This document shows positions 1 to 64,000 of a stretch of DNA of 64,000 nucleotides, piece after piece. Under the pieces are notes generated by a model that saw nothing but the letters and a program-made list of their open reading frames with translations, ran no database searches and was not told the DNA's origin. Source of the DNA: an uncultured Gammaproteobacteria bacterium (lineage in GTDB: Bacteria; Patescibacteriota; Patescibacteriia; UBA9934); NCBI GenBank assembly GCA_964452565.1, contig CAYVLY010000002.1, positions 119,166 to 183,165 of the forward strand, in the 5' to 3' direction. Positions within the stretch are counted from its first letter, which is position 1. Every line of letters begins with the position of its first letter. The position numbers and the translations under genes were made by a program.

Positions 1-72
1 CGTTCGACATACCGAAACCTGTATTTACGCGGGCAGCCCAGCCAGGTTGTGATCTGGCTGACAGAAAGGTGC

Positions 73-777
73 TCAGGAAGCACGAGAGGCTCCCTGCTCC
101 TTCCATGCATTGATGAGTGCACTCGCCTGGACCTTGTTGATCTCCCCGGGGGAGTCCACTTTGGCAGACTGGCACAGGACACCTACGGCATCATCTCCTT
201 CGTATCCATGCTCGGAGAGGATGCGGAAGAGGAGCCTGCGCTGGGCCTCGGTCATGCTGTCAGAGGGCTCGTTTCCGCGTGGTCCAGGTCGGGGACCCTC
301 GTTACGCCTGCGCAGGGGCGGAGGCTGGTGCGCGTTGGAACGTCCATGGCCTGGCGCTACGCGTAGCGGCTCCACGTTGCTGGGAGGGCGCTGCACCGAG
401 TCGAACTCGCCATCAACGTCGCCACCGAGTTCCTCGAGCGCCACCGTGCCGATGTTCACCGCATCACGAAGAGCCCGGGCCTTGGCACGGGTTTCGGCCA
501 TACGGATCAGGTGCGGGACGATGCGCCTGTTGACGTTGTTCGGCGCTGCGTCACCAATGCCGGTGAACACGCCCTTCTCGGTCTCGACCGTTGCCACGAC
601 GATGGCGACGCCGTGGTTACCCTCGTCGGGAACCTGAAAGAGCTCGGTCGCGATGGACTTCAGCCCTTCTTCGTGGGCCTTGGCAAGCAGACCTGCGTAA
701 GTCGCGACCTCCTTCTCCTGGATGACCCTTCCTTCGCGGTTGCGAATGGGTATCTTGATTGTGAGTGCTTGTGACAT
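73..777 (-). CDS. Hypothetical protein, possibly a phage/ICE single-strand annealing protein (ERF/Rad52-like)
   Basis: ORF 73..834, with a likely start at the internal Met (MSQALTIK). The motif AETRAKARALRDAVNIG resembles the conserved AxT.A.KRA...GIG of Rad52/ERF-type annealing proteins. Weak, motif-level only. Confidence 0.4.
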   Translation of the reverse strand: MSQALTIKIPIRNREGRVIQEKEVATYAGLLAKAHEEGLKSIATELFQVPDEGNHGVAIVVATVETEKGVFTGIGDAAPNNVNRRIVPHLIRMAETRAKARALRDAVNIGTVALEELGGDVDGEFDSVQRPPSNVEPLRVAPGHGRSNAHQPPPLRRRNEGPRPGPRGNEPSDSMTEAQRRLLFRILSEHGYEGDDAVGVLCQSAKVDSPGEINKVQASALINAWKEQGASRAS

Positions 778-880
778 AGAAGTGCTCCAAAGCCTTGTGC
801 CCAGGCTTCTTTGGGAGAGGTGGGATTGCCTCACCTACAGCATGATGGAGCTCGAAAGGCGTGGGGAGGAGGGCTGGCAA

Positions 881-902
881 GGTGTTTCAGGCCTGAAACA
901 CC
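881..902. repeat. Perfect 22-bp palindrome GGTGTTTCAGGCCTGAAACACC, copy 1, in the upstream region of the 73..777 gene
   Basis: Exact self-complementary 22-mer. Recurs at 28414, 30076 and, with one mismatch, 35914. Confidence 0.9.
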
Positions 903-1020
903 CGGGATCATGCAAAAAAACGAACAGCAAAAAGACCCGTCAGAAACGGGCCTCAAGACGAACGACTGACAGCAGATGAGCAATGAGCACGGGCTATCGA
1001 GCTGCAGGCGTCATACTACA

Positions 1021-1698
1021 TCAGGAGGCGCGACGGAGCCTCCTGGGCAGCAGTTCCACGCTCACTCCGGCCTTCTGCCGAAAGACGATGAGATACTCAT
1101 GGGAGATCGGGATGAAGGTGCCAGTGTAGCGTTTTCTGTTCGAGGCCATGTTGTGCTGCACCTTGATGACCACCCCCTCCAGCGCCTCATCAGGGAGCGC
1201 CTCCACCACGGTGGGCAACATGCTCCAGTAGTGCCCTCGCCGGCGGATGTCGCCTACGAGCACGGCAAGCCTTCCACCGCGTGACAGCGCCAGGTAGCAG
1301 GAGCGCAGTACCCATGAAAGCGTGGAAGCGAACTGCTCGTAGTCCTCGTAGGTGGACAGATCTCGCTCATCCGGTTGTCTGCCCCAGACCCTGCCCGAGT
1401 AGCGGATGATGTTGAAGTACGGGGGGTGCAGGAAGACGAGGTCAGCGGGACGCTCCAGCATCTTCAACAGGGGCAGTGAGGTTGCGTCGAACCCGTGGTG
1501 CAGGTCAAAGCCAGCGTAGTCAACGCGCAATCGCTTGCACACGTCCCTGGACGTGCCCGAGCCCTCCATGGGGTCCACGACGAAGCGTGGCTGGTAGTGC
1601 TCGATCAGGGCCTCGATGACCTTGCCCGAGCAGTTGCCCGGGTAGCGAGAGTCACCGTCATGGCCGCGGGCAGGGAAAGACAGAATGCTCGAATCCAT
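1021..1698 (-). CDS. DNA N6-adenine/N4-cytosine methyltransferase (orphan)
   Basis: SAM-binding motif DPMEGSGTS followed about 50 aa later by the catalytic HPPY (D/N/S-PP-Y/F-type). No cognate nuclease adjacent. Confidence 0.75.
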   Translation of the reverse strand: MDSSILSFPARGHDGDSRYPGNCSGKVIEALIEHYQPRFVVDPMEGSGTSRDVCKRLRVDYAGFDLHHGFDATSLPLLKMLERPADLVFLHPPYFNIIRYSGRVWGRQPDERDLSTYEDYEQFASTLSWVLRSCYLALSRGGRLAVLVGDIRRRGHYWSMLPTVVEALPDEALEGVVIKVQHNMASNRKRYTGTFIPISHEYLIVFRQKAGVSVELLPRRLRRAS

Positions 1699-1716
1699 GG
1701 CTCTTGTCCTCCCCTG

Positions 1717-1968
1717 CTACTTGCCGAGCCGGAGCAGGCGCACGTGGTTCTGGGCGCGCTCACGCAGCTCCCTTGGAGCACTCTGCTCCAGAGCAACCAA
1801 GAAGTAGGGGCGTCCAGTGCCGTCGTTGAGCAGCTCTTGGTACTTGTCATGGGTGAGCTTGTGCCTCTGCCTGAACAGGATGACCTCGTGAGGGGCGGCG
1901 TCGCGCATCCAGTCCTCCTCGATGATGTCGGCAACGCCCTCGGCGCCCAACAGAACCAGAATGACCAT
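1717..1968 (-). CDS. Small hypothetical protein (83 aa)
   Basis: ORF immediately upstream of, and co-directional with, the methyltransferase. No recognisable motif. Confidence 0.35.
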   Translation of the reverse strand: MVILVLLGAEGVADIIEEDWMRDAAPHEVILFRQRHKLTHDKYQELLNDGTGRPYFLVALEQSAPRELRERAQNHVRLLRLGK

Positions 1969-2424
1969 ATTGGTCTCCTTTCGTGTTGTGGTTCTTGGCC
2001 ACAGTACGAGTCAGGAGGGCTCTCTGGCAGGAGGGATCGCAGGGGGAAGAAGCACTATCCGCAGATCAGATTGACGATTCCATAGAGTGGGAGTATCCTT
2101 TTTTCTACAAACAAATACACCGTTTGCGATTGGTGGCCTTGGGCTCTTGCCTTTGGCCGTAGAAGACCGATCACAGGAGGGGAACGGATGTTCCCATGCT
2201 TGCCACAATGGCTCGTTCAGCGACGCTACCGGTCTTCTACCCGGCGGCACATGCTTGGACGGGCCTTTTTGGATTTACAGAAATACAGTGTTTGTCTACG
2301 CAGAAGTGGACATACCTGTGGACAACGCTCGCCTTTCGCAAGGCGTTCTCACCCTGTCAGCCCGCCTACGCATGCCCCATAGCAAGAGCTACGATGTCAA
2401 CAATGTTCTTGACATTCCTTGCCT

Positions 2425-2694
2425 ATGAAAAAACGAATTCTCAACGCCATCCGCAGCCTGCGGATGGCCAGAAACAAACCGTGGAGGCAGCTCGACCTGG
2501 GGCGCCTTATTGGGGTTTCGCAGGGAGACGTCGGCGCCTATGAGGGCGGAAAAGTGGTCCCCTCGCTTCCCAAAGCGTTGGATATCGCCAATGCACTTGG
2601 TAAGCCCGTGGAGACCGTGTTTTTCGAACTCAACGAGAGTTCCATCGAGCGTGTTGGACAAAGACGCCGAGAACTTTCTGCCCCCAGGAGGTAG
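2425..2694 (+). CDS. XRE-family (Cro/CI-type) HTH transcriptional regulator
   Basis: Typical HTH_3 layout (LGRLIGVSQGDVGAYEGGKVVPSLPKALDIANALGKPVETVF). Divergent from the methyltransferase operon. Confidence 0.7.
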   Translation: MKKRILNAIRSLRMARNKPWRQLDLGRLIGVSQGDVGAYEGGKVVPSLPKALDIANALGKPVETVFFELNESSIERVGQRRRELSAPRR

Positions 2695-2710
2695 TTTACT
2701 AACTACGAAT

Positions 2711-2756
2711 ACAGAAGACCCTGTTCACTTACCTGGGAGTGAACAGGGTCTTCTGT
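2711..2756. terminator. Long perfect hairpin (18-bp stem, 10-nt loop) just downstream of the XRE regulator gene
   Basis: ACAGAAGACCCTGTTCAC-ttacctggga-GTGAACAGGGTCTTCTGT, followed by AT-rich (TA)5. Could be a bidirectional terminator or an operator. Confidence 0.45.
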
Positions 2757-2908
2757 TAGCAAGTTATATATATATTCCAAGGGGGGGAGTGTGAGGGGGG
2801 GAGAGTAGACCTCTGGCGAGATATCCACAGTTCTCAGTTCAACATGGCGGGAACGCCATGCCAGCCCTCCTCCCTGGGATTCAAGGCTGAACGTATCGTG
2901 TTTGGCAT

Positions 2909-3400
2909 ATGCAACACGATAACCGCTCACAGCGACGGGGCACCTTCGATCTGCTCTTCATCGCTGACGAAAACAAGATCACTGTCGCTCGCGCAGGCGT
3001 CGGTGGCGTCATCCGACTCGCGCACATTCCCGCAAAAGTCATTCTGCGTACAAGAGCTCTCCACGGAGCGCTGCGCGTGGTACTGCACGGCAGAGAACCC
3101 CGCCAAGTTCTGCTCTCGGTGATTGAGAATACACCGTATGAAAAAACAGTGCACCCGCTCTTCGAGGCTGTAGACGAGTACTGCACAGAGCGCAGGATTC
3201 CCCTGGTCTGGCTTCCAGACGTGAAGCAGATGGCGCGTGCAGCAAGCGTGCCGCCCACTGACAGTCGCCGAGATGGACGCTTGACGCGCCATGGACTTGT
3301 CAGCCGGGCAAGGCGCGGACTGGCGCGACTGGCCCGCAACACCAGGCACATCCGCTGCTCAAAAGAGCACAAGAAGAATCGTGATTTCAGAGGCTTATGA
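2909..3400 (+). CDS. Hypothetical protein, possibly an RNase H-fold (RuvC-like) nuclease. Strand ambiguous.
   Basis: Segment TVHPLFEAVDEYCTERRIPLVWLPDVKQMARAA resembles the C-terminal part of RuvC. Long overlapping ORFs exist on the minus strand (2881..3507). Confidence 0.3.
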   Translation: MQHDNRSQRRGTFDLLFIADENKITVARAGVGGVIRLAHIPAKVILRTRALHGALRVVLHGREPRQVLLSVIENTPYEKTVHPLFEAVDEYCTERRIPLVWLPDVKQMARAASVPPTDSRRDGRLTRHGLVSRARRGLARLARNTRHIRCSKEHKKNRDFRGL

Positions 3401-4002
3401 GTACCAGTGCAAATTTGTATGACGCGAATACGGCTCGTCGCCGCCTCTGCCTGGGCATCGCTCTGGGCAAGCGTGAAGCGGGTCTTGCACTGGCCAGCCG
3501 AGAGCACCTGTTTCTGGACCGAGTTCTCACACTACGCAAGATTCCCTCCGTGGATGGCAGAGAACGCCGATTCGCGCAGGTCGTGGATAAACTGATTGAT
3601 GATTTCGATGTTCAAAGGGTTTCCCTGGTGCTCCCTCATGGTAGACATGCCAAAGAACCTCAAGTACAGGCCCAGATCTCCTGCCTGGAGCGTGTGAGAG
3701 AGGAACGAGGGCTGTCACTCAACACCTATGAGATGGAGGAGGTCAAGCGCTCGCTAATTCCGACGGATAAAAACATGAGCCTACGAGAACTTGCCGAAGT
3801 GCTTGCAGAGCAATTCACAGAGCTTAAGTCCAAGGCACCAAGCACGACTCCTGTTCCTGGCGCCGAACACCTGCCAGAGCTTGCGAATCGGCCACGCAGA
3901 ACCAGAACAGCTCGCGAGAGGTATTGGGCACGCATGTTCCTGGCCCTGGGAGCAGCCATCTATGACCTGAACAGGCAGATAGTCCATGAACTGCATGTAT
4001 GA
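3397..4002 (+). CDS. YqgF/RuvC-like putative Holliday-junction resolvase family protein
   Basis: N-terminal RLCLGIALGKREAGLAL and a later DDFDVQRVSLVLP resemble the YqgF/RuvX layout. Start overlaps the upstream ORF stop. Confidence 0.4.
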   Translation: MSTSANLYDANTARRRLCLGIALGKREAGLALASREHLFLDRVLTLRKIPSVDGRERRFAQVVDKLIDDFDVQRVSLVLPHGRHAKEPQVQAQISCLERVREERGLSLNTYEMEEVKRSLIPTDKNMSLRELAEVLAEQFTELKSKAPSTTPVPGAEHLPELANRPRRTRTARERYWARMFLALGAAIYDLNRQIVHELHV

Positions 4003-4862
4003 GCAAGGAAGAAACGCGAACTCTGCGTCTGACAAGCAGAGACCTCGATACACTCTCTGACCTGGGCGACTACAGATTCATGAGCATTGCCCAGCTCGCA
4101 GCTCTGCACTTCCCGACAGAGGGGGCAGCGCAGGCCAGGCTACGAAGGCTTGTGGAAGGCGGCCTGGCGCTCAAGGTCTATGTTCCAGTAAGGCCCTACG
4201 ACCGTAGCGCTCACACCATCTACGCCCTTTCTGCCAAGGGTGCTCGGGAACTCGCAGACGCCCGCGGGTGCAAGCGACCTCGGCACTTGTCCGAGCGAGA
4301 GCGCAGAAGCGGGCTCTTCCTGGACCACACGCTCCGGCGAAACGACCTGCGAGTCTGCCTGGAGTTGCTCCAGAGCATGGAGCCTGGATTCCGCCTGCTC
4401 ATCTGGCGCCAGGCCAAGGACGAGGTGGGCACGAGCGCCAGGGTGCGTGTGGGCAGAGGGAGAGAGCAGAGAGTGCCCATCGTGCCAGACGGGTACTTCG
4501 CCGTACAGATAGGAGCGGGGTTCGAGAACTTCGTGGTGGAGATCGACATGGGCACAGTGCGCCTCGACCGGATGGCCTTGCGCTACAAAGCGTACTGGAA
4601 ATGGTGGAAGGCAGGCGGGCACAAGGCTTTGTATGGCCCTCTGCCTATCCGAGTCCTGACACTCACCACCACACCCCGTAGACTCGAAGCCCTGCGAAAG
4701 GCAGCCATGGAGGCGCCCATGGGAGGGAGCACCGGCTCAAACCTCTTCTGGTTCGCCTGCCTCGAGTGCGCTGACATCCAATCGCCAGAAAAGCTGCTTA
4801 CCCCGGTCTGGACAACAGCGCAGAAGCGCCCAGGGCCACTACGGAAGCTAATTAAATCATAA
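3999..4862 (+). CDS. Replication-relaxation family protein (Replic_Relax-like)
   Basis: N-terminal wHTH (MSIAQLAALHF) plus FLDHTLRRNDLRVCLE and VEIDMGT motifs typical of this family on Gram-positive conjugative elements. ATGA overlap with the upstream gene. Confidence 0.65.
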   Translation: MSKEETRTLRLTSRDLDTLSDLGDYRFMSIAQLAALHFPTEGAAQARLRRLVEGGLALKVYVPVRPYDRSAHTIYALSAKGARELADARGCKRPRHLSERERRSGLFLDHTLRRNDLRVCLELLQSMEPGFRLLIWRQAKDEVGTSARVRVGRGREQRVPIVPDGYFAVQIGAGFENFVVEIDMGTVRLDRMALRYKAYWKWWKAGGHKALYGPLPIRVLTLTTTPRRLEALRKAAMEAPMGGSTGSNLFWFACLECADIQSPEKLLTPVWTTAQKRPGPLRKLIKS

Positions 4863-4888
4863 ACAAACTGCATATGCGTAGAAAATGG

Positions 4889-5032
4889 ATGACCACCAAT
4901 CCGAAGCGGATCGTGGCAAACAAAAAAACAAAGAAGTGCGGTGTCTGTAGGACCAGAATCAAGGGACCGGCCAGGAAGATCGGGGGAAAGTACCGCTGCT
5001 ACTGGTGCAACAAGCGCATCTGCGGACATTGA
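4889..5032 (+). CDS. Small zinc-ribbon protein (47 aa), too short for the ORF track
   Basis: Manual translation MTTNPKRIVANKKTKKCGVCRTRIKGPARKIGGKYRCYWCNKRICGH. Two CxxC pairs. Paralogous to the next ORF. Confidence 0.3.
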   Translation: MTTNPKRIVANKKTKKCGVCRTRIKGPARKIGGKYRCYWCNKRICGH

Positions 5033-5041
5033 GCACAGATA

Positions 5042-5248
5042 TTGACCAACCTGAACACATTATGTATGCGAAAAAGGAAACGCCCATCCAAGAGGCAAAG
5101 AGATCGCTTGCGCCGACGTGCGATAGTCATGGCATCAAAGCGCTGTAAGTTCTGCCGAAGACGGCCTGATGTCCACTTTGCATTCGACAAAGAGAGAAGG
5201 CCGATCTGCTCAAAGTGCCTGGGATACGGTCATTTACCAGATCCATAA
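5042..5248 (+). CDS. Small basic zinc-ribbon protein (68 aa)
   Basis: CKFC...CSKC...YGH, with an Arg/Lys-rich N-terminus. Same Cys pattern as 4889..5032. Confidence 0.35.
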   Translation: MTNLNTLCMRKRKRPSKRQRDRLRRRAIVMASKRCKFCRRRPDVHFAFDKERRPICSKCLGYGHLPDP

Positions 5249-5507
5249 TTGTTATTGCTGCCTCCCGCGGCTCCTGGGAATGTCCCGAGGGGGCCGCTCC
5301 GAGCGTGACCCTCGTGCCGGACCGTTCGGACGCTCGCGTACTTGGCGCACGAGGCCAGGTGCGCGGCGGGGAGGACAAGGATGCCGCCTGTGATTCGTGA
5401 TTCGACCTATGGGCCTTTCAGAGGAGAGGGGCTCAAAGGCCGGAATCCCTGCGCATGAGGCCAGGAAACCGGGCCCAATAGCCAGGAAACCTGAAAAAGG
5501 AGGACAT

Positions 5508-6824
5508 ATGCTGGCGCTCACCATCGACGGCATCACCGAGCACTTGAACGAGACGGAGCTTGAAGGTGCCATGCAGCGGTACTGGATGGCCCGGAGTCAG
5601 GGTGACCAGACTGCGCAGCTCATCAAGGTGGAGTTCGGCCCGTCGGACCCAGAACCAGAGGACGACCCACCCCCCAGCGCTCCTGGCGCGATCATGTCGG
5701 TCGCCCAGGAGCGCATTGCCATCCAGGAGAAGTGGATCGAAGAGGCCGGCTTTTCCATGCCCCAGCCGGTCTTCGCTCCTGGGGCGCGTCTGACCCTGGA
5801 GGGCGAACGCAACTTCAGGCTGGAGCGGCAGCGCGTGGAGGCCATGCCGCTCTTCCCGGAAGCAGCGGCGCGCGTGCGTGAGCAGATCGCCGACGAGTGC
5901 CGAGAGAACGTGTCCACCAGGCTGCGCTCGCTTTCCATGAACAACCAAGGCGAACTCCTGATGGGTGGTGACACTCTCGGGATGGAGGTGAGCGCCTTCG
6001 CCCAGCTCGCTATGCTTTCGGGCTTTGGCTCTGGCACGCGCTACTTGACCAAGCTCTGCCCCAGAGACCTGCGCGCCGAGAACTTCAACCGCCAGGCCAG
6101 GCTGCGGCCAGACCGCGAGCTCGTGCTGCGCACTCGCCTCGGACCTGATGGAGGTCGCCGTGCCTTTGCGACCGTCACGCCCACCTACTCGGCCGTGGAT
6201 ACCGACCAGGTGCTGCTCGCTGTCGAGCACGCCCTGACCGATGCCCATACCGAGATGCGCTACGACGGCGCTGGCGTGCGAGCGACGGCCATGTGGATGC
6301 CCGACCAGATCGTGGACCAGTCTGCAGGCGACGTGTTCAAGGTTGGGGTGCGCATCGAGACCGACGACACCGGTCGGGGCCGCATCCGCATCTCTGGCGT
6401 CGCTTTCCGCCCCGCCTGCCTGAACTTGCTGATCATCAGCGAGGGTAAGGTCGAGACTGTCTCCCTGGTCCACCGTGGAGACCCCGAGCGCATCCTCTCC
6501 ATCGTGCGCGATGGCGTGGACGAGGCGCGAGAGAAGGTCGGCACCTTCCTGGAAGCCTGGGGGCACGCCAGGACCGTCAAGGTGGATGTCCAGGAACTCC
6601 TGCGAGAGTGGGTGGAGGAGAAGAGCATCTTGCCCCGCACGCGAATGGAGAACGACGTGATCGTGGAGGAGCTGCTCTGTGCGTGGCGCAAGGAGCCAGG
6701 AGACTCTCTGGCCGATGCCATCAACGCCCTTTCCCGGTCTGCACACGAGAGCGATCTCTGGGACATGGACTTCCGAGAGGAGATGGAGCGTCAGGCTGCG
6801 CGCCTGGTGCTGGTGCCGAGATGA
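5508..6824 (+). CDS. Conserved hypothetical mobile-element protein (about 438 aa). Family not assigned.
   Basis: Strong RBS AAAAAGGAGGA 6 nt upstream of ATG 5508. Long ORF with ordinary amino-acid composition. A DUF932-type family is possible but unverified. Confidence 0.55.
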   Translation: MLALTIDGITEHLNETELEGAMQRYWMARSQGDQTAQLIKVEFGPSDPEPEDDPPPSAPGAIMSVAQERIAIQEKWIEEAGFSMPQPVFAPGARLTLEGERNFRLERQRVEAMPLFPEAAARVREQIADECRENVSTRLRSLSMNNQGELLMGGDTLGMEVSAFAQLAMLSGFGSGTRYLTKLCPRDLRAENFNRQARLRPDRELVLRTRLGPDGGRRAFATVTPTYSAVDTDQVLLAVEHALTDAHTEMRYDGAGVRATAMWMPDQIVDQSAGDVFKVGVRIETDDTGRGRIRISGVAFRPACLNLLIISEGKVETVSLVHRGDPERILSIVRDGVDEAREKVGTFLEAWGHARTVKVDVQELLREWVEEKSILPRTRMENDVIVEELLCAWRKEPGDSLADAINALSRSAHESDLWDMDFREEMERQAARLVLVPR

Positions 6825-6952
6825 AAGCTACCCCGCTGGACGTGAGCCGGCGGGGCATTCTTGCATCAAGAAATATCAGTCGCGAAAGACAACAGTGACA
6901 CTATTCGTGGCATACAAATAGCCGCTACCAAGACAAATTTTCGCCGATTTTC

Positions 6953-8527
6953 TCAATCCATCCTTTTCAGGGATACTGTGCTACCACCAGGCAGGTCTGA
7001 AGGATACTCGTGTCGGAACAACTCTGCCATTCGTTCTCCATGCACCCTCTCTATCGCCTGATGAAATTCCATGTAGTCTATTAGCCGCCACCAGTGGCTC
7101 GCAAATTCCTGGCGGTGAAATGCCTTCTTGTAGAGATCGAGCAGAGTGAAGGGTTCTTGTTCAAGAACAAGTAGAGTCGCATCGCGCAACTCACTTACAA
7201 AATCTTCGCGCTTTTTGTGGATGCCAAAGCCAACTCTGTATTTTGGGAAAGGTAAGTTCAGCTCGTCCTCAAGCGTTGCACCAGTTGATCCCCTCCACAA
7301 ACGGTGTCCCCGGATGGGAACGCCTAAGGCGGCCATATGAGGCTGTCCCACAGGAGGAGCTTTCTTACCAAGGTATCTGGCAACTTCAATTGCTCGTGTG
7401 TCATCACCAACGAAGACCACCAAAGGTACGCCATCCGAATGTGTGTGGAGACTTCTTTCTATCTCAAGAAAAGCAGCCCCCACATCTTCCACAGAATAGT
7501 CGTGAACCGTGGAAATCCGTTCATGAGTTTTCAGAATACCGCGTAGATAGGCATCACCTGCGGAACCGTGAACGGTGATGAACTTCGCGCGATGGAAGAT
7601 CTGCTCTTTCTGGCCTGTAACATACGAAAGAGCACGAACACTCTGACCACACCAGCTTGTACCCCCATATTCTTCGAGGAACTCAAGCAGGGTTGAAGAA
7701 CGTGCAACGCCATTCAAAGGTAGCCGTAGTCCTGGTGCCTCCACGAAGCTGATCTCCCTGCGTCGATGTAGGGCGGAAGTAATTGGCAGAAGCACGTCCA
7801 CCTTCATCAATTGGGCGGAAACGCTAATGGAACCAAGAGTCTCGGCATCAATCGGGGTCGTGGCCGGTGTCCGATATGGATATAGTAACCTGCGCATGCA
7901 GTCGAGCAGGCCTCCAAATACTCCACCAATCTGTTCTCTATCAATCTCTGCGAAGGGAGGTCGGTGAAGAACACCAACAGTAAGATGCCCACCTAACGGT
8001 TCTTCAGCGACAGGTGCCGCAGCTACGAATTGCACCTTGTCGCCCCGGAGGATGTGTCCTGGCATCTGGAGCAAAGCAGAAAAATGGACTCTGCGGTATT
8101 CTCCGATATCATCGCCACTAGCCTCACAAAGCTCTGAAAGATGCTGGTAGGCTTTCAGCAGTTCAGCCCGTGACCAGGAGTACTCGCCTTTGAGCTTCGC
8201 GAAGATACTTGTGCTGCTTACACCCACTTGCCGAGCAATACTCGCAATGTTCTTCTTCTTTCCAGCGCGCATCGGGGCCTGCCGCCAAGCATGAAAGGCA
8301 TCGCTGTGGCGACCCTGCCGAAAGAACTTCATGGCCGATGCGGGAACGAGTAGTTCTACGTCACTCAATTCTTGAAAACCTGTGTAGTAGATGAAGAGGC
8401 CAGATACTCTCTCATAACCGGCAGCACTATGACTCGGCCGGAACACCTCAATGAAGAGAGTTTCAGGCGGTGAGCCCGCCGAGTCCAGCGCGAATCGGCG
8501 CTTGACAAATACTTGACAGAGGGACAC
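6953..8527 (-). CDS. Hypothetical 524-aa protein with an internal HTH. GC-atypical cargo gene.
   Basis: Long clean ORF in a roughly 50% GC patch inside the 65% GC island. HTH-like segment KKKNIASIARQVGVSSTSIFAKLKG. Possible DxD/Toprim-like PLVVFVGDD. Confidence 0.55.
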   Translation of the reverse strand: MSLCQVFVKRRFALDSAGSPPETLFIEVFRPSHSAAGYERVSGLFIYYTGFQELSDVELLVPASAMKFFRQGRHSDAFHAWRQAPMRAGKKKNIASIARQVGVSSTSIFAKLKGEYSWSRAELLKAYQHLSELCEASGDDIGEYRRVHFSALLQMPGHILRGDKVQFVAAAPVAEEPLGGHLTVGVLHRPPFAEIDREQIGGVFGGLLDCMRRLLYPYRTPATTPIDAETLGSISVSAQLMKVDVLLPITSALHRRREISFVEAPGLRLPLNGVARSSTLLEFLEEYGGTSWCGQSVRALSYVTGQKEQIFHRAKFITVHGSAGDAYLRGILKTHERISTVHDYSVEDVGAAFLEIERSLHTHSDGVPLVVFVGDDTRAIEVARYLGKKAPPVGQPHMAALGVPIRGHRLWRGSTGATLEDELNLPFPKYRVGFGIHKKREDFVSELRDATLLVLEQEPFTLLDLYKKAFHRQEFASHWWRLIDYMEFHQAIERVHGERMAELFRHEYPSDLPGGSTVSLKRMD

Positions 8528-9166
8528 CTGATAATCAGGTACAGCTATGGTGTCTATTCAATCAGGATCAGAAACCCCCCGATGACGCCAGCTGCTCCCC
8601 TCAACATGACAAGAAGACCGCAGCCAGAACTGGCCGCGGTAGAGGTGGAGCACCAAGGCAGGCAGCAGCAAGCTCCCCACCGAACCGGCCGCGTTGCAGC
8701 ACGGCCGATCCTCGGACAGGAGCTCCCACTTCCTATCGGATCGCGACATACCGGCCGCGACCATCACCTCGGACCTTACATGGAGGCCACGAGATGGAGT
8801 GCCCAAGAAAGCCCAGACAAAGTACCATAGCGCGTGTTTTCGTGCAAGGGGAGTACTTCCTGTCGCCGTCCAAGGACGATGGTATTGACCTCGTTCGAAT
8901 GACCGACGGTGGCTCCCCAAAGAGTGTTGCGACGTTCTACGGCTCCCTTCAAGACGCCTTGGCGGGGGCTTTCGTTTTGACTAACGCTGGGTACATCTCC
9001 GTGTTTCGCCCACCGGAGGCCACTCCAGAGGCTGCCGGTAGGCATCCGGCTGCTCCCCGTGGGTAGTTGAGCGCCATGCCTCATCCTCACGCCGACTTGA
9101 GCCAGAGAGCTCGACCTCCCCCAGAGCAGCGAGAAGCACGAGGCGATCTCGCACATCGCCTCGTGC

Positions 9167-9988
9167 TTGAGTCACCTTTCAACCCTCGTTCCTTCGATGG
9201 TCTGTGGCGACCGGGTAAGCATACCATTCGTCGGCCTGGCCTTCCACAGATCGCGCTCCGCAAGAACCGCATCCGCGAACCGGCCTGTCGGCATGAACAT
9301 CAATATCTCCATTCGCCTTCACCCACCGCATAGCCTCGGGTTCCTCTTGGACCAGTTCAGGGAGGAACTTGAGCAGGTCATGGCATGGGTGGGGGGCCTG
9401 GACTCTCCGAGGCTCCTGGTCCAGTCCCAAGACGACTCCACGAGATCTGTCGTTCCGACAGAGTACATATCTACACGCCACCGATTACCTCTCTCCTTAG
9501 GGCGCGCCCTCCTGGTCGCCGAGGACGCATGGGGCCTCCTGAAGAGCCACCATCCAGAGCTGCCGGATGCGGTGATCCGCATCGGCACGCAGGACCAGTA
9601 CATGAAGAAGGGGCACTGGAGTCCCTCTCGCTGGCGGATTCAAGGCCAGGATCTGGGTGAGGTGATGATCGCGGGAGAGCACTTCCATAGGGGAGGAGAG
9701 GCAATTACTGCGACCCTGATCCACGAATCTGCCCATTCTCTGGGTACATATCGGGGCATCAAGAACTGCATCGGCGGAACCTACCACACTCAGGCTTTCG
9801 TTGAATTGGCCCACGAGGTCGGCCTGCATGTCTACGAACCATCGAAGAAGTACGGATTCGGTCACACCTCTCTGACAGCCTCGACCAGGAGCATCTTCAG
9901 CAGCCACATCAGGGAGTTGGACAGGCTCTTGACTGGCTTCCGGCTCTCGAAGGGACGCCATACCATGCGTGGAAGGGAGGTGAGATGA
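9167..9988 (+). CDS. Putative zinc metallopeptidase (HExxH)
   Basis: Motif ATLIHESAHSL (HExxH). Start may be the internal Met at 9293. Stop overlaps the next start (ATGA at 9985). Confidence 0.45.
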   Translation: MSHLSTLVPSMVCGDRVSIPFVGLAFHRSRSARTASANRPVGMNINISIRLHPPHSLGFLLDQFREELEQVMAWVGGLDSPRLLVQSQDDSTRSVVPTEYISTRHRLPLSLGRALLVAEDAWGLLKSHHPELPDAVIRIGTQDQYMKKGHWSPSRWRIQGQDLGEVMIAGEHFHRGGEAITATLIHESAHSLGTYRGIKNCIGGTYHTQAFVELAHEVGLHVYEPSKKYGFGHTSLTASTRSIFSSHIRELDRLLTGFRLSKGRHTMRGREVR

Positions 9989-11769
9989 GCGCTCTTCTGG
10001 CCTTCGTACGGGGTCTTTTTGCCATTCCAGCCCCGCCAGCGTTCCGCTCGCAACTCGATATGGCTTCCTCGGGGGAGCAGATGGATGAAGAGCTTCCGCC
10101 GCTCGCTCGTGAGCAGCCACATCGTGCCGACCTACTCCTCGATGAAGACACCTTCTGTGCCGAGGACACGGCGCAACACCGAAGCACACAGCTTCAGGAG
10201 CAGCAAGCAGCCCAGGAGACGGAGCACGACCTTGATGACCATTACCTCGCCTTTCCAGCCCCGCTCTTGGATGTGGCCTGGTTGATCGGGTGTGCAGTCT
10301 TCTCTGCGGGTATCGCCGTCATCGACACGTGGACTTTCCTGAACGTTGGCGCCCTCCGGGTCGGCGTTGATCCAGCTACCGTCTTCTCCGAGCCGAGAAG
10401 CACCCAGGGCATGGTGTTCGCTTGGGCTTTCGGTCTGGTCCTATCTGGTCTCCTGCCAGCCCACGTCTTCCTCGATAGCGCGTACCCCTCGCAGGGGCCG
10501 CAGAGATGGCTTCTGGCCACCGCGTCTGGACCAGTTCTGCTCGGCACGTGCTACCTGCTCGCCAAGGTTCGTGAGGAAGCGAGCGGCAGCGTCAGCCTTC
10601 TCGAGGCCAACGCCCAGAACGCGGGACCGGATTTCGAGATGTTGCTCCTGCCCATCCTGCTTTCAGTGACTCTCTCCATTCTTCTTGCTGCTGGAATCCG
10701 GCAATGCAGGGTGCTGGCAGGCAGAATCCGCGGGGACATCTCCAAGACGTTCAACCAACGATGGGTCATCAGGCGCAGGCGCTCAAGGGTGCGTCAGTCG
10801 GAACGCGCGATTCGCTCAATTCGCCGCCGTCGCCATCAGATTGCCCAGCACTTCGACGCCGCCCATGTCTTAGGCCAGGCCCTTGCTGGAGACAATCCCG
10901 ATCTCACTCAACCGGAACGAGAGCGCCGTGCCGAAGTCCGTGCGCAGGCCACCCGGACTGCTTTGGGCCTTGAGGTAGGTCAGCGTGCTCGCCGATTCCT
11001 GTTCGGTGGCCTCATGCTCGGCACCGCAGTGCTCCTCCTCTTCTTGATGGCAGGCTGTGAGCCGATGCCGGCGCGATCTGCAGGCGTGGTCGTAGTCTAC
11101 GACGCTTCTTCCAGTGCGGGTCTCTGCAATGAGCAGGGGTGCAGGACAGAGGACCTGGTGGAGCTCTACAAGGGGTTCTCCGAAGCCACTCGCCTTCGTC
11201 AAGGTTCTTGGTTCGAGGTGGTTTTGGTCGGACGAGACGCCCATGTGGCCAGCCTGTACCGATCCCCTGCGTCTGACTTCTCCACAGGGGGCAACCTCCT
11301 CGAAGCCAAGCGGCTTCATGTCCAGGAGCAGAGCAGCCGGATCAGCGAGCTCGATATCGACAGCGGGCAGGCAAGCAGCGCAGTTTCCTATGCGATCTCA
11401 AGCGCGGGAAGGAGACTATCCGAGTCGGAGACCACCCACTCGTATCTCGTCGTGCTCTCTGACCTACGTGACATTCGGCGGGGCCGCTGGAACCTGGAGC
11501 GTCGCGTTCCCGAACCGCAGGAGTACATCGACCTCCTGCAGGCCGACGGCTCCTTCCCCGACCTCAAGGGTGCGGAGGTTCGGGTCTGCGGGGCCCATGA
11601 TCGCCCAGAGCCAGGAATGCACGACTGGAATCCGGCCATGCACAAGGCGCTCACCTCATCCTGGAACGCGGTCTTCAAGGCCGCTGGCGCCTCCTCCTGG
11701 AGGCTCTCGGAGTTCTGCGATTTCAAGAGCTTCTTCAACGATTTCAATGCGTCTACTCCCCACAGATGA
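9985..11769 (+). CDS. Polytopic membrane protein with a C-terminal von Willebrand factor A (vWA)-like domain
   Basis: Several hydrophobic helices in the N-terminal 250 aa. The C-terminal soluble part carries a MIDAS-like DxSxS motif (VVVYDASSSAG). Confidence 0.6.
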   Translation: MSALLAFVRGLFAIPAPPAFRSQLDMASSGEQMDEELPPLAREQPHRADLLLDEDTFCAEDTAQHRSTQLQEQQAAQETEHDLDDHYLAFPAPLLDVAWLIGCAVFSAGIAVIDTWTFLNVGALRVGVDPATVFSEPRSTQGMVFAWAFGLVLSGLLPAHVFLDSAYPSQGPQRWLLATASGPVLLGTCYLLAKVREEASGSVSLLEANAQNAGPDFEMLLLPILLSVTLSILLAAGIRQCRVLAGRIRGDISKTFNQRWVIRRRRSRVRQSERAIRSIRRRRHQIAQHFDAAHVLGQALAGDNPDLTQPERERRAEVRAQATRTALGLEVGQRARRFLFGGLMLGTAVLLLFLMAGCEPMPARSAGVVVVYDASSSAGLCNEQGCRTEDLVELYKGFSEATRLRQGSWFEVVLVGRDAHVASLYRSPASDFSTGGNLLEAKRLHVQEQSSRISELDIDSGQASSAVSYAISSAGRRLSESETTHSYLVVLSDLRDIRRGRWNLERRVPEPQEYIDLLQADGSFPDLKGAEVRVCGAHDRPEPGMHDWNPAMHKALTSSWNAVFKAAGASSWRLSEFCDFKSFFNDFNASTPHR

Positions 11770-11797
11770 ACACCAACAAACGGAGAAGTACGAGATG

Positions 11798-12739
11798 AAT
11801 ACGATCCCCCTCTTTCAGGCCGGTGCTCATCGAGGCGGCCGCGAATACCGAAGAGCCCTGGTGCGTTCTGGTCAAGCTGATCGCATCGCCGACATCGTCA
11901 TCGCCGATCCCAAGCCCAACAGAGCCACCCGTGAGGCCGAAGAGTACTCCCGGATGGGGTTGAGGACCCTGGCGCTCCAGGAATCCTGCGAGTCTGCGGT
12001 CCGTCAGGTGGACGACGAGCGCCCCATCGTGGCGCTCGTTGACGAGGTCGCCCCCATGGCGCACCTCATCGAGCATCGAACGCGACAGCCCGTGCTCGTC
12101 CAAGGAGTCGGCCGCGGCCCCTCGCTCAACGGCAGCACATCGCCGGCCTTTGGTATGACCTTGGCCAGTTTCCCCGAGCGGGCACAAGAACGCGGGCCTG
12201 CGACGGAGCTGCTGCAGACGTTGGCCAGGCTTTCGCCGCCGGCGAGTTCGCAGGCGATCTCGCGAGATCCGCTCAACGCCATGCGCCTCCACCGAGTGCG
12301 CCGCAACACGAGCGAGGTCACCGCCCATCGCGTTCTGGAACTCGACCGCACACGGGAGCAGGACGATCTTCAGGCCCTGCTGTGGGGCGAGGGCACCTAT
12401 CCCCTGGTTCTGGCTCGCGGCCAAGGCCGTGACGCTCTGGAGGCCCAGAGCCAGGCGCTCGACCTCGTTCCCAGGCGCCCGCACGTGGCCGTGGCGATCT
12501 TCTCCCGCAACCCGGATCGAGTGGACATCTTCGTACTCGATCCCACCACGCGCAGAGATGGCCACTTCGTGCGGATGCACGTTCCGTTCCACGCGCCCGC
12601 CCCCGCTCCCCAACAGATGGGACGCCGGATCATCGACGTGAGCCCCTCCCCGGTGAGCTTGCCCGCCAGAAGGCCCAGGCCGCCCAGGGCCGGCACACCG
12701 GTGCCGAGGTCGGCCATCCGCGCGGCGTTCACCGACTGA
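11798..12739 (+). CDS. Hypothetical protein (313 aa)
   Basis: RBS GGAGA upstream of ATG 11798. Same strand and operon position as its neighbours. The competing minus-strand ORF 11753..12874 lacks operon context. Confidence 0.45.
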   Translation, partial: NTIPLFQAGAHRGGREYRRALVRSGQADRIADIVIADPKPNRATREAEEYSRMGLRTLALQESCESAVRQVDDERPIVALVDEVAPMAHLIEHRTRQPVLVQGVGRGPSLNGSTSPAFGMTLASFPERAQERGPATELLQTLARLSPPASSQAISRDPLNAMRLHRVRRNTSEVTAHRVLELDRTREQDDLQALLWGEGTYPLVLARGQGRDALEAQSQALDLVPRRPHVAVAIFSRNPDRVDIFVLDPTTRRDGHFVRMHVPFHAPAPAPQQMGRRIIDVSPSPVSLPARRPRPPRAGTPVPRSAIRAAFTD

Positions 12740-12749
12740 AGGAGAGTCC

Positions 12750-13232
12750 ATGAAGCGCATCCTGCCTCTGGCCATCATCGCCATCATCATCCTGACCGCG
12801 TTGGCTGGCCCGGTCGTTTCCGGCTTCCTGTTCATGGGAGCCATCCTGTGCTTCGCGGGCGCCGGGTGCATCATGATTGCCGGAGCAGAAGCACTGGCCG
12901 GGCGTCTGGCCGCCTACGCGGGAGGCTGTCTTTTCGCGGGGATTATCCTGCGGGCCGTCGCTGGGGCGAGCGCTCAGTTGAGTCCGAGCATCATGGTCGG
13001 GCTCCTGGCGCTCCTGGGCTTGGTCGTGCTTGCAGGAGCCTTGGTCCTCCTGTCCCGGATCATCGTGCAACGGCCGCCGGCGGGTCCTCGACCTCGGCCC
13101 ATGGCCAGACCACGGGCTCGCCTGGTCGAGCACATCGAATCCGATCCTACCGCGTGGGTGGGCACTCGACAGTCTGCTCGCACCGACGACGAGCTGGGCA
13201 TCCTCGGTGAGGGTGATGTTCGCCAGAGATGA
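12750..13232 (+). CDS. Small membrane protein with four TM helices
   Basis: RBS AAGGAG. Glycine/alanine-rich TM helices. Possible membrane partner of the downstream ATPase. Confidence 0.55.
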   Translation: MKRILPLAIIAIIILTALAGPVVSGFLFMGAILCFAGAGCIMIAGAEALAGRLAAYAGGCLFAGIILRAVAGASAQLSPSIMVGLLALLGLVVLAGALVLLSRIIVQRPPAGPRPRPMARPRARLVEHIESDPTAWVGTRQSARTDDELGILGEGDVRQR

Positions 13233-14700
13233 GCGACTACCTGTGGGGCAAGGGCAGCAGGACGTGCTCCCGCTGGCCGCCTCCACATTGGTCGAGGCCC
13301 ATTCGGCTCAAGTGGGTGGGACGGGATCTGGTAAGACCGGTTTCCTCATCGGCAGGGTCATGACCCTCCTCTCGTGCCTTCCCGGACGAGTCCACGTCTG
13401 CGTCCTGGATGGCAAAGGAGAGGCAGCCAGAGATCTACTCGGCACGTTCGCCCCAGCAATTGCCCACGAGAGCTGGGGGCTCAAGGCAGACCAGATTGGT
13501 GTCTGCTCGCCCTGGAAAGATGGCTGCCACGTCGGCCTGAACCTGCTCGCCCGACAGCCGGGGATGCCGGTCGATGTGCAAGCAAGCCAGGCCAGCAGAG
13601 CGATTCAGCGACTCGTAGGTGACAACTTCGGGCAGCGAATGGCCCCGATGATCATGATGGTTCTACGAGCCGTAATCGAGCTCAAGGGCTCGCTGCACGA
13701 CGTACTTCGTATCCTGGAAGACGACGAAATCGGCATCGCAGTAGGCCGACGAGTTCGAGACCCCGATGTCCGGCGCTATCTCATCGAAGTGCTTCCACGC
13801 GAGCCAGCGGCGACCAAGGCAGCTCTGCGGGCGCGTCTTGTGGGCCTCTTGGGTCTGCGGGCGATGCGCGCCATGCTCTGCTCCAGAGAGAGCATCACCG
13901 GAGTGGACTTCATCAATTCCCGGTTGAGCATCATCGACCTCGGAGGGGCGCCACCAGGCCATGCAGATCTGTCCATGTGGCTTGGTACTTGGATTTTCAA
14001 CATCATCACCTCTGCGATCTTGAACCGGCCAGACGAGCCCGGCAGACCACAGCTCTGTCTGTTCGTGGATGAGTTCCATCATCTGATCCACTCGCACGCT
14101 GACCTTGAGCAGCTCCTGACGATGGCCCGTTGGAAGGACACCAGCGTGCATCTGACGACTCAATCTCTGGCCCAGGTGCAGAACCAGCGGCTCATTCAAA
14201 CGGCCCTTGCTAATATTGGAATGTTCGTAGCGTTTCGCCCGCGGCCTGAAGACCTGCACCATTTTGGGCACCTCATTTCAGGCAGGGGTCACGTAGTGGA
14301 CCCCGAGCTTCCAGATCGGTTGCTGGAGCCTTCCAGGCAGACCCAGCTCTGGACCACCCGCCTTCGAGCACTGCCGCCTCGCTACGCTTGGCTTGTGGAT
14401 CTCTCACAAGGAGGGGAGAGCCACATCATCCGCAGCCTGGAGCTGCCATACCAGCGAGCCCGCCAGATCTCCGAACGCCTGTCAGCAGAACAGCGCCACG
14501 CCTTCTGGCGCGGCAAGTTCGGCAAGACCGTCGAGGAGCTCGAATCTGACGCTGCAACAGCTCTCAAGGGCATTCAGAAGCCAGGAGCAGGCCAACAGGG
14601 CGACATGCTCGATGGCCTCGGCAGCGGTGGATCCGGTCGGAGGGCCGGGCGTGGGAAGGGCAAGAAGAGCCCGACTTTCATGATGGAGCTACCAGAATGA
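13213..14700 (+). CDS. P-loop NTPase of the FtsK/TraD/VirD4-like coupling-protein type
   Basis: Walker A VGGTGSGKTGF and Walker B LCLFVDEFHH. Sits among Replic_Relax genes. Confidence 0.65.
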   Translation: MMFARDERLPVGQGQQDVLPLAASTLVEAHSAQVGGTGSGKTGFLIGRVMTLLSCLPGRVHVCVLDGKGEAARDLLGTFAPAIAHESWGLKADQIGVCSPWKDGCHVGLNLLARQPGMPVDVQASQASRAIQRLVGDNFGQRMAPMIMMVLRAVIELKGSLHDVLRILEDDEIGIAVGRRVRDPDVRRYLIEVLPREPAATKAALRARLVGLLGLRAMRAMLCSRESITGVDFINSRLSIIDLGGAPPGHADLSMWLGTWIFNIITSAILNRPDEPGRPQLCLFVDEFHHLIHSHADLEQLLTMARWKDTSVHLTTQSLAQVQNQRLIQTALANIGMFVAFRPRPEDLHHFGHLISGRGHVVDPELPDRLLEPSRQTQLWTTRLRALPPRYAWLVDLSQGGESHIIRSLELPYQRARQISERLSAEQRHAFWRGKFGKTVEELESDAATALKGIQKPGAGQQGDMLDGLGSGGSGRRAGRGKGKKSPTFMMELPE

Positions 14701-15044
14701 CCGCCGCACTCCTCAACGCTCTGGGGCAGGTCCAAGGGTCCTTGCTCATGCGCCTTGGACTGGCGCTGCTTGTGCTGCCTCTGCTGCCTGTGGCGGTAGT
14801 TGTCGATGGGCTGCGATCGCTCATCCGCGCGCAGGCGGAATCTCGGGTGCTCTCTGCTGGAACAGCTCTCTGCCCTGCTGGGCACCGGCTGTCGCTGCAG
14901 GGCGCATATGAGTGCGAGCAATGCCGGCTTCCCTTTGAGGGGCATGGCTTTGGAGAGTGCCCACACTGTCGGCACGTGGCCCACAGCCTCCGATGTCCAT
15001 GCGGCCGAGTGGTCGTCAATCCTCTGTGGAGCCCAGAGCCGTGA
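14697..15044 (+). CDS. Small protein with an N-terminal TM helix and a C-terminal Cys-rich zinc finger
   Basis: ATGA start/stop overlap with the ATPase gene. CEQC...CPHC...CPCG cysteine cluster. Confidence 0.45.
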   Translation: MTAALLNALGQVQGSLLMRLGLALLVLPLLPVAVVVDGLRSLIRAQAESRVLSAGTALCPAGHRLSLQGAYECEQCRLPFEGHGFGECPHCRHVAHSLRCPCGRVVVNPLWSPEP

Positions 15045-15100
15045 GCAAGCTGAAGTGCCCAGCTCGGACTCGGCCCCGCCCTCCTGGCGGAACCAGGGTG

Positions 15101-16006
15101 ATGCCCAGGGACAAGCTCATTCTGTTGCTCGTGGCCAGATGCGCCCCGGTGACCACCACCCAGGTCCGAACCTACCTGGAGTGCAGCACAGATGTTGCCC
15201 AGCGCCGCTGCCGGGTGCTTCGTGATCATGGGCTGCTCCAAGTGACGCTCGATCCCCGAGGGCTCCATCGGCCCAACCTGCTGACTCTCGGTCTGCCAGC
15301 CATGCCGGTGCTCGACCAGACCTTCGGCTTGAGCCCCGAGCAGTGCCGCCGCCCCAAGGCCATGCCGAGGAACCTGGATCATCACCTTGGAGTCGTGGAC
15401 CTCTACATCCAGTTGAAGGCCGCCACCACAAGATCGAAACGCATCGACCTCGCCGATTCGATGCTGGACTGGGAGCTGCGTCAAGGCCCTGGGGCCCGCC
15501 AGAGGCGGGTACAGGTGCCCGATCTGGTAGCTGTTCTTCAGAGCGACAGTGGGCGCATGGGGCTGGCCATCGAGGTGGACATGGCTACGCAGTCACCCGA
15601 CAGCGTGGTCAGGAACAAGGCCCTGCCATACGCCCAGGCCAGGCTGTCTGGCTCGACCCTCAAGGGCTGCCGCGACTGGGCAGTCCTGATGGTGAGTGCC
15701 AGCGTGCGCCGGCGCAACCGCCTGATGATCCGCCTGGGCCGGGAAGCGCTGCCGCTGGGATTGTTCTACTTCGCCGTCTCGGAGAACATCTCTGCCAGGA
15801 GCTTCCTCGGACGAACTACATGGCGGGCTCGCCACCTGGGCTCCGACGGAGTCGTGCGCTGGCCAGAGACCGACCCCTTTGCACCTATCAGGACGACCCG
15901 TCAGGTCCGTGCTGACGGGTTTCGTGCGCCGTCCAAGCCTTTGCAGGCCGCCAATGGCGCGCCCGCAAACTCCGATCTTGGTCCTCCCGGAGGACCACGG
16001 ACATGA
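15101..16006 (+). CDS. Replication-relaxation family protein (second paralog)
   Basis: LDHHLGVVDLYIQL and IEVDMAT motifs parallel the 3999..4862 product. N-terminal wHTH. Confidence 0.6.
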   Translation: MPRDKLILLLVARCAPVTTTQVRTYLECSTDVAQRRCRVLRDHGLLQVTLDPRGLHRPNLLTLGLPAMPVLDQTFGLSPEQCRRPKAMPRNLDHHLGVVDLYIQLKAATTRSKRIDLADSMLDWELRQGPGARQRRVQVPDLVAVLQSDSGRMGLAIEVDMATQSPDSVVRNKALPYAQARLSGSTLKGCRDWAVLMVSASVRRRNRLMIRLGREALPLGLFYFAVSENISARSFLGRTTWRARHLGSDGVVRWPETDPFAPIRTTRQVRADGFRAPSKPLQAANGAPANSDLGPPGGPRT

Positions 16007-16513
16007 CCTGCATCCCCAATCCGCTCTTTCTCCAGCTCATCGGTATCGAGAAGCCGATCTCCTCTTCCACTCCCCTCGACCTCGTTCCGCCCATGGACGA
16101 GGTTGCCCGCTGGGAAGAACACCAGGCGCAGCCTGTCTTCTGCCGCGGGACTGACCGGAACGGTGCCAACCACCACAACGCCAACTCTGTGGGGAGTATC
16201 TGGCGTTCAGGTGGCTGGCCGCTGTCGTGGTGCCTACTCCTGTCCCGCATGGCATCGGGCCATCCGACCATCGGGCCACGGGACTCCGGGACCTCGTTCG
16301 CGCCGGGTTCTTCCTGGCCGTCCAGAGCAGCGAGGGGCAGTGGAGGCTGGAGCCAGCTGGGTGGAAGCCATCCACTTGCAGACAATCACCATCTCGTAGC
16401 AGGAGGTGCTCTACATGAGGTAGTCAGGTGCCAAAGCGCATGGCAGTACGATCTGGCTGCGGTGAGGACCGGTAGGGGGCGGCCCCGCCTCATTCAACTA
16501 ATCCTCAATACCT

Positions 16514-16867
16514 ATGCCAAAGTCAAAGAAAAGGCGCCTCCCTCGCTGGGAAACCGATGTCGAGTGGTCCATGTGGGAGTTCAAGGTGTTCCGCCCGACG
16601 CCCTACGACGTCATCTGCGAGAATTACCTTATATATATGGTCAACGGTCAGCTTGGACCGATTCCGAAGGAACTGCTTCAGGTCCTCGGGAAGATCAGAC
16701 AGGCTCTCGAAAGTTCCCCTCGATTCGTGCAGACCGATTCAGAGGAAGACACCTGGGCCATCGTGGACTGGCTCAAGGACGACGATTCGTCCGAGTCCGA
16801 GGAGCCGACCACACAGGCCCGAAAACTCAAAGGGCATGTGCAGGATGGTCCTGCATCTTGCTCGTAA
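16514..16867 (+). CDS. Hypothetical protein (117 aa) with an acidic C-terminus
   Basis: Local GC drop and protein-like composition, unlike the surrounding Arg-rich spurious ORFs. Confidence 0.35.
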   Translation: MPKSKKRRLPRWETDVEWSMWEFKVFRPTPYDVICENYLIYMVNGQLGPIPKELLQVLGKIRQALESSPRFVQTDSEEDTWAIVDWLKDDDSSESEEPTTQARKLKGHVQDGPASCS

Positions 16868-16879
16868 CCTCAACACTCT

Positions 16880-17110
16880 ATGACAAGGATCACGCCAACC
16901 TGGGAGCAGTCCGTCGTGGCTGCTCTCCGAGATCTTGGTGGCGAAGCTCATCTCTCCGTCCTCAATCCAGAGGTCGCGAGGCTTCGCAAAGCCGCTGGGA
17001 TTCCACTACCGGCGACCTGGACGGCAACCATCAGGCGGACCTGCCAGCAGTCGAGTCAGATCGTCCAGGACGATCGAGGCTCCGGCGTCTGGCGACTCGT
17101 CACCAGGTAG
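16880..17110 (+). CDS. Small winged-helix protein (Mrr-N-like wHTH)
   Basis: 76 aa. The ...LPATWTATIRRTCQ...GSGVWRLVTR pattern resembles the N-terminal winged helix of Mrr-type restriction proteins. Confidence 0.4.
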   Translation: MTRITPTWEQSVVAALRDLGGEAHLSVLNPEVARLRKAAGIPLPATWTATIRRTCQQSSQIVQDDRGSGVWRLVTR

Positions 17111-17998
17111 TCAACCGGGCTGCCTGCTGCTTCGCACTTGATCGCCGCTGTACCACCAGCCTGCTTCGGGCCGCACCCGGCCGGTGTGGGGCCGTCCCAT
17201 TCCGGTTGAACCGCGCCAGATTCTGTCAGCCCAGGCAGCCACCCGCTGCTCCATGGGCTCTCCCTCCAGCTTTCCTGGCCCTGGCTCGTTGGCCAGGGTT
17301 CGCGCAGGCTGTTTCCCCTCACCGCGCCTGGAGCTCTCGCTCTGGGTGGCACGAGGCAACAGCTCCGTGACTGCCTACGGCGCTGCCAGGTTGCGCCTGC
17401 CCAGGCCTGCGGGCTCGCTGGGTTCGCCTTCTTGGTCGTGGCTGTGGGACCACCATGGGTCTTCTCCTCCTATCCAGGCTTCCCGCCTGGCAGGTACTGG
17501 GGGCTCTGTCTCCGTTGCGCTCTGCTCATCAGGGGCGCTTGGGGCTGCAGGAGAGGTGGGAGAGCTCTGGACGGCGAGGCAGCCAGGCCGTCATGGTCTT
17601 TCGTGCGTGAAGCCCCGTGGGTTGCTCTGCACCGGTCGGGTCGCGCGTCCTGTTCTCCACACCGTGGGAGGGATCGACAGGTGAGCAGTTCCCGCTACCT
17701 GCGCCGCATGTGGCGGGCGTCCCTTGGCCCGGCCTCCTTGCTGGCCTTGGATGAGTGCGTGGAAGCGCTTCCTGCTCCAGGTCCACAAGCAAAGACCTGG
17801 TTGGTGGAGACTGTGAGCCCCATCGGAGAGGTGGCGGGCGTCAAGGTCTGGCGCTGGGGTGAGGTGCTGGAGGCCATCGAGTCGAAGCGCAGGGGCGTTG
17901 GCGACAAGGAGCCTGCACACTGCGAGCCTGCGTATGCAGACCGCCCTCCGCGCGGGCATCATGTTGAAGAAGAATTGAGCGGTACTGGCACCGACTGG

Positions 17999-18406
17999 AT
18001 GACTGTGCGCCAAGCCGCAGAGCACTTCCAAGTCTCCGAACGACTGCTCCGCAAGCTGCTCTCCCAAGGGCGGCTTGACGAAGCCGTCGCTCGGGTAGGC
18101 CGAGCAGTGCGGCTCCATCGGGGCCGTCTTGTGACGGCACTCACTGGACAGGAGGATGCCCATGGCCTGGCTCCAAAAGAGCAAGAGGCTCAACCCGGAC
18201 ACGGGGAAGAAGGAAATCTACTACCGAATCTGTTGGAGAGTGAACGGCAAGAAGCGTACCCGCGGCATCGGGTTCTGCGGGGTGGTGGAGGCCAAGGAGC
18301 TTCTCAAAATCTTCGAGGGCAAGCAGGCCGTCGGCGAGGAGGTGGCTCCGCCGCCGAGTTCCGAGCCTACCTCCGCGGAGCCAGCACTGGTTCCGAAGCT
18401 GGCTGA
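17999..18406 (+). CDS. xis: Excisionase/MerR-like HTH protein (Xis). 3' extent uncertain.
   Basis: MTVRQAAEHFQVSERLLRKLLSQGRLDEAVARVGRAVRLHRGRL is a typical excisionase-family HTH directly upstream of int. The ORF continues about 250 nt into int in another frame. Confidence 0.4.
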   Translation: MTVRQAAEHFQVSERLLRKLLSQGRLDEAVARVGRAVRLHRGRLVTALTGQEDAHGLAPKEQEAQPGHGEEGNLLPNLLESERQEAYPRHRVLRGGGGQGASQNLRGQAGRRRGGGSAAEFRAYLRGASTGSEAG

Positions 18407-19367
18407 CTACCTGGATGACGTGTTCCTGCCTGTTGTGCAGCGCGACAAGGCGCCCAAGACCTACGCCGGAGCCTGCCGGGCAGCCAATGCGCTCAAGCCC
18501 ATCCTTGGCCAGTTGCAGCTCGACCAGATCAACTTCGCCGCCGCCGATGCCTATGTGACCGAGCGGAAGAAGCTTGGCCGGAGGTCGAGGACCATCATCC
18601 TGGAGCTGCGCTACCTGCGCCAAGCCCTGCAGCACGCCCACGCCTGCGAAGTCATCCGCCAGGTGCCGGAGCTGCCCAGGATTGCCGACCGTGACCGTAA
18701 GCCCCACAAGTTCCTCACCGAAGAGGAGTCTGAGCGCCTGTTGGATGCCCTACGCCCCCTGGACGAGCAGCCCCACCGGGTCACCCGTGGGAGGCCACCC
18801 ATCACCAGGGACCAGCTCACCTACCTGGTGGTGCTGATGGCTCTCAACGCCGGTCTACGCAAGAGCGAGATCCTGACCCGCGGCTGGGAGGATATCCACT
18901 GGCAGCAGGGGCCTCTGGGCACCATCATCATCAGCCACAAGCCCGAGGTGGGTTTCGTGGTGAAGAAGGGGCGCGAACGGGCCATCCCGCTCACACCGAA
19001 TCTGCGCCACGCCCTGGAAGACGCCCACGAGGCTGCCGGCAGGCCGTCATCGGGCTGGATCTTCCCCTCGCCGAGGATTCCTGGCCAGCCGCGAAAGAAC
19101 TTCGCCCAAGCCCTGGCTCGGGCCTGCAGGCGAGCAGGGCTGCCGCGCATCCATCCCCACGGCCTGCGCCACACCTGGGCCACCAGGCTTGCCATGCAGG
19201 GGGTAGACCGTCGGACGCTCATGGAGCTGGGCGGCTGGAAGGAGGGCCGGATGCTTGATGAGATCTACGCCCACACCACCGACGCTCACAAGGCCGAGGT
19301 CATGGCGCGCATGGGCATCGGCCGCCATGAGAAGAGCCCCGAGGGTGAGCCGGATGATGAGGAGTAG
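18156..19367 (+). CDS. int: Phage-type tyrosine integrase
   Basis: N-terminal arm-binding-type segment (AWLQKSKRLNPDTGKKEIYYRICWRVNGKKRTRG). C-terminal catalytic HGLRHTWATRL...LGGWKEGRMLDEIYAH (R..HxxR..Y). Confidence 0.9.
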   Translation: MPMAWLQKSKRLNPDTGKKEIYYRICWRVNGKKRTRGIGFCGVVEAKELLKIFEGKQAVGEEVAPPPSSEPTSAEPALVPKLADYLDDVFLPVVQRDKAPKTYAGACRAANALKPILGQLQLDQINFAAADAYVTERKKLGRRSRTIILELRYLRQALQHAHACEVIRQVPELPRIADRDRKPHKFLTEEESERLLDALRPLDEQPHRVTRGRPPITRDQLTYLVVLMALNAGLRKSEILTRGWEDIHWQQGPLGTIIISHKPEVGFVVKKGRERAIPLTPNLRHALEDAHEAAGRPSSGWIFPSPRIPGQPRKNFAQALARACRRAGLPRIHPHGLRHTWATRLAMQGVDRRTLMELGGWKEGRMLDEIYAHTTDAHKAEVMARMGIGRHEKSPEGEPDDEE

Positions 19368-19735
19368 GTGCCACCCAGCTGCCACCCACGGCCAGCCTTC
19401 AAGGGCTCTCTGGGAGCAGATTTCTCTGGGTGCCACCCAGAACTGCCACCCAGCAGCCTCAATCGCTCCTTCAACGAAAAGACCCACTCTGCGGTTTGCA
19501 AAGTGGGTCGTTCTTTTTCGTCGAGTCGGGGTGGGCGGATTCGAACCGCCGACTTCCTGCTCCCAAATGATCGAATCGGGGAGGTATATCCTGTGTTTTC
19601 AAGGGGTTACAGTGCACCAGGATGCACGGTTTTGCACGGAAATGCACCTGGTTGCCACCCAGTGCCACCCAGCAGATGGGAGGATGATGGTGCGATATGG
19701 AGTCGGTGGTTCTGGGTGGCAGGGTGCCACCCAGT
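19368..19735. promoter_or_regulatory. attP-like region: eight copies of TGCCACCCAG (one inverted) in two clusters flanking a tRNA 3'-end-like core
   Basis: Copies start near 19369, 19380, 19431, 19444, 19653, 19663 and 19726, with the inverted copy at 19712. Layout is that of arm-type integrase-binding sites on both sides of a core. Confidence 0.5.
19525..19553 (-). other. tRNA 3'-end fragment (T-arm GGCGG-TTCGAAT-CCGCC plus acceptor 3' strand), candidate attachment core. Not a complete tRNA.
   Basis: Reverse complement reads GGCGGTTCGAATCCGCCCACCCCGAC. No matching 5' half. Differs from the tRNA-Val 3' end at 36061. Confidence 0.5.
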
Positions 19736-19858
19736 GTATCTACAAAATGGTACTCCTTTGCGCCAATGGGCAGCCGATGGATGTCAAGATTCTGTCAAGT
19801 CGGCATGGCAGCCTCCATGGATGTCCAATCCCGTAGATCGGCATGCGAGCCTACGAGC

Positions 19859-20770
19859 ATGAAGAACATCCACGCCATTCTCGAACAGCTTCTCACGCTC
19901 GCTCCCTTCCCTCTGACCGCAGCAGACATCAGGGAAGGGCTTGCCGACCTGCAGCTCGCACTGGCCGGTCTTGCCGTTGAGGTGCTGGAGGCAGAACGAA
20001 AAGAGCTCCCACTCCGCGAGGCTGCAGAGCTGGAGCGATTTCCCCGAATGCGGCTCGTTCATCTCGCCATCTTCGATCTACTCCGTTTTGAACTCCCCAA
20101 GGAGTATAGAGAAGTGCTGCGTGAGGTCAGCGCCGACAGTCAGGAGGAACCTCTCTTCGTACGCGACATCAAGCTCGCGCTGGTGAACTGCGCCCGGGAG
20201 TCGGACAACCCGGCAGAGCGCGCTGTCAGCCGTTTCTTTCTGTTTGAGATTATTCGCCTTGGCATGGTGATTGTCGCCTGGCTGGCGGGAGGCATTGAAG
20301 CCGTAGGCGGAGACCAGCAAGACATCGACGAGTTGGCGGAATCCGAGGTGGATGAGTGGTTGAGCAGGCCTCTTCTTCCTGGCCCGATCAGAACCTTCGA
20401 CGTGATCTTTGCTGGTGCCTTGCTACGCCTCAATGGCCGCGCTGATGTGCTTGCCGAGATGATGAATGAGCTCTCCGATGAAGCTCGCAGGGCTCAACTC
20501 TTCCGAGCTGCAGTGGAGGCCAAGCTGCGTGAGATGCCCGCAGCAGAGGCCGTGCTGATCCGCAACATGGTAGCCCCAGCGCTCGACGGGCAGCACGTGA
20601 CAGTCGAACGCTTGGCAGGCCTGCACCCCATGGCGCTCGGTCAACACAAGACAGAGGCGCTCTATAAGAAGCAACAAAGGGCGTTTTTGAAGCTTCGGCA
20701 GGGCCAGGATGTGAAGAGGAGCAATCCAGCCCTCTTTGACATGATTCGTGAAATGACCAAGGAAGGATAG
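19859..20770 (+). CDS. Hypothetical all-alpha protein (303 aa)
   Basis: First gene after the att repeats. ATG 19859 chosen because the upstream part of ORF 19697 overlaps the repeat array. Weak Rx4H (RLAGLH) near the C-terminus. Confidence 0.5.
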   Translation: MKNIHAILEQLLTLAPFPLTAADIREGLADLQLALAGLAVEVLEAERKELPLREAAELERFPRMRLVHLAIFDLLRFELPKEYREVLREVSADSQEEPLFVRDIKLALVNCARESDNPAERAVSRFFLFEIIRLGMVIVAWLAGGIEAVGGDQQDIDELAESEVDEWLSRPLLPGPIRTFDVIFAGALLRLNGRADVLAEMMNELSDEARRAQLFRAAVEAKLREMPAAEAVLIRNMVAPALDGQHVTVERLAGLHPMALGQHKTEALYKKQQRAFLKLRQGQDVKRSNPALFDMIREMTKEG

Positions 20771-20781
20771 CAGAACATCCC

Positions 20782-21213
20782 ATGACTTATGCGATCGCTA
20801 CATATGACTGGCAAAACGTGCTTGATGCGCTTGACGGACACGAACCAGGCTCCATCCTCCGCCTATCCAAGCGCTCCGTACCACATCCGCTCGACCAGGG
20901 GGCCAGAGAATCTGTAGGGCTGCCTCAAGGCCAGTCGGCTGACTACCGCTGGGAGCTTGAGAGTGGAGAGAGCCTGCATGTCAGGGATTTCGGCACGCAT
21001 TATGAAGCCCACATTGACCTCGTTGACCCTGCGGTCGATCTGCTGGCTCATCTGGCGAACGATGCCCCTGGAACAATGATCACGGGTAGTGCGGCTGGTG
21101 GCGCGTTGATCGGGACGGCAGTGGCTCGCACTGCGGCTGGCGCGCTTGTCGGAGGACTTGTTGGTGGGCTCGTAGGAGCTCTGGGAGTCGCTCTGCTCAC
21201 CCAGGATGACTAA
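20782..21213 (+). CDS. Hypothetical protein with a C-terminal glycine-zipper transmembrane segment
   Basis: C-terminus GSAAGGALIGTAVARTAAGALVGGLVGGLVGALGVALL (GxxxG repeats). Confidence 0.45.
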   Translation: MTYAIATYDWQNVLDALDGHEPGSILRLSKRSVPHPLDQGARESVGLPQGQSADYRWELESGESLHVRDFGTHYEAHIDLVDPAVDLLAHLANDAPGTMITGSAAGGALIGTAVARTAAGALVGGLVGGLVGALGVALLTQDD

Positions 21214-21484
21214 AACCAGAAAAGGAACACATGGAGGAGAGAAAATGCGCCGCAAACGCATTCATCGATCACGAATTCCCGAAAAAACTGCCGGCCGCGT
21301 CTACAGTGGCGCAGAGTGGGCCGCAGCTCGACGCGGGCACAGGAACCGTACTCGGTACTCGGGAATTGGAGGACTGGTTGGAGGAATTCTGGGCTCCTTC
21401 GGGGGTCTCTGGGGAGCTGCGGCAGGAGCTGCAATTGGAGCTGGTATCGGAGCGGCTATCGGTGACGAAGTTGACAGTGGTTGA
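21206..21484 (+). CDS. Small basic protein with a glycine-zipper (2TM-like) C-terminus
   Basis: Arg/Lys-rich N-terminus, then GIGGLVGGILGSFGGLWGAAAGAAIGAGIGAAIG. Confidence 0.4.
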   Translation: MTKTRKGTHGGEKMRRKRIHRSRIPEKTAGRVYSGAEWAAARRGHRNRTRYSGIGGLVGGILGSFGGLWGAAAGAAIGAGIGAAIGDEVDSG

Positions 21485-21760
21485 AAGTCATTATCCTTCC
21501 GGGACCGATGACAAAGGACGTGTAGAGCTTCCCCAGCACTCACACTAATTAAACCGATCCCTTGATCCTCCGAGGAGGCTCACCCTTCTTCTTTATTTCA
21601 CAGGGTGTATTTTACAACCGAAATATTCTCGTGCTCTTGAGATAACCAGAGGGGGAAAGAGAGCCATTTACATGTGGTGTATTAGGCGGCGATGCCTTTA
21701 CTTATTCCACGGTCTCGGCTACGGTGCGAGGTAGAGAATCCTCCCATAGGAGCACTTTCT

Positions 21761-23758
21761 ATGCCGAATCAGATTCGAACTCTGCCAGACGGCAAGATAT
21801 GCGATTTCATTGATGGAACTATCCGTAACGACACGCCGGAGGAATACGTTAGGCAGAATATTGAGAAACGCCTCGTCTTGGAGCTTGGGTATTCACTTGG
21901 CCAGATAGCTGTCGAATTTCCTATTCGCATCGGTAGCCGACGGGCACGGATTGACCTTGCCGTATTCCCGGAAGATGCCGCTCACACACAAGACAACGTG
22001 CATGTCATTGTTGAGTGCAAGCGAGAGTCAGTAGAGCCCACCGATCACAAGAACGGCGTTGAGCAACTCAAGTCCTACATGTCGGCTTGCCCCAACGCTG
22101 CTTGGGGGATGTGGACAAATGGCCGATACAAAGATGTGATTCGAAAGACCGTCTCTGACGGCAGCATCGAGTGGGAATCCCCGAATGATATCCCCGCCAA
22201 GGATGGGGATACAGACCGGTTGGACATGCCGTCCCGTGAAGATCTCACTAACGCAACGGACGACAACCTTCTCTTCTCTTTCAAGACATGTCACAATCAC
22301 ATCTATGTTACCGACGGGCTCCAGAAGCAACCCGCCTTCTTTGAGCTTTTAAAGGTGATCTTCTGTAAGATCCACGACGAGCGAAACGTACCTCATGCCC
22401 TTGAGTTCTACGCAACGGCCGCCGAAAAGGCGAGCAATGATGGTCGGCTGACAGTGGCGCGACGCATCGGCAGAATCTTCGATCGAGTGAAGGCGCGATA
22501 CCCAGCCATCTTTGACGGTGGAGACACAATTGCACTGGAACCACGGTCACTTGCCTATGTAGTTGGCGAGCTACACAAGTACAGCTTCCTGACTACAAAC
22601 ATCGACGTGAAAGGCAAGGCGTATGAAGAGTTAGTCGGTGCGAACTTGCGTGGAGACCGCGGAGAATTCTTCACGCCGCGCAATGTGCAGCGCATGGTTA
22701 TCGAAATGCTTGATGTACAGGTCGATGAGCGTGTTCTTGATCCCGCGTGTGGTACAGGTGGTTTCCTTGTCATTGCAATGAAATTGATAATCGATCAACT
22801 TCGAGAAAAGGCAGGATTCTATGCAGATGAGATGGTCAATCCGGCTGTCTTGCACGCCGTCGACCTGCGCGTGCGAGAGCTTGCAAGGTCTTGTTTCTTT
22901 GGTTTCGACATAAACCCCGACCTCGTCAAGGCGACCAAGATGAACATGGTCATGAACAACGATGGGTCGGGTAACATCTTCAGAGAAAACAGTTTATTGC
23001 ATCCACACCAGTGGTCTGACGGTTTCAAACAGGAACTCGCAGACGCGCTCGGGAAAAAGCCTCTTTCTCTGCGTGGGCCAGGCCACCTTGGTTATTTTGA
23101 CGTCATCGCTACGAATCCCCCTTTTGGCGCCAGACTGCCCATCAAGGACCGCGAAACATTGAGTCAATACGATCTTGGCTATGTGTGGACCGAGACGAAA
23201 ACCGGTTGGCAGAAAACACGCAAACTCCAGTCGTCCATGCCGCCTGAAGTTCTCTTTATCGAACGATGCTGGCAGTTTCTCAAACCTGGCGGCCGAATGG
23301 GCATCGTTTTGCCAGATTCCATTCTGGGCGCGCCTGGACAGCGTTTTGTTCGAGAGTGGATACTTCGCCACTGTCGGCTGATTGCCTCGGTCGATCTTCA
23401 TCCAGATACTTTTCAGCCACGCAACAGCACACACACGTCAGTTCTTGTGCTACAGCGAAAGACTGAAGATGAAATCCGTCGAGAGGAGAAACAAGGGCAG
23501 CTCAACGACTACTCGATCTTCATGGCTCAAGCGAAGGCGATTGGTCACGATAGACGAGGAAAGACTATTTATCGTCGAAATGAAGATGGGGAGATTGTGC
23601 TGGTGCCGCCCCCAGGTTCGGTTTCTACGTTGGAACGTACAGCGGACGGTTCTCCAGTCAGCCGTCCTCTACCAAGGCAGAAAATCAAGGACGATGATTG
23701 TCCTTTCATCTCTCAAGAGTTTCGTACCTGGAAGAAGACGGAGGTACTTGGCTGGTGA
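21761..23758 (+). CDS. N6-adenine DNA methyltransferase (HsdM/Type IIG-like) fused to an N-terminal HsdR-N/PD-(D/E)xK nuclease-like domain
   Basis: RBS AGGAG 9 nt upstream of ATG 21761. N-terminal YVRQNIEKRLV...IDLAVF...VIVECKR (restriction-endonuclease-fold core). FFTPRNVQRMV..LDPACGTGGFL (motif I). NPPFG (motif IV). Confidence 0.8.
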   Translation: MPNQIRTLPDGKICDFIDGTIRNDTPEEYVRQNIEKRLVLELGYSLGQIAVEFPIRIGSRRARIDLAVFPEDAAHTQDNVHVIVECKRESVEPTDHKNGVEQLKSYMSACPNAAWGMWTNGRYKDVIRKTVSDGSIEWESPNDIPAKDGDTDRLDMPSREDLTNATDDNLLFSFKTCHNHIYVTDGLQKQPAFFELLKVIFCKIHDERNVPHALEFYATAAEKASNDGRLTVARRIGRIFDRVKARYPAIFDGGDTIALEPRSLAYVVGELHKYSFLTTNIDVKGKAYEELVGANLRGDRGEFFTPRNVQRMVIEMLDVQVDERVLDPACGTGGFLVIAMKLIIDQLREKAGFYADEMVNPAVLHAVDLRVRELARSCFFGFDINPDLVKATKMNMVMNNDGSGNIFRENSLLHPHQWSDGFKQELADALGKKPLSLRGPGHLGYFDVIATNPPFGARLPIKDRETLSQYDLGYVWTETKTGWQKTRKLQSSMPPEVLFIERCWQFLKPGGRMGIVLPDSILGAPGQRFVREWILRHCRLIASVDLHPDTFQPRNSTHTSVLVLQRKTEDEIRREEKQGQLNDYSIFMAQAKAIGHDRRGKTIYRRNEDGEIVLVPPPGSVSTLERTADGSPVSRPLPRQKIKDDDCPFISQEFRTWKKTEVLGW

Positions 23759-25479
23759 GACCTCAATTTGCCCCAAACACGTCGGAGATTCCAGCAAGGC
23801 CCCGTAGGGACTCTATTGCCACAACGGTTTCACTCAAAGAAGTCGTCACCCAAGGAACACGGTTTGACGCTTCAGCGTACGACATAGAATCACGCAATAC
23901 GCTCACAACGATTGAGTCGTGTGGGCTATGTGTCCTGCCGTTGTTCGGCTCGAAAGGCCTCTGCAAGGAAGCACACAATGCCTTCCGCTTCAGGCGAGTT
24001 TTTGCTTCAGAACAAGGGCTACCGTTCCTGACCAGCGCTGACATCATCAAGATGCGACTGGACTATCGTCGTCATTTGAGTCGATCGCAGACTCCACGAG
24101 TGCGAGAGCTTCTTCTTCAGAAGTGGGATGTCTTAATTTCTTGTTCGGGAACCATTGGAAACGTCGCGCTGGCGGGTCCGGCGGTCGAAGGGTTTGCAGC
24201 GTCACAAGATATCATTCGGCTTCGTGCGACAAATAGTGACATTGCAGGTTACGTTGCGGCTTTCCTGCGTTCTCGCTATGGGAGAGGACTGATTGCGAAT
24301 GCGACCTATGGATCGGTAATAACGCACATTGAACCAGATCACCTATCCAGGATTCCCATCCCTGTACCACGTCCACACCTCATGAACGTCGTTGGCACGC
24401 AGATGAGAGAAGCCGTGCTACTGCGTGAACGAGCAAATCGGCTTCTCGATGACGCGGAAGCCGCCCTGTACGATGTTCTCGGCTTCGAGAGGCTTGATAC
24501 CCGGCACATGCGATCTACCACCATTCGCGCTCGGGAGCTCAATGGCCGCTTCGATGCCAGATACCACGAGCCAGTTGCTATTGCTGCTCTGCGGGATTTG
24601 GAGACATGCCGTTATCCGATATCGACAATTGGCGATGGCGCTGTATGTACTGAGATCCGGCAGGTCACGAGGTTTCGTAAGCGCGTATATGTTGAACGAG
24701 GTGGAATTCCTCTCCTAACAACGCGGCAGCTATTCCAGTACGACCCAGTCAAGATAAGTCACCTTGCAAAAGGCGCGCACGAAAAAGACCTCAAAGAAAT
24801 CGCGCTTGCGCCGAACATGGTAACTGTGAACTGCTCTGGTCGACTCGGCCGAGTGCAGGCAGGCACGCTCGGGCGTGTGCAGATTATCCCCAGATATATG
24901 TCGGAGTGGACTACTTCTCAACATGCACTGCGGCTTGTCGCTGCGCCTGACCTCAACGCAGGCTATCTCTATGCCTGGCTTGCCTCGGCCCACGGCCTTC
25001 GTGTCATTACGCGCCATGCATATGGCTCCGTAGTCGTTCACATTAACCGTCACATGATGGCCGAGGTTCCAATACCTCTCCCAACAAGGGAGAAGCGCAA
25101 CATGATTGGCGATCTTGTACTTCTGGCAAACCGACTGCGCGATGAAGCCTGGCGAAGGGAGCAAACTGCTATCCGGCAAGTTGAGGCTCTCATAGCCCTC
25201 CCCCCAGCTGAACATGATCCGATGGGATTTCGGATGGCTCAACTGGAGGCGGAGGCGAGTGGCGTTTATGCGCAGATAGAAAGTTCGTCTGACGAGCAAG
25301 AGGCATCCCGTCTACGCAGGAGACTTCGGCATCTACAACAAGAGCAGTCGGACCTGATGCAACAGGTCTTCTCCAGCCAGTTCTCACTTCCCCCAGAAGT
25401 TGGAGAGGATGTTATCGCCCTTGCTGACCGAGTACTGCGGGAGTATCGTGCTACTACCACCACGGCTTCAACCAAGTGA
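23698..25479 (+). CDS. hsdS: Type I restriction-modification specificity subunit (HsdS) with two target-recognition domains
   Basis: Duplicated TRD architecture with conserved SGTIGN/NCSGRLGRV-type segments and a central coiled-coil spacer. Alternative GTG start at 23755 overlaps the methyltransferase stop (GTGA). Confidence 0.75.
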   Translation: MSFHLSRVSYLEEDGGTWLVRPQFAPNTSEIPARPRRDSIATTVSLKEVVTQGTRFDASAYDIESRNTLTTIESCGLCVLPLFGSKGLCKEAHNAFRFRRVFASEQGLPFLTSADIIKMRLDYRRHLSRSQTPRVRELLLQKWDVLISCSGTIGNVALAGPAVEGFAASQDIIRLRATNSDIAGYVAAFLRSRYGRGLIANATYGSVITHIEPDHLSRIPIPVPRPHLMNVVGTQMREAVLLRERANRLLDDAEAALYDVLGFERLDTRHMRSTTIRARELNGRFDARYHEPVAIAALRDLETCRYPISTIGDGAVCTEIRQVTRFRKRVYVERGGIPLLTTRQLFQYDPVKISHLAKGAHEKDLKEIALAPNMVTVNCSGRLGRVQAGTLGRVQIIPRYMSEWTTSQHALRLVAAPDLNAGYLYAWLASAHGLRVITRHAYGSVVVHINRHMMAEVPIPLPTREKRNMIGDLVLLANRLRDEAWRREQTAIRQVEALIALPPAEHDPMGFRMAQLEAEASGVYAQIESSSDEQEASRLRRRLRHLQQEQSDLMQQVFSSQFSLPPEVGEDVIALADRVLREYRATTTTASTK

Positions 25480-26209
25480 TGTACCTCTTGAGCGCCGACA
25501 CTCACCCCGCCCACTTCGAGGAGAGTATGGGTATAGAGGGTATCGACCATGTATACGCTGGGATTTTGGTTTCACCTGCGCGATATGCCTTCTCCACGAA
25601 GCAGACTTCGTTGCTATTGGAATAGAGGGTACGGGGCTAACATCTATTGAGCATATTGAGGCGAGGAGTCACGACCAAGACCTCGTCAATGAATATTCCA
25701 ATCTTCTATATGCCTGTCGTTTCTGCAATACTGCACGGTCAAACCGTGGAAGATCTGCTCTGGATGGAGCGCAACTTCTGGACCCTACAGAAGCGGCCTG
25801 GGAGAACCACTTTTACATAGCTGCAGACGAACTTCGCCCGAAGCATGGAGATCACTCGGCGCAATACACGGCTGACTGCTACGATATTAAAGAACCGCGT
25901 AAAACAACTCTGCGCCGGCTCCGAAGGGAGCACGTCCAGTACTCACAGCGAGTGCTTGAAGCCGCGCCAGGACGTATTGCAGAGCTTAATAACGCCTTGG
26001 CAGACGATTCGATTTCGCCCTCATCTTCGCTCTACCTTCTCCTGAAGAACACGCTGGACGATTTGAAGGTCGAGTATGAGCGCATCATGACAGAGATTCT
26101 TCGCTACTGCGCAATACCGCTTGATGCGGACGACATCTGCCGTTGCGAGGGCGAGGGCAATCGAGCATTGCCGCCATTTATCGCGAGTCAAGTTTGGCAG
26201 ATAGGTTGA
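25400..26209 (+). CDS. HNH endonuclease-domain protein
   Basis: CAICLLHEADF...IEHIEARSH...NLLYACRFCNTAR, i.e. a CxxC...H...N...CxxC HNH motif. Start overlaps hsdS by about 80 nt, and no in-frame start lies downstream of the hsdS stop. Confidence 0.55.
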   Translation: MERMLSPLLTEYCGSIVLLPPRLQPSDVPLERRHSPRPLRGEYGYRGYRPCIRWDFGFTCAICLLHEADFVAIGIEGTGLTSIEHIEARSHDQDLVNEYSNLLYACRFCNTARSNRGRSALDGAQLLDPTEAAWENHFYIAADELRPKHGDHSAQYTADCYDIKEPRKTTLRRLRREHVQYSQRVLEAAPGRIAELNNALADDSISPSSSLYLLLKNTLDDLKVEYERIMTEILRYCAIPLDADDICRCEGEGNRALPPFIASQVWQIG

Positions 26210-26269
26210 GCTTCATGCACGTCGGTGGCGTGGGTGCCCCCATAAGAGAAAACACCCAACAGAAAGTAG

Positions 26270-27406
26270 CTACTGCGGCATTTTGGGCAAAGGCGCCGGA
26301 AAGTGAGGCCATGATATCCATCTGTTGAAGATGGTTTGTCTGAAAAACTCACATATGTTGGTCTGGGTACGAGAATCAATGCGTTCCCAGGCAGAAGGCG
26401 CAATCGCGAAGTTCTCCGTGTATCTTAATACAAGTTCCCAAATTCCCTCCAAGAAGGCAACATCATCATTGCGGCGAAACACTGAATTGACCAGTTCCCC
26501 GGCTGTACGCCTATGGTCACGAGAGTACGAGCAGGACACCAGGGCTCCGCTGTCGGTGAAAGAAATATCAACGGTAGCCCAGGGAAGATTCGTCTGGTCT
26601 CCTTTCTTTGCGTGAATCCTATTTCCAACAGCGTCGAAATGTGGAGTGAAGAACCCGTTCACAGCAAATCCGGGACGTGAGATGTGCCTCCACCGCACAG
26701 CAAGTGCGCGATCTACATGATGATTCAATATGCAACGGTCAAAAGCCTCCTTCACTCGGATAATCCCCTGCATCCCCAGTTGCACACCATAGGACTGGAT
26801 CATTGACAACGTCTGTAGTTCCAAGGACGTGCTTGTGTCTTTTACAATCTTCTTGGTAATGGAAATTGCGTGTTCGAGTGCCCGTTGCTTCTCCCACGCC
26901 TCCCGCAATATTGCCCGATATGCCAAGAGGACGAGTTGGTGCTCGGTCGGATGCTGGAGTTCTTCGGTGTCGATACTTCTGAAGAGTGACGCATCGTGTT
27001 CGGCACACAGGGCGTGAAAAATGCTTGCGTGGCGCGAAATGCCGACAGGCTTGCCACGTATTTCTAGGTGGTTGTCGAGATCTTGCGTCATATCCATCAC
27101 AACAACATGCCCGGTGCCCTCTGAAAGAGGCGTCAAGGTGCGCTTTCGCTGCAGCGAATGACTGCGGATGGGTGTTCTCGGACAGGCCACAGGACCAGGA
27201 GCGAGGCAACGAGGAATCGGTTTGCTTTTTAGCGTCTTAAAGAGAACTGCTTTCAATCCGCGCATCACAGAATCGGGACGCAGCAACTGATCGGAGTTCG
27301 GCATTTGCCGTATTTCGTTGATGCTGAATCCCAAGTCTCCTTGGGCGCTCCTCCAAAGCATCTCGTGAAGGAGGGCAGGGTCGAGTTCCCGACGATCAGT
27401 CATCAC
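26270..27406 (-). CDS. Hypothetical protein (378 aa) in a restriction-modification-adjacent defence-like context
   Basis: Clean long ORF. No motif recognised. Convergent with the HNH gene. Confidence 0.5.
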   Translation of the reverse strand: MMTDRRELDPALLHEMLWRSAQGDLGFSINEIRQMPNSDQLLRPDSVMRGLKAVLFKTLKSKPIPRCLAPGPVACPRTPIRSHSLQRKRTLTPLSEGTGHVVVMDMTQDLDNHLEIRGKPVGISRHASIFHALCAEHDASLFRSIDTEELQHPTEHQLVLLAYRAILREAWEKQRALEHAISITKKIVKDTSTSLELQTLSMIQSYGVQLGMQGIIRVKEAFDRCILNHHVDRALAVRWRHISRPGFAVNGFFTPHFDAVGNRIHAKKGDQTNLPWATVDISFTDSGALVSCSYSRDHRRTAGELVNSVFRRNDDVAFLEGIWELVLRYTENFAIAPSAWERIDSRTQTNICEFFRQTIFNRWISWPHFPAPLPKMPQ

Positions 27407-27623
27407 CTGTACCTTCTTGACGATTCACACATGAACAGCACCAAGCACTGAACGGAAGAGAACCTCGAGAAATAGACTCTATTGCCGAAGGGCCTCACCA
27501 CCTGTTTGGGCCGTGCTTGCGGATCGGGTGAAGAGATATCCTTCGGACATTTTTTCTGCAGCTGTCGAGTTTCATACCCCCCTGCACAGAAGCAGCTCGC
27601 CCTCAACGCGGGCTGCTACCCCC

Positions 27624-28325
27624 CTACTCATCATCGGAAGAGCCGAAACCGGGCATCCTGCTCTGCAACTTCTGCTGGAGTTCTTCGCACTTGAGCTTCA
27701 TGCCAATGACGGCCTGGTGGAGCTTCTCGGCGTCGTCCTCATCCAGTTCTTCGACCTTCTCCAGTTCGCCGAAAGCTTCGGAATCGTCGGCCAGCATCTT
27801 GGAGAAACGGTTAATGGTCTTCACGAATGCCGGGAGTGCTGGACGGCCCCTCTTGCCGGCGGCCTTTGCCCTGATGGCCTTCGCCTTCTTTTCGACCGCC
27901 TGGACCTGCCAGCCCTTCTTCTCGGCCTGCTCCAGAAGCCGCCTCTGGTCCTTCTCCTTGAGCCCGATCACGGCGTAGAAGTGCCCGACCTGCAGGTGCT
28001 TCCATTTCGTGACACCGATCTTGTCGCACATCTCGTAGACAGAGACTGCGCGGAAGAGGTTCGCAGCACTCAAGTCGCAGTCTCTGCGCTCGGCCAGTTT
28101 CCTGAACGACGCGTCCTTCTTGCCCCGATCTCGCCAAGCCGCGAGTTCACCGCCGTAGAAATTATCGACGATGATCTTGCCGACATTGAGCGCCATCTCG
28201 AACAGGGATGCTCTCGTCACTTCGTTGATGTCAGCAACGACTTGATCGATGACCTCATCATCGACAGGAGCGGGCAGAACGTCATCCGGGCTGGTCAGCG
28301 CTGTCTCTTCTTTCTCGTCGGCCAT
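27624..28325 (-). CDS. Hypothetical protein (about 233 aa) with a Lys/Glu-rich coiled-coil C-terminus
   Basis: RBS GAGG 8 nt upstream of the internal Met (MADEKEET). Palindrome copy 2 lies about 90 bp upstream. Confidence 0.5.
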   Translation of the reverse strand: MADEKEETALTSPDDVLPAPVDDEVIDQVVADINEVTRASLFEMALNVGKIIVDNFYGGELAAWRDRGKKDASFRKLAERRDCDLSAANLFRAVSVYEMCDKIGVTKWKHLQVGHFYAVIGLKEKDQRRLLEQAEKKGWQVQAVEKKAKAIRAKAAGKRGRPALPAFVKTINRFSKMLADDSEAFGELEKVEELDEDDAEKLHQAVIGMKLKCEELQQKLQSRMPGFGSSDDE

Positions 28326-28413
28326 TTCGTACCTCTGCACAAGGGAACGCTCTTTATTAAGCACGAATCACGAGTGAGTGCAAGTGAATTTCTAACACCA
28401 GACTCCTCTGGTT

Positions 28414-28435
28414 GGTGTTTCAGGCCTGAAACACC
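28414..28435. repeat. Perfect 22-bp palindrome GGTGTTTCAGGCCTGAAACACC, copy 2
   Basis: Exact match. Intergenic between two minus-strand genes. Confidence 0.9.
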
Positions 28436-28588
28436 GCACGAAGAGCCCACACGCATGGACGCCGCCTCTACCTCACATACGCCTGGTGATGGCGATATTC
28501 ACGCTCTCCAGTCGCAAAAACACGCCGTCGAACCTACGCCAACGATGGCGGTGGCTACGGCGTGCACGGCGCTGCGAGCTGGCGGGAA

Positions 28589-29371
28589 CTACTCGGCCTC
28601 GTCCCCGACGACGGTGATCGATTCGATCTCCAGGCTGTTCTGCCAGGGGAAGGCGCCTGTGGAGGTGGTGGCGCGCATGACCACCTTGTCCGACATGATG
28701 CCAGTAATCTCCACCAGGTCGTTCAACTGTAGAGCTCTGACCGACTCGGTGACCTCGGGACTTGACTCGTGCACCGCCCCGATGACCGACGTGTAGATGG
28801 GGCACGCATCGTCGAAGGTGTAGCCCTCTTCCTTGAGGGGGAAGATGGACCAGTGGGCATCCTGGAGGATGTACCCAGAGGTGGGGCAGACGCCACCGAA
28901 AACAGCTCTGACAGTCACTCGGCCGAGGTGGTAGCCGCTGGATGAGCTTTCGAGCTGCTGGAAGGTCACCTCACCCGTCTCGTGGATACGGGAGGAGTGC
29001 GTGTCAGAGGTAAGTTTCTTCGCACGGCTGGCCTTAACAGATGCTGGGATGATGAATGCGAGTCCCACACCACCCACAACTCCACTGAGCACTGTCTGGC
29101 GGGTGTCCTCGTCCATGACGTTGACCACGAGCCCCGTCGTACCCACAGCGAGCAATCCCAGACCGATGCCGATGGAGGTAGCAGGGCGAGAGGCCACCAG
29201 GCCGGAGGACCGGGGCGGAACGCTCGGGACTACTTGAGAGGAACGGGCCGTAGGCTGAAGAAGTAGATGCTCGGGAGCCCGTCTCGGAATGTCGAAGTCC
29301 GAGGGCTCGACCTCACCTGCCAGCGCTGATGGCGCCAGTAGGGAGAGCAGGAGGATCGCAGGGATTTTCAA
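28589..29371 (-). CDS. Putative exported/membrane protein
   Basis: N-terminal signal-peptide-like MKIPAILLLSLLAPSALAGE. Internal hydrophobic segment IGIGLGLLAVGTTGLVV. Confidence 0.5.
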   Translation of the reverse strand: MKIPAILLLSLLAPSALAGEVEPSDFDIPRRAPEHLLLQPTARSSQVVPSVPPRSSGLVASRPATSIGIGLGLLAVGTTGLVVNVMDEDTRQTVLSGVVGGVGLAFIIPASVKASRAKKLTSDTHSSRIHETGEVTFQQLESSSSGYHLGRVTVRAVFGGVCPTSGYILQDAHWSIFPLKEEGYTFDDACPIYTSVIGAVHESSPEVTESVRALQLNDLVEITGIMSDKVVMRATTSTGAFPWQNSLEIESITVVGDEAE

Positions 29372-29566
29372 GGGCAGCTCCTTGTGTTCGTGGGAAGCCT
29401 GGACAGATAGACCAAGCTGTGGTGAAGTGCGCGAAAGCGCAGGAAACAGACTGATTCTGGCGATATTGGCCGTGTCAGTCCCAACTACGCAGAATGATAT
29501 AAACTGCGAAGTTCAAAGGGGAGGAAGGACGGCAAGGGCACGGCACCCTGCCGATGAATCTGGCCC

Positions 29567-30532
29567 CTACTTTTCATTGATAGATGCTCCATCATCGCAG
29601 AGCAGATCAACGACTTTTCGTAGGCCAGCCTGACCAGGGTGCAGGTAGCGGATCGTGGTCTGGATGGAGGCATGTCCAAGAAGGCGCCTGACCTCTTCAA
29701 TGCTCGCCCCGCGGTTCAAGAGCTCGGTGGCGAAGCCATGCCGCAGCATGTGAGGAGTAACGGCGAAGTTCAGGCCTGCAGCCTTCCCAAGGTCGCTGAC
29801 GTGGAGCTCGACCGTTCGCGGTGAAAGTCTACGGCGAAGCCTAGACACGAAGACCGCATTCGTAGCCAGCTTCAGCGATATTCTCTGCTCAAGCCAGGCA
29901 GCAAGAGCTGCTCGTGCTGTGCGGTTCAAGAGCACCGGCTGGGAGTTGCCGCCCTTGCGCCGGACCTCCAACAGGAGGCCCTCGTCCAGGTCCACCTGGT
30001 CGATGTCGAGGGAGAGAAGCTCATCGAGGCGCAGCCCTGTGTGGAACAGCAGCGTGACCATGCACGAGTCCCTGTGGTGTTTCAGGCCTGAAACACCCAT
30101 CGGGATGGCAGCCAGGAGCCTCTCCATATGCTCCGGCGTCACGACTGGAGGCTCTATCCGAGGAACCTTGACACGAGGGATGTCAGCCTCTGGGCTCAAC
30201 TCTATCACCTCTGTTTTTTCAAGATGTCTGAAAAAACCGCGAAGGACAGTCAGCTTGCGGTTCCGAGTGCTTGGAGAGATCGGGCCCCTGGGGCCTGGCC
30301 GGTTGAGATAGGCCACCAGGTGCTCACGGGTGACTTGCTCTGCCCTCACGACCTCCATCTTCGCGAGGGTTCGCCGAAAAAGGCATAGCTCCTGACGATA
30401 CGAGCGCAGCGTCTTTGGCGTGTACTTGCGCTCCTGTTCCGCGTGCTCCAGGAAGCCGTTGACGGTCGTCGCGAGGTCCATTCTTGAGCGTCGAGGGGTG
30501 AGGGTTTTTGGGGTGGGTGAACTGCGCCACAT
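29567..30532 (-). CDS. XerC/XerD-like tyrosine site-specific recombinase
   Basis: Box I-like TGLRLDELLSL. C-terminal HMLRHGFATELL...LLGHASIQTTIRYLH. Contains palindrome copy 3 in-frame (encoding GVSGLKHH). Confidence 0.85.
   Translation of the reverse strand: MWRSSPTPKTLTPRRSRMDLATTVNGFLEHAEQERKYTPKTLRSYRQELCLFRRTLAKMEVVRAEQVTREHLVAYLNRPGPRGPISPSTRNRKLTVLRGFFRHLEKTEVIELSPEADIPRVKVPRIEPPVVTPEHMERLLAAIPMGVSGLKHHRDSCMVTLLFHTGLRLDELLSLDIDQVDLDEGLLLEVRRKGGNSQPVLLNRTARAALAAWLEQRISLKLATNAVFVSRLRRRLSPRTVELHVSDLGKAAGLNFAVTPHMLRHGFATELLNRGASIEEVRRLLGHASIQTTIRYLHPGQAGLRKVVDLLCDDGASINEK
30076..30097. repeat. Perfect 22-bp palindrome GGTGTTTCAGGCCTGAAACACC, copy 3, inside the recombinase coding sequence
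   Basis: Exact match, embedded in codons of the 29567..30532 ORF. Confidence 0.9.
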
Positions 30533-30680
30533 ATATCAAACGGCGCAGTTGGCTGCAACGATGGCGGGCCATACTTTCGTTGCATCGGAGAAGCACTCGC
30601 GATATGTTATTTTATGGCGCTGGAAAGCGTCGGTGAGGTGATGTTGCCATTGGAATGGGTAAATTCAAAAGGGGAAGTGT

Positions 30681-31613
30681 ATGTCAACCACCGATCGCCT
30701 TTTTATTCTTCATGTTAGCGACACCCACTACGCACGGCCCGGGGAAACACTTTGTTCACTGTTGCGTGCGCAGACGCGTACAGAAGAAACTCCAGCCGCC
30801 GCTTTTCAAGTGGCGGCCCGGTATTTTATCAGTCAAATGAAAGGGGCAGCGCATCACTTCGCAAAATACAGACGAGACTATCTCGATAGAGTCTCACAGG
30901 TGGTCCAAATACTGCAAGGAGAGTGCATAACCATCCTTCACTCTGGAGACGTGTCGCAGGCGGGACAGATAAGCAGCATAGTGGAGGAATTGTCGGAACT
31001 CCAAAAGGCTGCAGGCGATGGCATAGAAATGATAGCCGTGCCAGGAAATCATGATCTCTGGCCAATGGACCTTCCTGTCCTGAGGCCGACACATACGGCG
31101 CTGCAATACTCGAGGATACGAAATCTTGGCTTCTTTCCTTCGCAGTATCCGAAGCTCTTCACCCTGTCAACTCCGGTGAACAGAATTCATCTTTGGGCGT
31201 TAGACTCTCCAATTGCAGATAGCGTTCCGAATATGTTCGCTGTTGGGAGTGTGGAGGACAACAGAATATCGGATGTCGGCGTGGTGGATGATTCAGGTCC
31301 CTATATCGGGACAGTGAGCCACCATCCGTTGCGACCCGTGGATCCCAAATTGGCAAGACGCTTGGCGCAGCACCTGCGCTTTCCGGTTCTCAACATGCTC
31401 GGGGCGACAGCCCTGTGCGATGTTCTTGTGAAACAGGGTGTCATCGTTCATTTTTGTGGGCACGAGCACAGAAGACCTGCTCGACCAGATGATATGCCTA
31501 TCCATGATAACAAAATACTGCAGCTCGCGGCGGGGACGCCAACGATTGGATCCTCTACCAGAACCTCAAGCAGCACAATTCCACAGTTTTCGCTTTACAG
31601 CGTTGTCTTCTGA
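30681..31613 (+). CDS. Calcineurin-like metallophosphoesterase
   Basis: Motifs in order: VSDTHY (DxH), HSGDVSQAG (GD), VPGNHDLW (GNHD), FCGHEHRRP (GHxH). Confidence 0.75.
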   Translation: MSTTDRLFILHVSDTHYARPGETLCSLLRAQTRTEETPAAAFQVAARYFISQMKGAAHHFAKYRRDYLDRVSQVVQILQGECITILHSGDVSQAGQISSIVEELSELQKAAGDGIEMIAVPGNHDLWPMDLPVLRPTHTALQYSRIRNLGFFPSQYPKLFTLSTPVNRIHLWALDSPIADSVPNMFAVGSVEDNRISDVGVVDDSGPYIGTVSHHPLRPVDPKLARRLAQHLRFPVLNMLGATALCDVLVKQGVIVHFCGHEHRRPARPDDMPIHDNKILQLAAGTPTIGSSTRTSSSTIPQFSLYSVVF

Positions 31614-31735
31614 CACTCCTGCGCGAGGGATCTCGTAAAAACAGCTTTCTTTGCCCGATGTTGAGCACAGTCTGGAACCTCATTCGAGGCGCACCTGTCC
31701 CCTGCGTGTGATGAGAGGGCGTTCTACTTGGTTTG

Positions 31736-33145
31736 TCAGGCGGCGCGCACCTCCTCTCTCGGCTGGATCTCCCCTGGTCGTCGCCGCAGGCGTCGGGGCT
31801 CCGCGGGTGGCTCGCGCCTGGTGAGGAGCAAGTCGAGGAATGCGCACAGGGAATCCAGGGAGCGGAGGCAGTAGTGGGAGCGCTGTCTCTTGCGGAACTC
31901 CCTGTTCTCTCGCTCTGGGTGGTTGGAGGTCTTGTCGGCGTTGTCGAAATCCAGGTAGTGGGTGAGCCGAGCGAAGAGGCCGTCATTGGACAGATCCGCG
32001 AGCACCAGCTTCATACCAGGGATTCCCTGGAATGCGGGATTGGCGAGGAGGGCCTGTCTGCGCTCCTCTGCCAACTCGTGGGAGTCCGTGCTCGAGCCGA
32101 AGAGCTCGTACATCGCCTCGATGAAGCGGCGGAGCACGCCTAAGGCCGGGCAGAGGCAGAAGGCCTCGTCCAGCATCTTCTGCTCGGCCTCGGTGATGAG
32201 CGGGCGCCCCTTGTCGTCCAGCCCCCCACGCTTGAAGATCAGGAACCGGCAGCGCATCACCTTGCGCCGGTTCTCCCTCTTCCGTTTGTCCAGCCGAGGT
32301 CGTCCCCTCTTCCTTGGGCGGCCACGTTTGCGCTTCTTGGGCTTTGGAAGTTCGTTGTAGGCGGCCCAGAAGGCCTTGGCCAGCTTCCTGTTCGCTCCCA
32401 TGAGGAAGTGGAAGACGCAGCGTTGGTGCTCGGCCTCGGGCCACACCTCTGCGATGATCTCTGGGTAGAGAGAGGAGCCGTCCGTCACCACGATCTGGGG
32501 CATGATGCCCGCCTCTCGCAGCTCCAGGAAAAACTCGCGCACGTCTTGGCCGCAGGGAGAGCCGTCCCCCAGCCGAGAGGAGATCTCCACGCCGTTGAGC
32601 GGATCGGTGGCTCTGATCACGTAGTGGTCGCCTTCGTAGACCTCGTCTACAGCGAGCTGACCGGAGAAGACCGTCACCATCCTCTCCATATGGCTCTGGA
32701 AATCCACCTCGCCCCCAGCTCTGCGGTACCAGCGGAGGACCGTCGTGTCTGCCAGCTTGGGCAGATGGAGCAGGGAGCGGCCCACGGCAGCCGCTCCCTC
32801 AAAGGACAACTTGTGGTCCACGACCAGCGACAGCACGGCGAGGCGAGTGGCGGTCGTATATCGGCTCCGTTCCTCGAATCCTGGAGGCTCAAGACGGAAC
32901 CAGCACTGGCCGCGTGGGCAGTGCTCACAGATGTAGCAGCCGACCTGCACGTACTCCATCGTAGGCCCATCGATGTCGGCCCTCTGGCGTTCCAGCAGGC
33001 GGATTTCGTTCCGCGGAGCTGGGCGACCACATCGAGGGCAGAGTGCGGCCTCTGGGGCGAAGGGGACAGGGTTGAGCTTCTTGGTGGGGAGGGGTATGGT
33101 CTTCATCGGCGCAGGTCCGGTTTGTGGAGCTTGGTAACTACGCAA
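31736..33145 (-). CDS. DDE-type insertion-sequence transposase with an N-terminal zinc ribbon. Family not assigned.
   Basis: CPRCG...CYICEHC zinc ribbon. Acidic residues in a DDE-like arrangement (AVDEVYEGD, IVVTDGSS). Basic KRKRGRPRKRGRPR patch. C-terminal NHPERENREFRKRQR resembles the transposase N..E..N..K/R signature. Confidence 0.6.
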   Translation of the reverse strand: MRSYQAPQTGPAPMKTIPLPTKKLNPVPFAPEAALCPRCGRPAPRNEIRLLERQRADIDGPTMEYVQVGCYICEHCPRGQCWFRLEPPGFEERSRYTTATRLAVLSLVVDHKLSFEGAAAVGRSLLHLPKLADTTVLRWYRRAGGEVDFQSHMERMVTVFSGQLAVDEVYEGDHYVIRATDPLNGVEISSRLGDGSPCGQDVREFFLELREAGIMPQIVVTDGSSLYPEIIAEVWPEAEHQRCVFHFLMGANRKLAKAFWAAYNELPKPKKRKRGRPRKRGRPRLDKRKRENRRKVMRCRFLIFKRGGLDDKGRPLITEAEQKMLDEAFCLCPALGVLRRFIEAMYELFGSSTDSHELAEERRQALLANPAFQGIPGMKLVLADLSNDGLFARLTHYLDFDNADKTSNHPERENREFRKRQRSHYCLRSLDSLCAFLDLLLTRREPPAEPRRLRRRPGEIQPREEVRAA

Positions 33146-33385
33146 TACCTGGATCTGCGCCGATCCACAAGCCCGCCGGTAGCCAGTCCTCCCCGGACGG
33201 CATTTCGAACGTGGTCTGCCCCTCTACGCCCCTGCTTCAGCACTCACGCAGGAGTGTCTGTCTTCTCACCCGTTCTCCGCGTCTCGTTGGCCGTATGGTA
33301 TGTGGACCTTCATTCGTGGGAAACACCAGCCTCGTTTGAGTACGATAGTGGTCTTGGGCGTTGGCATATTGTGTCCGCGAAGAAG

Positions 33386-34002
33386 TCAGACTTCCCTCTT
33401 CAGCTCCGCTCCAGCAAGCCGAAGGCCATGTTTCCGTAGCCGTTTTGTGAGTCGATGTATCCGGACTCTCGCTGTTCCTCTGCGAAGATTTTGGCGCTTG
33501 ATCTCCTGTGTATACTCTTCTGCTCCAGTGAAATAGGACAAAAGAAGGTCTCTATCTTTCTGGTGAAGAGATGAAAGCAGTTGAGAAGTGATCTCCTTGA
33601 ATTGATTCGTACCTCTCCTCGGAAAATACTTCGACTCGTCCTGGACTCGGTCGAATCCATGACAGTGCTCGATGTTCTTGGTGAAGGTCTGGGCCGCACG
33701 AAATCGGTCAATAAGGTGATTGCGAACTATTCGAACGGCATATCCGCGACCAATGGACTCAACATCAGTTCCATGAGTGAGTTCCAGCCTGCGCTCTCGT
33801 TCCATTAGCCGGACGATAGATTCCATCAGGGCATCCTCTCTCGACTCGGCGTCAAAACCGATATCGTGCCGATCGCGAATCTCCGGTAGAAGACCGAGAA
33901 GAGCCGTGAGTTTCTGGTCGGTTGATGGGGGTTTCACATTCGATACCCAAGCGTTGATGGATTGAGGAGCATCTACTGCGCAAGATACTGGGTAGTCAGG
34001 CG
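33386..34002 (-). CDS. ECF-type sigma-70 family RNA polymerase sigma factor
   Basis: Region-2-like YAVRIVRNHLIDRFR and region-4 HTH ARVRIHRLTKRLRK. 5' end trimmed to avoid overlap with the upstream gene. True start uncertain. Confidence 0.5.
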
Positions 34003-34473
34003 TCAATCCCAGTCGAAGAGATCTCTCCACTGCAGGAGTGAGTCGCGATTCGGCACGATCATATCGCCCTGGATTCGTCCGGCCAGAGGAAGCTCTTTCT
34101 TCTCGACGAGCATGGCGGCTACCCTCTTCAGCAGGTTGACGGGCACCCCATACATGGCAGCTATTCTCTCCTGGACTTCGGGGGTCCACCGCGGAAGTGT
34201 TTGGCGCTCGAGGTTTCCACTTCTAACGAGTGAGGCTGATAGCCAGTCGATATACCCATGGGTGGCGGCCAGAATGTCTTGCTGGACCTCCTGTTCCAGA
34301 ATTTCAAGAAAGAGTTCTTCACTGATCTCTGGAATGTCATCTGGCGAGGCTGTTTCAAGAAGCTCCGACAGCTGGTCGAGCGCGCCTTTGCCAATCGATG
34401 GACGAAGTCGATCCCATATCTCCCCGGCAAGGTCAGATTGCTGCTTTCTGATGATCTCCATGAATACCGTCAT
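34003..34473 (-). CDS. Hypothetical acidic protein (156 aa), possibly a sigma-factor partner
   Basis: ORF immediately upstream of the sigma factor on the same strand. Role as a sigma partner is inferred from position only. Confidence 0.4.
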   Translation of the reverse strand: MTVFMEIIRKQQSDLAGEIWDRLRPSIGKGALDQLSELLETASPDDIPEISEELFLEILEQEVQQDILAATHGYIDWLSASLVRSGNLERQTLPRWTPEVQERIAAMYGVPVNLLKRVAAMLVEKKELPLAGRIQGDMIVPNRDSLLQWRDLFDWD

Positions 34474-34655
34474 TCCATGACTCCTGCTTCGATGGTAGGT
34501 CTTCTACCTATAGACGAAGAGGCGTTACACCTTATATGCATTGTTGATATAAGCCTATTTCATCTATGGCCTTCCATGCAGAATCTGGCCTCGTTTCGTG
34601 CCACAAAGGAGATCATCCAAAACCGTTGCCAAAAAGCGCATTTCGAACCCCTCCA

Positions 34656-35489
34656 TCAATGAATGCAGCCCATCCAGACTCTACCGAATGCCATTTTCGC
34701 TGCTGTCTTGACGTTCAGCGGAAGGCCTTCGTCGATCCAGAGTCCGTGTGGGTATACCTCCTTGACAAAACGCTCGTCTGTGAGTTCTTCGCCGGGCCCT
34801 GGGATAGTGCTGATGCCAACAAGAGCGTGTCGTAAACCCATGAGGCTGGACCAACCCAGTGGTACAAGTAGTTCTGGGTCGTATCCAGAGTTTTTGCCAG
34901 CGATGTGCGTTCTTTCCCTTCCCGGGAGTTGCCCTCTAATTACTAAAGCAATTGACTTCGACACTAGATCAGCCAGTTGGACTCCCACTCTCTCTTTCGA
35001 GCAACAGGACAGTTCAAGGGTCAGACCATGCAGCCAAGGGAACTCTTCAAGCGGTTTGTTGAAATCGCAGCCCTTCCAGCCCACTCCTTCATCGAAGTGA
35101 ACAGATTTGAGGCGACCAGCAAGGCCATGGCCAGCAACCCTGTTCAACATGGCAAGGGCTTCCACACCAACAGAGGAGCGACGAGAGCGCTGGTGAATGG
35201 TAGCGATCACTCTGCAACTGCGACTGATTTCAGCGGCAAGCATTTTTCTCAACAGGACCTGTTCAGGGCTCTTTCTAATTGTCGCGGAAGACTTGAATTC
35301 ATCGACGCCTGGGCGAAGTCCCATGCTCTCGAAGCCGATCCGAAGGCGGTCCTCTATATCACCCGGCGCCAAGACAAACGCGCCAACGATGTAGAGGTCT
35401 TGGTCATGAATGCTTTCGTCGAAGTATGCCCGACGAATCCTGCTCCTGCTTTCTGCTGTTCGGGTCATTGACCACTTCCTTCTGTTCAA
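34656..35489 (-). CDS. Hypothetical protein, possibly DUF3800-like
   Basis: N-terminal YFDESIHDQDLYIVGAFV resembles the yiDESG start of DUF3800 proteins. Unverified. Confidence 0.4.
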   Translation of the reverse strand: MNRRKWSMTRTAESRSRIRRAYFDESIHDQDLYIVGAFVLAPGDIEDRLRIGFESMGLRPGVDEFKSSATIRKSPEQVLLRKMLAAEISRSCRVIATIHQRSRRSSVGVEALAMLNRVAGHGLAGRLKSVHFDEGVGWKGCDFNKPLEEFPWLHGLTLELSCCSKERVGVQLADLVSKSIALVIRGQLPGRERTHIAGKNSGYDPELLVPLGWSSLMGLRHALVGISTIPGPGEELTDERFVKEVYPHGLWIDEGLPLNVKTAAKMAFGRVWMGCIH

Positions 35490-35913
35490 TATTCTATGCG
35501 ATAGCCAGCTTGGCCTATTATCCCGGAATCGAACATCGACATCGAGGGGATCGTGCCCATGTCGAACCGACTGTTTGGTGCGTTTTTCTTGCTTGATAGT
35601 GAGTCTCTCTGCTTTTCATAGCAGGGCTGCGGGCAGGAAACAGATGGACCACGGTTTTTCCACCTTCAGTAACTCCAGGGACCATTGCGAGGTGTTGCAT
35701 TGAAGTGATGAAGGTATCAAGCGAGTGAATCCTCTGCAGCCCATATGCAGCCCAAAACTATGGAAAAACGACATTCTGTGGGAGAATTGATAATTAAGGA
35801 GAGAGCAGTCTTCTTTGCGAACTGTAAAGGCAAATCATGATTTCGGCGAGAGTTTGCGGAGTATCGAATCTGCCAATGATAGGGTTCGATTCCCCCGACA
35901 ATTGAAGTGAATC

Positions 35914-35937
35914 GAGTGTTCCAGGCCTGAAACACCT
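35914..35937. repeat. Near-perfect copy 4 of the palindrome (GTGTTCCAGGCCTGAAACACC, one mismatch) close to the island/host junction
   Basis: One substitution relative to the 22-mer. About 125 bp from the tRNA-Val 3' end. Confidence 0.8.
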
Positions 35938-36001
35938 CCGCAGGTAGTTGTCCACAGCAATTTTCGGAATGGCACCAATGCTATTCCCGTCAGACGCCAA
36001 A

Positions 36002-36026
36002 GCCCCGCAACATGCGGGGCTATTGT
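36002..36026 (+). terminator. Hairpin GCCCCGC-aacat-GCGGGGC followed by a T-rich tract
   Basis: 7-bp GC stem followed by tattgtt. Confidence 0.4.
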
Positions 36027-36060
36027 TAGCGACATTATTTGTGTTCGAAGAATGCTGTAA

Positions 36061-36137
36061 TGGTGGGCGTGAGAGGACTCGAACCTCTGACCTTCACAAT
36101 GTCAATGTGACACTCTAACCAGCTGAGCTACACGCCC
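36061..36137 (-). tRNA. tRNA-Val (anticodon GAC)
   Basis: Manual fold of the reverse complement: acceptor GGGCGTG/CACGCCC, D-arm GCTCAGCTGGTTAGAGT, anticodon loop TTGACAT, T-arm AGAGGTTCGAGTCCTCT, discriminator A, encoded CCA. Confidence 0.9.
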
Positions 36138-36359
36138 AATTTTCCCCAGAATGGCGAACTATGCATTCAGGACTGTGCTGCTCAACAATGTACTTATAGG
36201 TACATCTTTCTGCGCTGCTCGTCCTTCACGCATATTTCATCCATTCTGGAAAAAATTGGATCTCGACTCGATAAACAACTTAAACATTTAAACAGTCATC
36301 ATACTACATCGATTTTAAAAAGCAGGCAACGCCTCGCAAGGCGAGACGTTAAGACGGTG

Positions 36360-36971
36360 TTATCGGACGAACCGACGGCGTGGTGGCTGGAATCCGAGGC
36401 TTGCAGGGACCCTCACATACAAGGCATTGCCTCTTTGGTCTACAAACTCTAGGCTCCCAATTTGGGTAAGGGCTGTGAGCAATCCCACGCTAAGCAGTCG
36501 TATTCTAATTACCGAGCTGCCGCGACTAACCATCACTTCGACTTGATCATGGCCGCGGTGATGACGCCTTGAACCAATGCTAAGATCCATGGGGCCACTG
36601 AGCGTCAGTGCGTTGCCAGCACGGCTGATTGGAAAACTGCAACCATTGCGCCCTATCTGAACACACCTGTCACTCGCGTCGTACAGAACTGCGCCCAAGT
36701 CGAACTTCCACGACTCAACATCGAATCCTGGCAAAGACACGTGTTTCAATGCAGTTGACTTGATGAGAACGCTGAGAAGTTCGCAAAACGGAATACCCGC
36801 AATGCTCATCTGAAACCCCTGCCTTTGCATTCGCATGTCAAGCTGCATCTCTACAAACTCTGGGGCTTGCCAGCTTACACTGGCACCGATGACAGTTGGG
36901 GTTGTGAAACTAAGTGGCACATCGCAGGTCGCATAGACCTGCAGCCCGGTATGGGCTCGCGCAGGTTCCAT
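36360..36971 (-). CDS. Hypothetical protein (203 aa)
   Basis: ORF in a mid-GC patch between the tRNA and the pseudouridine synthase gene. No secure motif. Confidence 0.35.
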   Translation of the reverse strand: MEPARAHTGLQVYATCDVPLSFTTPTVIGASVSWQAPEFVEMQLDMRMQRQGFQMSIAGIPFCELLSVLIKSTALKHVSLPGFDVESWKFDLGAVLYDASDRCVQIGRNGCSFPISRAGNALTLSGPMDLSIGSRRHHRGHDQVEVMVSRGSSVIRIRLLSVGLLTALTQIGSLEFVDQRGNALYVRVPASLGFQPPRRRFVR

Positions 36972-37087
36972 GACTTACCTCCGTGTCGAAAAGGAACGCG
37001 ACAAGGCTAACATTTTTAGTCTACCATGTCAATGCCACCAATATCCAATGGCTTGATCTAAGCCCTGCTCCGTGCGATACTGCGGAC

Positions 37088-37999
37088 ATGAAAACTCTGA
37101 AACTGAAAAATGAGGCTCCCGAAAGGCTCGACAAAGTTATTGCTGAACTTCTTGACTTAAGTCGATCAAAAATCGTCAAAATGATAGAAAAAGGCGATAT
37201 TCTTGTTGACGATGAAAAAGCAAACAAGAAAACACTTGTTAGCATCGAAAACAAGATCAAGTACCACATCGAGAAGCCCAAGCGTCAGTTATTCAAGAAA
37301 CAGAAACCAGTGGAGCTTGATGTAATATTTGAAGATGACGATGTACTTGTAGTTAACAAACAAGCCGGGCTGCTAGTGCATCCAACCGAAATAAGTACAG
37401 ACACAACTTTGCGCGATGCTCTTGTTGCACGAAACCGGAAAGTCAAAAAAGTTGGAGATGATGAGCGACGTGCCGGAATTGTACATCGACTTGATAAGTT
37501 CACATCTGGTGTTTTGATCACGGCAAAAACTCAAGAGGCTTTTGAACACCTCAAACAGCAATTCAAAGATCGTAAAACAACCAAAAAATATACTGCACTC
37601 GTGCATGGCACAATGCCAAAACCACATGACACCATCACACTTCCAATTGCTAGATCAAAACAAACAGGAAAGATGGCTGCACGACCAGAGTCTCAAGGTG
37701 GAAAGTCAGCAATCACTCATTACGACGTTATCGAACAGTTCCCTCACCATGCGCTACTCGATGTCAGAATCGAAACCGGACGAACCAATCAAATCCGCGC
37801 GCATATGTTTGCCATCAAACACCCGATTGTTGGTGATCCGCTTTACAAACAGCGAGACCAAAAACTCATGAATATTGACCGCATCTTTTTGCACGCTCGC
37901 GAGCTAACAATCACCATTCCTTCAGGAGAAAAAAAGACATTCACAGCTCCACTTCCCGACAAACTTGAAGAGGTGCTAAAGTCTATTCCGAAAATATAG
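37088..37999 (+). CDS. RluA-family 23S rRNA pseudouridine synthase (RluD/RluC-like) with an N-terminal S4 domain
   Basis: S4-like LDKVIAELLDLSRSKIVKMIEKGDILVD. Catalytic VVNKQAGLLVHP and HRLDKFTSGVLITAKT. Confidence 0.85.
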   Translation: MKTLKLKNEAPERLDKVIAELLDLSRSKIVKMIEKGDILVDDEKANKKTLVSIENKIKYHIEKPKRQLFKKQKPVELDVIFEDDDVLVVNKQAGLLVHPTEISTDTTLRDALVARNRKVKKVGDDERRAGIVHRLDKFTSGVLITAKTQEAFEHLKQQFKDRKTTKKYTALVHGTMPKPHDTITLPIARSKQTGKMAARPESQGGKSAITHYDVIEQFPHHALLDVRIETGRTNQIRAHMFAIKHPIVGDPLYKQRDQKLMNIDRIFLHARELTITIPSGEKKTFTAPLPDKLEEVLKSIPKI

Positions 38000-38001
38000 C
38001 T

Positions 38002-38598
38002 ATGACCTACAAAGAAGCATTAGATAAACTCAAACGCGCTGAGCGGCTCATCATCACTGTTGGTGGTGATATTGGTGCTGGGAAATCAACGTTTGCGAAA
38101 CATCTGGCTGAAGAGCTTGAAATCCCACGAATCTACGTTGGTCAATTTATGCGCGAGGAAGCTGCCAAACGAAAGATCACTCTTGATGAGCTTGGAAAGT
38201 TGCAAGAGAAAGACGATTCTATTGATAAGTACTTCGATGAGATGCAACGCGAACGATCGCAGCATGTTCAGAAAGCGGTTTTCGAGGGCCGCACATCATG
38301 GCACTTTGTTGAGGATCCAACCGTGAAAGTATATCTTTCAGTTGATCCGCAGGTGGCTACTGATCGAATCTGGCGCGATCGAAATGATAAGCGTGATCAA
38401 TATGGAACAAAGGAAGCGCTTCATGCAGCAAATGAAGAGCGTAAACGATCTGAGATAAAACGCTATCAGAAATACTACGGAATTGACTCATACGACATAA
38501 AAAACTACGACATAGTGATTGACACAACAGACTTGACGATAGACGAAGTGTTTGATAAAACAATTCAAGAAATCAGCAAGTCCCGTCCCACCAACTGA
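38002..38598 (+). CDS. Cytidylate kinase-like nucleoside monophosphate kinase
   Basis: P-loop IITVGGDIGAGKSTFAKHLAEEL. Overall (d)CMP-kinase-like length. Confidence 0.6.
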   Translation: MTYKEALDKLKRAERLIITVGGDIGAGKSTFAKHLAEELEIPRIYVGQFMREEAAKRKITLDELGKLQEKDDSIDKYFDEMQRERSQHVQKAVFEGRTSWHFVEDPTVKVYLSVDPQVATDRIWRDRNDKRDQYGTKEALHAANEERKRSEIKRYQKYYGIDSYDIKNYDIVIDTTDLTIDEVFDKTIQEISKSRPTN

Positions 38599-38642
38599 AA
38601 CCACCGCCCTGAGGCGGTGTTTTCTTAGACCAAGAGGAGAGC

Positions 38643-38915
38643 ATGAGAACAACGGAAATAGACCTCACCAATGACGACGGCATCAAGGCATTCGTCAACG
38701 CAAGCTACGACGATCGTACAGAGGCATGGACACAGTTCCTGCAGGGAGCACCGTCCATGGAACAGTGCGGTACGGTCCTGGCTGGACTTCGTAAGCATGG
38801 CATCGAAACTCGTCCCGGACAACCGCCACAGCTGAAGCCCTATGTCGCACACTACGTCCAGAAGCTCATGGCTGCCGAACAGCGCGGCACTGCTCCTCCC
38901 TTGGGCATTCTCTAA
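38643..38915 (+). CDS. Hypothetical protein (90 aa) in a mid-GC cassette
   Basis: RBS GAGGAG upstream of ATG 38643. Followed by direct repeat copy 1. Confidence 0.45.
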   Translation: MRTTEIDLTNDDGIKAFVNASYDDRTEAWTQFLQGAPSMEQCGTVLAGLRKHGIETRPGQPPQLKPYVAHYVQKLMAAEQRGTAPPLGIL

Positions 38916-38957
38916 CCCATCGACCACGCGCGGTCACACCCACACACTCCAGCTCTC

Positions 38958-38978
38958 GGCTGGGGTGTTCTGCTTCTC
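38958..38978 (+). repeat. Direct repeat GGCTGGGGTGTTCTGCTTCTC, copy 1 (about 35 bp of similarity including flanks)
   Basis: Recurs at 39611..39631 with similar upstream context (CACAC...GCTCT). Confidence 0.8.
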
Positions 38979-39100
38979 ACAAGTCACCGGCAGATTCAAT
39001 ATAACCACGAAATAGTTGACAAAACTTGATTTTTGTGGTAGAAAGCTTTGTCGCATGAAGCGATGCCCCAGTGGACATCCTGGGAAACAGAGAGGAGAAA

Positions 39101-39562
39101 ATGGCAAGGAAGACCAGTCCTATGGATAAGGCGGCAGCGGCCGCAGAGAAGGAGTTCGACACTATCCTGAGCGAAGGAACTCCCTCCGCAGAAGATATCA
39201 GCGAGGTCGCCCTTTGGTGGACTACCCACTTCCTCAACGCCGGGCACAAGCGACTCGGTCGCCTGATGGTGAGGGTGTCGAGCATCGGTGTCGATCGCGG
39301 CCTCAAGCCCAATGGTCATCCGGGAGACAACCCCCTCGACCAAGCAGCAGAGGCAGCAAGGGCTGCAATCAGCCAGCGCATCGAAGAGGGAGACATGCCG
39401 AACGATGGTGTGAAAGCTGTCGCTGACTGGCTCAAGAGTCACTATGGTGCCGCTGGACACAAGCGGCTCGGTCGCGTGCTCGTGCAGCACTGCTGTGACC
39501 TCCACGGCATCCAAAACCACCCGGCTATCATCCGCAGATTCATTGCTGGGCCCGAAAAATAG
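39101..39562 (+). CDS. Hypothetical protein with an internal tandem duplication
   Basis: RBS AGAGGAGAAA before ATG 39101. Two copies of W(W/L)..H(F/Y)..AGHKRLGR(L/V)(M/L)V in one polypeptide. Confidence 0.55.
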   Translation: MARKTSPMDKAAAAAEKEFDTILSEGTPSAEDISEVALWWTTHFLNAGHKRLGRLMVRVSSIGVDRGLKPNGHPGDNPLDQAAEAARAAISQRIEEGDMPNDGVKAVADWLKSHYGAAGHKRLGRVLVQHCCDLHGIQNHPAIIRRFIAGPEK

Positions 39563-39610
39563 CCTAGTGTAGAAATACGCGCACCTGGCTACAACACCAC
39601 CCTGGCTCTT

Positions 39611-39631
39611 GGCTGGGGTGTTCTGCTTCTC
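39611..39631 (+). repeat. Direct repeat GGCTGGGGTGTTCTGCTTCTC, copy 2, abutting the -35 of the rplS promoter
   Basis: Exact 21-mer match to 38958..38978. Confidence 0.8.
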
Positions 39632-39660
39632 TTGACAAATTTCGCCAATTTCACTACACT
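39632..39660 (+). promoter_or_regulatory. Sigma-70-like promoter TTGACA-17-TACACT upstream of rplS
   Basis: TTGACA at 39632..39637, a 17-nt spacer, TACACT at 39655..39660, about 70 bp before the rplS start. Confidence 0.5.
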
Positions 39661-39730
39661 TCCCCCTGTTAATCCATCTGTGAATGAAGGGGCCTCTCTT
39701 CCTCTGGCACGGTGAAGTAAAACTCAAAAT

Positions 39731-40276
39731 ATGAGTGACGAAGAAAAGAAAATAAAAGAAGAGCAGAACACAGACGAAAAAAAGCCAGTTGAGTCGGAAA
39801 CAGCTGATGCACCCACCAAAGAGGCAGCTCCAGAAGCTGAGGTTGCAGAAGAAGCAACTAAGGCACCGACTCAGGAAGAAAAAAAGCCAGAGACTGATAC
39901 ACTTCAAGAAGAGCTTCAAGCAGCTGCTGAAGAAAAAACTCCAGTTCAAGAGCTTCCAAACCGAGACATTAAACCTGGAATGCTAATCCGCGTCCATGAA
40001 CGAATCGTTGACATCTCTCCAAAGGGAGAGAAGCGAGAACGTGTGCAGGTGTTTGAAGGTATGGTCATGGGACTCAAGAGCAAGGGAGTTGCTCGAACAA
40101 TGACTGTTCGAAAGGACTCAAAAGGTTTCATGGTAGAAAAGATTTTCCCACTTTCATCTCCGAACATCGCAAAGATCGAGGTAAAGAAACAGTACCGAGT
40201 GCGTCGAGCAAAGCTCAGCCACTTGCGTGGAAAATTCAAGCGAAAGTTGAAGGAGATCAAGGAGGTTCAGAAATAA
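39731..40276 (+). CDS. rplS: 50S ribosomal protein bL19 with an acidic/Lys-rich N-terminal extension
   Basis: The C-terminal 115 aa match the L19 family (MLIRVHERIV...RVQVFEGMVMGLKSKG...VRRAKL). About 65-aa low-complexity extension. Confidence 0.85.
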   Translation: MSDEEKKIKEEQNTDEKKPVESETADAPTKEAAPEAEVAEEATKAPTQEEKKPETDTLQEELQAAAEEKTPVQELPNRDIKPGMLIRVHERIVDISPKGEKRERVQVFEGMVMGLKSKGVARTMTVRKDSKGFMVEKIFPLSSPNIAKIEVKKQYRVRRAKLSHLRGKFKRKLKEIKEVQK

Positions 40277-40278
40277 CA

Positions 40279-40323
40279 ACAGAACCCAGCCGAAGGCCCT
40301 GAGCCTATCGAAGGGAACACAGA
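40279..40323. repeat. 45-bp repeat ACAGAACCCAGCCGAAGGCCCTGAGCCT(A/G)TCGAAGGGAACACAGA, intergenic copy
   Basis: 44 of 45 identical to 57479..57523. Flanked by cagaaca-type short repeats. Confidence 0.85.
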
Positions 40324-40330
40324 TCAAAGG

Positions 40331-40352
40331 ACCGCCGCAAGGCGGTTCTTTT
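40331..40352 (+). terminator. Rho-independent terminator after rplS
   Basis: ACCGCC-gcaa-GGCGGT stem-loop followed by TCTTTT. Confidence 0.65.
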
Positions 40353-40437
40353 ATATTGACAGAAAGACATAAAACTGGTAGTCTCCAAAGTCGAAAGACT
40401 TGAGTGTGGGCATCCCGCCCGCCTCTTGGAGGGAAAC

Positions 40438-40908
40438 ATGAACAGAAAACTCGCGATGCTGGCCATCGCCTCCACCTTCCTGGCCTCCTGCGCCTTGAGC
40501 AAAGGTACCGGCCTCACCGATTGCCACGATGCACACGGCTTTGTCAGTGACACGGTCTGGATCTCAGGATCTGTCAGGCGGCCGATCAAGGTCGCCAAGA
40601 CGATCGAACAGCATGCTCACCAATTCGATCACTGCAAGAACTTCTCTGATGTGCGTGGGACCACCAGCGAACAACGTCCGGGTGTCAGGCTCATCATACG
40701 CGAAGTACCCCAAGAAATCACCGTAGAGGTGATGGTGCAGTCCAACGGCACCCCCATCGAAGGTGGTGGGCGCACGGAATACGAATCGCCCATGGAAACT
40801 TGCTATCGGGAAACCATGGAGATGATTGGCTTTCCTGCCTGCACAGGCCCGAACTACTACACGGTCATGTGGTTCCCGGATCGTGACCAGAAAACCCCCG
40901 CCCCATAG
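40438..40908 (+). CDS. Putative lipoprotein
   Basis: MNRKLAMLAIASTFLASC signal peptide with lipobox. Higher-GC gene. Confidence 0.55.
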   Translation: MNRKLAMLAIASTFLASCALSKGTGLTDCHDAHGFVSDTVWISGSVRRPIKVAKTIEQHAHQFDHCKNFSDVRGTTSEQRPGVRLIIREVPQEITVEVMVQSNGTPIEGGGRTEYESPMETCYRETMEMIGFPACTGPNYYTVMWFPDRDQKTPAP

Positions 40909-40937
40909 GCAGCAGACCGACGCGCTGTCTCGTTCGT

Positions 40938-40969
40938 CCGCCCCACCCCGGGGCGGTTTCTGATTTTTT
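40938..40969 (+). terminator. Rho-independent terminator (plus strand) between convergent genes
   Basis: CCGCCCC-acc-CCGGGGCGG then TTTCTGATTTTTT. Confidence 0.6.
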
Positions 40970-40975
40970 AAAAAC

Positions 40976-40999
40976 CCCCTGGCCACGCCAGGGATTTTT
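40976..40999 (-). terminator. Rho-independent terminator for the minus-strand gene 41021..41824
   Basis: CCCTGGC-cac-GCCAGGG with a T-run when read on the minus strand. Confidence 0.55.
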
Positions 41000-41020
41000 G
41001 TTAAATATGTCTAAATTTTT

Positions 41021-41824
41021 TTACGCTGCCAACTTTATAACTTGACTATCTACCCCTTTCTCATCACCCTCAGCACTTCGTGCACCGCCCTCATCTAATA
41101 TCTGACGCTCACCAACGATGTACAATTCATCTGAAGCATTTGGTGTCCAATGTATTGCCATTTCATGCATAGGAAGTGCGTGATCCTCACCTACATGCAC
41201 ACCCTGCTCTTCGAGAGCGCCTCTCATATCATCAACTTTGCGCTGTATACTTTCTTCACTCCAACCATATTCATATTTCTGACTCTTGACCCCCATGGTC
41301 CTTAATAGTGTCAGTTCCACAGATTCAAAATCAACATCAGCATCTTTCATAGCATCTGCAATCTTACCAGCCGAATATTCCCTGGTATCATGACCCCAAT
41401 GTCTATCATCATCTTCTTCCTTATAATTACCCCACCCGAGCCTAGAGCGTGGTGTTAAATGGACCATGATGACACGATCCTCGCCCTCCGAAGACTTACC
41501 AATACCAAATGCAACCATACATCCAGAAACTCTATTTGTTAGCAATTCATGCCCCTCTGATAAAATGACACCTGAATCAGTGGGCACAATTCCCGCCTTG
41601 CCATCTGGAACCTCGGCCATAGCAATATCCCCCATGCGGACATGGATCTTTTGACTGACCCTATCTTCCCCATCAACAATATTCGATAAATCTGCGGTCT
41701 GACGATTTTCAAATTTTTGTGTATAAAGATCTAATATCATCTTTCGTGTTAATACTGCTCCGGATGGCTCTCTTTGTTCACTATGAGCCTCCTGGCTAAT
41801 ATGATCTCTTTTTAGTTCATTCAT
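41021..41824 (-). CDS. Hypothetical protein (267 aa)
   Basis: Long low-GC ORF with host-like codon usage. No motif recognised. Confidence 0.55.
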   Translation of the reverse strand: MNELKRDHISQEAHSEQREPSGAVLTRKMILDLYTQKFENRQTADLSNIVDGEDRVSQKIHVRMGDIAMAEVPDGKAGIVPTDSGVILSEGHELLTNRVSGCMVAFGIGKSSEGEDRVIMVHLTPRSRLGWGNYKEEDDDRHWGHDTREYSAGKIADAMKDADVDFESVELTLLRTMGVKSQKYEYGWSEESIQRKVDDMRGALEEQGVHVGEDHALPMHEMAIHWTPNASDELYIVGERQILDEGGARSAEGDEKGVDSQVIKLAA

Positions 41825-41942
41825 ATAAAGACATATTATATTAAAACTCCCCTTTTGGGGAGTCTTATAGATCCTTCGACTCGGCCAGACAAGCTGACCT
41901 CGCTCAGGATGACGGCTTCTGGAATACAGCTATCCGCTACCG

Positions 41943-44876
41943 TCATTTCTTTTTTGACTTTGCTGTGCCCTTTTTCTTCATTGCCTCTTTAAGATACTTT
42001 CCAGTGAACGTTTTTGCTTTTGCGATTTCCTTAGGTGTTCCTTCGCCAATTATCTTTCCGCCTTTGATTCCACCTTCTGGTCCCATGTCGATAAGCCAAT
42101 CAGATGATTTCATTACATCTGTGTTGTGTTCGATAACTAATACAGTATTACCTTTATCAACCAATGCATGTAGCACGCCAAGTAGACGCTCAATGTCATC
42201 AAAGTGAAGTCCTGTTGTTGGCTCATCAAGAATGTATAGGGTCTTTCCGGTTGCACGTCGAGACAACTCAGTTGAAAGCTTCACGCGCTGCGCCTCACCT
42301 CCAGACAAGGTCGTGGCGGGTTGTCCAAGTGTTAAATACCCAAGTCCAACCTCATGTAACACATTGAGCTTTTCGTAGATGTTTGATCGATCCGCAAAGA
42401 AACGTCGCGCTTCATCAACTGTCATGTTCAAAACATCAGCAATGTTCTTCTGACGATAGTGAATATCAAGCACCTCTTGAACATATCGATTTCCCTTACA
42501 CTCAGGACACGGCGCATATACATCTGGCATGAATTGCATCTCGATTCTAATCTGTCCATCTCCAGAACAGGCCTCGCAACGACCTCCGCCCTTTACATTA
42601 AAGCTAAACTTTCCAGCATCATATCCACGCAACTTCGCCTCTGATACTTCTGTAAACAAATCTCGAATTGCAGTGAACACGCCGGTATATGTAGCAGGGT
42701 TTGAACGAGGAGTTCGTCCAATCGGAGACTGATCAACTGTCACCACCTTGTCAATACTCTTTATTCCTTTAATCTCCTTATGCTCTCCTGGATAAGCTTT
42801 TGCACGGTAAAAGTGCTTTGAAAGTGCCTTTCCGAGGATATCGAGGATCAACGTTGACTTACCTGAGCCTGATACTCCAGTAACACAGACTAGCTTTCCA
42901 AGAGGAACCTCAGCTGTGACATTCTCAAGGTTGTGCTGGTTGGCGCCAACGATTGTAATCTTCTTATTGTTCCCTTTTCGATATTGTTTTGGGGTCTTAA
43001 GCGTCTTTCGCCCCATCAGATAATCACCAGTTAAAGAATCCTTATCTTTCATCATTTGTGCCGGAGTTCCTTCAGCAACAATCTGACCACCATAGGCTCC
43101 TGCTCCTGGTCCAACATCAAATACATAGTCAGCGGCCTTAATCATGTCTTCATCATGCTCAACAACAATCACAGAGTTTCCAAGATCACGAAGATGTTTA
43201 ATAGTTTCGATTAGATGCTCATTGTCACGCGGATGAAGCCCAATAGATGGTTCATCAAGAACATAGATCACTCCTGAAAGCGCTGCTCCAAGCTGAGTCG
43301 CTAGACGGACACGTTGAGACTCACCGCCTGAAAGCGTCATAGCACATCGATCAAGGGTAAGGTATCCGAGCCCAACATCGATTAAATGCTGAACACGCTC
43401 ACGAACTTCTTTTGCAACTCGCTCAACGACTAGTGCGTAAGCATCTGAAAGGTCACTATCTCCATTGAGCTTCTCAGCCTCAGCAAGCACATCATCAAAG
43501 AAACCTGGGACATCCTCGATCGGACGGGAAACAACATCAGCAATAGACTGATCATTGATTGTGAAAAGTAGCACCTCTTTGCGAAGACGCTGGCCACCAC
43601 AATCCGGGCATGTCATTGAACGCATGTATGTTTCAAGCTCTTTGCGAACATACTCACTAGAAGTTTCACGATACTTTTGCTCAAGCATTCCAATAACTCC
43701 CGGGAATGTAATCTTACGACCACCAACTTCATATTCAGTGCCTCCTGTTCCGTTAAGAACTATGTCAAGTTTCTTTTGCGTAAACTTCTCTAGTGGATCG
43801 TGCATGCTAAACTTTTGCTTTTTCGCAACAGTTTGAAGTACTTCCATGTACCCGCTTTGATTTCCCGCAATTCTACTCCAAGGCTTTACTGCACCCTGCG
43901 CCAAAGTCAATCGCTTGTTTGGCACAACAAGATCTGGTTCCAAAACCAATTTGACGCCAAGCCCAGTACATTCAGGACAAGCGCCAGCTGGGGAGTTAAA
44001 TGAAAATAGTCGTGGCTCAAGCTTTGGAATCTGCATTCCACTTGGTAGATGATATCCCTGAACCAATTCCTCCTCGTCACCCGTGTCGTCTCGGTACATA
44101 AGCAGACGATCGTTTCCAAGATCAAGCGCTTTTTCAAGAATTACGCGCATGCGCTCTATTGGCACATCCTCCTTTACATCAAATCTATGCGCGAGAATCT
44201 CAATTGTATGTTTTTTTGTTTTTTGTTTGCGCATTCCAATAGCCTCATCCAGATCCATCATCAAACCATCGTATCGAACCTCATCAAAACCAGCATTCTT
44301 GGCAGCAATCAAAACCTGTTGATGCTCACCCTTTTGGTCTTCAACCATTGGAATGAAAAGCATGACCTCACCACCCTTTATAGCTACTGTAACTTGTGTA
44401 GCAATATCCTCGAGCGTTCTCTGTTCGATTAACTTACCTGTCTCAGGATGATGCGGCTGTGCAACACGGGAAAATAAAACACGCAGATAGTCATAGATCT
44501 CCGTGACTGTTCCCACAGTTGAGCGTGGGTTGTGTGAAGAAGACTTTTGATCAATCGCGATTGTTGGAGAAAGTCCAGTGATCTCGTCAACGTCAGGCTT
44601 GTCCTGAAGTTCCAAGAACTGCTTTGCATAACTTGAAAGCGACTCCATGTATCTACGTTGCCCTTCGGCATAGATCGTATCAAACGCCAGGGATGATTTT
44701 CCTGAACCAGAGAGTCCGGTTATCACCACAAGCTCATTCTTTGGTATGTCGCAATTTACGTTTTTAAGGTTATGCACTCTTGCACCGCGAATAGTCAATT
44801 TGTCTTCGTTTTTCACACGCGAATTGTTATGAATGTAAGCGACGACGACAATATCATATATTTTGATAAGTGGCAA
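41943..44876 (-). CDS. uvrA: Excinuclease ABC subunit A
   Basis: Two ABC ATPase modules ([23 protein letters not shown] and [11 protein letters not shown]), zinc-finger Cys pairs, LSGGE signatures. 977 aa. Confidence 0.93.
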
Positions 44877-44909
44877 GACTGAGACTGCGTAATCAAAAAA
44901 CCGACCCTA

Positions 44910-44995
44910 TTTTCCATCCCGAGTGTTAGTCGACCTGCCTGCCGGCAGGCAGGGGGATCTCTCGACTCGTCCTTCGGACTCGCTCGAGATGGAAA
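44910..44995. repeat. Palindromic intergenic element (REP/MITE-like), copy 1
   Basis: TTTTCCATCCCGAG...CTCGAGATGGAAA with internal CCTGCCTGCCGGCAGGCAGG and a GGATCTCTCGACTCG core. Related copies at 54870 and 63943. Confidence 0.7.
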
Positions 44996-45015
44996 TATTC
45001 ATGGATCGGTTTTTT

Positions 45016-45034
45016 ATAATCACTTTTAATCACC
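45016..45034. promoter_or_regulatory. Direct-repeat motif ATAATCAC-ttt-TAATCACC (candidate regulator binding site), copy 1
   Basis: About 40-bp region roughly 85% identical to 48888..48932. Confidence 0.4.
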
Positions 45035-45049
45035 TTTTCATCCTCTTCC

Positions 45050-46600
45050 TCACCACGTCGGATTGCAATCTACATCTTCTCCATCCTCATCCCTACAATC
45101 CATCAAACCATATCCAGAGGATTCAGAGTTCGCGCAATTTACAATAAGCTCATCTCCAGCAAATCCAGCCGCAGTGGCAAGTGCTGCAACAACTGGAATC
45201 GCTGCACCACCCGTAATAACAATGCCGGGGACCCCTAAGACAGTCACTATGACAGCCGCCTCGCCATCAAGGTCCAACTGAAATACCGCACACTGCTCAC
45301 CTTCTGGCGCCAATCCGCATGGATCATTTATACAAATCTCCTCCAACCAAGGATAGTTCTCATCACCACTCTCAATATCATCGATTGGCTCATACTCTAG
45401 CTCCTGCTCTCCAACGTCCAATAACTCTGGGTCTAAGTATGTAGCAAGAACAAGGTCGTACGCTCGACAACTCTCACTATCCCCATCCTCTGCATCTTGA
45501 CGCAGCTGATCGCAGTCTAGGGAATTGCCCTCTTCTGGATATACAAGCTCTACACAAGCAGTGTATGAAACTCCCAAATCAAACAGACCGGGATCATACT
45601 CACAGTAATAGAGATCATCATCATCTGGCTCAGGATCGCTTGCAAGTAATGACTCACATGCACTGTCACTTGGAGTAACGCCTTGTGAATGCGCAAATCC
45701 ACAACGAACACATTCATAACCAGTAGCACTCTCTGTCGAGCTCATGCAAGTTTCCATTGGATCTTCTGTCTCTCCATCATCTTCATAGCACGTTGACCAT
45801 ATACATTCGGTGCCATCTGTTATCGACGTCTGAACATCTTCAAACCCCTCACGAAATCCATCAACAATACCCGTATCACCGCATGCATCAGTATCCGCGG
45901 TAATATTCAACCCCGCCTCTTCCATAACTTCACAAGTCGAACTTGGATCTAAGAAAACAATGGTTCGAATCTTTGGCGGACTCAATCGATTGAAAGTCGT
46001 GAAGCTTGGATCAACTAGGTTTGCAATCGCATAGGTTGCAAACAGAAGAATAATCCCCACCACTGCATTTTTGATTCGTGTTTTTGCCTTACCAACTTTT
46101 TCTGGCTTTCCACGTGCCAACATGTACTGTAAACCACCAAGCATGATAATTACGATTGCCAGAAGTGATCCAGCGGTTAGTACCCAACTGTATGCAGCGT
46201 TTATGTAATCCCCTAAACTGTCAGACTCAGTAAAACTTCCAATGGCAACGTTAAGGCTAACTGCCTCAGGTTCTGAATAGCAGCGACCCTCACCCGGTAA
46301 ACAGTTTGTTGCCTGTCCTTCCCACTCGCCTTCGAGTTCACCAGTCTCAGTTGATGTCTCACACTCATACTGAGTCCAACACATTGTATTGTATTGCGGC
46401 TCAAGATCACTCTGATCTTCTGTGTAACATCCAAGGTAATCATCACAGGCGTCCTGGCAGGCTGCCACATCTTCTGACTCTCCATTTTCATATGCACCCC
46501 CACTCGACTCGCACCAACAGGCACAGGTATCTGCCAAAACAAAAGATGGCAGAACACAGAACGCGGAAAGCAGAATAAATAAAACTAACAAACGTTTCAT
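45050..46600 (-). CDS. Large Cys-rich acidic secreted/membrane protein
   Basis: Signal peptide MKRLLVLFILLSAFCVLPSFVLA. Two central TM helices. Many Cys and Asp/Glu residues. Confidence 0.6.
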   Translation of the reverse strand: MKRLLVLFILLSAFCVLPSFVLADTCACWCESSGGAYENGESEDVAACQDACDDYLGCYTEDQSDLEPQYNTMCWTQYECETSTETGELEGEWEGQATNCLPGEGRCYSEPEAVSLNVAIGSFTESDSLGDYINAAYSWVLTAGSLLAIVIIMLGGLQYMLARGKPEKVGKAKTRIKNAVVGIILLFATYAIANLVDPSFTTFNRLSPPKIRTIVFLDPSSTCEVMEEAGLNITADTDACGDTGIVDGFREGFEDVQTSITDGTECIWSTCYEDDGETEDPMETCMSSTESATGYECVRCGFAHSQGVTPSDSACESLLASDPEPDDDDLYYCEYDPGLFDLGVSYTACVELVYPEEGNSLDCDQLRQDAEDGDSESCRAYDLVLATYLDPELLDVGEQELEYEPIDDIESGDENYPWLEEICINDPCGLAPEGEQCAVFQLDLDGEAAVIVTVLGVPGIVITGGAAIPVVAALATAAGFAGDELIVNCANSESSGYGLMDCRDEDGEDVDCNPTW

Positions 46601-46690
46601 ACAGCTATATTGTAGCATGAAAGAGACATGATCATATGCTATACTGTGAGCATTGACGCATAAGGCTAATCCTGCTAGGATCTTACCGTT

Positions 46691-46900
46691 ATGACATTAG
46701 ACATTATACAATTTATCCTTGCTATTTTGCTGGTTGGAGCAGTGCTTATCCAGTCAAAAAACGCAGGACTTGGATCAATCTTTGGAGGAAGTGACAATGT
46801 ACAAACAACTCGACGTGGAGTTGAGAGAAAACTGCACATTACAACAATTGTGATCGCAATTTTGTTCTTTGCTATCTCGCTTCTCAACGTCTTGTACTAG
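46691..46900 (+). CDS. secG: Preprotein translocase subunit SecG
   Basis: 69-aa two-TM protein with LGSIFGGS motif characteristic of SecG. Confidence 0.75.
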   Translation: MTLDIIQFILAILLVGAVLIQSKNAGLGSIFGGSDNVQTTRRGVERKLHITTIVIAILFFAISLLNVLY

Positions 46901-46946
46901 ATAGATCCCTCGCAAGCTTTTTATTGAAAGCCGCGAACCGACAAAC

Positions 46947-48773
46947 ATGTCAACTCACATGAAAAACCTAAAACGAACACTCAAGCGCGTGATCGCGCCA
47001 GTGAAATCTTTCTTTACAAAAAAACCTTCCAGCAAGAAGAACCTGGCAATGCAACAGGTAATGAGCGCTAAAGAGGTTAAAAAAGTTCCAAGCGGAAAGC
47101 AGCTTAAGCACTTCCCTTCATTATTATCGCAACGTGAAAGGATGATCGCTGGAGTTGCTGTTCTTATTATTATAATCTCTGGGATATTTCTTATCCGGTC
47201 AATCATCGGCACCCAACAAACAACCATCGCTGCAGTTGGAGGAGAATACACTGAAGGCCTAATTGGATCACCACAGTTGATCAATCCTCTCTACTCCCTT
47301 ACAAGTGATGTGGATACAGACCTTTCTAGACTCATATATAGTGGTTTAACAAAATTTGATACTGAGCTTGGAACGGCGCTTGACCTTGCAGAATCTTATT
47401 CGATTTCAGAAGACGGACTTGAGTACACATTTACCATTCATGAGAATGCTAAATGGCATGATGGCAATCCAGTGCTTGCAGATGACATCATCTTTACAAT
47501 AAGCGCGGTTCAAAATACGCAGTACCGTAGCCCGCTTGCAACAAGTTTTGAGGGAGTAACTGTCTCGCAGGTTGATGACCGTACAGTGCTTTTCACACTT
47601 GAAGAAACATCTGGCTCATTCATGTCACTTATGAGCGTTGGGATCCTGCCATCACACCTTTGGCAGGAGATAACACCGGCTAACGCTGTTCTGACACAAC
47701 TCAACATTAAACCCATTGGATCTGGTCCATATATGTTTGAGGTGTTGGAAAAAGACGAACGGACTGGGAATATTAAGAACTATACTTTGGAAAGATTTGC
47801 CGATTATTACGGAGATGGTCCATATATCGAATCAATAACTTTTAAATTCTACCCAGACCTCATATCAGCATTAAACGCACTGCAAAATCATAATGTTGAG
47901 GGTGTGAGTTATGTCCCAGTATCCGAAGCTCTGGCACTTGAGGACGAAGACCGCACTACTATAATGACAGCTGGGATGAATGAATATGTATCTGCGTTCT
48001 TCAACCAGGACTCATCAAATGCGCTCGCTGATGAAGAAGTTAGGAAGGCACTTGTCTTTGGTGTGTATTATGAAGAAATTATTGATGAAGTGTTCTCTGG
48101 GTATGCCCGATCAACTAGCAGCTTTATTCTTCCTGAGACATTAGGGTATTCAGAAGACATTGTCGATGTCGGGTTTGATCAAAAATACGCAACTACAATC
48201 CTAAACGAGGCAGGTTGGGAGATTGATGGTGATACAGGCCTAAGAATGAAGGGCGATGAAACCTTGTCGCTCACAATAACAACGCTTGAATCTCAGGAAT
48301 TGCTTGATGTGGCAGAACTTTTAAAAACTCGTTGGGAAGAGTTAAATATCGAAGTTGAGATTGAGGCGGTTGATGTTACTACATTCAAAAATGAGACTAT
48401 TGTGGATCGCGATTATGAAATCCTGCTATCAGGAGAGGTTTATAGTGCAAACTTGGATCCATATGTTTTCTGGCACTCATCACAGGTTGATTATCCAGGC
48501 CTTAACTTAGCCGGATATGAGGACGCTGATGCTGACACTCATATAGAGACTGCTCGCGAAACAACTGATATTGCGAAACGAGAATCAAACCTTATCAGTT
48601 TACAGGAAATCATTCTTGCAGATTATCCTGCTGTATTCTTGTACCAGCCACTCTACACATACGCGATCTCAAGCTCGATCAGAGGGGCCGAGTATGAGCG
48701 TATTTCCGTACCAGCTGATAGATTCAATAACATCAACGAATGGCACATAAAATCATCTAAAAGCTTTGAATAG
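46947..48773 (+). CDS. ABC transporter substrate-binding protein, family 5 (oligopeptide-binding-like)
   Basis: N-terminal TM/signal anchor. Length and overall SBP_bac_5-like layout. Confidence 0.75.
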   Translation: MSTHMKNLKRTLKRVIAPVKSFFTKKPSSKKNLAMQQVMSAKEVKKVPSGKQLKHFPSLLSQRERMIAGVAVLIIIISGIFLIRSIIGTQQTTIAAVGGEYTEGLIGSPQLINPLYSLTSDVDTDLSRLIYSGLTKFDTELGTALDLAESYSISEDGLEYTFTIHENAKWHDGNPVLADDIIFTISAVQNTQYRSPLATSFEGVTVSQVDDRTVLFTLEETSGSFMSLMSVGILPSHLWQEITPANAVLTQLNIKPIGSGPYMFEVLEKDERTGNIKNYTLERFADYYGDGPYIESITFKFYPDLISALNALQNHNVEGVSYVPVSEALALEDEDRTTIMTAGMNEYVSAFFNQDSSNALADEEVRKALVFGVYYEEIIDEVFSGYARSTSSFILPETLGYSEDIVDVGFDQKYATTILNEAGWEIDGDTGLRMKGDETLSLTITTLESQELLDVAELLKTRWEELNIEVEIEAVDVTTFKNETIVDRDYEILLSGEVYSANLDPYVFWHSSQVDYPGLNLAGYEDADADTHIETARETTDIAKRESNLISLQEIILADYPAVFLYQPLYTYAISSSIRGAEYERISVPADRFNNINEWHIKSSKSFE

Positions 48774-48796
48774 CCCCAGAGGTTGCCCCTGAGGGG

Positions 48797-48825
48797 TTGA
48801 CAGTATTAATCATACGTGCTATTAT
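48797..48825 (+). promoter_or_regulatory. Near-consensus sigma-70 promoter TTGACA-17-TATTAT
   Basis: TTGACA at 48797..48802, a 17-nt spacer, TATTAT at 48820..48825. About 240 bp upstream of rnj, suggesting a long structured 5' UTR or a small RNA. Confidence 0.45.
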
Positions 48826-48887
48826 ACTTATCTTAATACCCACGTGTGCCCCTTGAAAAAAGTGATGAAAGGCAGAAAAAGTGATCA

Positions 48888-48920
48888 AAGGTGATTTTTT
48901 AATAATCACTTCTAATCACC
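48888..48920. promoter_or_regulatory. TAATCAC motif cluster (one inverted AAGGTGATT plus ATAATCAC-ttc-TAATCACC), copy 2
   Basis: Matches 45016..45034. Lies in the rnj leader region. Confidence 0.4.
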
Positions 48921-49068
48921 TCTTCAACCTTTTTGACCCTCCTTCTGCTATGTGACTAGTCGTCTCTTTTTCGTATTTCAAAAAAGTCGAGTATTCATAT
49001 ACGTGGATCGGTATAAATCCGATCGGCATCGCAAGATGCAGCTTATTCATTCGTTAACAATTTAAACT

Positions 49069-50931
49069 ATGGTTCAGAAAAAAAGACGAACGACTACTCG
49101 TCGAAGCTCTCGACGTAAGCCGTTCCAAAAGAAAAAAGGGGCCACAACCCAGTCTACCAAAAAGCCGACACATCAAAAGGTTAAAGCAAAACCAAAGACA
49201 AATACCAAACGTACCCACCGCAAGCCCCAAAAAACTAGAGTCTTTAAGGGTCGAGGTGGTGATGAAGTTCGTGTAATTGTTCTTGGTGGACTAGAGGAAG
49301 TGGGTCGAAACTGTACACTTATTGAATACAAAAATGACATCATGATCATTGATCTGGGTCTTGAATTCCCAAGCGAAGACATGCATGGAGTGGATTACAT
49401 CATTCCAAACATGGACTATCTTAAGGGGAAGGAAAAGAACGTGCGTGGTGTTGTAATCACCCATGGTCACTATGACCATATCGGAGGAATCCCTCACATT
49501 GTTCCAAAAATTGGAAACCCACCAGTTTATACAATGCCAATCGGTGCTGGAATCATTAAAAAGCGCCAGGAGGATTACCCTCAGTCAAAGATCAACATCA
49601 AAGAGATCGATGCTAAAACAACACTACAGCTTGGAGTCTTTAAAGTGTCATTCATTCACATGAATCACAACATTCCAGACTCAGCAGCTGTTGTGGTAGA
49701 AACTCCGGTTGGAACCATTATCCACTCTGGAGACTGGAAGTTCGACTTCCATCCAGCGGGAGAGGAGCAGGGCGATCTACACAAAATGGCTCGACTTGGC
49801 GACAAGGGTGTATTACTCCTTATGGGTGATTCAACGAATGCCAATAAACATGGACATCAAACCTCAGAAAAAGTCATTGGTGAAGAATTACGAAAGGTTA
49901 TCCAGCAAGCTGACGGTCGAATAGTTATTGGAACATTCGCTTCGCTACTCTCGCGCGTTAAACAGATCCTGGAAATCTCTGAACAACTTGGAAGGAAGGT
50001 CGTAATTAACGGACGATCGATGATAACTAATGTTGAAATCGCAAGACAAAAAGGTTTCATCCACATAAGTGACAAGACCCTAATTCCAGTTGAAAAAATC
50101 AACACATACCCAGACGAAAAAGTCATGGTCGTGTGCACTGGAGCACAAGGAGAAGAAAATGCAGCCCTGAGCAGGATTGCAAATGACGAACACAAAAATA
50201 TTCGTATCAAAGAAGGTGATACTGTCATTTTCTCTAGCTCGATTGTTCCAGGAAATGAAGTTTCTGTGTCCCGCCTAAAAGATACTCTGTACAAGAAAGG
50301 AGCGAATATTATTCACTCCGCAGATATGGATGTTCACGCAGGAGGACATGGAAAAAAGGAAGATATTAAACTTATGATCAGTTTGATTAAACCTGAATAC
50401 TACATGCCAATTGAAGGTAACTACAGCTTGCTTCATGCAAATGCACAAGTTGCCCACTCGCTTGGTTATGATAAGCAACATGTAATCCTTGCTGATAACG
50501 GTCAAGTAATTGAAGTTAAAAAGGACCGAAACGGCAAAGGAAACATTCGCAAAACTCAAGAGAGAGCCAATACTGACTACGTCTTTGTTGACGGGCTCGG
50601 TGTTGGAGATATCTCTCAGATCGTCCTGCGTGACCGAAAGGCACTTGCAGAAGACGGTATGGTCATCCCAGTTATTAAAGTCGACAAGAAAACTGGAAAG
50701 ATGGTTGGAAATGCAGATATTATCAGTCGTGGATTTATCTTTATGAAAGATAACCAAAAGCTCATCCAAGAAACCCGCAAGTTAATTAAGAAGGCGGTGG
50801 TAGATGATGATCCAAAATCCAATGCTGATTCTGACTACATCAAGAAAACAGTTCGAGATGCGGTTGGAAAGTATCTGTTCAAAAAGACCAAGCGTCGACC
50901 AATGATCATTACGCTTGTCATTCAAATCTAG
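49069..50931 (+). CDS. rnj: Ribonuclease J (beta-CASP metallo-beta-lactamase RNase) with a basic N-terminal extension
   Basis: HGHYDHIGG motif, beta-CASP layout, about 555-aa core preceded by a 65-aa Lys/Arg-rich tail. Confidence 0.9.
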   Translation: MVQKKRRTTTRRSSRRKPFQKKKGATTQSTKKPTHQKVKAKPKTNTKRTHRKPQKTRVFKGRGGDEVRVIVLGGLEEVGRNCTLIEYKNDIMIIDLGLEFPSEDMHGVDYIIPNMDYLKGKEKNVRGVVITHGHYDHIGGIPHIVPKIGNPPVYTMPIGAGIIKKRQEDYPQSKINIKEIDAKTTLQLGVFKVSFIHMNHNIPDSAAVVVETPVGTIIHSGDWKFDFHPAGEEQGDLHKMARLGDKGVLLLMGDSTNANKHGHQTSEKVIGEELRKVIQQADGRIVIGTFASLLSRVKQILEISEQLGRKVVINGRSMITNVEIARQKGFIHISDKTLIPVEKINTYPDEKVMVVCTGAQGEENAALSRIANDEHKNIRIKEGDTVIFSSSIVPGNEVSVSRLKDTLYKKGANIIHSADMDVHAGGHGKKEDIKLMISLIKPEYYMPIEGNYSLLHANAQVAHSLGYDKQHVILADNGQVIEVKKDRNGKGNIRKTQERANTDYVFVDGLGVGDISQIVLRDRKALAEDGMVIPVIKVDKKTGKMVGNADIISRGFIFMKDNQKLIQETRKLIKKAVVDDDPKSNADSDYIKKTVRDAVGKYLFKKTKRRPMIITLVIQI

Positions 50932-50942
50932 ATTTAACAAAA

Positions 50943-50973
50943 CCCGCGCAGAAAGTGCGGGTTTTGTGTTTTC
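50943..50973 (+). terminator. Rho-independent terminator after rnj
   Basis: CCCGCGC-agaaa-GTGCGGG followed by TTTTGTGTTTTC. Confidence 0.65.
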
Positions 50974-50982
50974 TGGTATAAT
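50974..50982 (+). promoter_or_regulatory. Extended -10 promoter element TGgTATAAT for trpS
   Basis: TGGTATAAT lies 27 nt upstream of the trpS ATG. The same terminator-plus-TGGTATAAT arrangement recurs at 53429. Confidence 0.5.
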
Positions 50983-51008
50983 CTAAAGGCTAAAATCAAA
51001 TCAGACAT

Positions 51009-51989
51009 ATGCGAGTCCTAACTGGAATACAACCTACAAATATTCTTCATATCGGAAACCTATTTGGTGCTTTAATCCCTGCTGTTGAGCTTCAGAAAGA
51101 TCATGAGCTCTACATGATGATTGCTGACTATCATTCTATAACTGTACCGCAAAATCCTGAGATGCTGAGTGAGAGCATCCTTCTTAACGCTGCAGCCTAT
51201 ATTGCTGCTGGTATCGATCCAACCAAGACTGTACTTTTTCAGCAGTCTCAGATTCCTGCACATACTGAGCTTGCATGGATCCTTGCAAGCCAAACCCACA
51301 TGGGTGAGATGAAAAGGATGACTCAGTTTAAAGACAAGTCTGGTGATAAAGCTGATAAAGTTTCTGTTGGGCTATTTACCTATCCTGTTTTAATGGCTGC
51401 GGATATTCTGCTGTATGACACAGAGGCAGTACCTGTTGGACATGATCAAAAGCAGCATGTTGAGCTGACCCGCGACGTTGGTCAGAGGTTTAACAATGCT
51501 TATGGCGAAACGTTTGTAATTCCAAAACCAATGATTCGCAAACATGGAGCGCGACTTAAGTCTTTGACAGAGCCTGAGAAAAAGATGAGTAAGAGTGCAC
51601 CGAGTGCGAAGAGCTATATTTCATTGATGGACGACCGCGAAATTGTTCACAAGAAAATACGATCTGCCGTGACAGACTCAGGGCAATTGATTACATTTGA
51701 GGAACGGCGTGAAGGACTTTATAACCTGCTTACGATATTTAGTTTGTGCACTGGAAAGTCCGGTGAAGATCTGGCACATGAGTATGCAGAAAAAGGCATG
51801 AAGGTCCTTAAGGACGATCTTGCTGAAGCGCTTTCGAACTATCTAGATCCGATGCAGAGCAAGATGAAGGAACTACTTGAAAACAAAGATGAACTCAAAC
51901 GCATCATCGCGAACGGATCTACAGCCGCTGATAAGGTGGCGAACGCGAAGTTGGCGGAAGTGAAAAAGAAGGTGGGGGTAACGTTATAG
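51009..51989 (+). CDS. trpS: Tryptophanyl-tRNA synthetase
   Basis: HIGH-type motif (ILHIGNLFGA), KMSKS present, 326 aa class I layout. Confidence 0.9.
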   Translation: MRVLTGIQPTNILHIGNLFGALIPAVELQKDHELYMMIADYHSITVPQNPEMLSESILLNAAAYIAAGIDPTKTVLFQQSQIPAHTELAWILASQTHMGEMKRMTQFKDKSGDKADKVSVGLFTYPVLMAADILLYDTEAVPVGHDQKQHVELTRDVGQRFNNAYGETFVIPKPMIRKHGARLKSLTEPEKKMSKSAPSAKSYISLMDDREIVHKKIRSAVTDSGQLITFEERREGLYNLLTIFSLCTGKSGEDLAHEYAEKGMKVLKDDLAEALSNYLDPMQSKMKELLENKDELKRIIANGSTAADKVANAKLAEVKKKVGVTL

Positions 51990-52025
51990 CAGAAAGCAGA
52001 ACACAGAACTCAGAACGCAGATCAA

Positions 52026-52049
52026 GAACCGCCAAACGGCGGTTCTCTT
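52026..52049 (+). terminator. Rho-independent terminator after trpS
   Basis: GAACCGCC-aaac-GGCGGTTC followed by TCTT. Confidence 0.5.
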
Positions 52050-52433
52050 AAATACACGCCTAAGTCCCAAGCCAATTTTCTAGTCTCGACCTCAGGCCTG
52101 CCACGAGCACGTTCATGCTTATCCCCGGGCAGAAAGATGGAATAGCATTTTGATGTCCAGTTTCTCCTTAGATAAAAATTGGATCTCCAAAATGCCCGTC
52201 TGTATGCCTGGGGTATGCATGGACAGCGCAGTGAGGCCAAGCAGTTTCTTTTCCCCATTTCTTTGCTGCTTCAAAGAAATGGGGCCAGGGGTTAGGGGCA
52301 GGATGCCCCATCAATGGGGTTGACTTTCTTGGCCAATCCTGCTATATTCTCTCCGTCAAGTGCATCCTGCGCCTCTGACGCTGAGACAGCCCTCCTAAGC
52401 TGAAACTGAAAAACACATGGAGTGAAACCACAC

Positions 52434-52862
52434 ATGTCCGCAGTCCTCCTCGTCTCCCCGCCCAGCTCGAGTCCCACCCCCGGCAGTCCCCTGCCCGACA
52501 CGAGCGCCACACCCCCGTCCGAACAGCCCGTCATCTCAGATGAGCACCGTCGAGTCCTCCAGCATCTGGTCGCCATCGAGTTCGAGATCCCGAACCTGGT
52601 CGACCGCGAAACCATCGCTACCCTCGAGAACGCCGGACAGGTCTGCGACGCTGTAGCCTCCGCGCTCGCCGAGCACTGCGAAGTGACTCACGACGAGCTC
52701 GGGAGCACCTTCCAGACCATCGCCCGGATGAGCATGCTCAACGTGAACATCATGATCCGCATGGCCAAGGCTACCACCTGGCGCGAGTTCTGCAGCGCGA
52801 TCCCGCAGTGCTACCGCCAGGCCTGCGGCAACGCAGTGGTCGCCGGCGCCAGGATCACCTAG
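52434..52862 (+). CDS. Hypothetical high-GC protein (about 143 aa) with a Pro/Ser-rich N-terminus
   Basis: Roughly 62% GC patch (52280..52920) inside low-GC host DNA. RBS GGAGTG before ATG 52434. Directly upstream of the RNase P RNA gene. Confidence 0.4.
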   Translation: MSAVLLVSPPSSSPTPGSPLPDTSATPPSEQPVISDEHRRVLQHLVAIEFEIPNLVDRETIATLENAGQVCDAVASALAEHCEVTHDELGSTFQTIARMSMLNVNIMIRMAKATTWREFCSAIPQCYRQACGNAVVAGARIT

Positions 52863-52968
52863 TCCCGTTCTGACTACGCCCACTTGGGTAACGGTCAGCC
52901 CCGTCCCTCCGGACACCTGTTCCGGGGGGCCTTTGTTTCTATTGACATATTCGGCTAATAATGGTATT

Positions 52969-53395
52969 ATTCTGTCGTTCAGGAAATACGATAGTCGCTT
53001 GACGCTTTGCGTCATGAGGAAAGTCCGAACACCCCCTGCACGGTAACGTGCATGGACAAAGGATGTTGCTAACAGCAACCAAGGGATCAGAACGGGAGGA
53101 ACTGGAATATTGTTCCTGCCAGTCTGATTAACCTTAGGGAAAGTGCCACAGAGACAATACTAGCTCTTCGGAGTTAAAGGTGAAAAGTAGTGCGGTGTCT
53201 GAGGTCAGATGACCTCGATAGGCTACGCACTTCGCTCCATGGTGACATGGAAGCGTGGTAAACCCATCCTGGTGCAAGAGCAAATTTGGTCGCTCGCATG
53301 AAGTGATTGGCAACAATCACTCTAGATAAATGACTATCATCTTATGTCGCCCTACGGGCTATATCAGATACAGAATTCGGCTTACCATTTCCTGA
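52969..53395 (+). ncRNA. rnpB: RNase P RNA (bacterial type A-like)
   Basis: P4 strand AGGAAAGTCCG. GTGAAAAGTAGTGCGGT and GGTAAACCC...GCAAGAGCAAATTTGG conserved blocks. P1 pairing TCAGGAAAT/ATTTCCTGA defines the ends. Confidence 0.6.
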
Positions 53396-53406
53396 GCAAC
53401 AAAGAT

Positions 53407-53429
53407 CACCGCAATGAGCGGTGTTTTTT
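53407..53429 (+). terminator. Rho-independent terminator after rnpB
   Basis: CACCGC-aatga-GCGGTG followed by TTTTTT. Confidence 0.6.
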
Positions 53430-53437
53430 GGTATAAT
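53429..53437 (+). promoter_or_regulatory. Extended -10 element TGgTATAAT for the sugar transferase gene
   Basis: Same TGGTATAAT as at 50974, about 10 nt before ATG 53447. Confidence 0.45.
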
Positions 53438-53446
53438 CAAAACACT

Positions 53447-54847
53447 ATGAAACGAGTCAACCTCTTCTTTGCCGCACTTCTAGTTCCTTTGGACTATATC
53501 GTTGTTGTTGGAGCTGCCTGCTTTGCTTATTGGATGCGATTTACCCCATTTGTCCGGGAGATTCGGCCAGTAGTTTTTGACCTGCCTTTTGATGCCTACT
53601 TCAAGGTCACTGTAATATCAGGCTTTGTCTTCTTGATAATCTTTGCGCTATCAGGTCTATATGTTATCCGACAAATGCGTCTTGCCACTGAGTTTGTACG
53701 TATCATACTTGCAGTATCAGCTAGTATCGCAGTGGTGCTCGGAATTGCATTTTTCTCCCGTGAGTTGTTTGACTCACGTTTTATTGTTTTGGCGGTTTGG
53801 GGATTTTCACTCATATTCGTCTCGATTGAGAGATACCTTATCAGAATGCTTCAAAGGTCGTTGCGCCATTTTGGCATTGGACTGCAACGCGTGGTGATTA
53901 TTGGAAAAACAAAATCTGGGCAATCACTTAAAAAATACTTTCAACGATATCCAAAAATTGGTTTTGAAGTTGTTGAACACATCACGCATTTCACAGAAAG
54001 CTCAAGAGACAAAATCTTGTCACTTAAGAAAAAAGGGATGGTTGACGCACTAATGCTTGCTAATCCTGAGGCCGACAAGAAAGAGATACGATCAATTAAA
54101 GCATTTTCTGACGTTGAACATCTCAACTTCTACTACTCAGCAGAAATCTTCCCAAGTGGCGCAGTAAAGCCAGTCATACACACACTTGCCGGACAGCCAA
54201 TCATTGAAGTTCCGAAGACTCCGCTAGATGGGTGGGGCGCGATTTGGAAACGTGGATTTGATATTGTCATGTCTTTGTTCTTCATAATACTCACATCACC
54301 GATTCAGATCCTGGCAGCGCTAGCACTATTTATCGAACAGCCCGGTAATGTGTTCTTTGTACATAAACGTGTCGGACAAGGGGGCAAGGCTTACAATCAT
54401 CTTAAGTTCAGATCAATGATAAAAGACGCACATAAGTATCGCTTCGACCCAGAGTTCATTAAAAAGTATGGAAATGAACGCGGCGGGACTCCCCTTTTCA
54501 AACTTACACACGATCCCCGTATCACCCGTGTTGGTCGTATCATACGAAAACTTTCTATTGATGAACTTCCTGAATTATTTATGGTACTGATCGGTCGCAT
54601 GAGCTTGATTGGCCCTCGACCACACATGCCTGAAGAAGTTGAAAAATACAAACCACACCAAAAACAAGTACTCACAATCAAGCCTGGGATGACTGGCATG
54701 GCCCAAGTCGGTGGCCGCGCAGAGCTCGACTTTGATGAAGAAGTTCAACTGGACATGCACTACATCCAAAACTGGAGCCCATGGCTCGACTTGATAATCC
54801 TTTTCAAAACACCAATAGTAGTTATCTTCGGCAAAGGCGCATATTAA
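53447..54847 (+). CDS. Polyprenyl-phosphate sugar phosphotransferase (WbaP/CpsE-like bacterial sugar transferase)
   Basis: N-terminal TM helices. C-terminal KRGFDIVMS...YNHLKFRSM...DELPELFMVLIGRMSLIGPRP bacterial sugar-transferase signature. Upstream ATG 53414 lies inside the terminator stem. Confidence 0.85.
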   Translation: MKRVNLFFAALLVPLDYIVVVGAACFAYWMRFTPFVREIRPVVFDLPFDAYFKVTVISGFVFLIIFALSGLYVIRQMRLATEFVRIILAVSASIAVVLGIAFFSRELFDSRFIVLAVWGFSLIFVSIERYLIRMLQRSLRHFGIGLQRVVIIGKTKSGQSLKKYFQRYPKIGFEVVEHITHFTESSRDKILSLKKKGMVDALMLANPEADKKEIRSIKAFSDVEHLNFYYSAEIFPSGAVKPVIHTLAGQPIIEVPKTPLDGWGAIWKRGFDIVMSLFFIILTSPIQILAALALFIEQPGNVFFVHKRVGQGGKAYNHLKFRSMIKDAHKYRFDPEFIKKYGNERGGTPLFKLTHDPRITRVGRIIRKLSIDELPELFMVLIGRMSLIGPRPHMPEEVEKYKPHQKQVLTIKPGMTGMAQVGGRAELDFDEEVQLDMHYIQNWSPWLDLIILFKTPIVVIFGKGAY

Positions 54848-54869
54848 AAAACAGACCCCTGCCCATTGT

Positions 54870-54951
54870 CCATCCTGAGAGAGCCGTCAGGCGAGTCGAA
54901 GGATCTCTTGAAACTTGATTCTTGAGATCCCTCGGCTGACGCTCGGGATGG
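54870..54951. repeat. Palindromic intergenic element (REP/MITE-like), copy 2
   Basis: CCATCCTGAGAGAGCCGTCAGGCGAGTCGAAGGATCTC...GAGATCCCTCGGCTGACGCTCGGGATGG. Near-perfect inverted arms. Shares the CCATCC..GAG and GGATCTC core with copy 1. Confidence 0.7.
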
Positions 54952-54977
54952 AATAGGGTGTAGGTCTGTTTTTTGTT

Positions 54978-55583
54978 TTATACCTTATCCATCGTAATCG
55001 TCTCAACCACTACTTTCTTCACTGCCTGACCAATCTTCTCATGCCCCTTCTCGTTCGGATGAAGACCATCCTCTGAAAGATCCTCCATCGAGAGCAACTC
55101 TGAGTTATCGATTACCCGCACTCCCAACTCATCTCCGACTTCCTTCATGATCCCCGCATAACGCAAAACGTCGTCATTGTCATAAGTAAGCTCAGTGCGC
55201 CATGGAACCGGCTGCAGCTTAGAATCATCAATCTGTGTTGGCGTTACCAGAAGAACATGTTCAACCAGTTTGCAAGACTGGTCAATTAGTTCGTGCAGAT
55301 TCTTTTTAAAATCCTCAGGAGCAACCTGATACTCGCCGTTAGCCTTTCCTGAGTCATTCACACCAACAGCAATGATAATAGATCGAGCTGATCGCACTTC
55401 TGCCTCAAGCGAAAGGCGCTTAACCATACCATCGGTCGTGTCTCCGGACACGCCACAGTTGTAAACAAATACGTGATAGTCCTTTTCAAGATCCAATCGC
55501 AGCCGATTAACCCAACCGCCCAACTCATGATCCCAAGCTCCCCACCCAATACTTGTTCCGAAAACGCAAATCTTCTGTGTCAT
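54978..55583 (-). CDS. SGNH/GDSL-family hydrolase
   Basis: N-terminal ICVFGTSIGWG block. C-terminal DGLHPNEKGH (DxxH catalytic block). Confidence 0.65.
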   Translation of the reverse strand: MTQKICVFGTSIGWGAWDHELGGWVNRLRLDLEKDYHVFVYNCGVSGDTTDGMVKRLSLEAEVRSARSIIIAVGVNDSGKANGEYQVAPEDFKKNLHELIDQSCKLVEHVLLVTPTQIDDSKLQPVPWRTELTYDNDDVLRYAGIMKEVGDELGVRVIDNSELLSMEDLSEDGLHPNEKGHEKIGQAVKKVVVETITMDKV

Positions 55584-55670
55584 ATACATGAATCTTATCA
55601 AATTGGCCGCTACCAAACAAACAAAATTGCCCTTGCTCAAAGCCCTCTAGCGTGCTTAAATACATCTACT

Positions 55671-56786
55671 ATGAACGTAGCCTTGGTACACGATCACTTG
55701 ACCCAAAATGGCGGTGCAGAACGCGTACTTGAGGCTATGCAAAATATTTGGCCAAAGGCACCCACATTCACTCTTCTGTACGACAAATCCATCATGGATT
55801 CTGTTTTTGGCCATCGCGATATTCGTACAAGCTTTTTACAAAACATACCTGGCTCTCTTAAACGCTCTCGATGGCTCTTACCGTTAATGCCAACCGCAAC
55901 TGAAAGCTACAACCTATCAGAATTCGAAGTGATCGTATCAAGTACCAGCGCTTTTTCAAAAGGAATAATCCCATCAAACGATGCGATTCATATTTGCTAC
56001 TGCCACACACCAACTCGATATCTCTGGTCTGATACACACAGTTACATTGAGGAGCTTAAGGTTCCGGGAGCCATCAAAAGAATCCTCCCTCCAATCTTGA
56101 GCAATCTAAGAGCCTGGGATCGACTGGCAGCAGACAGAGTTGATCACTTTATCGCAAACTCAGAGACAGTTCGAAGGCGAATCAGGAAATACTATCGACG
56201 TGAGAGTGATGTAATCCACCCACCCGTTGAGGTTGATCAATTTAGCGTTACTGATGATCCAAAGGAATACTACTTGATCGGTGGTCGGCTCGTTCCATAC
56301 AAACGATACGATCTTGTTATCGACGCATTCACAAAGCTTGGGATCCCTCTCAAGGTTTTTGGATCTGGTCCGATTGAAAAAGACTTGCGGGCTCGCGCGG
56401 GTGATAACATACAATTCTTGGGCAGAGTTTCAAACGAGGAACGCGCGCGACTTTTCCAAAATGCAATCGCATTTTTGCACCCACAGGAAGAAGACTTTGG
56501 GATTACTCCAGTTGAATCCATGGCTGCAGGTCGTCCAGTCATTGCCTATCGTAAAGGTGGAGCAACTGAGACCGTAATTGATAGAAAGACCGGAATATTT
56601 TTCGACAAGCAGCACTGGGAAGAGATCGCAAACACTGTTCTACACTTTGATCACACGCGATTTGATCCAATGGAGATACGAGAACATGCTAAGCAGTTCT
56701 CAACACAGATTTATCACAAAAAAATGCACGACTATGTGCAGAATAAGTGGGGAGAGCACAGGAAAAAAATATTAGGAATCGTCTAA
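55671..56786 (+). CDS. Family 4 glycosyltransferase
   Basis: EEDFGITPVESMAAGRPVIAYRKGGATETV (E-x7-E type GT4 motif). Start at ATG 55671 (MNVALVHDHL). Confidence 0.85.
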   Translation: MNVALVHDHLTQNGGAERVLEAMQNIWPKAPTFTLLYDKSIMDSVFGHRDIRTSFLQNIPGSLKRSRWLLPLMPTATESYNLSEFEVIVSSTSAFSKGIIPSNDAIHICYCHTPTRYLWSDTHSYIEELKVPGAIKRILPPILSNLRAWDRLAADRVDHFIANSETVRRRIRKYYRRESDVIHPPVEVDQFSVTDDPKEYYLIGGRLVPYKRYDLVIDAFTKLGIPLKVFGSGPIEKDLRARAGDNIQFLGRVSNEERARLFQNAIAFLHPQEEDFGITPVESMAAGRPVIAYRKGGATETVIDRKTGIFFDKQHWEEIANTVLHFDHTRFDPMEIREHAKQFSTQIYHKKMHDYVQNKWGEHRKKILGIV

Positions 56787-56787
56787 T

Positions 56788-57966
56788 ATGCATTTGGCGA
56801 TCGACATAAGGCATTTAGCAGCTGATCAACACTCAGGCATAGGACGTTACACGATCGAAATAATAAAGCGCATGACAAAGATGGCGCCAGATGATTATTT
56901 TACACTTTTTGCAGCAGGATCTTCAGAAACACTTGCGAAACTCCCAAAATTCTCTGGAAGAAATATAGAACTTATCAAAGAAGAAACGCCAAATAGAGCA
57001 CTTTCCGCAAAGCTTCACTTCACAGCCCACACACTTGAAGACTTCTTACCAAAGCAACCTGATCTTTGGTTTTTCCCAAACATCAATATCATCAAAACAC
57101 ACAGGCCATACGTGATAACAATGCATGACCTTTCTTTTGAGCTCTTCCCTAGATTCTTCAGGATAAAAGATCGCATCTGGCACAGGGCTGCAGCACCTCA
57201 ATCACTAGCAGAACACGCGGAGCTAATCTTTGCGGTTTCGGAAAATACAAAGCATAACCTTAGTGCCCTCTGGGGCATTGGTGAGGATAGCATTGTATCT
57301 ACCCCGCTTGGAGTTGACGATCGTTTTGAAACCAAGGAGCAACCATGCGACAAGAATTATCTGCAATCGCACAGTATTGATTATCCGTATATTTTAAGCC
57401 TTTGCACGCTTGAACCGCGCAAGAACATTGAAACCATTGTAGAAGCATACGAAATTTGGCGGGAACAGAACACAGAACACAGAACCCAGCCGAAGGCCCT
57501 GAGCCTGTCGAAGGGAACACAGAACACAGAACCCCACTTAGTTATTGCTGGAGGTCGCGGGTGGAAGAATGATTACCTTCACAAACGTATTCGATCCTCA
57601 AGGTACTCATCAGACATTCATGTTCTGGGGTATATTAAGGAAAATCACAAACCAACACTATATAGACACGCAGAGCTATTCTTGTTCCCATCGTTTTTTG
57701 AAGGATTTGGTCTGCCAATTGTTGAAGCTATGGCAAGTGGGACCCAGGTGATTACAAGTTTTACTGGATCTATGCAGGAGGTCGGCAAAGAGCATGTGAT
57801 CTTCGTGGATCCATACAACGTACACGACCTGGTGCATGCTATCGATGTTGGTTTAAAAACAGATCACAACCTTGGACCACATATCCCATCTATTTTCTCC
57901 TGGAACGCTGCCGCAATGCGTACACTGATGTCGATCAAGGCATTGGAAAAAGAGGCTGTAGAGTAA
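56788..57966 (+). CDS. Family 4 glycosyltransferase carrying an in-frame 45-bp repeat insertion
   Basis: FEGFGLPIVEAMASGTQVITS GT4 motif. Residues EQNTEHRTQPKALSLSKGTQNTEP are encoded by the repeat at 57479..57523. Confidence 0.85.
   Translation: MHLAIDIRHLAADQHSGIGRYTIEIIKRMTKMAPDDYFTLFAAGSSETLAKLPKFSGRNIELIKEETPNRALSAKLHFTAHTLEDFLPKQPDLWFFPNINIIKTHRPYVITMHDLSFELFPRFFRIKDRIWHRAAAPQSLAEHAELIFAVSENTKHNLSALWGIGEDSIVSTPLGVDDRFETKEQPCDKNYLQSHSIDYPYILSLCTLEPRKNIETIVEAYEIWREQNTEHRTQPKALSLSKGTQNTEPHLVIAGGRGWKNDYLHKRIRSSRYSSDIHVLGYIKENHKPTLYRHAELFLFPSFFEGFGLPIVEAMASGTQVITSFTGSMQEVGKEHVIFVDPYNVHDLVHAIDVGLKTDHNLGPHIPSIFSWNAAAMRTLMSIKALEKEAVE
57479..57523. repeat. 45-bp repeat (copy of 40279..40323) embedded in-frame in the glycosyltransferase coding sequence
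   Basis: 44 of 45 identical. Flanked on both sides by GGGAACA(GAACA)CAGAACACAGAACCC short tandem repeats. Confidence 0.85.
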
Positions 57967-58080
57967 TTTTTGCTTAGTGTTTTTTCGAACAATTCAGGTG
58001 TTCATCGCACCTGTATTTTTTATCCACTGTTACCCACATTTGAACACAGAAAGTGCACGAAAAAATGGTAAAATAGATGC

Positions 58081-59211
58081 ATGCGTATTGGTATTGATGC
58101 TAGATTTTATGGACCCCGAGTGGGCGGAGGCGGACTTGGTCGTTACGTCGCTGAATTAGTGACTCATTTACAAGAAATTGACCAAAAAAATCAGTACGTT
58201 CTTTTTTTACGTAAAGACAACTTTCACGAATGTCGAATAACTAACAAGAACTTCTCAAAGCAACTTGTTGACATTCCTTGGTACACGCTAGAGGAGCAGA
58301 TGAAAATGCCGGGAGTGGTTGCACGCTCGCAAGTGGACTTCATGCACTACCCACACTGGAACGTTCCGATCTTTTCGAAAGTACCATTCATAGTAACAGT
58401 CCATGATCTCATAATGCTTGAACTGCCTCGCTCTTCAAGGGTTAGCACTCGCAGTCCGATTGTTTACGGATTTAAGCATGCAGGATTTAGAATGACGCTT
58501 GAGAGTGCAATTCATAGATCTCGACACATTCTTACGGTGTCAAAGTATACTAAGCAGTCGATCCTCAAACATTTTGGCGTAAAGCAGGATGAGATAACAG
58601 TCATCCTAAATGGAGTTATTCCACCTCGTGAAGCCCGATCTGTTAGTCTCACCGCTCTCGGTGTATATCAGCCGTACTTTCTCTATGTTGGAAATGCTTA
58701 TCCGCACAAGAATATCGAAATGATGATGCATGCATTCGCGCAGTTTCATGAGAATCATCCATATGTACAGTTAGTAATTGCCGGACGTCGTGATGTATTT
58801 TCACAAAGATTGGAAAAAGAAGCTGATGAGCTTGGTCTAAAGGGTGAGGCTGTTCGATTCATTGATCTACCAACAGATGAAGAACTTGCTGCACTTTATA
58901 AAAATGCAAATCTATTCATCTTCCCTTCTCGAATCGAGGGATTTGGGATCCCACCACTTGAGGCAATGAGCTATGGGACTCCGGTCGCGGCAGCAAAAAC
59001 AAGTTCGATTCCCGAGGTTTGCAAGCATGCTGCTCACTACTTTGAACCAGACGATATCGAGGCGCTCGCAGAGCTTATGCGCCAAGCAGCAGATGAGCCT
59101 GAACGTTTTGATCAAAGCACAAAGGATGGATTCAAAGTTGCTGAAAGTTATACATGGCGCGAAACAGCAAAACAGACTTTAGAAGTTTACAATAATCAAT
59201 CACTACTCTAA
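58081..59211 (+). CDS. Family 4 glycosyltransferase
   Basis: EGFGIPPLEAMSYGTPVAAAKTSSIPEV GT4 motif. Confidence 0.85.
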   Translation: MRIGIDARFYGPRVGGGGLGRYVAELVTHLQEIDQKNQYVLFLRKDNFHECRITNKNFSKQLVDIPWYTLEEQMKMPGVVARSQVDFMHYPHWNVPIFSKVPFIVTVHDLIMLELPRSSRVSTRSPIVYGFKHAGFRMTLESAIHRSRHILTVSKYTKQSILKHFGVKQDEITVILNGVIPPREARSVSLTALGVYQPYFLYVGNAYPHKNIEMMMHAFAQFHENHPYVQLVIAGRRDVFSQRLEKEADELGLKGEAVRFIDLPTDEELAALYKNANLFIFPSRIEGFGIPPLEAMSYGTPVAAAKTSSIPEVCKHAAHYFEPDDIEALAELMRQAADEPERFDQSTKDGFKVAESYTWRETAKQTLEVYNNQSLL

Positions 59212-59214
59212 GGC

Positions 59215-61839
59215 ATGGCTCGCAAAAGGCGACAATCAAAGAACTTGAAAAAGGCACAACCGCAAGTGTCCAAGCTTTATGATGATGCGCTTCCAGTTTC
59301 CCTGCAGAATCGTGGGATATCTGATGCGTTGCGGCCTGGGATACGCGTGCACTCGTCAGACACAGCGCCTGTGTCACCTTATGTGATTGAGTTGTCTCGA
59401 CAGGAAAAGCGAGAACAAGCAAAAGAAACCACTGAACAAAAAATTGAAGAACTTGCAGCTCAACTGGCTCAAATAAATGAATTTGATCAAATAGATACTG
59501 CAGTGCCAGTAGTAGCATCCCTTGAGTTGTCTTCTGGGGAACTTGCCGGACAGCTTCGCGAGCCTGAAAGAATCATTGGAAAAATTCAAATCAAAGAATC
59601 AGTTGAATCAACTACGCATGTAAGTGAGCTTCCAGAGATTGAGGTTGACTCTCCAGATGTTTGGAGTGTGATCGAACAAGTGGATCCTTCGTCATCTTCG
59701 ATTCCTCAGGATGACGAACTTACTTGTCATTCTGAGCGCAGCGAAGAATCTACTCAGGACGAGATTAACCACGAATCCCACAAAGTATTAAGTTCTGAGA
59801 CACTTGTAGAGCGCTTCTCGAGAATTCACTTGCTTTTACCAAAACAAGCACGTCACCGTGCCATGGCAGCATTTTTGGTTATCTCATTCATCCTTGTAAT
59901 GCCATTACATGCCATGCAAGGCATAATAGATAGTACGTCCATTGAGTCAGAGATCACCCGCATTAGCTCACAGGCGATAACTGAGATCGAGAGTGCAACT
60001 AGTTCTGCTCAGGCGCAAAAGTTTGGAACTGCAAGCTTAGACTTTGAGCGTGCAGCTGAAAGTTTTGAAGAAGCAGAGCAATCACTTAAAAACATGCACC
60101 TAGCCGCGACTGCTCTCGTAAACATCATTCCTCAAACAGATAACACATACGACACGGTTCAAGGTTTAGTGCGTGCAGGAGCATCACTTTCAACTGCTGC
60201 AGCCCAAATCAGCTCCGCAATTGAACAGCTTACAGATGCTGACTCTTACGACCTTGTTACCAAGCTGGAGCTTCTAACAACTTATGTTAATGCTGCGCTT
60301 CCAGAAGTGGTAGAAGCGAATAAGGCGCTCGGCGAAGTTGATCTAACACTGATACCTGCAGATTACATCGATAAAATCACAATGCTTTTGGATACCGCGC
60401 CGTCACTTGAGGCGTCGATGAACGAATTCTTACAATTCTCAGGAACTCTTCAGGTACTACTTGGTGGAGACCAAAAGATGCGCTACCTACTTGCATTCCA
60501 AAATAACACAGAGCTTAGAGCTACTGGAGGATTTGTGGGAAGCTTTGCACAAGTCGACATGCTAAATGGTGTAATTGAGGAAATCGACATTCCTGAAGGT
60601 GGTACTTATGACGTTCAAGGTCAACTTGATGAGTACATCGCGCCACCAGAGCCACTTACACTTCTAAATAGCCGTTGGGAATTGCAAGACGCCAACTGGT
60701 TCCCTGACTTCCCAAGCTCAGCCCAGAAAATGCTTGGATTCTACGAAAGCGCCGGTGGCCCAACACTTGATGGTGTTATAGCAATCAATGCGACCCTAAT
60801 GCCAAAGTTGCTTGAAATCACTGGGCCGATTGAAATGCCTGAATATGATCGAACGATTACAGCTGAGAACTTCTTATTTGAAACTCAGAAGATTGTTGAA
60901 TACGAATATATAGAGTACGAGGATGATGCAGAGCGCGAGGAAGACGCTCCAAAGCAATTCATTGGCGACTTAGCGCCAAAAATCTTAGAACGGCTTAGTG
61001 AAGCAGAGCCTGAGATGCTTTTGCAGGTTCTAGACTTACTTGCAACCTCGCTCACGCAAAAGGACATGATAATCTACATGCAGGACAATGAACTGCAAAG
61101 CGATATTGAGACACTGGGTTGGTCAGGGTCGCTCAAACAAACAGATGGCGACTATCTCATGGTTGTGAACACAAACCTTGGTGGTGGAAAAACCGATACA
61201 GTGATTAAACAAGACATCCAACTTGATGTTGAGATCGCAGAAGATGGGTCAATCATAAATACAGTCACAATCACAAAAGAACACACAGGACTTAGCACAG
61301 CTCTATTTGAAGGTGTAAACAATGTTGATTACATACGGCTATACGTGCCACTTGGAAGTGAGCTTTTGAGTGCAAGTGGCTTTGAGATCCCAGATGATGA
61401 ACTTTTTGAAGAGTCTGAGGTCCCTCTACAAGCTGATGAGGACATGCTTATGTGGACATCTGACTTTGCTATGGATATGAACTCTGGAACTGATATTTGG
61501 GCAGAGCAAGGTAAAACAGTATTTGGAAACTGGATTCAAACAAAGCCAGGTGAGATTGAAACTGTTACATTTAGCTACAAGCTACCATTTGCTTTTGAAG
61601 AATCTGGAGACTCGATTCTTGAAATGGCAAAGGCTTATCTTGGGATCAAACAGCTAAACGAATATTCGCTACTGTTACAAAAGCAGCCTGGAGTGGAAAC
61701 TCGCACAACAGACATTAATGTATTTGGACCAAGTAACCACAATATTATCTGGAGCTCACATAATGAACTAACTACTTCTGGAACTCAGATTGATAATTCT
61801 CAAGATCACTTCTTCTCTACCCTGTTCGAACAACGATAA
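59215..61839 (+). CDS. Large membrane-anchored protein (874 aa), hypothetical
   Basis: Single TM helix near residue 210 (AMAAFLVISFILVMPL), followed by a long extracytoplasmic region. Confidence 0.65.
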   Translation: MARKRRQSKNLKKAQPQVSKLYDDALPVSLQNRGISDALRPGIRVHSSDTAPVSPYVIELSRQEKREQAKETTEQKIEELAAQLAQINEFDQIDTAVPVVASLELSSGELAGQLREPERIIGKIQIKESVESTTHVSELPEIEVDSPDVWSVIEQVDPSSSSIPQDDELTCHSERSEESTQDEINHESHKVLSSETLVERFSRIHLLLPKQARHRAMAAFLVISFILVMPLHAMQGIIDSTSIESEITRISSQAITEIESATSSAQAQKFGTASLDFERAAESFEEAEQSLKNMHLAATALVNIIPQTDNTYDTVQGLVRAGASLSTAAAQISSAIEQLTDADSYDLVTKLELLTTYVNAALPEVVEANKALGEVDLTLIPADYIDKITMLLDTAPSLEASMNEFLQFSGTLQVLLGGDQKMRYLLAFQNNTELRATGGFVGSFAQVDMLNGVIEEIDIPEGGTYDVQGQLDEYIAPPEPLTLLNSRWELQDANWFPDFPSSAQKMLGFYESAGGPTLDGVIAINATLMPKLLEITGPIEMPEYDRTITAENFLFETQKIVEYEYIEYEDDAEREEDAPKQFIGDLAPKILERLSEAEPEMLLQVLDLLATSLTQKDMIIYMQDNELQSDIETLGWSGSLKQTDGDYLMVVNTNLGGGKTDTVIKQDIQLDVEIAEDGSIINTVTITKEHTGLSTALFEGVNNVDYIRLYVPLGSELLSASGFEIPDDELFEESEVPLQADEDMLMWTSDFAMDMNSGTDIWAEQGKTVFGNWIQTKPGEIETVTFSYKLPFAFEESGDSILEMAKAYLGIKQLNEYSLLLQKQPGVETRTTDINVFGPSNHNIIWSSHNELTTSGTQIDNSQDHFFSTLFEQR

Positions 61840-61856
61840 GCAAAAACCCCCTCCAT

Positions 61857-61918
61857 CTCCCCCTTCGAAAGGGGGAGGGTCTAGGTCGAAATCAAGCCCC
61901 CTCCTTACGAAGGAGGGG
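61857..61918 (+). other. Twin GC-rich hairpins in the intergenic region. The second sequesters the RBS of the downstream gene.
   Basis: Hairpin 1 is CTCCCCC-ttcgaaa-GGGGGAG at 61857..61877. Hairpin 2 is CCCCTCCTT-acg-AAGGAGGGG at 61898..61918, ending 1 nt before ATG 61919. AGGAGG lies inside its 3' arm. Confidence 0.5.
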
Positions 61919-63883
61919 ATGGGGGAGGTCCATAAGAACTCGATCGGATACAAACATATGACACCGAAGGAATCCAAGAAAAAAACAAAAAAACACTCGT
62001 CAAAAGCGCATGAAAAAAAGCATGCGCCTCATGAGCCTCACACAGACAGAACACAGAAGCATGAAAAAACTCATGAGCATATAAAGCATGAGCGGCACCC
62101 ACATAAGGAAGATAAGGAGCTCATGATGGATGAGGGGCTGGAAGCAATCTATGGCGACGGTGCAATCGACTTTGAAAAACTAGACCGTGGCGGAAATCGA
62201 CTTACGAAAATCCTCATCGCAGCTGTAATCGTTTTAGCAGTCCTTGCCGTAACTGCTTGGGCTGGGTTTTTTGTCTATACCAAGTTCTTCGAGGTGTCGC
62301 ATGATAAAAACTTTGAACTTGAAATTCTAATGGATGAAGAGCTAACCAGTGGGCAGACAACGCAGATCGAAATTCAATACGCAAACCCAACCACTGTCCC
62401 GATTGCTTCACTTGAGCTTGACGTAAACCTCCCTTCCACATTCCGTGTCTACTCGTTTAGCGAAGATCCAACAAACCTGGATGACCTGATTTGGGAGATG
62501 GGTTCCCTACCTGGAATCACCGACAACATAATAACTATTGAGGGTGTGTGGGTCGCAGAAGCTCCGTCTGAGACTCCTGTGCAGGTCTATGCGAACTACA
62601 AGCCCGGGAACTTTAACTCTACTTTTGAAGATATTGCCGTTGTATACGTCACAACACTTGAGAGCACACTGACAGCGCTCATCGAGGGCCCTGAGGAAGC
62701 ATCTGCTGGTGAAACACTTGATTACACACTAAGTGTTGAAAATATTGGCGATGAGCCGTTTGAGGACTTGCAGGTGAGTGTTGATCTGCCACAGGGATTT
62801 TACCTTGAAGATAGCGATCCCGAACTTGAAGCAGGTGGCCCTGCAGAGTGGGATATTGACTTTATTGATGCAAAGGAAATAATCGAAATTAGTTTCTCTG
62901 GAACTTTTGCTTCTAACATCGAAGGCTTCCAGTACTTTGATGCTTCTGTCGATTTGGTGACTGAAACACGAGAGATTGAGCAATCTAGCGCACAAGCATA
63001 CACTGATGTCCTACAAAACGATATTAGTGTGCAGCTGGTTGCCAATGGAGTAACCGATGAAACTAGTGTGGACGTCGACAGTAACCTGCGAATCAGCATC
63101 GGACTTGAGAATACTGAAGATACTCCAATCGAGGATCTGTCAGTGCTGCTCGACTTCCAATCTGATGACTCAATCCCGATTGGATGGAGCAACTCTACAC
63201 TTGATAGCGGAACAATAACAAGCGATGGGATCTACTGGACTCTGGATTCGATTGAGCCGGGTGAGAAGATCCTTATTAATACTTCGTTCCCAATAGACTC
63301 TGAGCTTGGAGTGGGCGACGCTGATACATTCCAGGTTGTAGCGTCATCGACCTATGAAGGACGTAAGGTGCTATCATCTCCGATGAGTATTTTGATAAAT
63401 TCAGAAGCAGATTTACAAACATCTATCCGATACTACGAGGATAGCGGTGCAGTGCTTGGAAACGGACCCCTACCGCCACAGGTTGATCAAACCACTACAT
63501 ACAGCGTGATATGGACGATCGACAATAGTCTGCATGATCTTGAAGATGTTACTGTGAGCGCAGATCTTCCCCCACATGTGAGTTGGGCTGGGAACGCAAC
63601 ACATGACCTAGGATCGATAAACTATAATGGCTCTGAACATAGCGTTGCATGGACAGTTGATTCGCTGACGTCTGATCTTTCTAGCATTGAAGGACGGTTC
63701 TCAATTTCGATTACCCCAGATTCTGGTGATGTTGGATCGTTTGTGAAGTTGATCTCTGGATCTGAACTAAAAGCAACTGACTCATCCACTGGCGAATCGC
63801 TGACTAGCTCGACTGATTCACTAACAACCGATCTGGTAGATGATATGTACGCTATTGTAGAGGGAGGGGTTGTTATTGAGTAA
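61919..63883 (+). CDS. Large surface protein with an N-terminal basic region, one TM helix and DUF11-like repeat domains
   Basis: His/Lys-rich N-terminus. TM helix LTKILIAAVIVLAVLAVTAWAGFFVY. Repeated segments of the TLDYTLSVENIGDEPFEDLQVSVDLP type. Confidence 0.65.
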   Translation: MGEVHKNSIGYKHMTPKESKKKTKKHSSKAHEKKHAPHEPHTDRTQKHEKTHEHIKHERHPHKEDKELMMDEGLEAIYGDGAIDFEKLDRGGNRLTKILIAAVIVLAVLAVTAWAGFFVYTKFFEVSHDKNFELEILMDEELTSGQTTQIEIQYANPTTVPIASLELDVNLPSTFRVYSFSEDPTNLDDLIWEMGSLPGITDNIITIEGVWVAEAPSETPVQVYANYKPGNFNSTFEDIAVVYVTTLESTLTALIEGPEEASAGETLDYTLSVENIGDEPFEDLQVSVDLPQGFYLEDSDPELEAGGPAEWDIDFIDAKEIIEISFSGTFASNIEGFQYFDASVDLVTETREIEQSSAQAYTDVLQNDISVQLVANGVTDETSVDVDSNLRISIGLENTEDTPIEDLSVLLDFQSDDSIPIGWSNSTLDSGTITSDGIYWTLDSIEPGEKILINTSFPIDSELGVGDADTFQVVASSTYEGRKVLSSPMSILINSEADLQTSIRYYEDSGAVLGNGPLPPQVDQTTTYSVIWTIDNSLHDLEDVTVSADLPPHVSWAGNATHDLGSINYNGSEHSVAWTVDSLTSDLSSIEGRFSISITPDSGDVGSFVKLISGSELKATDSSTGESLTSSTDSLTTDLVDDMYAIVEGGVVIE

Positions 63884-63942
63884 TAATAACCAAAGGGACC
63901 AAAGAAACCCGTAGCCAGATAAAGACCGATCCGTATAATTAT

Positions 63943-64000
63943 CCATCCCGAGCGTAGCCCGGCAACTGCCGGGCGTAGTCGAGGGATCTCTCGACTCCCC
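63943..64000. repeat. Palindromic intergenic element (REP/MITE-like), copy 3, truncated by the window end
   Basis: CCATCCCGAGCGTAGCCCGGCAACTGCCGGGCGTAGTCGAGGGATCTCTCGACTC shares both CCATCCCGAG and GGATCTCTCGACTC with copy 1. Confidence 0.65.

What the first reader, a model, noticed from the sequence alone, without database searches (positions are those of the whole stretch)
1..36137. At least 36 kb of high-GC mosaic island inserted at the 3' end of tRNA-Val in a low-GC host
GC falls from about 60-68% to about 40-45% within roughly 100 bp of the tRNA-Val 3' end (CCA at 36061..36063 faces the island). The island carries integration, conjugation-like and restriction-modification/defence genes. 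The downstream genes (rplS with an N-terminal extension, RNase J with a basic tail, a compact layout) look like a small-genome, CPR-like bacterium. Such a compositional mismatch implies either recent inter-phylum transfer or a chimeric assembly. Either way the junction deserves checking. No direct repeat of the tRNA-Val 3' end is visible inside the window, so the far island boundary lies off-window.
Basis: partly seen in the sequence, partly recalled or inferred. Interest (0 to 1): 0.7.

Follow-up and report, generated by a model that had tools for sequence, protein, structure and literature searches.

The report
Mobilizable island at tRNA-Val in Uhrbacteria
A real (not misassembled) GC-rich mobile island of about 38.6 kb sits at the 3' end of tRNA-Val in a small-genome Candidatus Uhrbacteria bacterium, most likely inserted by a large serine recombinase encoded just outside the window, so it is an ordinary kind of element in an unusual host.

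Summary
The tRNA-Val, its orientation, the gene content and the CPR-like host are confirmed. The claimed sharp GC step is not. GC runs about 62% (1-20 kb), 55% (20-36 kb), 50% (36-41 kb) and 44% (41-64 kb), and is about 50% on both sides of the tRNA. A GC-corrected tetranucleotide signature does switch at the tRNA.

Misassembly is very unlikely. Per-run assemblies of two sequencing runs cross the junction with 100% identity. Uhrbacteria relatives have an empty site at this tRNA-Val. A sister island sits at an identical tRNA-Val in another Uhrbacteria-like contig.

The island continues about 2.5 kb left of the window to a large serine recombinase (LSR) gene, a tRNA-3'-like piece ending CCACCA, and a terminator. 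That gives about 38.6 kb at 58% GC, against 45% for the host part.

The island carries two MOBC-type relaxase genes, a coupling-protein-like ATPase, a methylation-based defence module, an IS transposase and a XerC-like recombinase. It also has a tyrosine integrase next to an intact, unused attP built on a tRNA-Pro fragment. No mating-pore genes were found, so it is a mobilizable island.

Inter-phylum origin is unproven. Backbone relatives occur in other Patescibacteria-like genomes.

The parts
1..36060 (.). Part of the island that lies inside the window. The whole island is inferred to span window -2516 to 36060, which is 38,576 bp.
   Evidence: GC and GC-corrected tetranucleotide signature differ from the host part. 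Absent from relatives L012 and L013 at the same tRNA-Val. The left extension was read from Logan contig SRR8146441_8679.
36061..36137 (-). tRNA-Val(GAC). Its 3' CCA end abuts the island and forms the attL side of the insertion.
   Evidence: ARAGORN and Rfam at 71.9 bits. It is 97% identical to the tRNA-Val of L012, with a compensatory acceptor-stem pair change, and 100% identical to that of L096.
35995..36060 (-). Island end next to the tRNA (putative P' arm of the serine-recombinase attP). It includes TCGAAC at +12 from the CCA end, and a hairpin.
   Evidence: Alignable with the segment following tRNA-Val in sister island L096. Unlike the terminators that directly follow CCA in the empty sites of L012, L013 and L014.
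1021..1698 (-). Orphan N6/N4 DNA methyltransferase.
   Evidence: Pfam N6_N4_Mtase, E = 1.3e-7. PADLOC MTase_II.
2425..2694 (+). HTH_3-type regulator, first gene of the left module. It is a candidate binder of the 22-nt palindromes (inference).
   Evidence: Gene call with weak HTH_3/HTH_31 hits. 46% identical to the HTH_3 protein of L094.
3999..4862 (+). MOBC-type relaxase candidate 1 (Replic_Relax).
   Evidence: Pfam PF13814, E = 2.6e-23. 52% identical to its counterpart in L094. PF13814 is equated with the MobC relaxase superfamily in PMC5357655.
5508..6824 (+). DUF932-like protein of the left module.
   Evidence: Weak DUF932 hit. PHROG 1362 and 1221 hits. 55% identical to its counterpart in L094.
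13243..14700 (+). Coupling-protein-like (T4CP / HerA-FtsK superfamily) ATPase.
   Evidence: Walker A motif GTGSGKT is visible in the sequence. There are 783 remote relatives, the best at 40% identity. Of 58 family members, 32 hit TrwB_AAD_bind, 30 hit TraG-D_C, 30 hit FtsK_SpoIIIE and 40 hit DUF87. The AlphaFold model has pLDDT 91. Its best PDB matches are Cag-beta and TrwB, E about 1e-10. 31% identical to its counterpart in L093.
14957..16006 (+). MOBC-type relaxase candidate 2 (Replic_Relax), next to the ATPase.
   Evidence: Pfam PF13814, E = 1.6e-11. 36% identical to its counterpart in L093, in the same gene order.
17996..18130 (+). HTH_17 (excisionase-like) domain just upstream of the tyrosine integrase.
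   Evidence: Pfam HTH_17, E = 1.9e-5. L093 has an HTH_17 gene in the same position.
18156..19367 (+). Tyrosine integrase.
   Evidence: Pfam Phage_integrase, E = 8e-29. 26% identical to the integrase of L093.
19369..19734 (.). Intact attP-like site of the tyrosine integrase. Nine TGCCACCCAG arm-type repeats lie on both sides of a tRNA-Pro-derived core.
   Evidence: Motif counts: 13 in the window against 4.6 expected, 9 of them here; 5 lie left of the core and 4 right. Sequence read.
19528..19572 (-). 3' portion of a tRNA-Pro(UGG): anticodon loop, T arm, acceptor strand and discriminator. It forms the core of the attP-like site.
   Evidence: Read directly from the sequence. It occurs once in the window. 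Two Logan contigs overlap by 30 nt at 19525-19554, which indicates a branch in the assembly graph.
21761..23758 (+). MAD2-like / type I-like N6 DNA methyltransferase with an HSDR_N_2 domain.
   Evidence: Pfam N6_Mtase and HSDR_N_2. NCBIfam MADS MAD2 at 638 bits, below the 720 cutoff. PADLOC MTase_II at 517 bits.
23755..25479 (+). Specificity (S) subunit.
   Evidence: Pfam Methylase_S. PADLOC Specificity_I and mad5.
25448..26209 (+). HNH nuclease, PtuB-like.
   Evidence: Pfam HNH, weak. PADLOC PtuB, E = 1.6e-14.
29567..30532 (-). XerC/D-like tyrosine recombinase. It contains one copy of the 22-nt palindrome in frame.
   Evidence: Pfam Phage_integrase, E = 6e-38, plus Phage_int_SAM_1. Palindrome at 30076-30097.
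30681..31613 (+). Metallophosphoesterase.
   Evidence: Pfam Metallophos. Only faint anti-phage phosphoesterase hits.
31736..33145 (-). Transposase related to the IS256, ISL3 and Mutator families.
   Evidence: Pfam Transposase_mut and MULE. NCBIfam IS256 and ISL3, both below cutoff.
881..902 (.). 22-nt perfect palindrome GGTGTTTCAGGCCTGAAACACC, copy 1. Operator-like.
28414..28435 (.). Palindrome, copy 2.
30076..30097 (.). Palindrome, copy 3, inside the XerC-like gene.
35915..35937 (.). Palindrome, copy 4, with one mismatch in the 20-nt core. It lies 125 nt from the tRNA-Val 3' end.
36983..37999 (+). RluD-type pseudouridine synthase, the first conserved host gene right of the tRNA.
   Evidence: Pfam PseudoU_synth_2. 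86% identical to the RluD of the Uhrbacteria MAG SI037_bin110.

Best explanation
The left 36 kb of the window is most of a genuine integrative mobilizable island of about 38.6 kb in a Candidatus Uhrbacteria (Patescibacteria/CPR) chromosome.

Insertion site. The island lies between the CCA end of tRNA-Val(GAC) and the tRNA's own terminator.

Most likely integrase (inferred). This is a large serine recombinase (LSR, 510 aa) encoded at the island's far end, 0.9-2.5 kb left of the window. The LSR gene is followed by a tRNA-3'-end-like piece, GTTCGAG-N16-CCACCA, and then by a terminator. Only CCACCA is shared between the two junctions, as expected for a serine integrase.

Putative attP. It has GTTCGA at -29 and TCGAAC at +12 around that core. 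Both motifs are conserved in a sister island.

Mobilization genes. The island carries two MOBC-type relaxase candidates and a TrwB/VirD4-like ATPase. No mating-pore genes were found. Transfer would therefore need a type IV secretion system supplied in trans (inferred).

Other content. There is a methylation-based defence module, an orphan methylase, an IS transposase and a XerC-like recombinase. A tyrosine integrase with an excisionase-like gene lies beside its own intact attP, which is built on a tRNA-Pro 3' fragment. This is a second integration system that was not used here.

Composition. The high GC content is a property of this element lineage relative to several of its hosts.
For: Real junction:
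- Logan contig SRR8146441_9369 (27,770 bp) equals window 19525-47294 at 100% identity.
- A second contig of 20-50 kb carries island ORF 34656-35468. This fits SRR8146440_15089 (20,783 bp), which also carries RNase J.

Empty sites:
- L012 has tRNA-Ile, a lipoprotein gene, tRNA-Val and then RluD, all at 41-47% GC. Synteny with the window ends exactly at 36061.
- In L013 and L014 a terminator directly follows the CCA of tRNA-Val.

Sister island (L096):
- Layout is tRNA-Val (100% identical), then a 5-kb island at 56-65% GC with a PDDEXK gene and an LSR (50% identical), then host ORFs, tRNA-Ile and RluD. Both flanks lie on one 9.5-kb contig.

Left end:
- L006 shows a PDDEXK gene, the LSR, the tRNA-like piece, a terminator and a T-arm copy.
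- The motif 'tRNA-3'-like piece ending CACCA' follows the LSR stop in all 5 close relatives. In 4 of them it is then followed by a terminator.
- The reconstructed attB looks like the empty sites.
- Of 56 more distant LSR relatives, 31 have a tRNA gene at the LSR 3' end. Background is 0.024 per 250 nt.

One element:
- Tetranucleotide signature correlates at 0.91 across the internal attP.
- The attP is intact, with arm repeats on both sides of its core.

Gene functions.

Related modules: L093 and L094.
Against: - Unmistakable host genes left of the island were never reached. The only assembly available ends 154 nt beyond the CCACCA, and that stretch is still 57% GC.
- That stretch contains an unexplained inverted 20-nt copy of the tRNA-Val T arm.
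- In sister island L096, 180 nt of GC-rich DNA separate the tRNA-like piece from the host terminator. The exact LSR-proximal crossover is therefore not fixed.
- A 6-nt repeat proves nothing on its own.
- No excised circle or empty-site read was seen.
- No recombination directionality factor or oriT was identified.
- The relaxase role of the Replic_Relax proteins is by family assignment only.
- About half of the island's ORFs have no annotation, so divergent mating-pore genes could have been missed.
Confidence: 0.7

Rival explanations
1. Chimeric assembly. A high-GC organism's contig was joined to a CPR contig through a shared tRNA-Val sequence.
For: tRNA genes are classic chimera points. The compositional contrast is strong. 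No read data could be inspected.
Against: - Per-run k=31 assemblies from two runs cross the junction without a break and match the window at 100%.
- A sister island lies at an identical tRNA-Val with both host flanks on one independent JGI contig.
- The LSR-proximal end shows CCACCA plus a terminator, as in the empty sites.
- The host side also carries GC-rich inserts that are absent from relatives.
Confidence: 0.03
2. The island was integrated by one of its tyrosine recombinases. Candidates are the XerC-like enzyme acting at the 22-nt palindromes, or the 18156-19367 integrase. On this view the serine recombinase is merely cargo or belongs to a neighbouring element.
For: tRNA 3' ends are the usual targets of tyrosine integrases (PMC8092301). 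One palindrome copy lies 125 nt from the tRNA.
Against: - The 18156-19367 integrase sits beside an intact attP built on tRNA-Pro, not tRNA-Val.
- The XerC-like gene lies 5.5 kb from the end.
- The palindromes are fully symmetric, share no flanking sequence, and three of them lie upstream of genes, which looks like operators.
- No long direct repeat of tRNA-Val exists.
- Sister island L096 has the LSR but no match to either tyrosine recombinase of the window, and it sits at the same site.
- The LSR clade is strongly associated with tRNA genes.
Confidence: 0.08
3. The region is not one element. It is an accretion of independently integrated elements: a small L096-like LSR island at tRNA-Val that later received an L094-like relaxase module, an L093-like T4CP/relaxase/integrase module, a defence module and an IS.
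For: - The three backbone modules have their best relatives in three different elements.
- GC differs between 1-20 kb and 20-36 kb.
- There are two relaxase genes and three or four recombinases.
Against: - The GC-corrected signature is uniform (0.91) across the island.
- No internal att pairs or tRNA fragments were found other than the single attP core.
- L093 shows that the T4CP/relaxase/integrase module and the LSR also travel together in another genome.
- This rival concerns history and is compatible with the island moving today as one LSR-bounded unit.
Confidence: 0.15
4. The island is a very recent arrival from a high-GC bacterium of another phylum, for example the organism the Uhrbacterium lives on.
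For: - GC is 58% against 45%, and the oligonucleotide signature is distinct and unameliorated.
- Named relatives of single genes include a Deltaproteobacteria MAG (ATPase, 36%) and a Thermoanaerobaculia-labelled MAG (LSR 47%, relaxase 52%).
- The tyrosine integrase's attP core is a GC-rich tRNA-Pro unlike the host's tRNA style.
Against: - The closest whole-architecture relatives are in Patescibacteria-like contexts (L096 and L093).
- The 'Thermoanaerobaculia' contig has an AT-rich flank and a divergent 16S end, so its label is doubtful.
- The best protein identities are only 26-55%, so no donor has been sampled.
- Related LSR islands are GC-richer than their flanks in several hosts. This suggests an element-intrinsic composition.
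Confidence: 0.2

Closest known systems
Integrative and mobilizable elements (IMEs) with MOBC (Replic_Relax, PF13814) relaxases, as catalogued in streptococci (PMC5357655)
   Same: An integrated element that encodes its own recombinase, a PF13814 relaxase candidate and a coupling-protein-like ATPase. It has no mating-pore genes, so it is expected to borrow a conjugative pore.
   Different: The host is a CPR bacterium. There are two relaxase genes and three or four recombinases. The proteins are only remotely related to known ones: the ATPase has no plasmid match and no word-level homolog.
[quoted passage not shown]
   Same: Serine-recombinase-mediated insertion at a tRNA gene, which that paper calls rare. 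The modular att-tra-rep-xis-int logic is shared. Nested or tandem integrases also occur there.
   Different: No RepSA, RepAM or Prim-Pol replication gene was found. The translocase folds like TrwB/VirD4 rather than being a clear FtsK/SpoIIIE TraB. The host is not an actinomycete. Here the insertion lies between CCA and the terminator, and the tRNA stays entirely native.
pSAM2-type elements that integrate into a tRNA-Pro gene, with a core running from the anticodon loop to the 3' end (recalled from memory; AICE review PMC2440964 listed)
   Same: The internal attP core is a tRNA-Pro fragment that starts in the anticodon loop and runs to the discriminator base. It lies next to xis-like and int genes.
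   Different: Here that site is unrecombined and internal to an island integrated elsewhere. No sequence relationship to pSAM2 was tested.
MOBC relaxase / T4CP loci reported in Patescibacteria genomes (PMC12102498)
   Same: That survey found that MOBC is the commonest relaxase class in Patescibacteria (58 of 109) and that 39 relaxase genes lie close to a t4cp gene. This island has that pairing, and the host carries a T4SS_pilin gene.
   Different: That survey did not describe element boundaries, integrases or att sites in the passages read. Here the boundaries and a candidate integrase are proposed.
Phage-type large serine integrases (Bxb1, phiC31, A118 class)
   Same: Resolvase + Recombinase + Zn_ribbon_recom architecture and a very short common core (6 nt here; 5-8 bp is typical).
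   Different: Those integrate inside protein-coding genes. This clade sits at tRNA gene 3' ends in 31 of 56 relatives. The element is not a phage: no structural-gene hits were found among the ORFs scanned.

Membership tests
Genomic island integrated at a tRNA gene | Lies directly at the 3' end of an intact tRNA gene | tested here: met
   The CCA of tRNA-Val is at 36061-36063. Synteny with relative L012 ends there.
Genomic island integrated at a tRNA gene | Absent from the same locus in related genomes (empty site) | tested here: met
   In L012, L013 and L014, tRNA-Val is directly followed by a terminator and host genes.
Genomic island integrated at a tRNA gene | Site-specific recombinase gene at one end | tested here: met
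   The LSR lies at window -949 to -2481. It is followed within 6 nt by the tRNA-like piece.
Genomic island integrated at a tRNA gene | Flanking direct repeats derived from the tRNA | tested here: inconclusive
   Only CCACCA is shared in direct orientation. A 20-nt T-arm copy is present but inverted.
Genomic island integrated at a tRNA gene | Composition deviates from the host | tested here: met
   GC is 58.1% against 45.5%. GC-corrected tetranucleotide correlation with the host is 0.72, against 0.91 within the island.
Integrative conjugative element (self-transmissible ICE) | Encodes a mating-pair-formation T4SS (VirB4 and partners) | tested here: not met
   No VirB4, VirB6, VirB8 or pilin families were found among island ORFs with Pfam, NCBIfam or PHROGs. 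Unannotated ORFs remain, and CONJScan was not available.
Integrative mobilizable element (IME) | Own integrase plus relaxase (with or without T4CP), without a mating pore | tested here: met
   LSR and tyrosine integrases. Two PF13814 (MobC) proteins. A T4CP-like ATPase.
Integrative mobilizable element (IME) | Functional oriT and demonstrated mobilization | not testable with these tools
   No oriT model is available and no experiment was possible.
Actinomycete ICE (AICE) | FtsK/SpoIIIE-type TraB translocase together with RepSA, RepAM or Prim-Pol, in an actinomycete host | tested here: not met
   The ATPase folds most like TrwB/Cag-beta. No Rep family hit was found. The host is an Uhrbacterium.
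Large serine recombinase integrase | Resolvase + Recombinase + Zn_ribbon_recom domains | tested here: met
   Precomputed Pfam hits for the 510-aa protein and for 100+ relatives.
Large serine recombinase integrase | attL and attR share only a short core; attP has imperfect inverted repeats around the crossover | tested here: met
   The core is CCACCA. GTTCGA at -29 and TCGAAC at +12 are conserved at the same positions in L096. This is consistent with the family but does not prove the crossover point.
Large serine recombinase integrase | Catalyses attP x attB recombination | not testable with these tools
   Needs an experiment or junction reads.
Prophage | Capsid, portal, terminase and tail genes | tested here: not met
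   PHROGs on 10 unannotated island ORFs gave only unknown-function families and one negligible terminase hit, E = 3.6e-4. Pfam found no structural genes.
MADS (methylation-associated defence system) | MAD2 methyltransferase above the curated cutoff, plus the other mad genes | tested here: inconclusive
   MAD2 scores 638 bits against a cutoff of 720. The S subunit hits mad5 and type I S models equally. Other mad genes were not found.

The most novel reading that the evidence does not exclude
These GC-rich islands may be a previously undescribed family of mobilizable elements that circulate among Patescibacteria, and possibly between them and the bacteria they live on. They would supply the MOBC relaxase and coupling protein that the widespread 'relaxase-less' Patescibacterial type IV secretion system lacks. 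They would be inserted by a large, so far unrecognised clade of serine integrases that specialise in tRNA gene 3' ends. Their foreign composition may also cause CPR contigs to be mis-binned, as possibly happened to L094.
Probability: 0.25. Interest if true: 0.7.

Novelty: new variant of a known kind. Interest (0 to 1): 0.5.

Why it matters
Mobile elements with defined ends are hardly described in CPR/Patescibacteria. The function of these bacteria's ubiquitous chromosomal type IV secretion system is also open, because relaxases are usually missing (PMC12102498).

This locus gives a concrete, testable case:
- an island with predicted attL, attR, attP and attB sequences;
- a candidate tRNA-targeting serine integrase;
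- relaxase and coupling-protein genes;
- relatives in other Patescibacteria-like genomes.

The locus also shows that strongly GC-deviant DNA inside a CPR genome can be genuine. This matters for binning and for contamination filters.

Serine integrases with tRNA targets could also be useful as new site-specific integration tools.

If none of this holds, the locus is simply one more tRNA-linked genomic island.

Tried and rejected
- Direct repeat of the tRNA-Val 3' end inside the window: none found.
- Rfam and ARAGORN for the tRNA-Pro fragment: not detected, because it is partial. It was identified by reading the sequence.
- Retrieving the source NCBI contig (219,860 bp) left of the window: the tools returned only Logan contigs.
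- Exact-pattern scan of GTDB genomes for the left tail: nothing found.
- Finding the left-flank host gene through L012's Clp-like ATPase: the best non-self hit (79%) came from another sample and lineage, L092.
- Look-ups with guessed gene starts for the integrase and the methylase: not on record.
- ATPase against plasmids: no match.
- ATPase in the word-indexed protein search: only itself.
- Single-sequence structure of the ATPase: unusable, pLDDT 41.
- DUF932-like protein in JGI metagenomes: nothing found.
- Palindrome and tRNA-Pro core in IMG/VR: no matches.
- SRR accession in the literature: no paper found.
- Apparent similarity between our post-terminator tail and the post-CCA region of L096: not above shuffled controls, so dropped.
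- Idea that 1-19.5 kb and 19.5-36 kb are two tandem tRNA-integrated elements: rejected, because the site between them is an intact attP and the two halves share one oligonucleotide signature.
- Idea that the inverted 20-nt T-arm copies are transposon-like terminal repeats or an invertase site: not supported by L096. Left as unexplained.

Full report
**1. The observation**

ARAGORN and Rfam find one tRNA in the window. It is tRNA-Val(GAC) at 36061-36137 on the minus strand, so its CCA end (36061-36063) faces lower coordinates.

The GC profile does not show the claimed sharp step.
- In 1-kb windows GC is about 60-68% over 1-20 kb, 51-60% over 20-36 kb, 43-53% over 36-41 kb and 40-46% beyond. The one exception beyond 41 kb is 52-53 kb.
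- In 200-nt windows GC is about 45-55% on both sides of the tRNA.

A boundary does exist, however.
- After correcting for base composition, tetranucleotide usage of 1-19.3 kb and 19.8-35.9 kb correlates at 0.91. Each correlates with 41-64 kb at only 0.72.
- The 4-kb bins change allegiance between the 32-36 kb bin and the 36-40 kb bin.

The GC-rich patch at 52-53 kb belongs to the host. It is an ORF conserved in a relative, plus the RNase P RNA at 52979-53399.

**2. Host identity and the empty site**

The window comes from a 219,860-bp MAG contig held by NCBI.
- Its RNase J shares a 90%-identity cluster with 'ribonuclease J [Candidatus Uhrbacteria bacterium]'.
- Its RluD is 86% identical to that of the MAG Candidatus Uhrbacteria SI037_bin110, locus L012.

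L012 has no island.
- Its order is tRNA-Ile(TAT), a lipoprotein ORF, tRNA-Val(GAC) (97% identical to ours, with a compensatory acceptor-stem change) and, 44 nt further on, RluD. All of this is 41-47% GC.
- Nucleotide similarity between the window and L012 runs from 49.1 kb back to 36061 and stops at the tRNA's 3' end.
- In L012, L013 and L014 the CCA of tRNA-Val is followed directly by a terminator.

The relative also lacks three smaller GC-rich inserts that the window has on the host side: 36138-36982, 38.6-39.63 kb and 40.3-41.0 kb.

**3. Not a chimera**

Logan per-run assemblies match the window at 100% identity.
- SRR8146441_9369 (27,770 bp) covers 19525-47294. It therefore crosses the tRNA junction with 16.5 kb of island and 11 kb of host.
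- Island ORF 34656-35468 is carried by two contigs of 20-50 kb. The second fits SRR8146440_15089 (20,783 bp). That contig also carries RNase J and, by arithmetic, reaches back to about 31.3 kb. This last point is an inference.

An independent JGI contig, L096 (Ga0114933_10007491, 9.5 kb), gives further support.
- It holds a smaller island at an identical tRNA-Val, with Uhrbacteria-like genes on both sides: DHH and the CCA-adding enzyme on one side; small membrane ORFs, tRNA-Ile(TAT) and RluD on the other.

**4. The far end of the island**

Logan contig SRR8146441_8679 (22,225 bp; locus L006) equals window 1-11698 and continues 2,670 nt to the left. That extension encodes:
- a PDDEXK/Cas4-like protein;
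- a 510-aa large serine recombinase (LSR) with Resolvase, Recombinase and Zn_ribbon_recom domains, at window -949 to -2481 on the minus strand.

Six nucleotides after the LSR stop codon comes GTTCGAGAATCGTACCCCAGGGTCCACCA (window -2488 to -2516). This resembles a tRNA T loop plus acceptor end. It is followed by a strong terminator (-2516 to -2549).

The same arrangement recurs in the close LSR relatives.
- In all five (ours, L096, L094, L093, L097; 38-50% identity), a tRNA-3'-like piece ending in CACCA lies 6-75 nt after the LSR stop, in the orientation of the LSR gene.
- In four of the five a terminator follows.
- In L094 the piece is a complete tRNA-Phe.
- In L093 and L097 host-type DNA follows the terminator at once.

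Joining our tRNA-Val to the sequence after the left-hand CCACCA gives '...CACGCCCACCA|AAAAAGCCGCAGAC...TTTTTTG'. This looks just like the empty sites of L012, L013 and L014.

On the tRNA side, the first 65 nt or so of the island align with the corresponding segment of L096, but not with the empty sites.

The reconstructed attP of both islands has GTTCGA at -29 and TCGAAC at +12 relative to the CCA end. The dyad therefore falls inside CCACCA.

My inference is that the island spans window -2516 to 36060. That is 38,576 bp at 58.1% GC, against 45.5% for the host part. CCACCA would be the common core of a serine-integrase reaction.

Short cores of 5-8 bp are typical of serine integrases (PMC8092301). 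Serine-recombinase integration into tRNA genes has been called rare (PMC3218068).

In this LSR clade it is the rule rather than the exception.
- Of 56 metagenomic relatives with enough flank, 31 have a tRNA gene starting between -100 and +150 nt of the LSR stop.
- In 30 of those the tRNA is on the opposite strand and overlaps the ORF end.
- The background is 0.024 per 250 nt, and twelve different amino-acid specificities are represented.

**5. What remains uncertain at the left end**

- The Logan contig stops 154 nt beyond the CCACCA without reaching a recognisable host gene. That stretch is 57% GC.
- It begins with an exact 20-nt copy of the tRNA-Val T arm (-2552 to -2571), inverted relative to the tRNA.
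- L096 has no such copy. It has instead 180 nt of unrelated GC-rich DNA before the host terminator.
- The tRNA-Val/tRNA-Ile pair is inverted between relatives. L012 is one type; L013, L014, L092 and L096 are the other. The T-arm copy may therefore be a relic of such rearrangements. I could not test this.

**6. Anatomy of the island (window coordinates)**

Left module:
- orphan N6/N4 methylase, 1021-1698;
- HTH_3 regulator, 2425-2694;
- Replic_Relax protein, 3999-4862;
- DUF932-like protein, 5508-6824.

This module is collinear with, and 46-55% identical to, an element next to an LSR in L094.

Middle module:
- ATPase, 13243-14700;
- second Replic_Relax protein, 14957-16006;
- HTH_17 domain, about 17996-18130;
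- tyrosine integrase, 18156-19367.

This module is collinear with an element in L093, an 842-kb contig labelled Patescibacteria. Identities are 31% for the ATPase, 50% for a small protein, 36% for the relaxase and 26% for the integrase. The L093 element also ends with an LSR, 42% identical to ours.

The ATPase:
- It has no plasmid match and no word-level homolog.
- An exhaustive HMMER search finds 783 relatives.
- Of 58 family members, 40 hit DUF87/HerA, 32 hit TrwB_AAD_bind, 30 hit TraG-D_C and 30 hit FtsK_SpoIIIE.
- An alignment-based model (pLDDT 91) best matches Cag-beta/VirD4 and TrwB.

PF13814 corresponds to the MOBC relaxase class (PMC5357655). MOBC is the commonest relaxase class found in Patescibacteria, often beside a t4cp gene (PMC12102498).

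Right part:
- MAD2-like/type I-like methyltransferase, 21761-23758;
- S subunit, 23755-25479;
- PtuB-like HNH nuclease, 25448-26209;
- XerC/D-like recombinase, 29567-30532;
- metallophosphoesterase, 30681-31613;
- IS256/ISL3-like transposase, 31736-33145.

No mating-pore, replication-initiator or phage structural genes were detected.

**7. The internal attP**

Right after the tyrosine integrase, 19528-19572 (minus strand) is the 3' part of a tRNA-Pro(UGG).
- It comprises the anticodon loop TTTGGGA, the T arm GGCGGTTCGAATCCGCC and the acceptor strand CACCCCG plus A.
- A terminator-like hairpin follows.

Nine copies of TGCCACCCAG lie around it: five to the left (19369-19453) and four to the right (19653-19734). 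The window holds 13 in all, against 4.6 expected.

Arm-type repeats on both sides of a core are the signature of an unrecombined attP. This integrase therefore did not make the present insertion, and the DNA on either side of it is one continuous element. The shared signature agrees.

L093 shows the same layout: a tRNA 3' fragment flanked by repeats, just after its integrase.

Two Logan contigs end and overlap by 30 nt exactly at 19525-19554. This is expected where a k=31 assembly graph branches at a sequence shared with a genuine tRNA-Pro in the community.

**8. How it most likely works**

Shown:
- The island is present and contiguous with the host.
- It is absent from relatives at this locus.
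- A serine recombinase gene and a tRNA-like att piece lie at its far end.
- Relaxase-family and coupling-protein-like genes are present.

Inferred:
- The LSR recombined an attP (...GGGTCCACCA|TTACAGC...) with the attB formed by the tRNA-Val 3' end and its terminator. The tRNA was left intact.
- Excision would need the LSR plus an unidentified directionality factor.
- The circular form could be nicked by a MOBC relaxase. The T4CP-like ATPase could then deliver it to a type IV secretion system provided in trans. The host carries a T4SS_pilin gene at 45050-46618.
- In a host with a matching tRNA-Pro, the tyrosine integrase and excisionase could provide a second way to integrate.
- The four 22-nt palindromes (881, 28414, 30076, 35915) share nothing beyond the palindrome, and three lie upstream of minus-strand ORFs. 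I read them as operators of an island regulator. This is a guess.

**9. Origin**

The composition says the island is foreign to this genome and not ameliorated. The donor is not identified.
- The best backbone identities are 26-55%.
- The two relatives that share the architecture are in Patescibacteria-like contexts. L096 sits at the same tRNA-Val. L093's host flank is 59-66% GC.
- L094 is labelled Thermoanaerobaculia, but its island abuts an AT-rich spacer and a divergent 16S 3' end. That label is therefore doubtful.
- One ATPase relative (36%) is in a Deltaproteobacteria MAG.
- Related LSR islands are GC-richer than their flanks in L096, L097 and L094.

**10. Verdict**

This is a genuine, mosaic, mobilizable genomic island at tRNA-Val in a CPR bacterium.
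- The kind of element is known.
- The host, the tRNA-specialised serine integrase clade and the unused second attP make it a noteworthy variant.
- Interest is moderate.

Noticed in passing
window 36138-36982: An 845-nt insert lies between tRNA-Val and RluD, where relative L012 has only 44 nt. It holds a GC-rich orphan ORF, 36360-36971 (minus strand), with no family hit. Positions 36138-36294 resemble (77%) the tRNA-Val upstream flank of another relative, L092.
   Followed up: partly
window 38600-39631: A 1-kb insert at about 60% GC lies between the cmk-like gene and rplS. It is absent from the relative. Direct repeats of 34 nt (38945-38978 and 39598-39631, 88% identical) bracket ORF 39101-39562, which has an internal duplication. 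Homology to the relative resumes at 39632, right after the second repeat. It looks like a miniature insertion with target or att repeats.
   Followed up: partly
window 40300-41000: A GC-rich lipoprotein ORF (40426-40908) sits where the relative has a Ser_hydrolase gene.
   Followed up: no
window 40275-40333 and 57476-57533: A 59-nt repeat, 91% identical, occurs after rplS and again in the glycosyltransferase cluster. Its nature is unknown.
   Followed up: no
window 52979-53399: A bacterial class A RNase P RNA (174 bits). Together with a conserved ORF at 52422-52862, it explains the local GC peak in the host part.
   Followed up: yes
window 881-902, 28414-28435, 30076-30097, 35915-35937: A perfect 22-nt palindrome, GGTGTTTCAGGCCTGAAACACC, occurs four times, only in the island. 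One copy lies in frame inside the XerC-like recombinase gene. Flanking sequences are unrelated, and there are no copies in IMG/VR.
   Followed up: partly
L006 14251-14270 (window -2552 to -2571): An exact 20-nt copy of the tRNA-Val T arm lies just outside the LSR-proximal terminator. It is inverted relative to the tRNA gene 38.6 kb away. It is absent from sister island L096.
   Followed up: partly
L012, L013, L014, L092, L096: The convergent tRNA-Val/tRNA-Ile(TAT) pair next to RluD occurs in two mutually inverted arrangements among Uhrbacteria-like genomes. This suggests a recurrent inversion at this locus.
   Followed up: partly
L094 11498-12223: A contig binned as Thermoanaerobaculia carries a GC-rich LSR island. 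Next to it lie tRNA-Phe, an AT-rich spacer and a divergent 16S 3' end (GGATGCCTTGTTACGACTT). The bin label may be an artefact of the island's composition.
   Followed up: no
L096-L175 (metagenomic LSR loci): In 30 of 56 relatives of the serine recombinase, a tRNA gene on the opposite strand overlaps or abuts the 3' end of the recombinase ORF. Many different tRNA species are involved. This indicates a large clade of serine integrases associated with tRNA genes.
   Followed up: partly
window 45050-46618: A T4SS_pilin-family gene in the host part, next to UvrA and SecG. It is conserved in the relative.
   Followed up: no

What the first reader, a model, noticed from the sequence alone, without database searches (positions are those of the whole stretch)
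881..35937. Perfect 22-bp palindrome GGTGTTTCAGGCCTGAAACACC present 3 times exactly and once with one mismatch, including inside a recombinase gene
A 22-mer recurring exactly three times in 36 kb cannot be chance. Copies lie at 881..902, 28414..28435 and 30076..30097, with a single-mismatch copy at 35914..35937. Copy 1 sits in the promoter region of the SSAP-like gene, about 50 bp before its start. Copy 2 sits about 90 bp upstream of the minus-strand gene 27624..28325. Copy 3 lies inside the coding sequence of the XerC-like tyrosine recombinase, encoding GVSGLKHH. Copy 4 is about 125 bp from the island/host junction. The GGCC-centred dyad with 9-bp arms fits a dimeric DNA-binding protein (operator) or a recombination or insertion site. 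Presence inside a coding sequence favours a mobile or recombinogenic DNA motif over a terminator. It could mark module boundaries of the mosaic, or be the target of the adjacent Xer-like recombinase.
Basis: seen in the sequence. Interest (0 to 1): 0.75.

Follow-up and report, generated by a model that had tools for sequence, protein, structure and literature searches.

The report
Binding sites for a ParB-like protein
The repeated 22-base palindrome is most likely the docking site of a small ParB-type DNA-binding protein encoded next to one copy, a protein/site pair that recurs in many related integrative mobile elements and resembles known parS/ParB and KorB-operator systems but lacks their CTP-switch domain.

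Summary
GGTGTTTCAGGCCTGAAACACC occurs exactly at 881, 28414 and 30076. A fourth copy at 35915-35936 has two mismatches, not one. None is expected by chance, flanks are unrelated, and the motif is absent from the host part of the window and essentially from 185,579 species genomes. It is not a REP, MITE or terminator.

The gene 89 bp downstream of copy 2 (27624-28325, minus) encodes a 233-aa all-helical protein with a ParB-type HTH and no CTPase domain. Relatives of this protein in 19 independent contigs carry 11 palindromes of the form nnTGTT-N10-AACAnn, against 0.01 expected. Ten of the 11 lie inside or within 140 bp of the homologous gene. Half-sites change with the recognition helix, and in-gene copies use rare codons. 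One relative has its own version upstream of the same recombination operon as copy 1.

The half-site TGTTTCA equals the canonical parS half-site, moved 1 bp outward on each side.

The best reading is cognate operator/parS-like sites of an uncharacterised ParB-HTH protein on an ICE/IME-like island, not a prophage, in a CPR bacterium. Recombinase homologues do not share the peptide encoded by copy 3. It is a new variant of a known kind. Binding and function are inferred, not shown.

The parts
881..902 (.). Site 1, a perfect 22-bp dyad. It is intergenic, just downstream (on the minus strand) of the terminator of the methylase gene and upstream of the 234-aa / PD-(D/E)XK nuclease operon.
   Evidence: The orthologous position in L006 carries that element's own dyad.
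28414..28435 (.). Site 2, a perfect dyad 89 bp upstream of the ParB-HTH-like gene. It is the presumed autoregulatory or loading site.
   Evidence: L011 has the same arrangement, and L018 and L024 have their own dyads 94 and 138 bp upstream.
30076..30097 (.). Site 3, a perfect dyad inside the tyrosine recombinase CDS. It lies in the variable linker before the RD motif and encodes GVSGLKH.
35915..35936 (.). Site 4, a degenerate dyad (2 transitions in the left arm, TGTT kept). It is in a roughly 570-bp non-coding stretch 125 bp from tRNA-Val.
27624..28325 (-). Gene for the 233-aa ParB-HTH-like protein, the proposed binder. It is all-helical, lacks a ParB/Srx CTPase domain, and has a conserved RGRPALPAFVK motif and a long C-terminal helix.
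27995..28016 (-). Degenerate relic (GGTGTCACGAAATGGAAGCACC, encoding GVTKWKH) at the position where many homologues carry an intact in-gene dyad.
73..777 (-). 234-aa gene downstream of site 1. It is 52% identical to the L006 gene that also follows a dyad, and it is followed beyond the window start by a PD-(D/E)XK nuclease and a large serine recombinase.
29567..30532 (-). Xer-like tyrosine recombinase that contains site 3.
932..954 (-). Intrinsic-terminator-like hairpin plus T-run that ends the methylase gene just before site 1.
36061..36137 (-). tRNA-Val(GAC), marking the right-hand junction of the island with the host.

Best explanation
The four palindromes are the cognate binding sites of the element-encoded 233-aa ParB-HTH-like protein (27624-28325, minus). 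They are operator or parS-like sites. A dimer is proposed to place one ParB-type helix-turn-helix on each TGTTTC(A/C) half-site. These are the half-sites of canonical parS, each moved 1 bp away from the dyad centre, so the site is nnTGTT-N10-AACAnn. The central 4 bp are a non-specific spacer.

Shown here:
- The sites exist and are specific to the element.
- The site family co-occurs with this protein family, and its sequence co-varies with it.
- There is DNA-level selection on the sites.

Inferred:
- Physical binding.
- Dimerisation through the long C-terminal helix.
- The consequence of binding.

The most likely consequence (about 0.5 given binding) is KorB/StrR-like transcriptional control of backbone operons. 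That would mean autoregulation from site 2 and control of the 234-aa/nuclease recombination operon from site 1. In relatives, sites lie between the gene and the following recombinase or small gene. The alternative (about 0.3) is a position-independent centromere-like or nucleation tag that keeps factor and site genetically linked. That reading is suggested by the many in-gene sites.

For: 2) Co-occurrence. A strict TGTT-N10-AACA scan with at least 4 of 5 inner pairs gives 11 sites in 19 distinct homologue loci (164 kb), against 0.01 in shuffles. Ten of the 11 lie inside or within 140 bp of the homologous gene. L006 and L021 hold further GTTTCC-N4-GGAAAC copies, 4 and 3 respectively.

3) Co-variation. 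Half-sites differ between protein subgroups with different recognition helices: SAxxLYR goes with GGTGTTTCC, AYNTIWYSVA with TGTTCAC, and SYxF(I/V)W with TGTTTCC or ATTTCC plus CCGG.

4) DNA-level selection. In-gene sites always encode (G/D/N)VSx(W/R)(K/E/Q)(H/Q) in frame, using GGT, GTT and AAA. These codons are rare in those 63-70% GC genes; in L019 the only GGT and the only GTT of the gene lie in the site, and in L021 and L022 the only GTT does.

5) Positional conservation with a changed sequence. L006 has CGTTTCCACGTGGAAACG 13 bp upstream of the orthologue (52% identity) of the gene that follows copy 1.

6) Independence from recombinase type. L006 carries a large serine recombinase, while L004 and L013-15 carry tyrosine integrases.

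7) The L025 site TGTTTCAC-CG-GTGAAACA is canonical parS with 2 bp inserted at the centre. The Pseudomonas parS consensus is quoted in PMC12409273.

8) There is precedent. BisD binds two 23-bp bisS palindromes that lie inside genes on ICEclc.

Against: In one search, L008, L012, L023, L027, L028 and L032 show no site under that strict motif; several are short or cut contigs. L006 and L021 also lack a strict site but carry CGTT/GGTT variants, and L023 and L027 carry looser parS-like dyads (GGTGTTCC..., ATTTCCCCGGGGAAAT).

No sigma-70-type promoter was detected next to sites 1 or 2, though the promoter rules of the CPR host are unknown. Sites inside coding sequences are not classical operators. 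No ParA-like partner was found, which weakens a partition role.
Confidence: 0.8

Rival explanations
1. The palindromes are core recombination sites (8-bp arms and a 6-bp overlap, AGGCCT) for the Xer-like tyrosine recombinase, analogous to dif or pdif sites, and they mark the boundaries of exchangeable modules.
For: The 8-6-8 geometry is compatible with tyrosine-recombinase core sites. One copy lies in the recombinase gene and one lies near the tRNA junction. The central bases differ between elements, as overlap regions do.
Against: The related dyads follow the ParB-HTH-like gene, not the recombinase. They occur beside a large serine recombinase in L006 and in contigs with no recombinase in view. 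Recombination between copies 2 and 3 would destroy the recombinase gene. Fully symmetric sites give no directionality. The flanks show no module-boundary homology. Ten of the 11 relatives' sites sit in or beside the ParB-like gene.
Confidence: 0.06
2. The palindromes act as RNA hairpins in minus-strand transcripts, as processing, stability or terminator elements.
For: A 9-bp stem with a GGCC loop folds at about -13 kcal/mol. Both substitutions in copy 4 keep G-U pairs on the minus-strand RNA. Three copies lie in or after minus-strand transcription units.
Against: No U-run follows any copy. The stem sequence itself (TGTT...AACA) is conserved across proteins that are only 28-50% identical, rather than only the pairing. 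The L019 variant breaks pairing on both strands. The z-scores are unremarkable for copies 1 and 4. The two transitions falling on the same strand is a 1-in-2 event.
Confidence: 0.05
3. It is a miniature mobile or REP-like palindromic repeat that spreads by itself, or a restriction/modification target (the centre AGGCCT is a StuI-type site, and GGCC lies within it).
For: It is a short perfect palindrome in several copies. Copy 1 is next to an N6/N4 methylase, and the element carries an RM system.
Against: There are no conserved flanks and no target duplications. There are no copies in the 28 kb of host DNA. Only three singleton hits occur in 185,579 genomes and none in viral contigs. The centre is the least conserved part in relatives (ATGT, GACC, GGTC, GATC, CCGG, GCGC), which contradicts an RM target.
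Confidence: 0.03

Closest known systems
Chromosomal ParB-parS (Spo0J/ParB, 16-bp TGTTNCACGTGNAACA)
   Same: The DNA-binding domain is a ParB-type HTH. The half-site TGTTTCA/C is identical. The site is a palindrome and often lies inside or next to the gene for its own binder, as with the parS inside B. subtilis spo0J (my knowledge).
   Different: There is no N-terminal ParB/Srx CTPase domain and no GxxR motif. No ParA partner was found. The half-sites are 2 bp further apart (22-bp dyad). The system is carried by an integrative mobile element.
KorB-OB of IncP plasmid RK2
   Different: KorB is a CTP-dependent clamp with IncC (ParA) and KorA partners, and OB is a 13-bp site of different sequence (my knowledge). 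None of those partner or domain features was found here.
BisD-bisS of ICEclc (PMC12409273)
   Same: It is a ParB-like protein of an integrative conjugative element. It recognises a long (23-bp) palindrome present in a few copies, both of them inside coding sequences, and it controls element genes.
   Different: BisD has the CTPase domain and an activator domain, and it slides over about 50 kb. The bisS sequence is unrelated. The protein here has the HTH plus helical extensions only.
StrR/LmbU-type ParB-like HTH transcription factors of actinomycete gene clusters
   Same: They are ParB-like HTH regulators that bind palindromes at promoters, without a CTP-clamp or partition role as far as I know (from my knowledge for StrR). 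The LmbU family gives a weak hit, E 0.0036, and LmbU binds CGCCGGCG.
   Different: The hit is far below the family cut-off (17 against 125 bits). The sites are different, and the genomic context is biosynthetic clusters rather than mobile elements.

Membership tests
ParB/parS partition system | ParB-type HTH DNA-binding domain | tested here: met
ParB/parS partition system | N-terminal ParB/Srx CTPase domain with a GxxR motif | tested here: not met
   No ParBc hit in any member. The AF2 model is all-helical with no beta-containing N-domain. The alignment has no GxxR box.
ParB/parS partition system | 16-bp parS TGTTNCACGTGNAACA | tested here: not met
   The half-site TGTTTCA is shared, but the spacing is 2 bp larger: TGTT-N10-AACA against TGTT-N8-AACA.
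ParB/parS partition system | Adjacent ParA-type ATPase | tested here: not met
   No ParA/CbiA-type hit among 40 ORFs of the island and its left extension L033 scanned with Pfam; subsets were also scanned with PHROGs and NCBIfam. Neighbours of the homologues lack one too. Unannotated ORFs remain.
KorB-type global regulator with dispersed operators | Identical palindromes dispersed over the element, including promoter-proximal ones and the regulator's own promoter | tested here: inconclusive
   Sites 1 and 2 are intergenic and upstream of operons, the latter being the protein's own gene. Promoters could not be identified. Sites 3 and 4 are not promoter-proximal.
KorB-type global regulator with dispersed operators | CTP-dependent clamp with KorA and IncC partners | tested here: not met
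   There is no CTPase domain. Partners were not found.
REP / MITE-like repeats | Many copies through the host genome, or conserved flanks with target duplications | tested here: not met
   There are 0 copies in 28 kb of host DNA, the flanks are unrelated, and the motif is essentially absent from public genomes.
Xer/dif-like or integrase core site | The site co-occurs with and is used by the tyrosine recombinase | tested here: not met
   The dyads follow the ParB-like gene and occur with serine recombinases. Actual recombination could not be tested.
Intrinsic terminator | G+C-rich hairpin followed by a T-run, placed at gene ends | tested here: not met
   There is no T-run after any copy, and one copy is inside a CDS. 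The terminator scan does not report the palindrome hairpin as a terminator at either site scanned. It reports other hairpins: 932-954 next to copy 1, and 28525-28545 and 28397-28412 next to copy 2; the T-run counted for the last of these runs into the left arm of copy 2.

The most novel reading that the evidence does not exclude
A large, uncharacterised family of CTPase-less ParB-HTH proteins (about 2,500 clusters at 50% identity) forms a self-linked factor/site pair on integrative mobile elements. It uses a parS variant expanded by 2 bp, often embedded in the factor's own reading frame as GVSxWKH. It would act as a clamp-independent centromere or identity tag, or as a global silencer, for the excised element, here on a GC-rich ICE-like island in a CPR (Uhrbacteria-like) bacterium. 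That would show how parS recognition was re-used without the CTP switch.
Probability: 0.3. Interest if true: 0.65.

Novelty: new variant of a known kind. Interest (0 to 1): 0.5.

Why it matters
It turns an anonymous repeat into a testable protein/DNA pair. The 233-aa protein and a 22-bp oligonucleotide are all that a binding test needs. It also points to a widespread ParB-HTH family in integrative elements with no curated annotation. This family keeps the parS half-site but has a different spacing and no CTPase. That is useful for understanding how ParB/parS specificity and function diversify, as with Noc, KorB and BisD. It gives a practical marker (nnTGTT-N10-AACAnn next to the gene) for recognising these elements in metagenomes, including in CPR bacteria, whose mobile elements are poorly known. 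It is not a new principle.

Tried and rejected
- Prophage operator idea. The island has no phage structural genes among the ORFs scanned. It has two Replic_Relax proteins, a weak T4CP-like ATPase, three recombinases, a Mutator-family transposase and RM genes.
- Neisseria/Pasteurellaceae-type uptake sequence. This was considered from memory and dropped, because the motif is absent from host DNA.
- The 253/234-aa protein downstream of copy 1 as a paralogue of the binder. hhalign gives probability 0.5%, so no.
- Direct PDB sequence search with the single protein found nothing useful. PHROGs gave no hit, and NCBIfam gave only a far sub-threshold LmbU hit.
- Viral contigs hold neither the motif nor relatives of the protein.
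- Pfam on the genes downstream of relatives' sites was uninformative.
- Reaching the left end of the island failed. Two look-ups returned only the Logan contig, which ends 2.67 kb left of the window, so the total number of sites on the element is unknown.
- Promoter scans near sites 1 and 2 found no sigma-70-like promoter.
- 'SSAP' identity of the gene after copy 1 could not be verified.
Full report
**Observation**

The 22-mer GGTGTTTCAGGCCTGAAACACC is present exactly at 881-902, 28414-28435 and 30076-30097. A fourth copy at 35915-35936 (AGTGTTCCAGGCCTGAAACACC) has two mismatches, both transitions in the left arm. No other match with up to three mismatches exists in the 64 kb, and shuffles give none.

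Aligning 100 nt on each side shows no similarity outside the palindrome. The repeat family is 22-23 nt long. Isolated half-sites are not enriched. All four copies lie in the GC-rich part of the window, 1 to about 36,060 at 52-65% GC. None lies in the 28 kb of roughly 45% GC DNA to the right of tRNA-Val 36061-36137.

A scan of one genome for each of 185,579 species with the 20-nt core found three single copies in unrelated taxa, which is chance level. A scan of 2.9 million viral contigs found none. So this is not a generic REP.

**Setting**

The GC-rich region is not a prophage. The annotated genes are listed here.

| Coordinates | Product |
|---|---|
| 3999-4862 and 14957-16006 | two Replic_Relax proteins |
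| 13030-14700 | weak T4CP/FtsK-like ATPase |
| 18156-19367 and 29567-30532 | tyrosine recombinases |
| 31736-33145 | Mutator-family transposase |
| 21692-26209 | type IIG/I-like RM genes plus an HNH protein |
| 1021-1698 | N6/N4 methylase |

A Logan contig identical to the window over 11.7 kb extends 2.67 kb to the left. It adds a PD-(D/E)XK nuclease and a large serine recombinase.

Host genes cluster with proteins named Candidatus Uhrbacteria. An independent Logan contig spans from the ParB-like gene across the tRNA into host genes, so the junction is not an artefact of one assembly.

**Position of the copies**

- Copy 1 lies between the terminator of the methylase gene (932-954, minus) and the start of a 234-aa gene (ATG 777).
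- Copy 2 lies between the stop of gene 28589-29371(-) and ATG 28325 of gene 27624-28325(-).
- Copy 3 lies in the recombinase gene and encodes GVSGLKH, in the variable linker just before the conserved RD motif.
- Copy 4 lies in a non-coding stretch 125 bp from the tRNA.

**The key lead**

TGTTTCA is the half-site of canonical parS, TGTTNCAC|GTGNAACA. The Pseudomonas consensus TGTTCCACGTGGAACN is quoted in PMC12409273. The gene next to copy 2 gives a weak hit to the ParB HTH domain.

The protein has 233 aa. Evidence on its fold and relatives:
- Ten homologues at 40-100% identity were found.
- All ten match HTH_ParB (best E 3.8e-7), and none matches the ParB N-terminal domain.
- A profile of the family hits ParB/Spo0J first among PDB sequences, at E about 0.01.
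- The AlphaFold model (pLDDT 79) is all-helical.
- A full HMMER scan finds 2,509 cluster representatives at E below 1e-3, so the family is large.
- No curated Pfam, PHROGs or NCBIfam model claims it.

**Comparative test**

I fetched the contigs that encode the homologues and 14 further metagenomic loci. Related dyads appear again and again.

| Locus | Dyad | Position relative to the homologous gene |
|---|---|---|
| L018 | GGTGTTTCCGACCGGAAACACC | 94 bp upstream |
| L004 | GGTGTTTCCATGTGGAAACACC | inside |
| L020, L022, L013, L019 | near-identical dyads | inside |
| L006 | four GTTTCC-N4-GGAAAC copies | dispersed |
| L021 | three GTTTCC-N4-GGAAAC copies | dispersed |
| L024 | CTTGTTACACCGGTGTAACAAG | 138 bp upstream |
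| L026 | GTTGTTTCCCCGGGGAAACAAC | 45 bp downstream |
| L029, L030 | CTTGTTCACGCGCGTGAACA(A/G)G | 46-77 bp downstream |
| L025 | TGTTTCACCGGTGAAACA | 3.7 kb downstream |

A strict definition (TGTT-N10-AACA with at least 4 of 5 inner pairs) gives 11 sites in 19 distinct loci (164 kb), against 0.01 in dinucleotide shuffles. Ten of the 11 are inside or within 140 bp of the gene.

The centre varies freely and is often non-palindromic. The half-sites differ between subgroups that have different recognition helices.

In-gene sites always read (G/D/N)-V-S-x-(W/R)-(K/E/Q)-(H/Q) in frame 0. They use GGT, GTT and AAA, which are rare in these 63-70% GC genes. In L019 the only GGT and the only GTT of the gene are in the site, and in L021 and L022 the only GTT is. 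So the DNA sequence itself is under selection. In the window the in-gene position has decayed to GGTGTCACGAAATGGAAGCACC, and an intact site lies upstream instead.

L006 carries its own version, CGTTTCCACGTGGAAACG, 13 bp upstream of the orthologue (52% identity) of the gene that follows copy 1. The position is the same and the sequence differs, as expected for a co-evolving factor/site pair.

The dyads occur next to tyrosine integrases, next to a large serine recombinase, or with no recombinase in view. So they follow the ParB-like gene and not the recombinase.

**Recombinase peptide**

Eighteen homologues at 34-53% identity have (S/G)W(R/P)xxRD where the window protein has SGLKHHRD. The peptide GVSGLKH is not conserved, and the common W is replaced by L, a change the palindrome requires. 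The site was fitted into a tolerant linker.

**Mechanism**

Shown:
- An element-specific dyad.
- A tightly linked ParB-HTH protein family whose members carry cognate dyads.
- Co-variation between protein and site.
- Codon-level selection.

Inferred:
- A dimer, probably through the long conserved C-terminal helix (residues 196-223), binds the two half-sites. The invariant RGRPxxPxFVK segment resembles an AT-hook core (my reading) and could add minor-groove contacts.
- Geometrically the site is parS with each half moved one base pair outward.
- The protein has no CTPase domain, so ParB/KorB/BisD-type clamping and sliding is not expected.

For the consequence of binding I favour operator-type control. 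That means autoregulation at site 2 and control of the recombination operon at site 1. In L021, L026 and L030, sites lie between the gene and the next downstream ORF (coordinates). The frequent in-gene location argues that part of the function may be independent of position, as for a centromere-like or identity tag. No ParA partner was found.

**Rivals**

- **Recombination site for the Xer-like enzyme.** The 8-6-8 geometry fits, but the association data contradict it, and such recombination would be self-destructive.
- **RNA hairpin.** It folds at -13 kcal/mol, but there is no U-run, and conservation is of sequence rather than pairing.
- **REP, MITE or RM target.** Distribution and the variable centre exclude this.

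**Comparison with known systems**

This works like parS/ParB, OB/KorB and bisS/BisD, and like StrR/LmbU-type ParB-HTH regulators. The bisS sites also lie inside genes of an ICE. It fails the membership tests for true ParB or KorB: there is no CTPase, no ParA and a different spacing. I rate it a new variant of a known kind, of moderate interest.

Noticed in passing
window 1-36060 and L036: The GC-rich island (55-65% GC) is an ICE/IME-like element sitting in a roughly 45% GC genome. That genome's proteins cluster with Candidatus Uhrbacteria (CPR). An independent Logan contig (SRR8146441_9369, equal to window 26983-47294) spans the island/host junction, so a chimeric assembly is unlikely.
   Followed up: partly
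L033 14250-14269 (about 2.55 kb left of window position 1) and window 36070-36089: A 20-bp exact copy of the tRNA-Val T-arm lies beyond the large serine recombinase at the left side of the island. It is in inverted, not direct, orientation relative to the tRNA gene. Its meaning for the element ends is unclear.
   Followed up: partly
window 35878-35898 (+): A tRNA-like T-arm and acceptor fragment (AGGGTTCGATTCCCCCGACA) lies 17 bp before copy 4. It may be a relic of an earlier attachment site.
   Followed up: no
window 2711-2756 and 2895-2920: A 19-bp perfect inverted repeat (ACAGAAGACCCTGTTCACT / AGTGAACAGGGTCTTCTGT, 8-nt gap) contains TGTTCAC..GTGAACA. It lies upstream of the small gene 2389-2661(-), which the Logan gene call marks as weakly HTH_3 but which gave no Pfam hit when scanned here. 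A second dyad, ATCGTGTT-N10-AACACGAT, lies at the start of the plus-strand Replic_Relax operon. These may be operators of another regulator or weak sites of the same protein.
   Followed up: no
window 864-879 and 2859-2874: A 16-bp perfect inverted repeat, GGGAGGAGGGCTGGCA, brackets the 2-kb segment with the methylase, the 83-aa gene and the small gene 2389-2661(-). The left arm abuts copy 1. In L006, the recombination gene and the HTH_3 gene that flank the corresponding dyad are adjacent, so at least the methylase segment may be an inserted or invertible module.
   Followed up: no
window 40279-40333, 46544-46574, 51991-52021, 57460-57533: Host intergenic repeats are built from ACAGAAC-like units, with a 55-nt pair that is 93% identical. 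They are unrelated to the palindrome.
   Followed up: no
window 45050-46618 (-): A host gene carries a T4SS_pilin (PF18895) annotation in the Logan gene call, next to uvrA. This is of interest given reports of a conjugation-like T4SS in Patescibacteria.
   Followed up: no
L004, L006, L008, L012 (neighbours of the homologues): The ParB-HTH-like gene is regularly flanked by anti-phage cargo: CBASS CD-NTase with Cap15 and Cap4, TIR, SIR2, CHAT, and an SbcCD-like pair. Backbone genes nearby include Replic_Relax, RadC, HTH_17 excisionase and integrase. These elements look like defence-island carriers.
   Followed up: no

What the first reader, a model, noticed from the sequence alone, without database searches (positions are those of the whole stretch)
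9167..15044. Operon pairing an HExxH peptidase, a membrane vWA protein, an unknown gene, a small 4-TM protein, a coupling-type ATPase and a Zn-finger protein
Six co-directional, translationally coupled genes (ATGA overlaps at 9985 and 14697) sit between Replic_Relax paralogs. The P-loop ATPase has TraD/VirD4/FtsK-like Walker motifs, pointing to a minimal DNA-transfer (conjugation) module. The vWA MIDAS domain on a polytopic membrane protein and the HExxH peptidase are not standard conjugation parts. vWA-ATPase-protease combinations also occur in defence and signalling systems. The window does not show VirB4-like, relaxase or pilin genes.
Basis: partly seen in the sequence, partly recalled or inferred. 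Interest (0 to 1): 0.6.

Follow-up and report, generated by a model that had tools for sequence, protein, structure and literature searches.

The report
Mobilizable island: split coupling ATPase plus relaxase
The operon is the DNA-transfer module of a small integrative mobile element: a coupling-type ATPase with a separately encoded membrane anchor, a MOB_C-type relaxase, an excisionase and an integrase. It is a new variant of a known kind of element, found here in a candidate-phyla-radiation bacterium.

Summary
The six co-directional, tightly coupled genes are real. The operon runs on by a GTGA overlap into the downstream Replic_Relax gene.

The ATPase model (pLDDT 90) matches VirD4-type coupling proteins (Cagβ, TrwB), and about equally well VirB4 C-terminal domain, DptH and HerA. 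It has no membrane segment. The 4-TM gene just upstream is its likely detached anchor.

In eight related metagenomic elements the conserved core is 4-TM protein, ATPase, membrane-anchored Zn-ribbon protein and MOB_C relaxase, with a tyrosine integrase nearby in seven. The polytopic membrane protein with a vWA-like outer domain is found in about five of eight. The 314-aa gene is in one of eight. The HExxH gene is in none and is a SprT-like accessory with relatives on Streptomyces plasmids.

No element has a recognisable VirB4-type (~800 aa) ATPase; this ATPase's fold also matches the VirB4 C-terminal domain. The order coupling protein, relaxase, excisionase (HTH_17), integrase, tRNA-Pro att fragment matches known integrative mobilizable elements such as CloDF13 mobB/mobC and streptococcal IME class 8.

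Verdict: a new variant of a known kind. A self-transmissible minimal apparatus is not excluded.

The parts
9134..9168 (.). Perfect 14-nt inverted repeat (AAGCACGAGGCGAT, 7-nt loop, ATCGCCTCGTGCTT) just upstream of the operon. Candidate operator or oriT-like site; function unknown.
   Evidence: No equivalent conserved repeat was found in related loci.
9197..9988 (+). SprT-like HExxH zinc metalloprotease, 263 aa. Lineage-specific accessory gene, not part of the conserved core.
   Evidence: phrog_6361 at 6e-16. tblastn hits to Streptomyces and other actinobacterial plasmids and to actinophages, E down to 1e-18, annotated SprT-like or DNA-dependent metalloprotease. A plasmid homolog hits Pfam SprT-like at 5e-5, below the gathering score. 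Absent from 8/8 related elements.
9985..11769 (+). Polytopic membrane protein, 594 aa. About 5-6 TM segments, an Arg-rich cytoplasmic linker, a last TM ending in a lipobox-like AGC, then a Cys-containing extracytoplasmic alpha/beta domain with DxSxS and (S/T)DG motifs (vWA-like, unconfirmed).
   Evidence: TM scan. Homologs in L012 (2e-27), L013, L014 and L002, and as a separate lipoprotein-like gene in L006 (1.5e-34 to the family HMM). No Pfam or PDB hit. One relative hits VWA_2 at E 0.077. The AF2 single-sequence model is unusable, pLDDT 42.
11795..12739 (+). 314-aa soluble protein of unknown function, Arg/Pro/Ala-rich. Accessory.
   Evidence: Only homolog is the L012 296-aa gene in the same position (1e-34). 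No Pfam, NCBIfam, PHROG, PADLOC or PDB hit.
12750..13232 (+). Small 4-TM protein, 160 aa, with a basic cytoplasmic tail and a C-terminal acidic D-[DE]-L-G-like motif. Proposed detached membrane anchor of the coupling ATPase.
   Evidence: TM scan and motif. Family HMM finds it directly upstream of the ATPase in L002, L004, L012, L013, L014, L005 and L009.
13243..14700 (+). Soluble FtsK/HerA-superfamily ATPase of the VirD4 (T4CP)/VirB4 clade, 485 aa. Nucleotide-binding domain plus an inserted all-helical domain (about residues 110-225). Conserved basic C-terminal tail ending L-x-L-P.
14697..15044 (+). 115-aa protein with an N-terminal TM helix and a Cys/His-rich (double Zn-ribbon-like) domain, always between the ATPase and the relaxase.
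   Evidence: Homologs in 6 of 8 related elements, E 1e-16 to 7e-30, with conserved C-x2-H, C-x2-C, C-x2-C and C-x-C positions.
15041..16006 (+). Replic_Relax (PF13814) protein, 321 aa: MOB_C-type PD-(D/E)XK relaxase with an N-terminal wHTH. Translationally coupled (GTGA) to the Zn-ribbon gene.
   Evidence: Pfam 2.8e-12, 47.6 bits, above the gathering score of 25.3. Directly downstream of the ATPase/ZnF in 8/8 related elements. Conserved H, PD and ExD motifs shared with paralog 1. PF13814 equals MobC per PMC5357655.
16880..17110 (+). Small conserved gene, 76 aa, downstream of the relaxase. The 455-aa ORF 16003-17370 that covers it in another frame is probably not a gene.
   Evidence: tblastn with the L006 83-aa gene, 5e-12. 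ORF 16003-17370 has GC3 below GC2 and an R/W/C-rich composition, and its positional equivalents are unrelated to each other.
17996..18130 (+). HTH_17 (excisionase-type) domain just upstream of the integrase.
   Evidence: Pfam HTH_17 3.1e-6, 27.8 bits, at the gathering score. Similar to the L002 HTH_17 gene.
18162..19367 (+). Tyrosine integrase, 401 aa.
   Evidence: Pfam Phage_integrase 7e-30. Orthologs at the same position in L009, L013 and L006, E <= 1e-144. In L006 it abuts an intact tRNA-Pro.
19369..19734 (.). att region. The 3' half of a tRNA-Pro(UGG), from anticodon loop to acceptor end, lies at 19526-19574 on the minus strand. It is flanked on both sides by seven copies of TGCCACCCAG (candidate integrase arm sites).
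   Evidence: Sequence reading. Motif found 8 times against 0.13 expected. Comparison with L006.
3397..6824 (+). Second conserved backbone module: 201-aa protein, Replic_Relax paralog 1 (3999-4862) and a DUF932-like protein (5508-6824).
   Evidence: Pfam Replic_Relax 8e-24; DUF932 1e-3, sub-threshold. Homologs in L013, L014 and L012.

Best explanation
The operon is the mobilization (DNA-processing and coupling) module of an integrative mobilizable element (IME) of about 20 kb.

Proposed cycle:
1. The HTH_17 excisionase and the tyrosine integrase excise the element at a tRNA-Pro-derived att site.
2. The MOB_C-type (Replic_Relax, PD-(D/E)XK) relaxase at 15041-16006 nicks an unidentified oriT.
3. 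The soluble VirD4-like ATPase (13243-14700) acts as the coupling protein. It is tethered to the membrane by the separately encoded 4-TM protein (12750-13232) and probably by the TM-anchored Zn-ribbon protein (14697-15044). It hands the relaxase-DNA complex to a mating channel.
4. The channel is most likely supplied in trans by a co-resident type IV secretion system, as for CloDF13 MobB/MobC.

The polytopic membrane protein with an extracytoplasmic vWA-like domain is a frequent but not universal partner. Its role is inferred only: docking to the helper channel, surface contact, or exclusion. The SprT-like protease and the 314-aa protein are lineage-specific add-ons.

Shown here: gene order and coupling, homology and fold assignments, conserved synteny, the att fragment.
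Inferred: nicking, coupling, the anchor role of the 4-TM protein, and dependence on a helper.
For: - Replic_Relax hits above Pfam's gathering score for both paralogs. PF13814 is the CONJscan MobC relaxase superfamily (PMC5357655) with a PD-(D/E)XK fold (PMC3424549). Conserved H, PD and ExD positions are present in all 12 aligned paralogs.
- ATPase: AF2 model pLDDT 89.9. Top Foldseek PDB hits are the T4CPs Cagβ and TrwB, aligned over about 410-520 columns, nearly the full model length including the helical insert. Relatives hit TrwB_AAD_bind (2e-12), TraG-D_C and T4SS-DNA_transf. The family HMM aligns to CloDF13 MobB starting just after the position where its TMD ends (MobB TMD = residues 1-184, PMC7431656).
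- None of the top 47 relatives, and only 2 of 150, has a TM segment before Walker A, while a 145-210 aa multi-TM gene sits immediately upstream in 7-8 of 8 elements.
- Synteny 4TM-ATPase-(ZnF)-relaxase in 8/8 related elements, followed by a tyrosine integrase in 7/8. Two of these integrases abut intact tRNA genes.
- HTH_17 and integrase lie downstream in the window.
- No VirB4-size ATPase was seen in any of the 9 elements (gene tables; L009 by ORF list only).
- The same compact order, CP-relaxase-Xis-Int, and the pairing MobC relaxase + VirD4 CP are described for IMEs (PMC5357655) and for the MOBC1 plasmid CloDF13.
Against: - The window protein's own Pfam T4CP hits are below gathering scores.
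- No oriT was identified, and no inverted repeat is conserved across elements.
- Three conserved membrane proteins are more than a simple relaxase + CP mobilization module needs.
- No helper T4SS was shown in the host. Only a lone T4SS_pilin-domain gene was seen.
- tblastn found no plasmid or phage relative of the ATPase, and no plasmid relative of either relaxase paralog, so the link to characterised systems is remote.
- The element (58-65% GC) sits in a 42-50% GC host region, and an independent assembly breaks at the att 30-mer. Host assignment therefore carries some risk.
Confidence: 0.6

Rival explanations
1. Self-transmissible minimal conjugation apparatus. The polytopic membrane protein (VirB6/CedA-like role), the small 4-TM protein (VirB3-like position directly upstream of the ATPase), the ATPase (VirB4-C-terminal-domain-like) and the TM Zn-ribbon protein together form a reduced DNA-export channel. 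The element would then be a tiny ICE that needs no helper.
For: - A small membrane protein directly upstream of the ATPase mirrors the VirB3-VirB4 arrangement (own knowledge).
- Three membrane proteins are conserved next to the ATPase in most elements.
- The elements occur in very different lineages (Deltaproteobacteria and Gammaproteobacteria MAGs, a CPR genome), where a compatible helper would have to be present each time.
- Precedents for minimal machineries exist: Streptomyces TraB, archaeal Ced (own knowledge).
Against: - No sequence or profile similarity of the membrane proteins to VirB6/TrbL, VirB3 or VirB8.
- The ATPase lacks the N-terminal domain of VirB4. It is 485 aa, against about 800 aa for VirB4.
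- Sequence-level hits favour T4CP families.
- The large membrane protein is missing or replaced in L005 and L009.
- No cell-wall hydrolase or pilin is in the element.
- All characterised ssDNA conjugation systems have both a VirB4 and a coupling protein (established knowledge).
Confidence: 0.2
2. Intracellular DNA handling rather than intercellular transfer. One version is a replication/segregation module, with a Replic_Relax initiator plus a translocase. Another is a virus-like genome-packaging or 'DNA translocation' module like those of large Bacillus phages.
For: - Replic_Relax was named for plasmid replication as well as relaxation.
- There are two paralogs per element, and one may be the replication initiator.
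- The best viral structural matches are VirD4-like proteins of Bacillus phages G and JL (1.5e-18 and 3.5e-14), which belong to the phage 'DNA translocation operon' class paired with MobC-like relaxases (PMC3357382).
- Weak PHROG terminase hit, 3.6e-4.
Against: - Capsid-packaging ATPases (A32-like, corticovirus, STIV B204) match far worse than T4CP or VirB4.
- No capsid, portal or tail genes are in any element.
- A limited pattern scan of IMG/VR (two peptide patterns from three relatives) found nothing.
- Membrane anchoring of the ATPase partners and the integrase/excisionase context fit transfer better.
Confidence: 0.08
3. An anti-phage defence or signalling system that combines a vWA protein, an ATPase and a protease, carried as cargo by the island.
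For: - PADLOC mad8 hit for the ATPase, 3.2e-9.
- Structural similarity to DptH and to HerA-type defence ATPases.
- Defence genes are common cargo of related elements: NACHT and Abi_C in L002, R-M next door in the window.
Against: - The protease is absent from 8/8 related elements and the vWA-like protein from 3/8, so the proposed trio is not a unit.
- The ATPase is invariably followed by a relaxase and lies in the conserved backbone next to Xis/Int, not in the variable cargo region.
- No other PADLOC hit for any of the genes.
Confidence: 0.03

Closest known systems
CloDF13 mobilization region (MOBC1): MobB coupling protein + MobC relaxase
   Same: - Pairs a MOB_C-family (Replic_Relax/PD-(D/E)XK) relaxase with an element-encoded VirD4-like coupling ATPase, with no VirB4 and no channel genes. 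CloDF13 is mobilized by a helper T4SS (PMC7431656).
- The ATPase family HMM aligns to MobB from just after its TMD.
- The MobB TMD (184 aa) is about the size of the window's separate 4-TM protein (160 aa).
   Different: - Here the TMD and the ATPase are separate genes.
- A TM Zn-ribbon protein lies between the CP and the relaxase.
- The element is integrative (tyrosine integrase, tRNA att), not a ColE1-type plasmid.
- No BLAST-level similarity to plasmid proteins.
- The family HMM did not detect CloDF13 MobC in the held record.
Streptococcal IME_Class_8 and the generic compact IME architecture (Coluzzi et al. 2017, PMC5357655)
   Same: Gene order coupling protein, relaxase, excisionase, integrase. 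The specific association is a PF13814/MobC relaxase with a VirD4-type CP.
   Different: - Class 8 uses a serine integrase and a canonical single-polypeptide VirD4.
- This family uses a tyrosine integrase, although a large serine recombinase sits at the far left end of the same contig.
- It has a split CP, extra conserved membrane proteins and a second Replic_Relax module.
- It occurs in uncultivated Gram-negative and CPR lineages.
'DNA translocation operon' of Bacillus phages 0305phi8-36 / SPO1 / G (PMC3357382)
   Same: A MobC-like relaxase next to a VirD4-like ATPase plus membrane-anchor proteins. Phage G Gp156 is the best viral structural match to the ATPase.
   Different: The phage proteins are much larger (about 800-900 aa). 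They sit in a lytic phage genome, and their function is unknown (dispensable in the laboratory).
VirB3-VirB4 / archaeal Ced (CedA, CedA1/2, CedB) minimal DNA-transfer machineries
   Different: No detectable sequence relation of the membrane proteins. The ATPase lacks the VirB4 N-terminal domain. A relaxase is present, which Ced lacks. The resemblance rests on my own knowledge and was not tested beyond the fold search.

Membership tests
Type IV coupling protein (VirD4/TrwB/TraD) | RecA-like nucleotide-binding domain of the FtsK/HerA superfamily with Walker A and Walker B | tested here: met
   GGTGSGKT and VDEF motifs. G25/G28/G30/K31/D276 are nearly invariant and E277 invariant in 44 relatives. 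PDB profile hits to FtsK, HerA, DotL and TrwB.
Type IV coupling protein (VirD4/TrwB/TraD) | All-alpha domain inserted in the NBD; overall fold like TrwB or Cagβ | tested here: inconclusive
Type IV coupling protein (VirD4/TrwB/TraD) | N-terminal transmembrane domain in the same polypeptide | tested here: not met
   No TM segment before Walker A in the window protein or in the top 47 relatives, and in only 2 of 150. A separate 4-TM gene lies immediately upstream.
Type IV coupling protein (VirD4/TrwB/TraD) | Curated profile match (Pfam T4SS-DNA_transf / TrwB_AAD_bind / TraG-D_C; CONJscan t4cp) | tested here: not met
   Window protein: 16-17 bits, below the gathering scores of 20.5-22. Some relatives score better, with a best of 2e-12. 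CONJscan was not available.
MOB_C relaxase (Replic_Relax, PF13814) | Profile match above the curated threshold | tested here: met
   15041-16006: 47.6 bits (gathering score 25.3), E 2.8e-12. 3999-4862: 85.2 bits, E 8e-24.
MOB_C relaxase (Replic_Relax, PF13814) | N-terminal wHTH plus a PD-(D/E)XK core with conserved catalytic acidic residues | tested here: met
   The alignment of 12 paralogs keeps the L-R-x-L wHTH region and invariant H, PD and E-x-D positions. The assignment of these positions as catalytic is by analogy with the PD-(D/E)XK superfamily.
MOB_C relaxase (Replic_Relax, PF13814) | Site- and strand-specific nicking at an oriT | not testable with these tools
   No oriT was identified. 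The candidates are the inverted repeats at 9134-9168 and 2711-2756. Nothing is conserved across loci.
Integrative mobilizable element (IME) | Own integrase/excisionase and att site | tested here: met
   Phage_integrase 7e-30. HTH_17 3e-6. A tRNA-Pro 3' half with flanking repeats. Orthologous integrases abut intact tRNAs in L006 and L002.
Integrative mobilizable element (IME) | Relaxase (with or without a CP) but no mating-pore genes (VirB4 absent) | tested here: met
   No VirB4/TraC-size ATPase or T4SS Pfam family in the gene tables of the window element and 7 relatives; L009 was checked only by an ORF list and window-protein homology. Caveat: many genes have no Pfam hit at all.
Integrative conjugative element / T4SS | VirB4-family ATPase (about 800 aa, N-terminal domain plus CTD) and VirB6, VirB3 and VirB8 homologs | tested here: not met
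   NCBIfam VirB4 hit only at E 0.009 over 66 residues. No profile hit for the membrane proteins. Only the fold of the ATPase resembles the VirB4 CTD.
von Willebrand factor A (vWA) domain with MIDAS | Profile or structural match to vWA; conserved DxSxS...T...D MIDAS | tested here: inconclusive
   - DxSxS is present in the window, L012 and L004. It is reduced to DxSG/DxTG in 4 of 7 relatives.
- The (S/T)D[GL] motif after the predicted beta4 strand is conserved in 6 of 7.
- The predicted secondary-structure order is alpha/beta, but model pLDDT is 42.
- No Pfam or PDB hit for the window protein or the profile. One relative hits VWA_2 at E 0.077.
SprT-like / zincin metalloprotease | HExxH motif and homology to the SprT-like family | tested here: inconclusive
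   HESAH is present. There is clear homology (E to 1e-18) to plasmid and phage proteins annotated SprT-like or DNA-dependent metalloprotease. The plasmid homolog reaches Pfam SprT-like at only 23.5 bits against a gathering score of 25.6. The window protein itself has no Pfam hit.
Known anti-phage defence systems (PADLOC) | Matches of several components to one system model | tested here: not met
   Only the ATPase hits a single model (mad8, 3e-9). The other nine proteins tested have no hit.

The most novel reading that the evidence does not exclude
The conserved set would constitute a previously undescribed, VirB4-less (or VirB4-CTD-only) minimal DNA-export machine. The set is the polytopic membrane protein with an extracytoplasmic vWA-like domain, the 4-TM protein, the TMD-less VirD4/VirB4-fold ATPase with its conserved C-terminal L-x-L-P tail, and the membrane-anchored Zn-ribbon protein. 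Together with the MOB_C relaxase it would make these 15-22 kb islands self-transmissible across very different envelopes, including a candidate-phyla-radiation (Uhrbacteria-like) cell.
Probability: 0.15. Interest if true: 0.8.

Novelty: new variant of a known kind. Interest (0 to 1): 0.42.

Why it matters
Most genomic islands have no known route of transfer. This defines a family of small integrative elements. The ATPase has 51 representative relatives at E <= 1e-30 and 783 at E <= 1e-3. Most of the backbone proteins have no Pfam or NCBIfam match, so standard annotation reveals little beyond two Replic_Relax genes, an integrase and an excisionase-type HTH.

Recognising a MOB_C relaxase next to a coupling ATPase whose membrane anchor is a separate gene gives a concrete, testable transfer mechanism. 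It also gives search profiles for finding such elements in metagenomes. Current tools that expect a single-polypeptide VirD4 may class them as relaxase-only or non-mobile islands.

The occurrence in a CPR genome, if the assembly is right, would be a rare lead on how horizontal DNA transfer reaches these episymbiotic bacteria.

Tried and rejected
- Word-index homology searches with the ATPase, with a 44-sequence profile and with the HExxH protein returned essentially only the query. Only the exhaustive HMMER search found the family.
- tblastn of the ATPase against plasmids and phages, and of both relaxase paralogs against plasmids, found nothing.
With a 3-sequence alignment it gave one genome locus, two metagenome loci (one of them the already-fetched L004 contig), and no viral locus. 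The single-protein genome scan found nothing.
The single-sequence model is unusable at pLDDT 42, so no fold search was run on it.
- Sequence searches of the three dark proteins and a profile search of the C-terminal domain against PDB gave nothing.
- The afdb50 fold library was unavailable.
- A search for a conserved oriT-like inverted repeat across loci failed.
- The RefSeq CloDF13 record translates MobB's N-terminus poorly, and MobC was not detected with my HMM. Direct relaxase-to-MobC homology therefore rests on Pfam and the literature.
- Considered and rejected: a tandem or chimeric-assembly origin of the whole finding. The operon itself lies inside one independently assembled 22-kb contig.
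- Considered and rejected: the 455-aa ORF 16003-17370 as a seventh or eighth operon gene. Its codon-position GC and composition argue against it.

Full report
OBSERVATION

The six ORFs are present, co-directional and tightly packed.
- 9197-9988 and 9985-11769 overlap by ATGA behind a GGGAGG.
- 11795-12739, 12750-13232 and 13243-14700 follow after gaps of 25, 10 and 10 nt. The first two gaps carry Shine-Dalgarno-like GGAG/AGGAGA.
- 14697-15044 overlaps the ATPase stop by ATGA.

An independent assembly of the same DNA (Logan SRR8146441, a 22,225-bp contig) calls the same genes. All six show a coding-type codon-position GC pattern (GC3 and GC1 well above GC2; GC1 is highest in the Zn-ribbon gene). 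No convincing terminator interrupts them.

The operon does not end at 15044. The next gene, 15041-16006, overlaps by GTGA and is the downstream Replic_Relax paralog.

The 455-aa ORF that follows (16003-17370) is probably not a gene.
- Its GC3 is below its GC2 and it is R/W/C-rich.
- Its positional equivalents in three related elements are unrelated to it and to each other.
- A 76-aa gene in another frame (16880-17110) is conserved (5e-12 to L006).

Further downstream lie an HTH_17 excisionase-type domain (17996-18130) and a tyrosine integrase (18162-19367). After them comes the 3' half of a tRNA-Pro(UGG), from the anticodon loop to the acceptor end, at 19526-19574 on the minus strand.

WHAT THE PARTS ARE

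Curated libraries are almost silent.
- Pfam, NCBIfam and PADLOC give nothing for five of the six proteins; PHROGs adds only phrog_6361 for the HExxH protein.
- The ATPase gets only sub-threshold T4CP/FtsK hits.

The exhaustive HMMER search found 783 representative relatives of the ATPase (51 at E <= 1e-30), at most 40% identical. Scanned individually, these relatives hit DUF87/HerA, FtsK_SpoIIIE, TraG-D_C, TrwB_AAD_bind (best 2e-12) and T4SS-DNA_transf.

An AlphaFold2 model built on 44 relatives is confident (pLDDT 89.9, pTM 0.87). It shows a RecA-like core with an inserted helical domain at about residues 110-225.
- Foldseek against PDB ranks the coupling proteins Cagβ (5e-11) and TrwB (about 5e-10) at the top, together with the DptH C-domain. 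HerA and VirB4 come lower.
- The protein therefore belongs to the VirD4/VirB4/HerA branch of the FtsK-HerA superfamily. Sequence evidence leans to VirD4, and fold evidence does not separate VirD4 from VirB4.
- Capsid-packaging ATPases match much worse.
- The best viral match is Bacillus phage G Gp156, 1.5e-18. It is plausibly of the VirD4-like phage class that a 2012 study found paired with MobC-like relaxases (PMC3357382); that study did not include phage G.

THE RELAXASE

However, Pfam Replic_Relax (PF13814) is the MobC/MOB_C relaxase superfamily used by CONJscan (PMC5357655). It is a PD-(D/E)XK nuclease fused to an HTH (PMC3424549). Both paralogs pass Pfam's gathering score: 85.2 bits for 3999-4862 and 47.6 bits for 15041-16006. 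Aligned with ten relatives, they keep an N-terminal wHTH region and invariant H, PD and ExD positions. This is consistent with active nucleases.

CONSERVED NEIGHBOURHOOD

I fetched eight related elements through the ATPase relatives: L002, L004, L005, L006, L009, L012, L013 and L014. I compared all their proteins with the window's.

| Component | Found in related elements |
|---|---|
| Replic_Relax (paralog-2 type) right after the ATPase | 8/8 |
| 113-118 aa protein (N-terminal TM helix, conserved Cys/His pattern) between ATPase and relaxase | 6/8 |
| 145-210 aa multi-TM protein immediately upstream of the ATPase | 7-8/8 |
| Tyrosine integrase a few kb downstream | 7/8 |
| 594-aa membrane protein | 4/8 full length (L012 2e-27, L013, L014, L002); its C-terminal domain is a separate lipoprotein-like gene in L006 (1.5e-34 to the family HMM), and weakly in L004 |
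| 314-aa gene | 1/8 (L012, 1e-34) |
| HExxH gene | 0/8 |

- The multi-TM proteins share a basic tail and an acidic D-D-L-G-like C-terminus.
- Two of the integrases abut intact tRNA genes: tRNA-Pro in L006 and tRNA-Gly in L002.
- A second backbone module is also conserved in L012-L014. It comprises an HTH gene, a 201-aa protein (3397-4002), Replic_Relax paralog 1 and a DUF932-like protein.
- No element carries a VirB4-size ATPase or any recognisable T4SS channel gene.

The real conserved unit is therefore 4-TM protein, ATPase, Zn-ribbon protein, MOB_C relaxase, then Xis and Int. The large membrane protein is a frequent partner.

THE ACCESSORY AND DOUBTFUL PARTS

The HExxH protein has clear relatives on 61 plasmids, mostly Streptomyces, and in actinophages (E to 1e-18). 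Where named, they are annotated SprT-like or DNA-dependent metalloprotease. One such relative reaches Pfam SprT-like just below threshold.

The C-terminal 235 residues of the 594-aa protein follow a TM segment that ends in a lipobox-like AGC. They contain conserved cysteines, which suggests an extracytoplasmic location. The vWA evidence is mixed.
- The DxSxS motif is complete in only 3 of 7 family members.
- An (S/T)D[GL] motif after the predicted fourth strand is conserved in six of the seven.
- The predicted strand/helix order is alpha/beta, but the single-sequence model is unreliable at pLDDT 42.
- No profile search confirms vWA. One relative gives VWA_2 at E 0.077.

I call this domain vWA-like and unproven.

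MECHANISM

The order coupling protein, relaxase, excisionase, integrase is the canonical compact architecture of integrative mobilizable elements. The specific pairing of a PF13814/MobC relaxase with a VirD4-type coupling protein is known from streptococcal IME class 8 and from the MOBC1 plasmid CloDF13. In CloDF13, MobB (coupling protein) and MobC (relaxase) suffice for mobilization by a helper T4SS.

The ATPase family HMM aligns to CloDF13 MobB beginning just after its transmembrane domain. MobB's TMD is residues 1-184. Almost none of the 150 best ATPase relatives has a TM segment before Walker A, while a 4-TM gene of similar size always precedes them.

I therefore propose a split coupling protein, in which the 4-TM protein is the anchor and the 485-aa protein is the motor. 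The Zn-ribbon protein would be an additional membrane-tethered adaptor to the relaxosome.

The proposed steps are as follows. Xis and Int excise the element. The MOB_C relaxase nicks oriT. The anchored ATPase delivers the nucleoprotein to a channel, most likely a helper's. These steps are inferred. No oriT was found. The candidates are perfect inverted repeats at 9134-9168 and 2711-2756, and nothing is conserved across loci.

The family's conserved C-terminal tails are probably docking peptides, but that is speculation. The tails are basic and end L-V-L-P in this subfamily, or F-P-x-L-G in a sister subfamily.

RIVALS

- Defence system. Support is limited to a PADLOC mad8 hit (3e-9) and the DptH/HerA fold resemblance. 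The conserved backbone context contradicts it.
- Packaging or replication roles. These are weakly supported.

CONTEXT AND CAVEATS

The element is 58-65% GC and lies in a window whose right half is 42-50% GC. That half carries housekeeping genes. Its RNase J clusters at 90% identity or more with a Candidatus Uhrbacteria protein.

The Logan assembly breaks exactly at the tRNA T-arm 30-mer. One contig ends at window 19554 and the next starts at 19525. The join therefore rests on the MAG assembly. It is supported by seven copies of TGCCACCCAG on both sides of the core; the motif occurs 8 times in the window against 0.13 expected.

Arm-type repeats on both sides make this look like an intact attP or a tandem-element junction rather than a simple attL or attR. 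The 19.7-36 kb stretch is more island DNA: restriction-modification genes, an HNH gene, a Xer-like integrase and a transposase. The far left end of the Logan contig carries a large serine recombinase and a 20-nt tRNA-Val T-arm match. The island's exact boundaries are unresolved.

VERDICT

This is a new, largely unannotated variant of a known kind of element: an IME with a MOB_C relaxase and its own VirD4-like coupling protein. Its distinguishing features are the split coupling protein, a conserved Zn-ribbon adaptor and a frequent vWA-like membrane partner. Interest is moderate. It would be high if the module proved to be self-sufficient for transfer.

Noticed in passing
window 45050-46618 (-): A 522-aa protein in the low-GC host part carries a Pfam T4SS_pilin domain (PF18895, E 2.7e-12, above the gathering score). 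It is a possible component of a host type IV secretion system that could act as helper.
   Followed up: partly
window 19369-19453 and 19653-19734, around 19526-19574: Eight copies of TGCCACCCAG in the window (0.13 expected). Seven flank the tRNA-Pro 3'-half core on both sides, and one lies at 17342. Arm-type sites on both sides suggest an intact attP or a tandem-element junction rather than a plain attL/attR.
   Followed up: partly
window 881, 28414, 30076, 35915 (23 nt each): A near-identical 23-nt palindrome, GGTGTTTCAGGCCTGAAACACC, recurs four times across the island region and next to tRNA-Val. It may be a terminator or a REP-like element.
   Followed up: no
window 16003-17370, and the equivalent ORFs in L012, L013 and L014: In four elements a 310-455 aa ORF is 'translationally coupled' to the relaxase stop. 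These ORFs are R/W/G/P-rich and mutually unrelated, and the window's has GC3 below GC2. They are probably artefactual long ORFs over a GC-rich region that holds small real genes (16514-16867, 16880-17110) or non-coding DNA, possibly oriT.
   Followed up: partly
ATPase relatives P0001-P0150; 4-TM proteins of L002, L004, L005 and the window: Two ATPase subfamilies are marked by conserved C-terminal tails: a basic stretch plus L-V-L-P (40 of 150), or F-P-x-L-G (59 of 150). The upstream 4-TM proteins end in D-D-L-G-L-F-R-like motifs. These are possible docking peptides.
   Followed up: partly
window 19697-36000: Adjacent island DNA at 52-59% GC. It holds a fused HsdR_N/N6-methylase (21692-23758), a specificity subunit (23698-25479), an HNH protein, a XerC/D-like integrase (29567-30532, -), a metallophosphatase and a Mutator-family transposase (31736-33145, -). 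It ends near tRNA-Val at 36061-36137 (-).
   Followed up: partly
L007 1-1722 (Logan contig, 2.7 kb left of the window start): The same contig begins with a 20-nt exact match to the T-arm of the window's tRNA-Val, in inverted orientation, followed by a terminator-like hairpin and a 510-aa large serine recombinase. The island may be composite, or bounded by a second recombinase.
   Followed up: partly
window 2711-2756: A perfect 19-nt inverted repeat (ACAGAAGACCCTGTTCACT, 8 nt, AGTGAACAGGGTCTTCTGT) between the HTH gene and the 163-aa gene of the paralog-1 module. It is a candidate operator, origin or oriT.
   Followed up: no
L016/L017 (sister ATPase subfamily); also L007 2005-3448, L012 3076-3822, L006 260-1054: A PDDEXK_1 (Cas4/RecB-like) nuclease, in L016/L017 and L007 paired with a 234-236 aa protein, recurs in elements of both ATPase subfamilies. 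This hints at a shared recombination or processing module.
   Followed up: no
window 52979-53399 (+) and 36061-36137 (-): Bacterial class A RNase P RNA (174 bits) and tRNA-Val(GAC). These are ordinary host genes and mark the right half of the window as chromosomal.
   Followed up: yes
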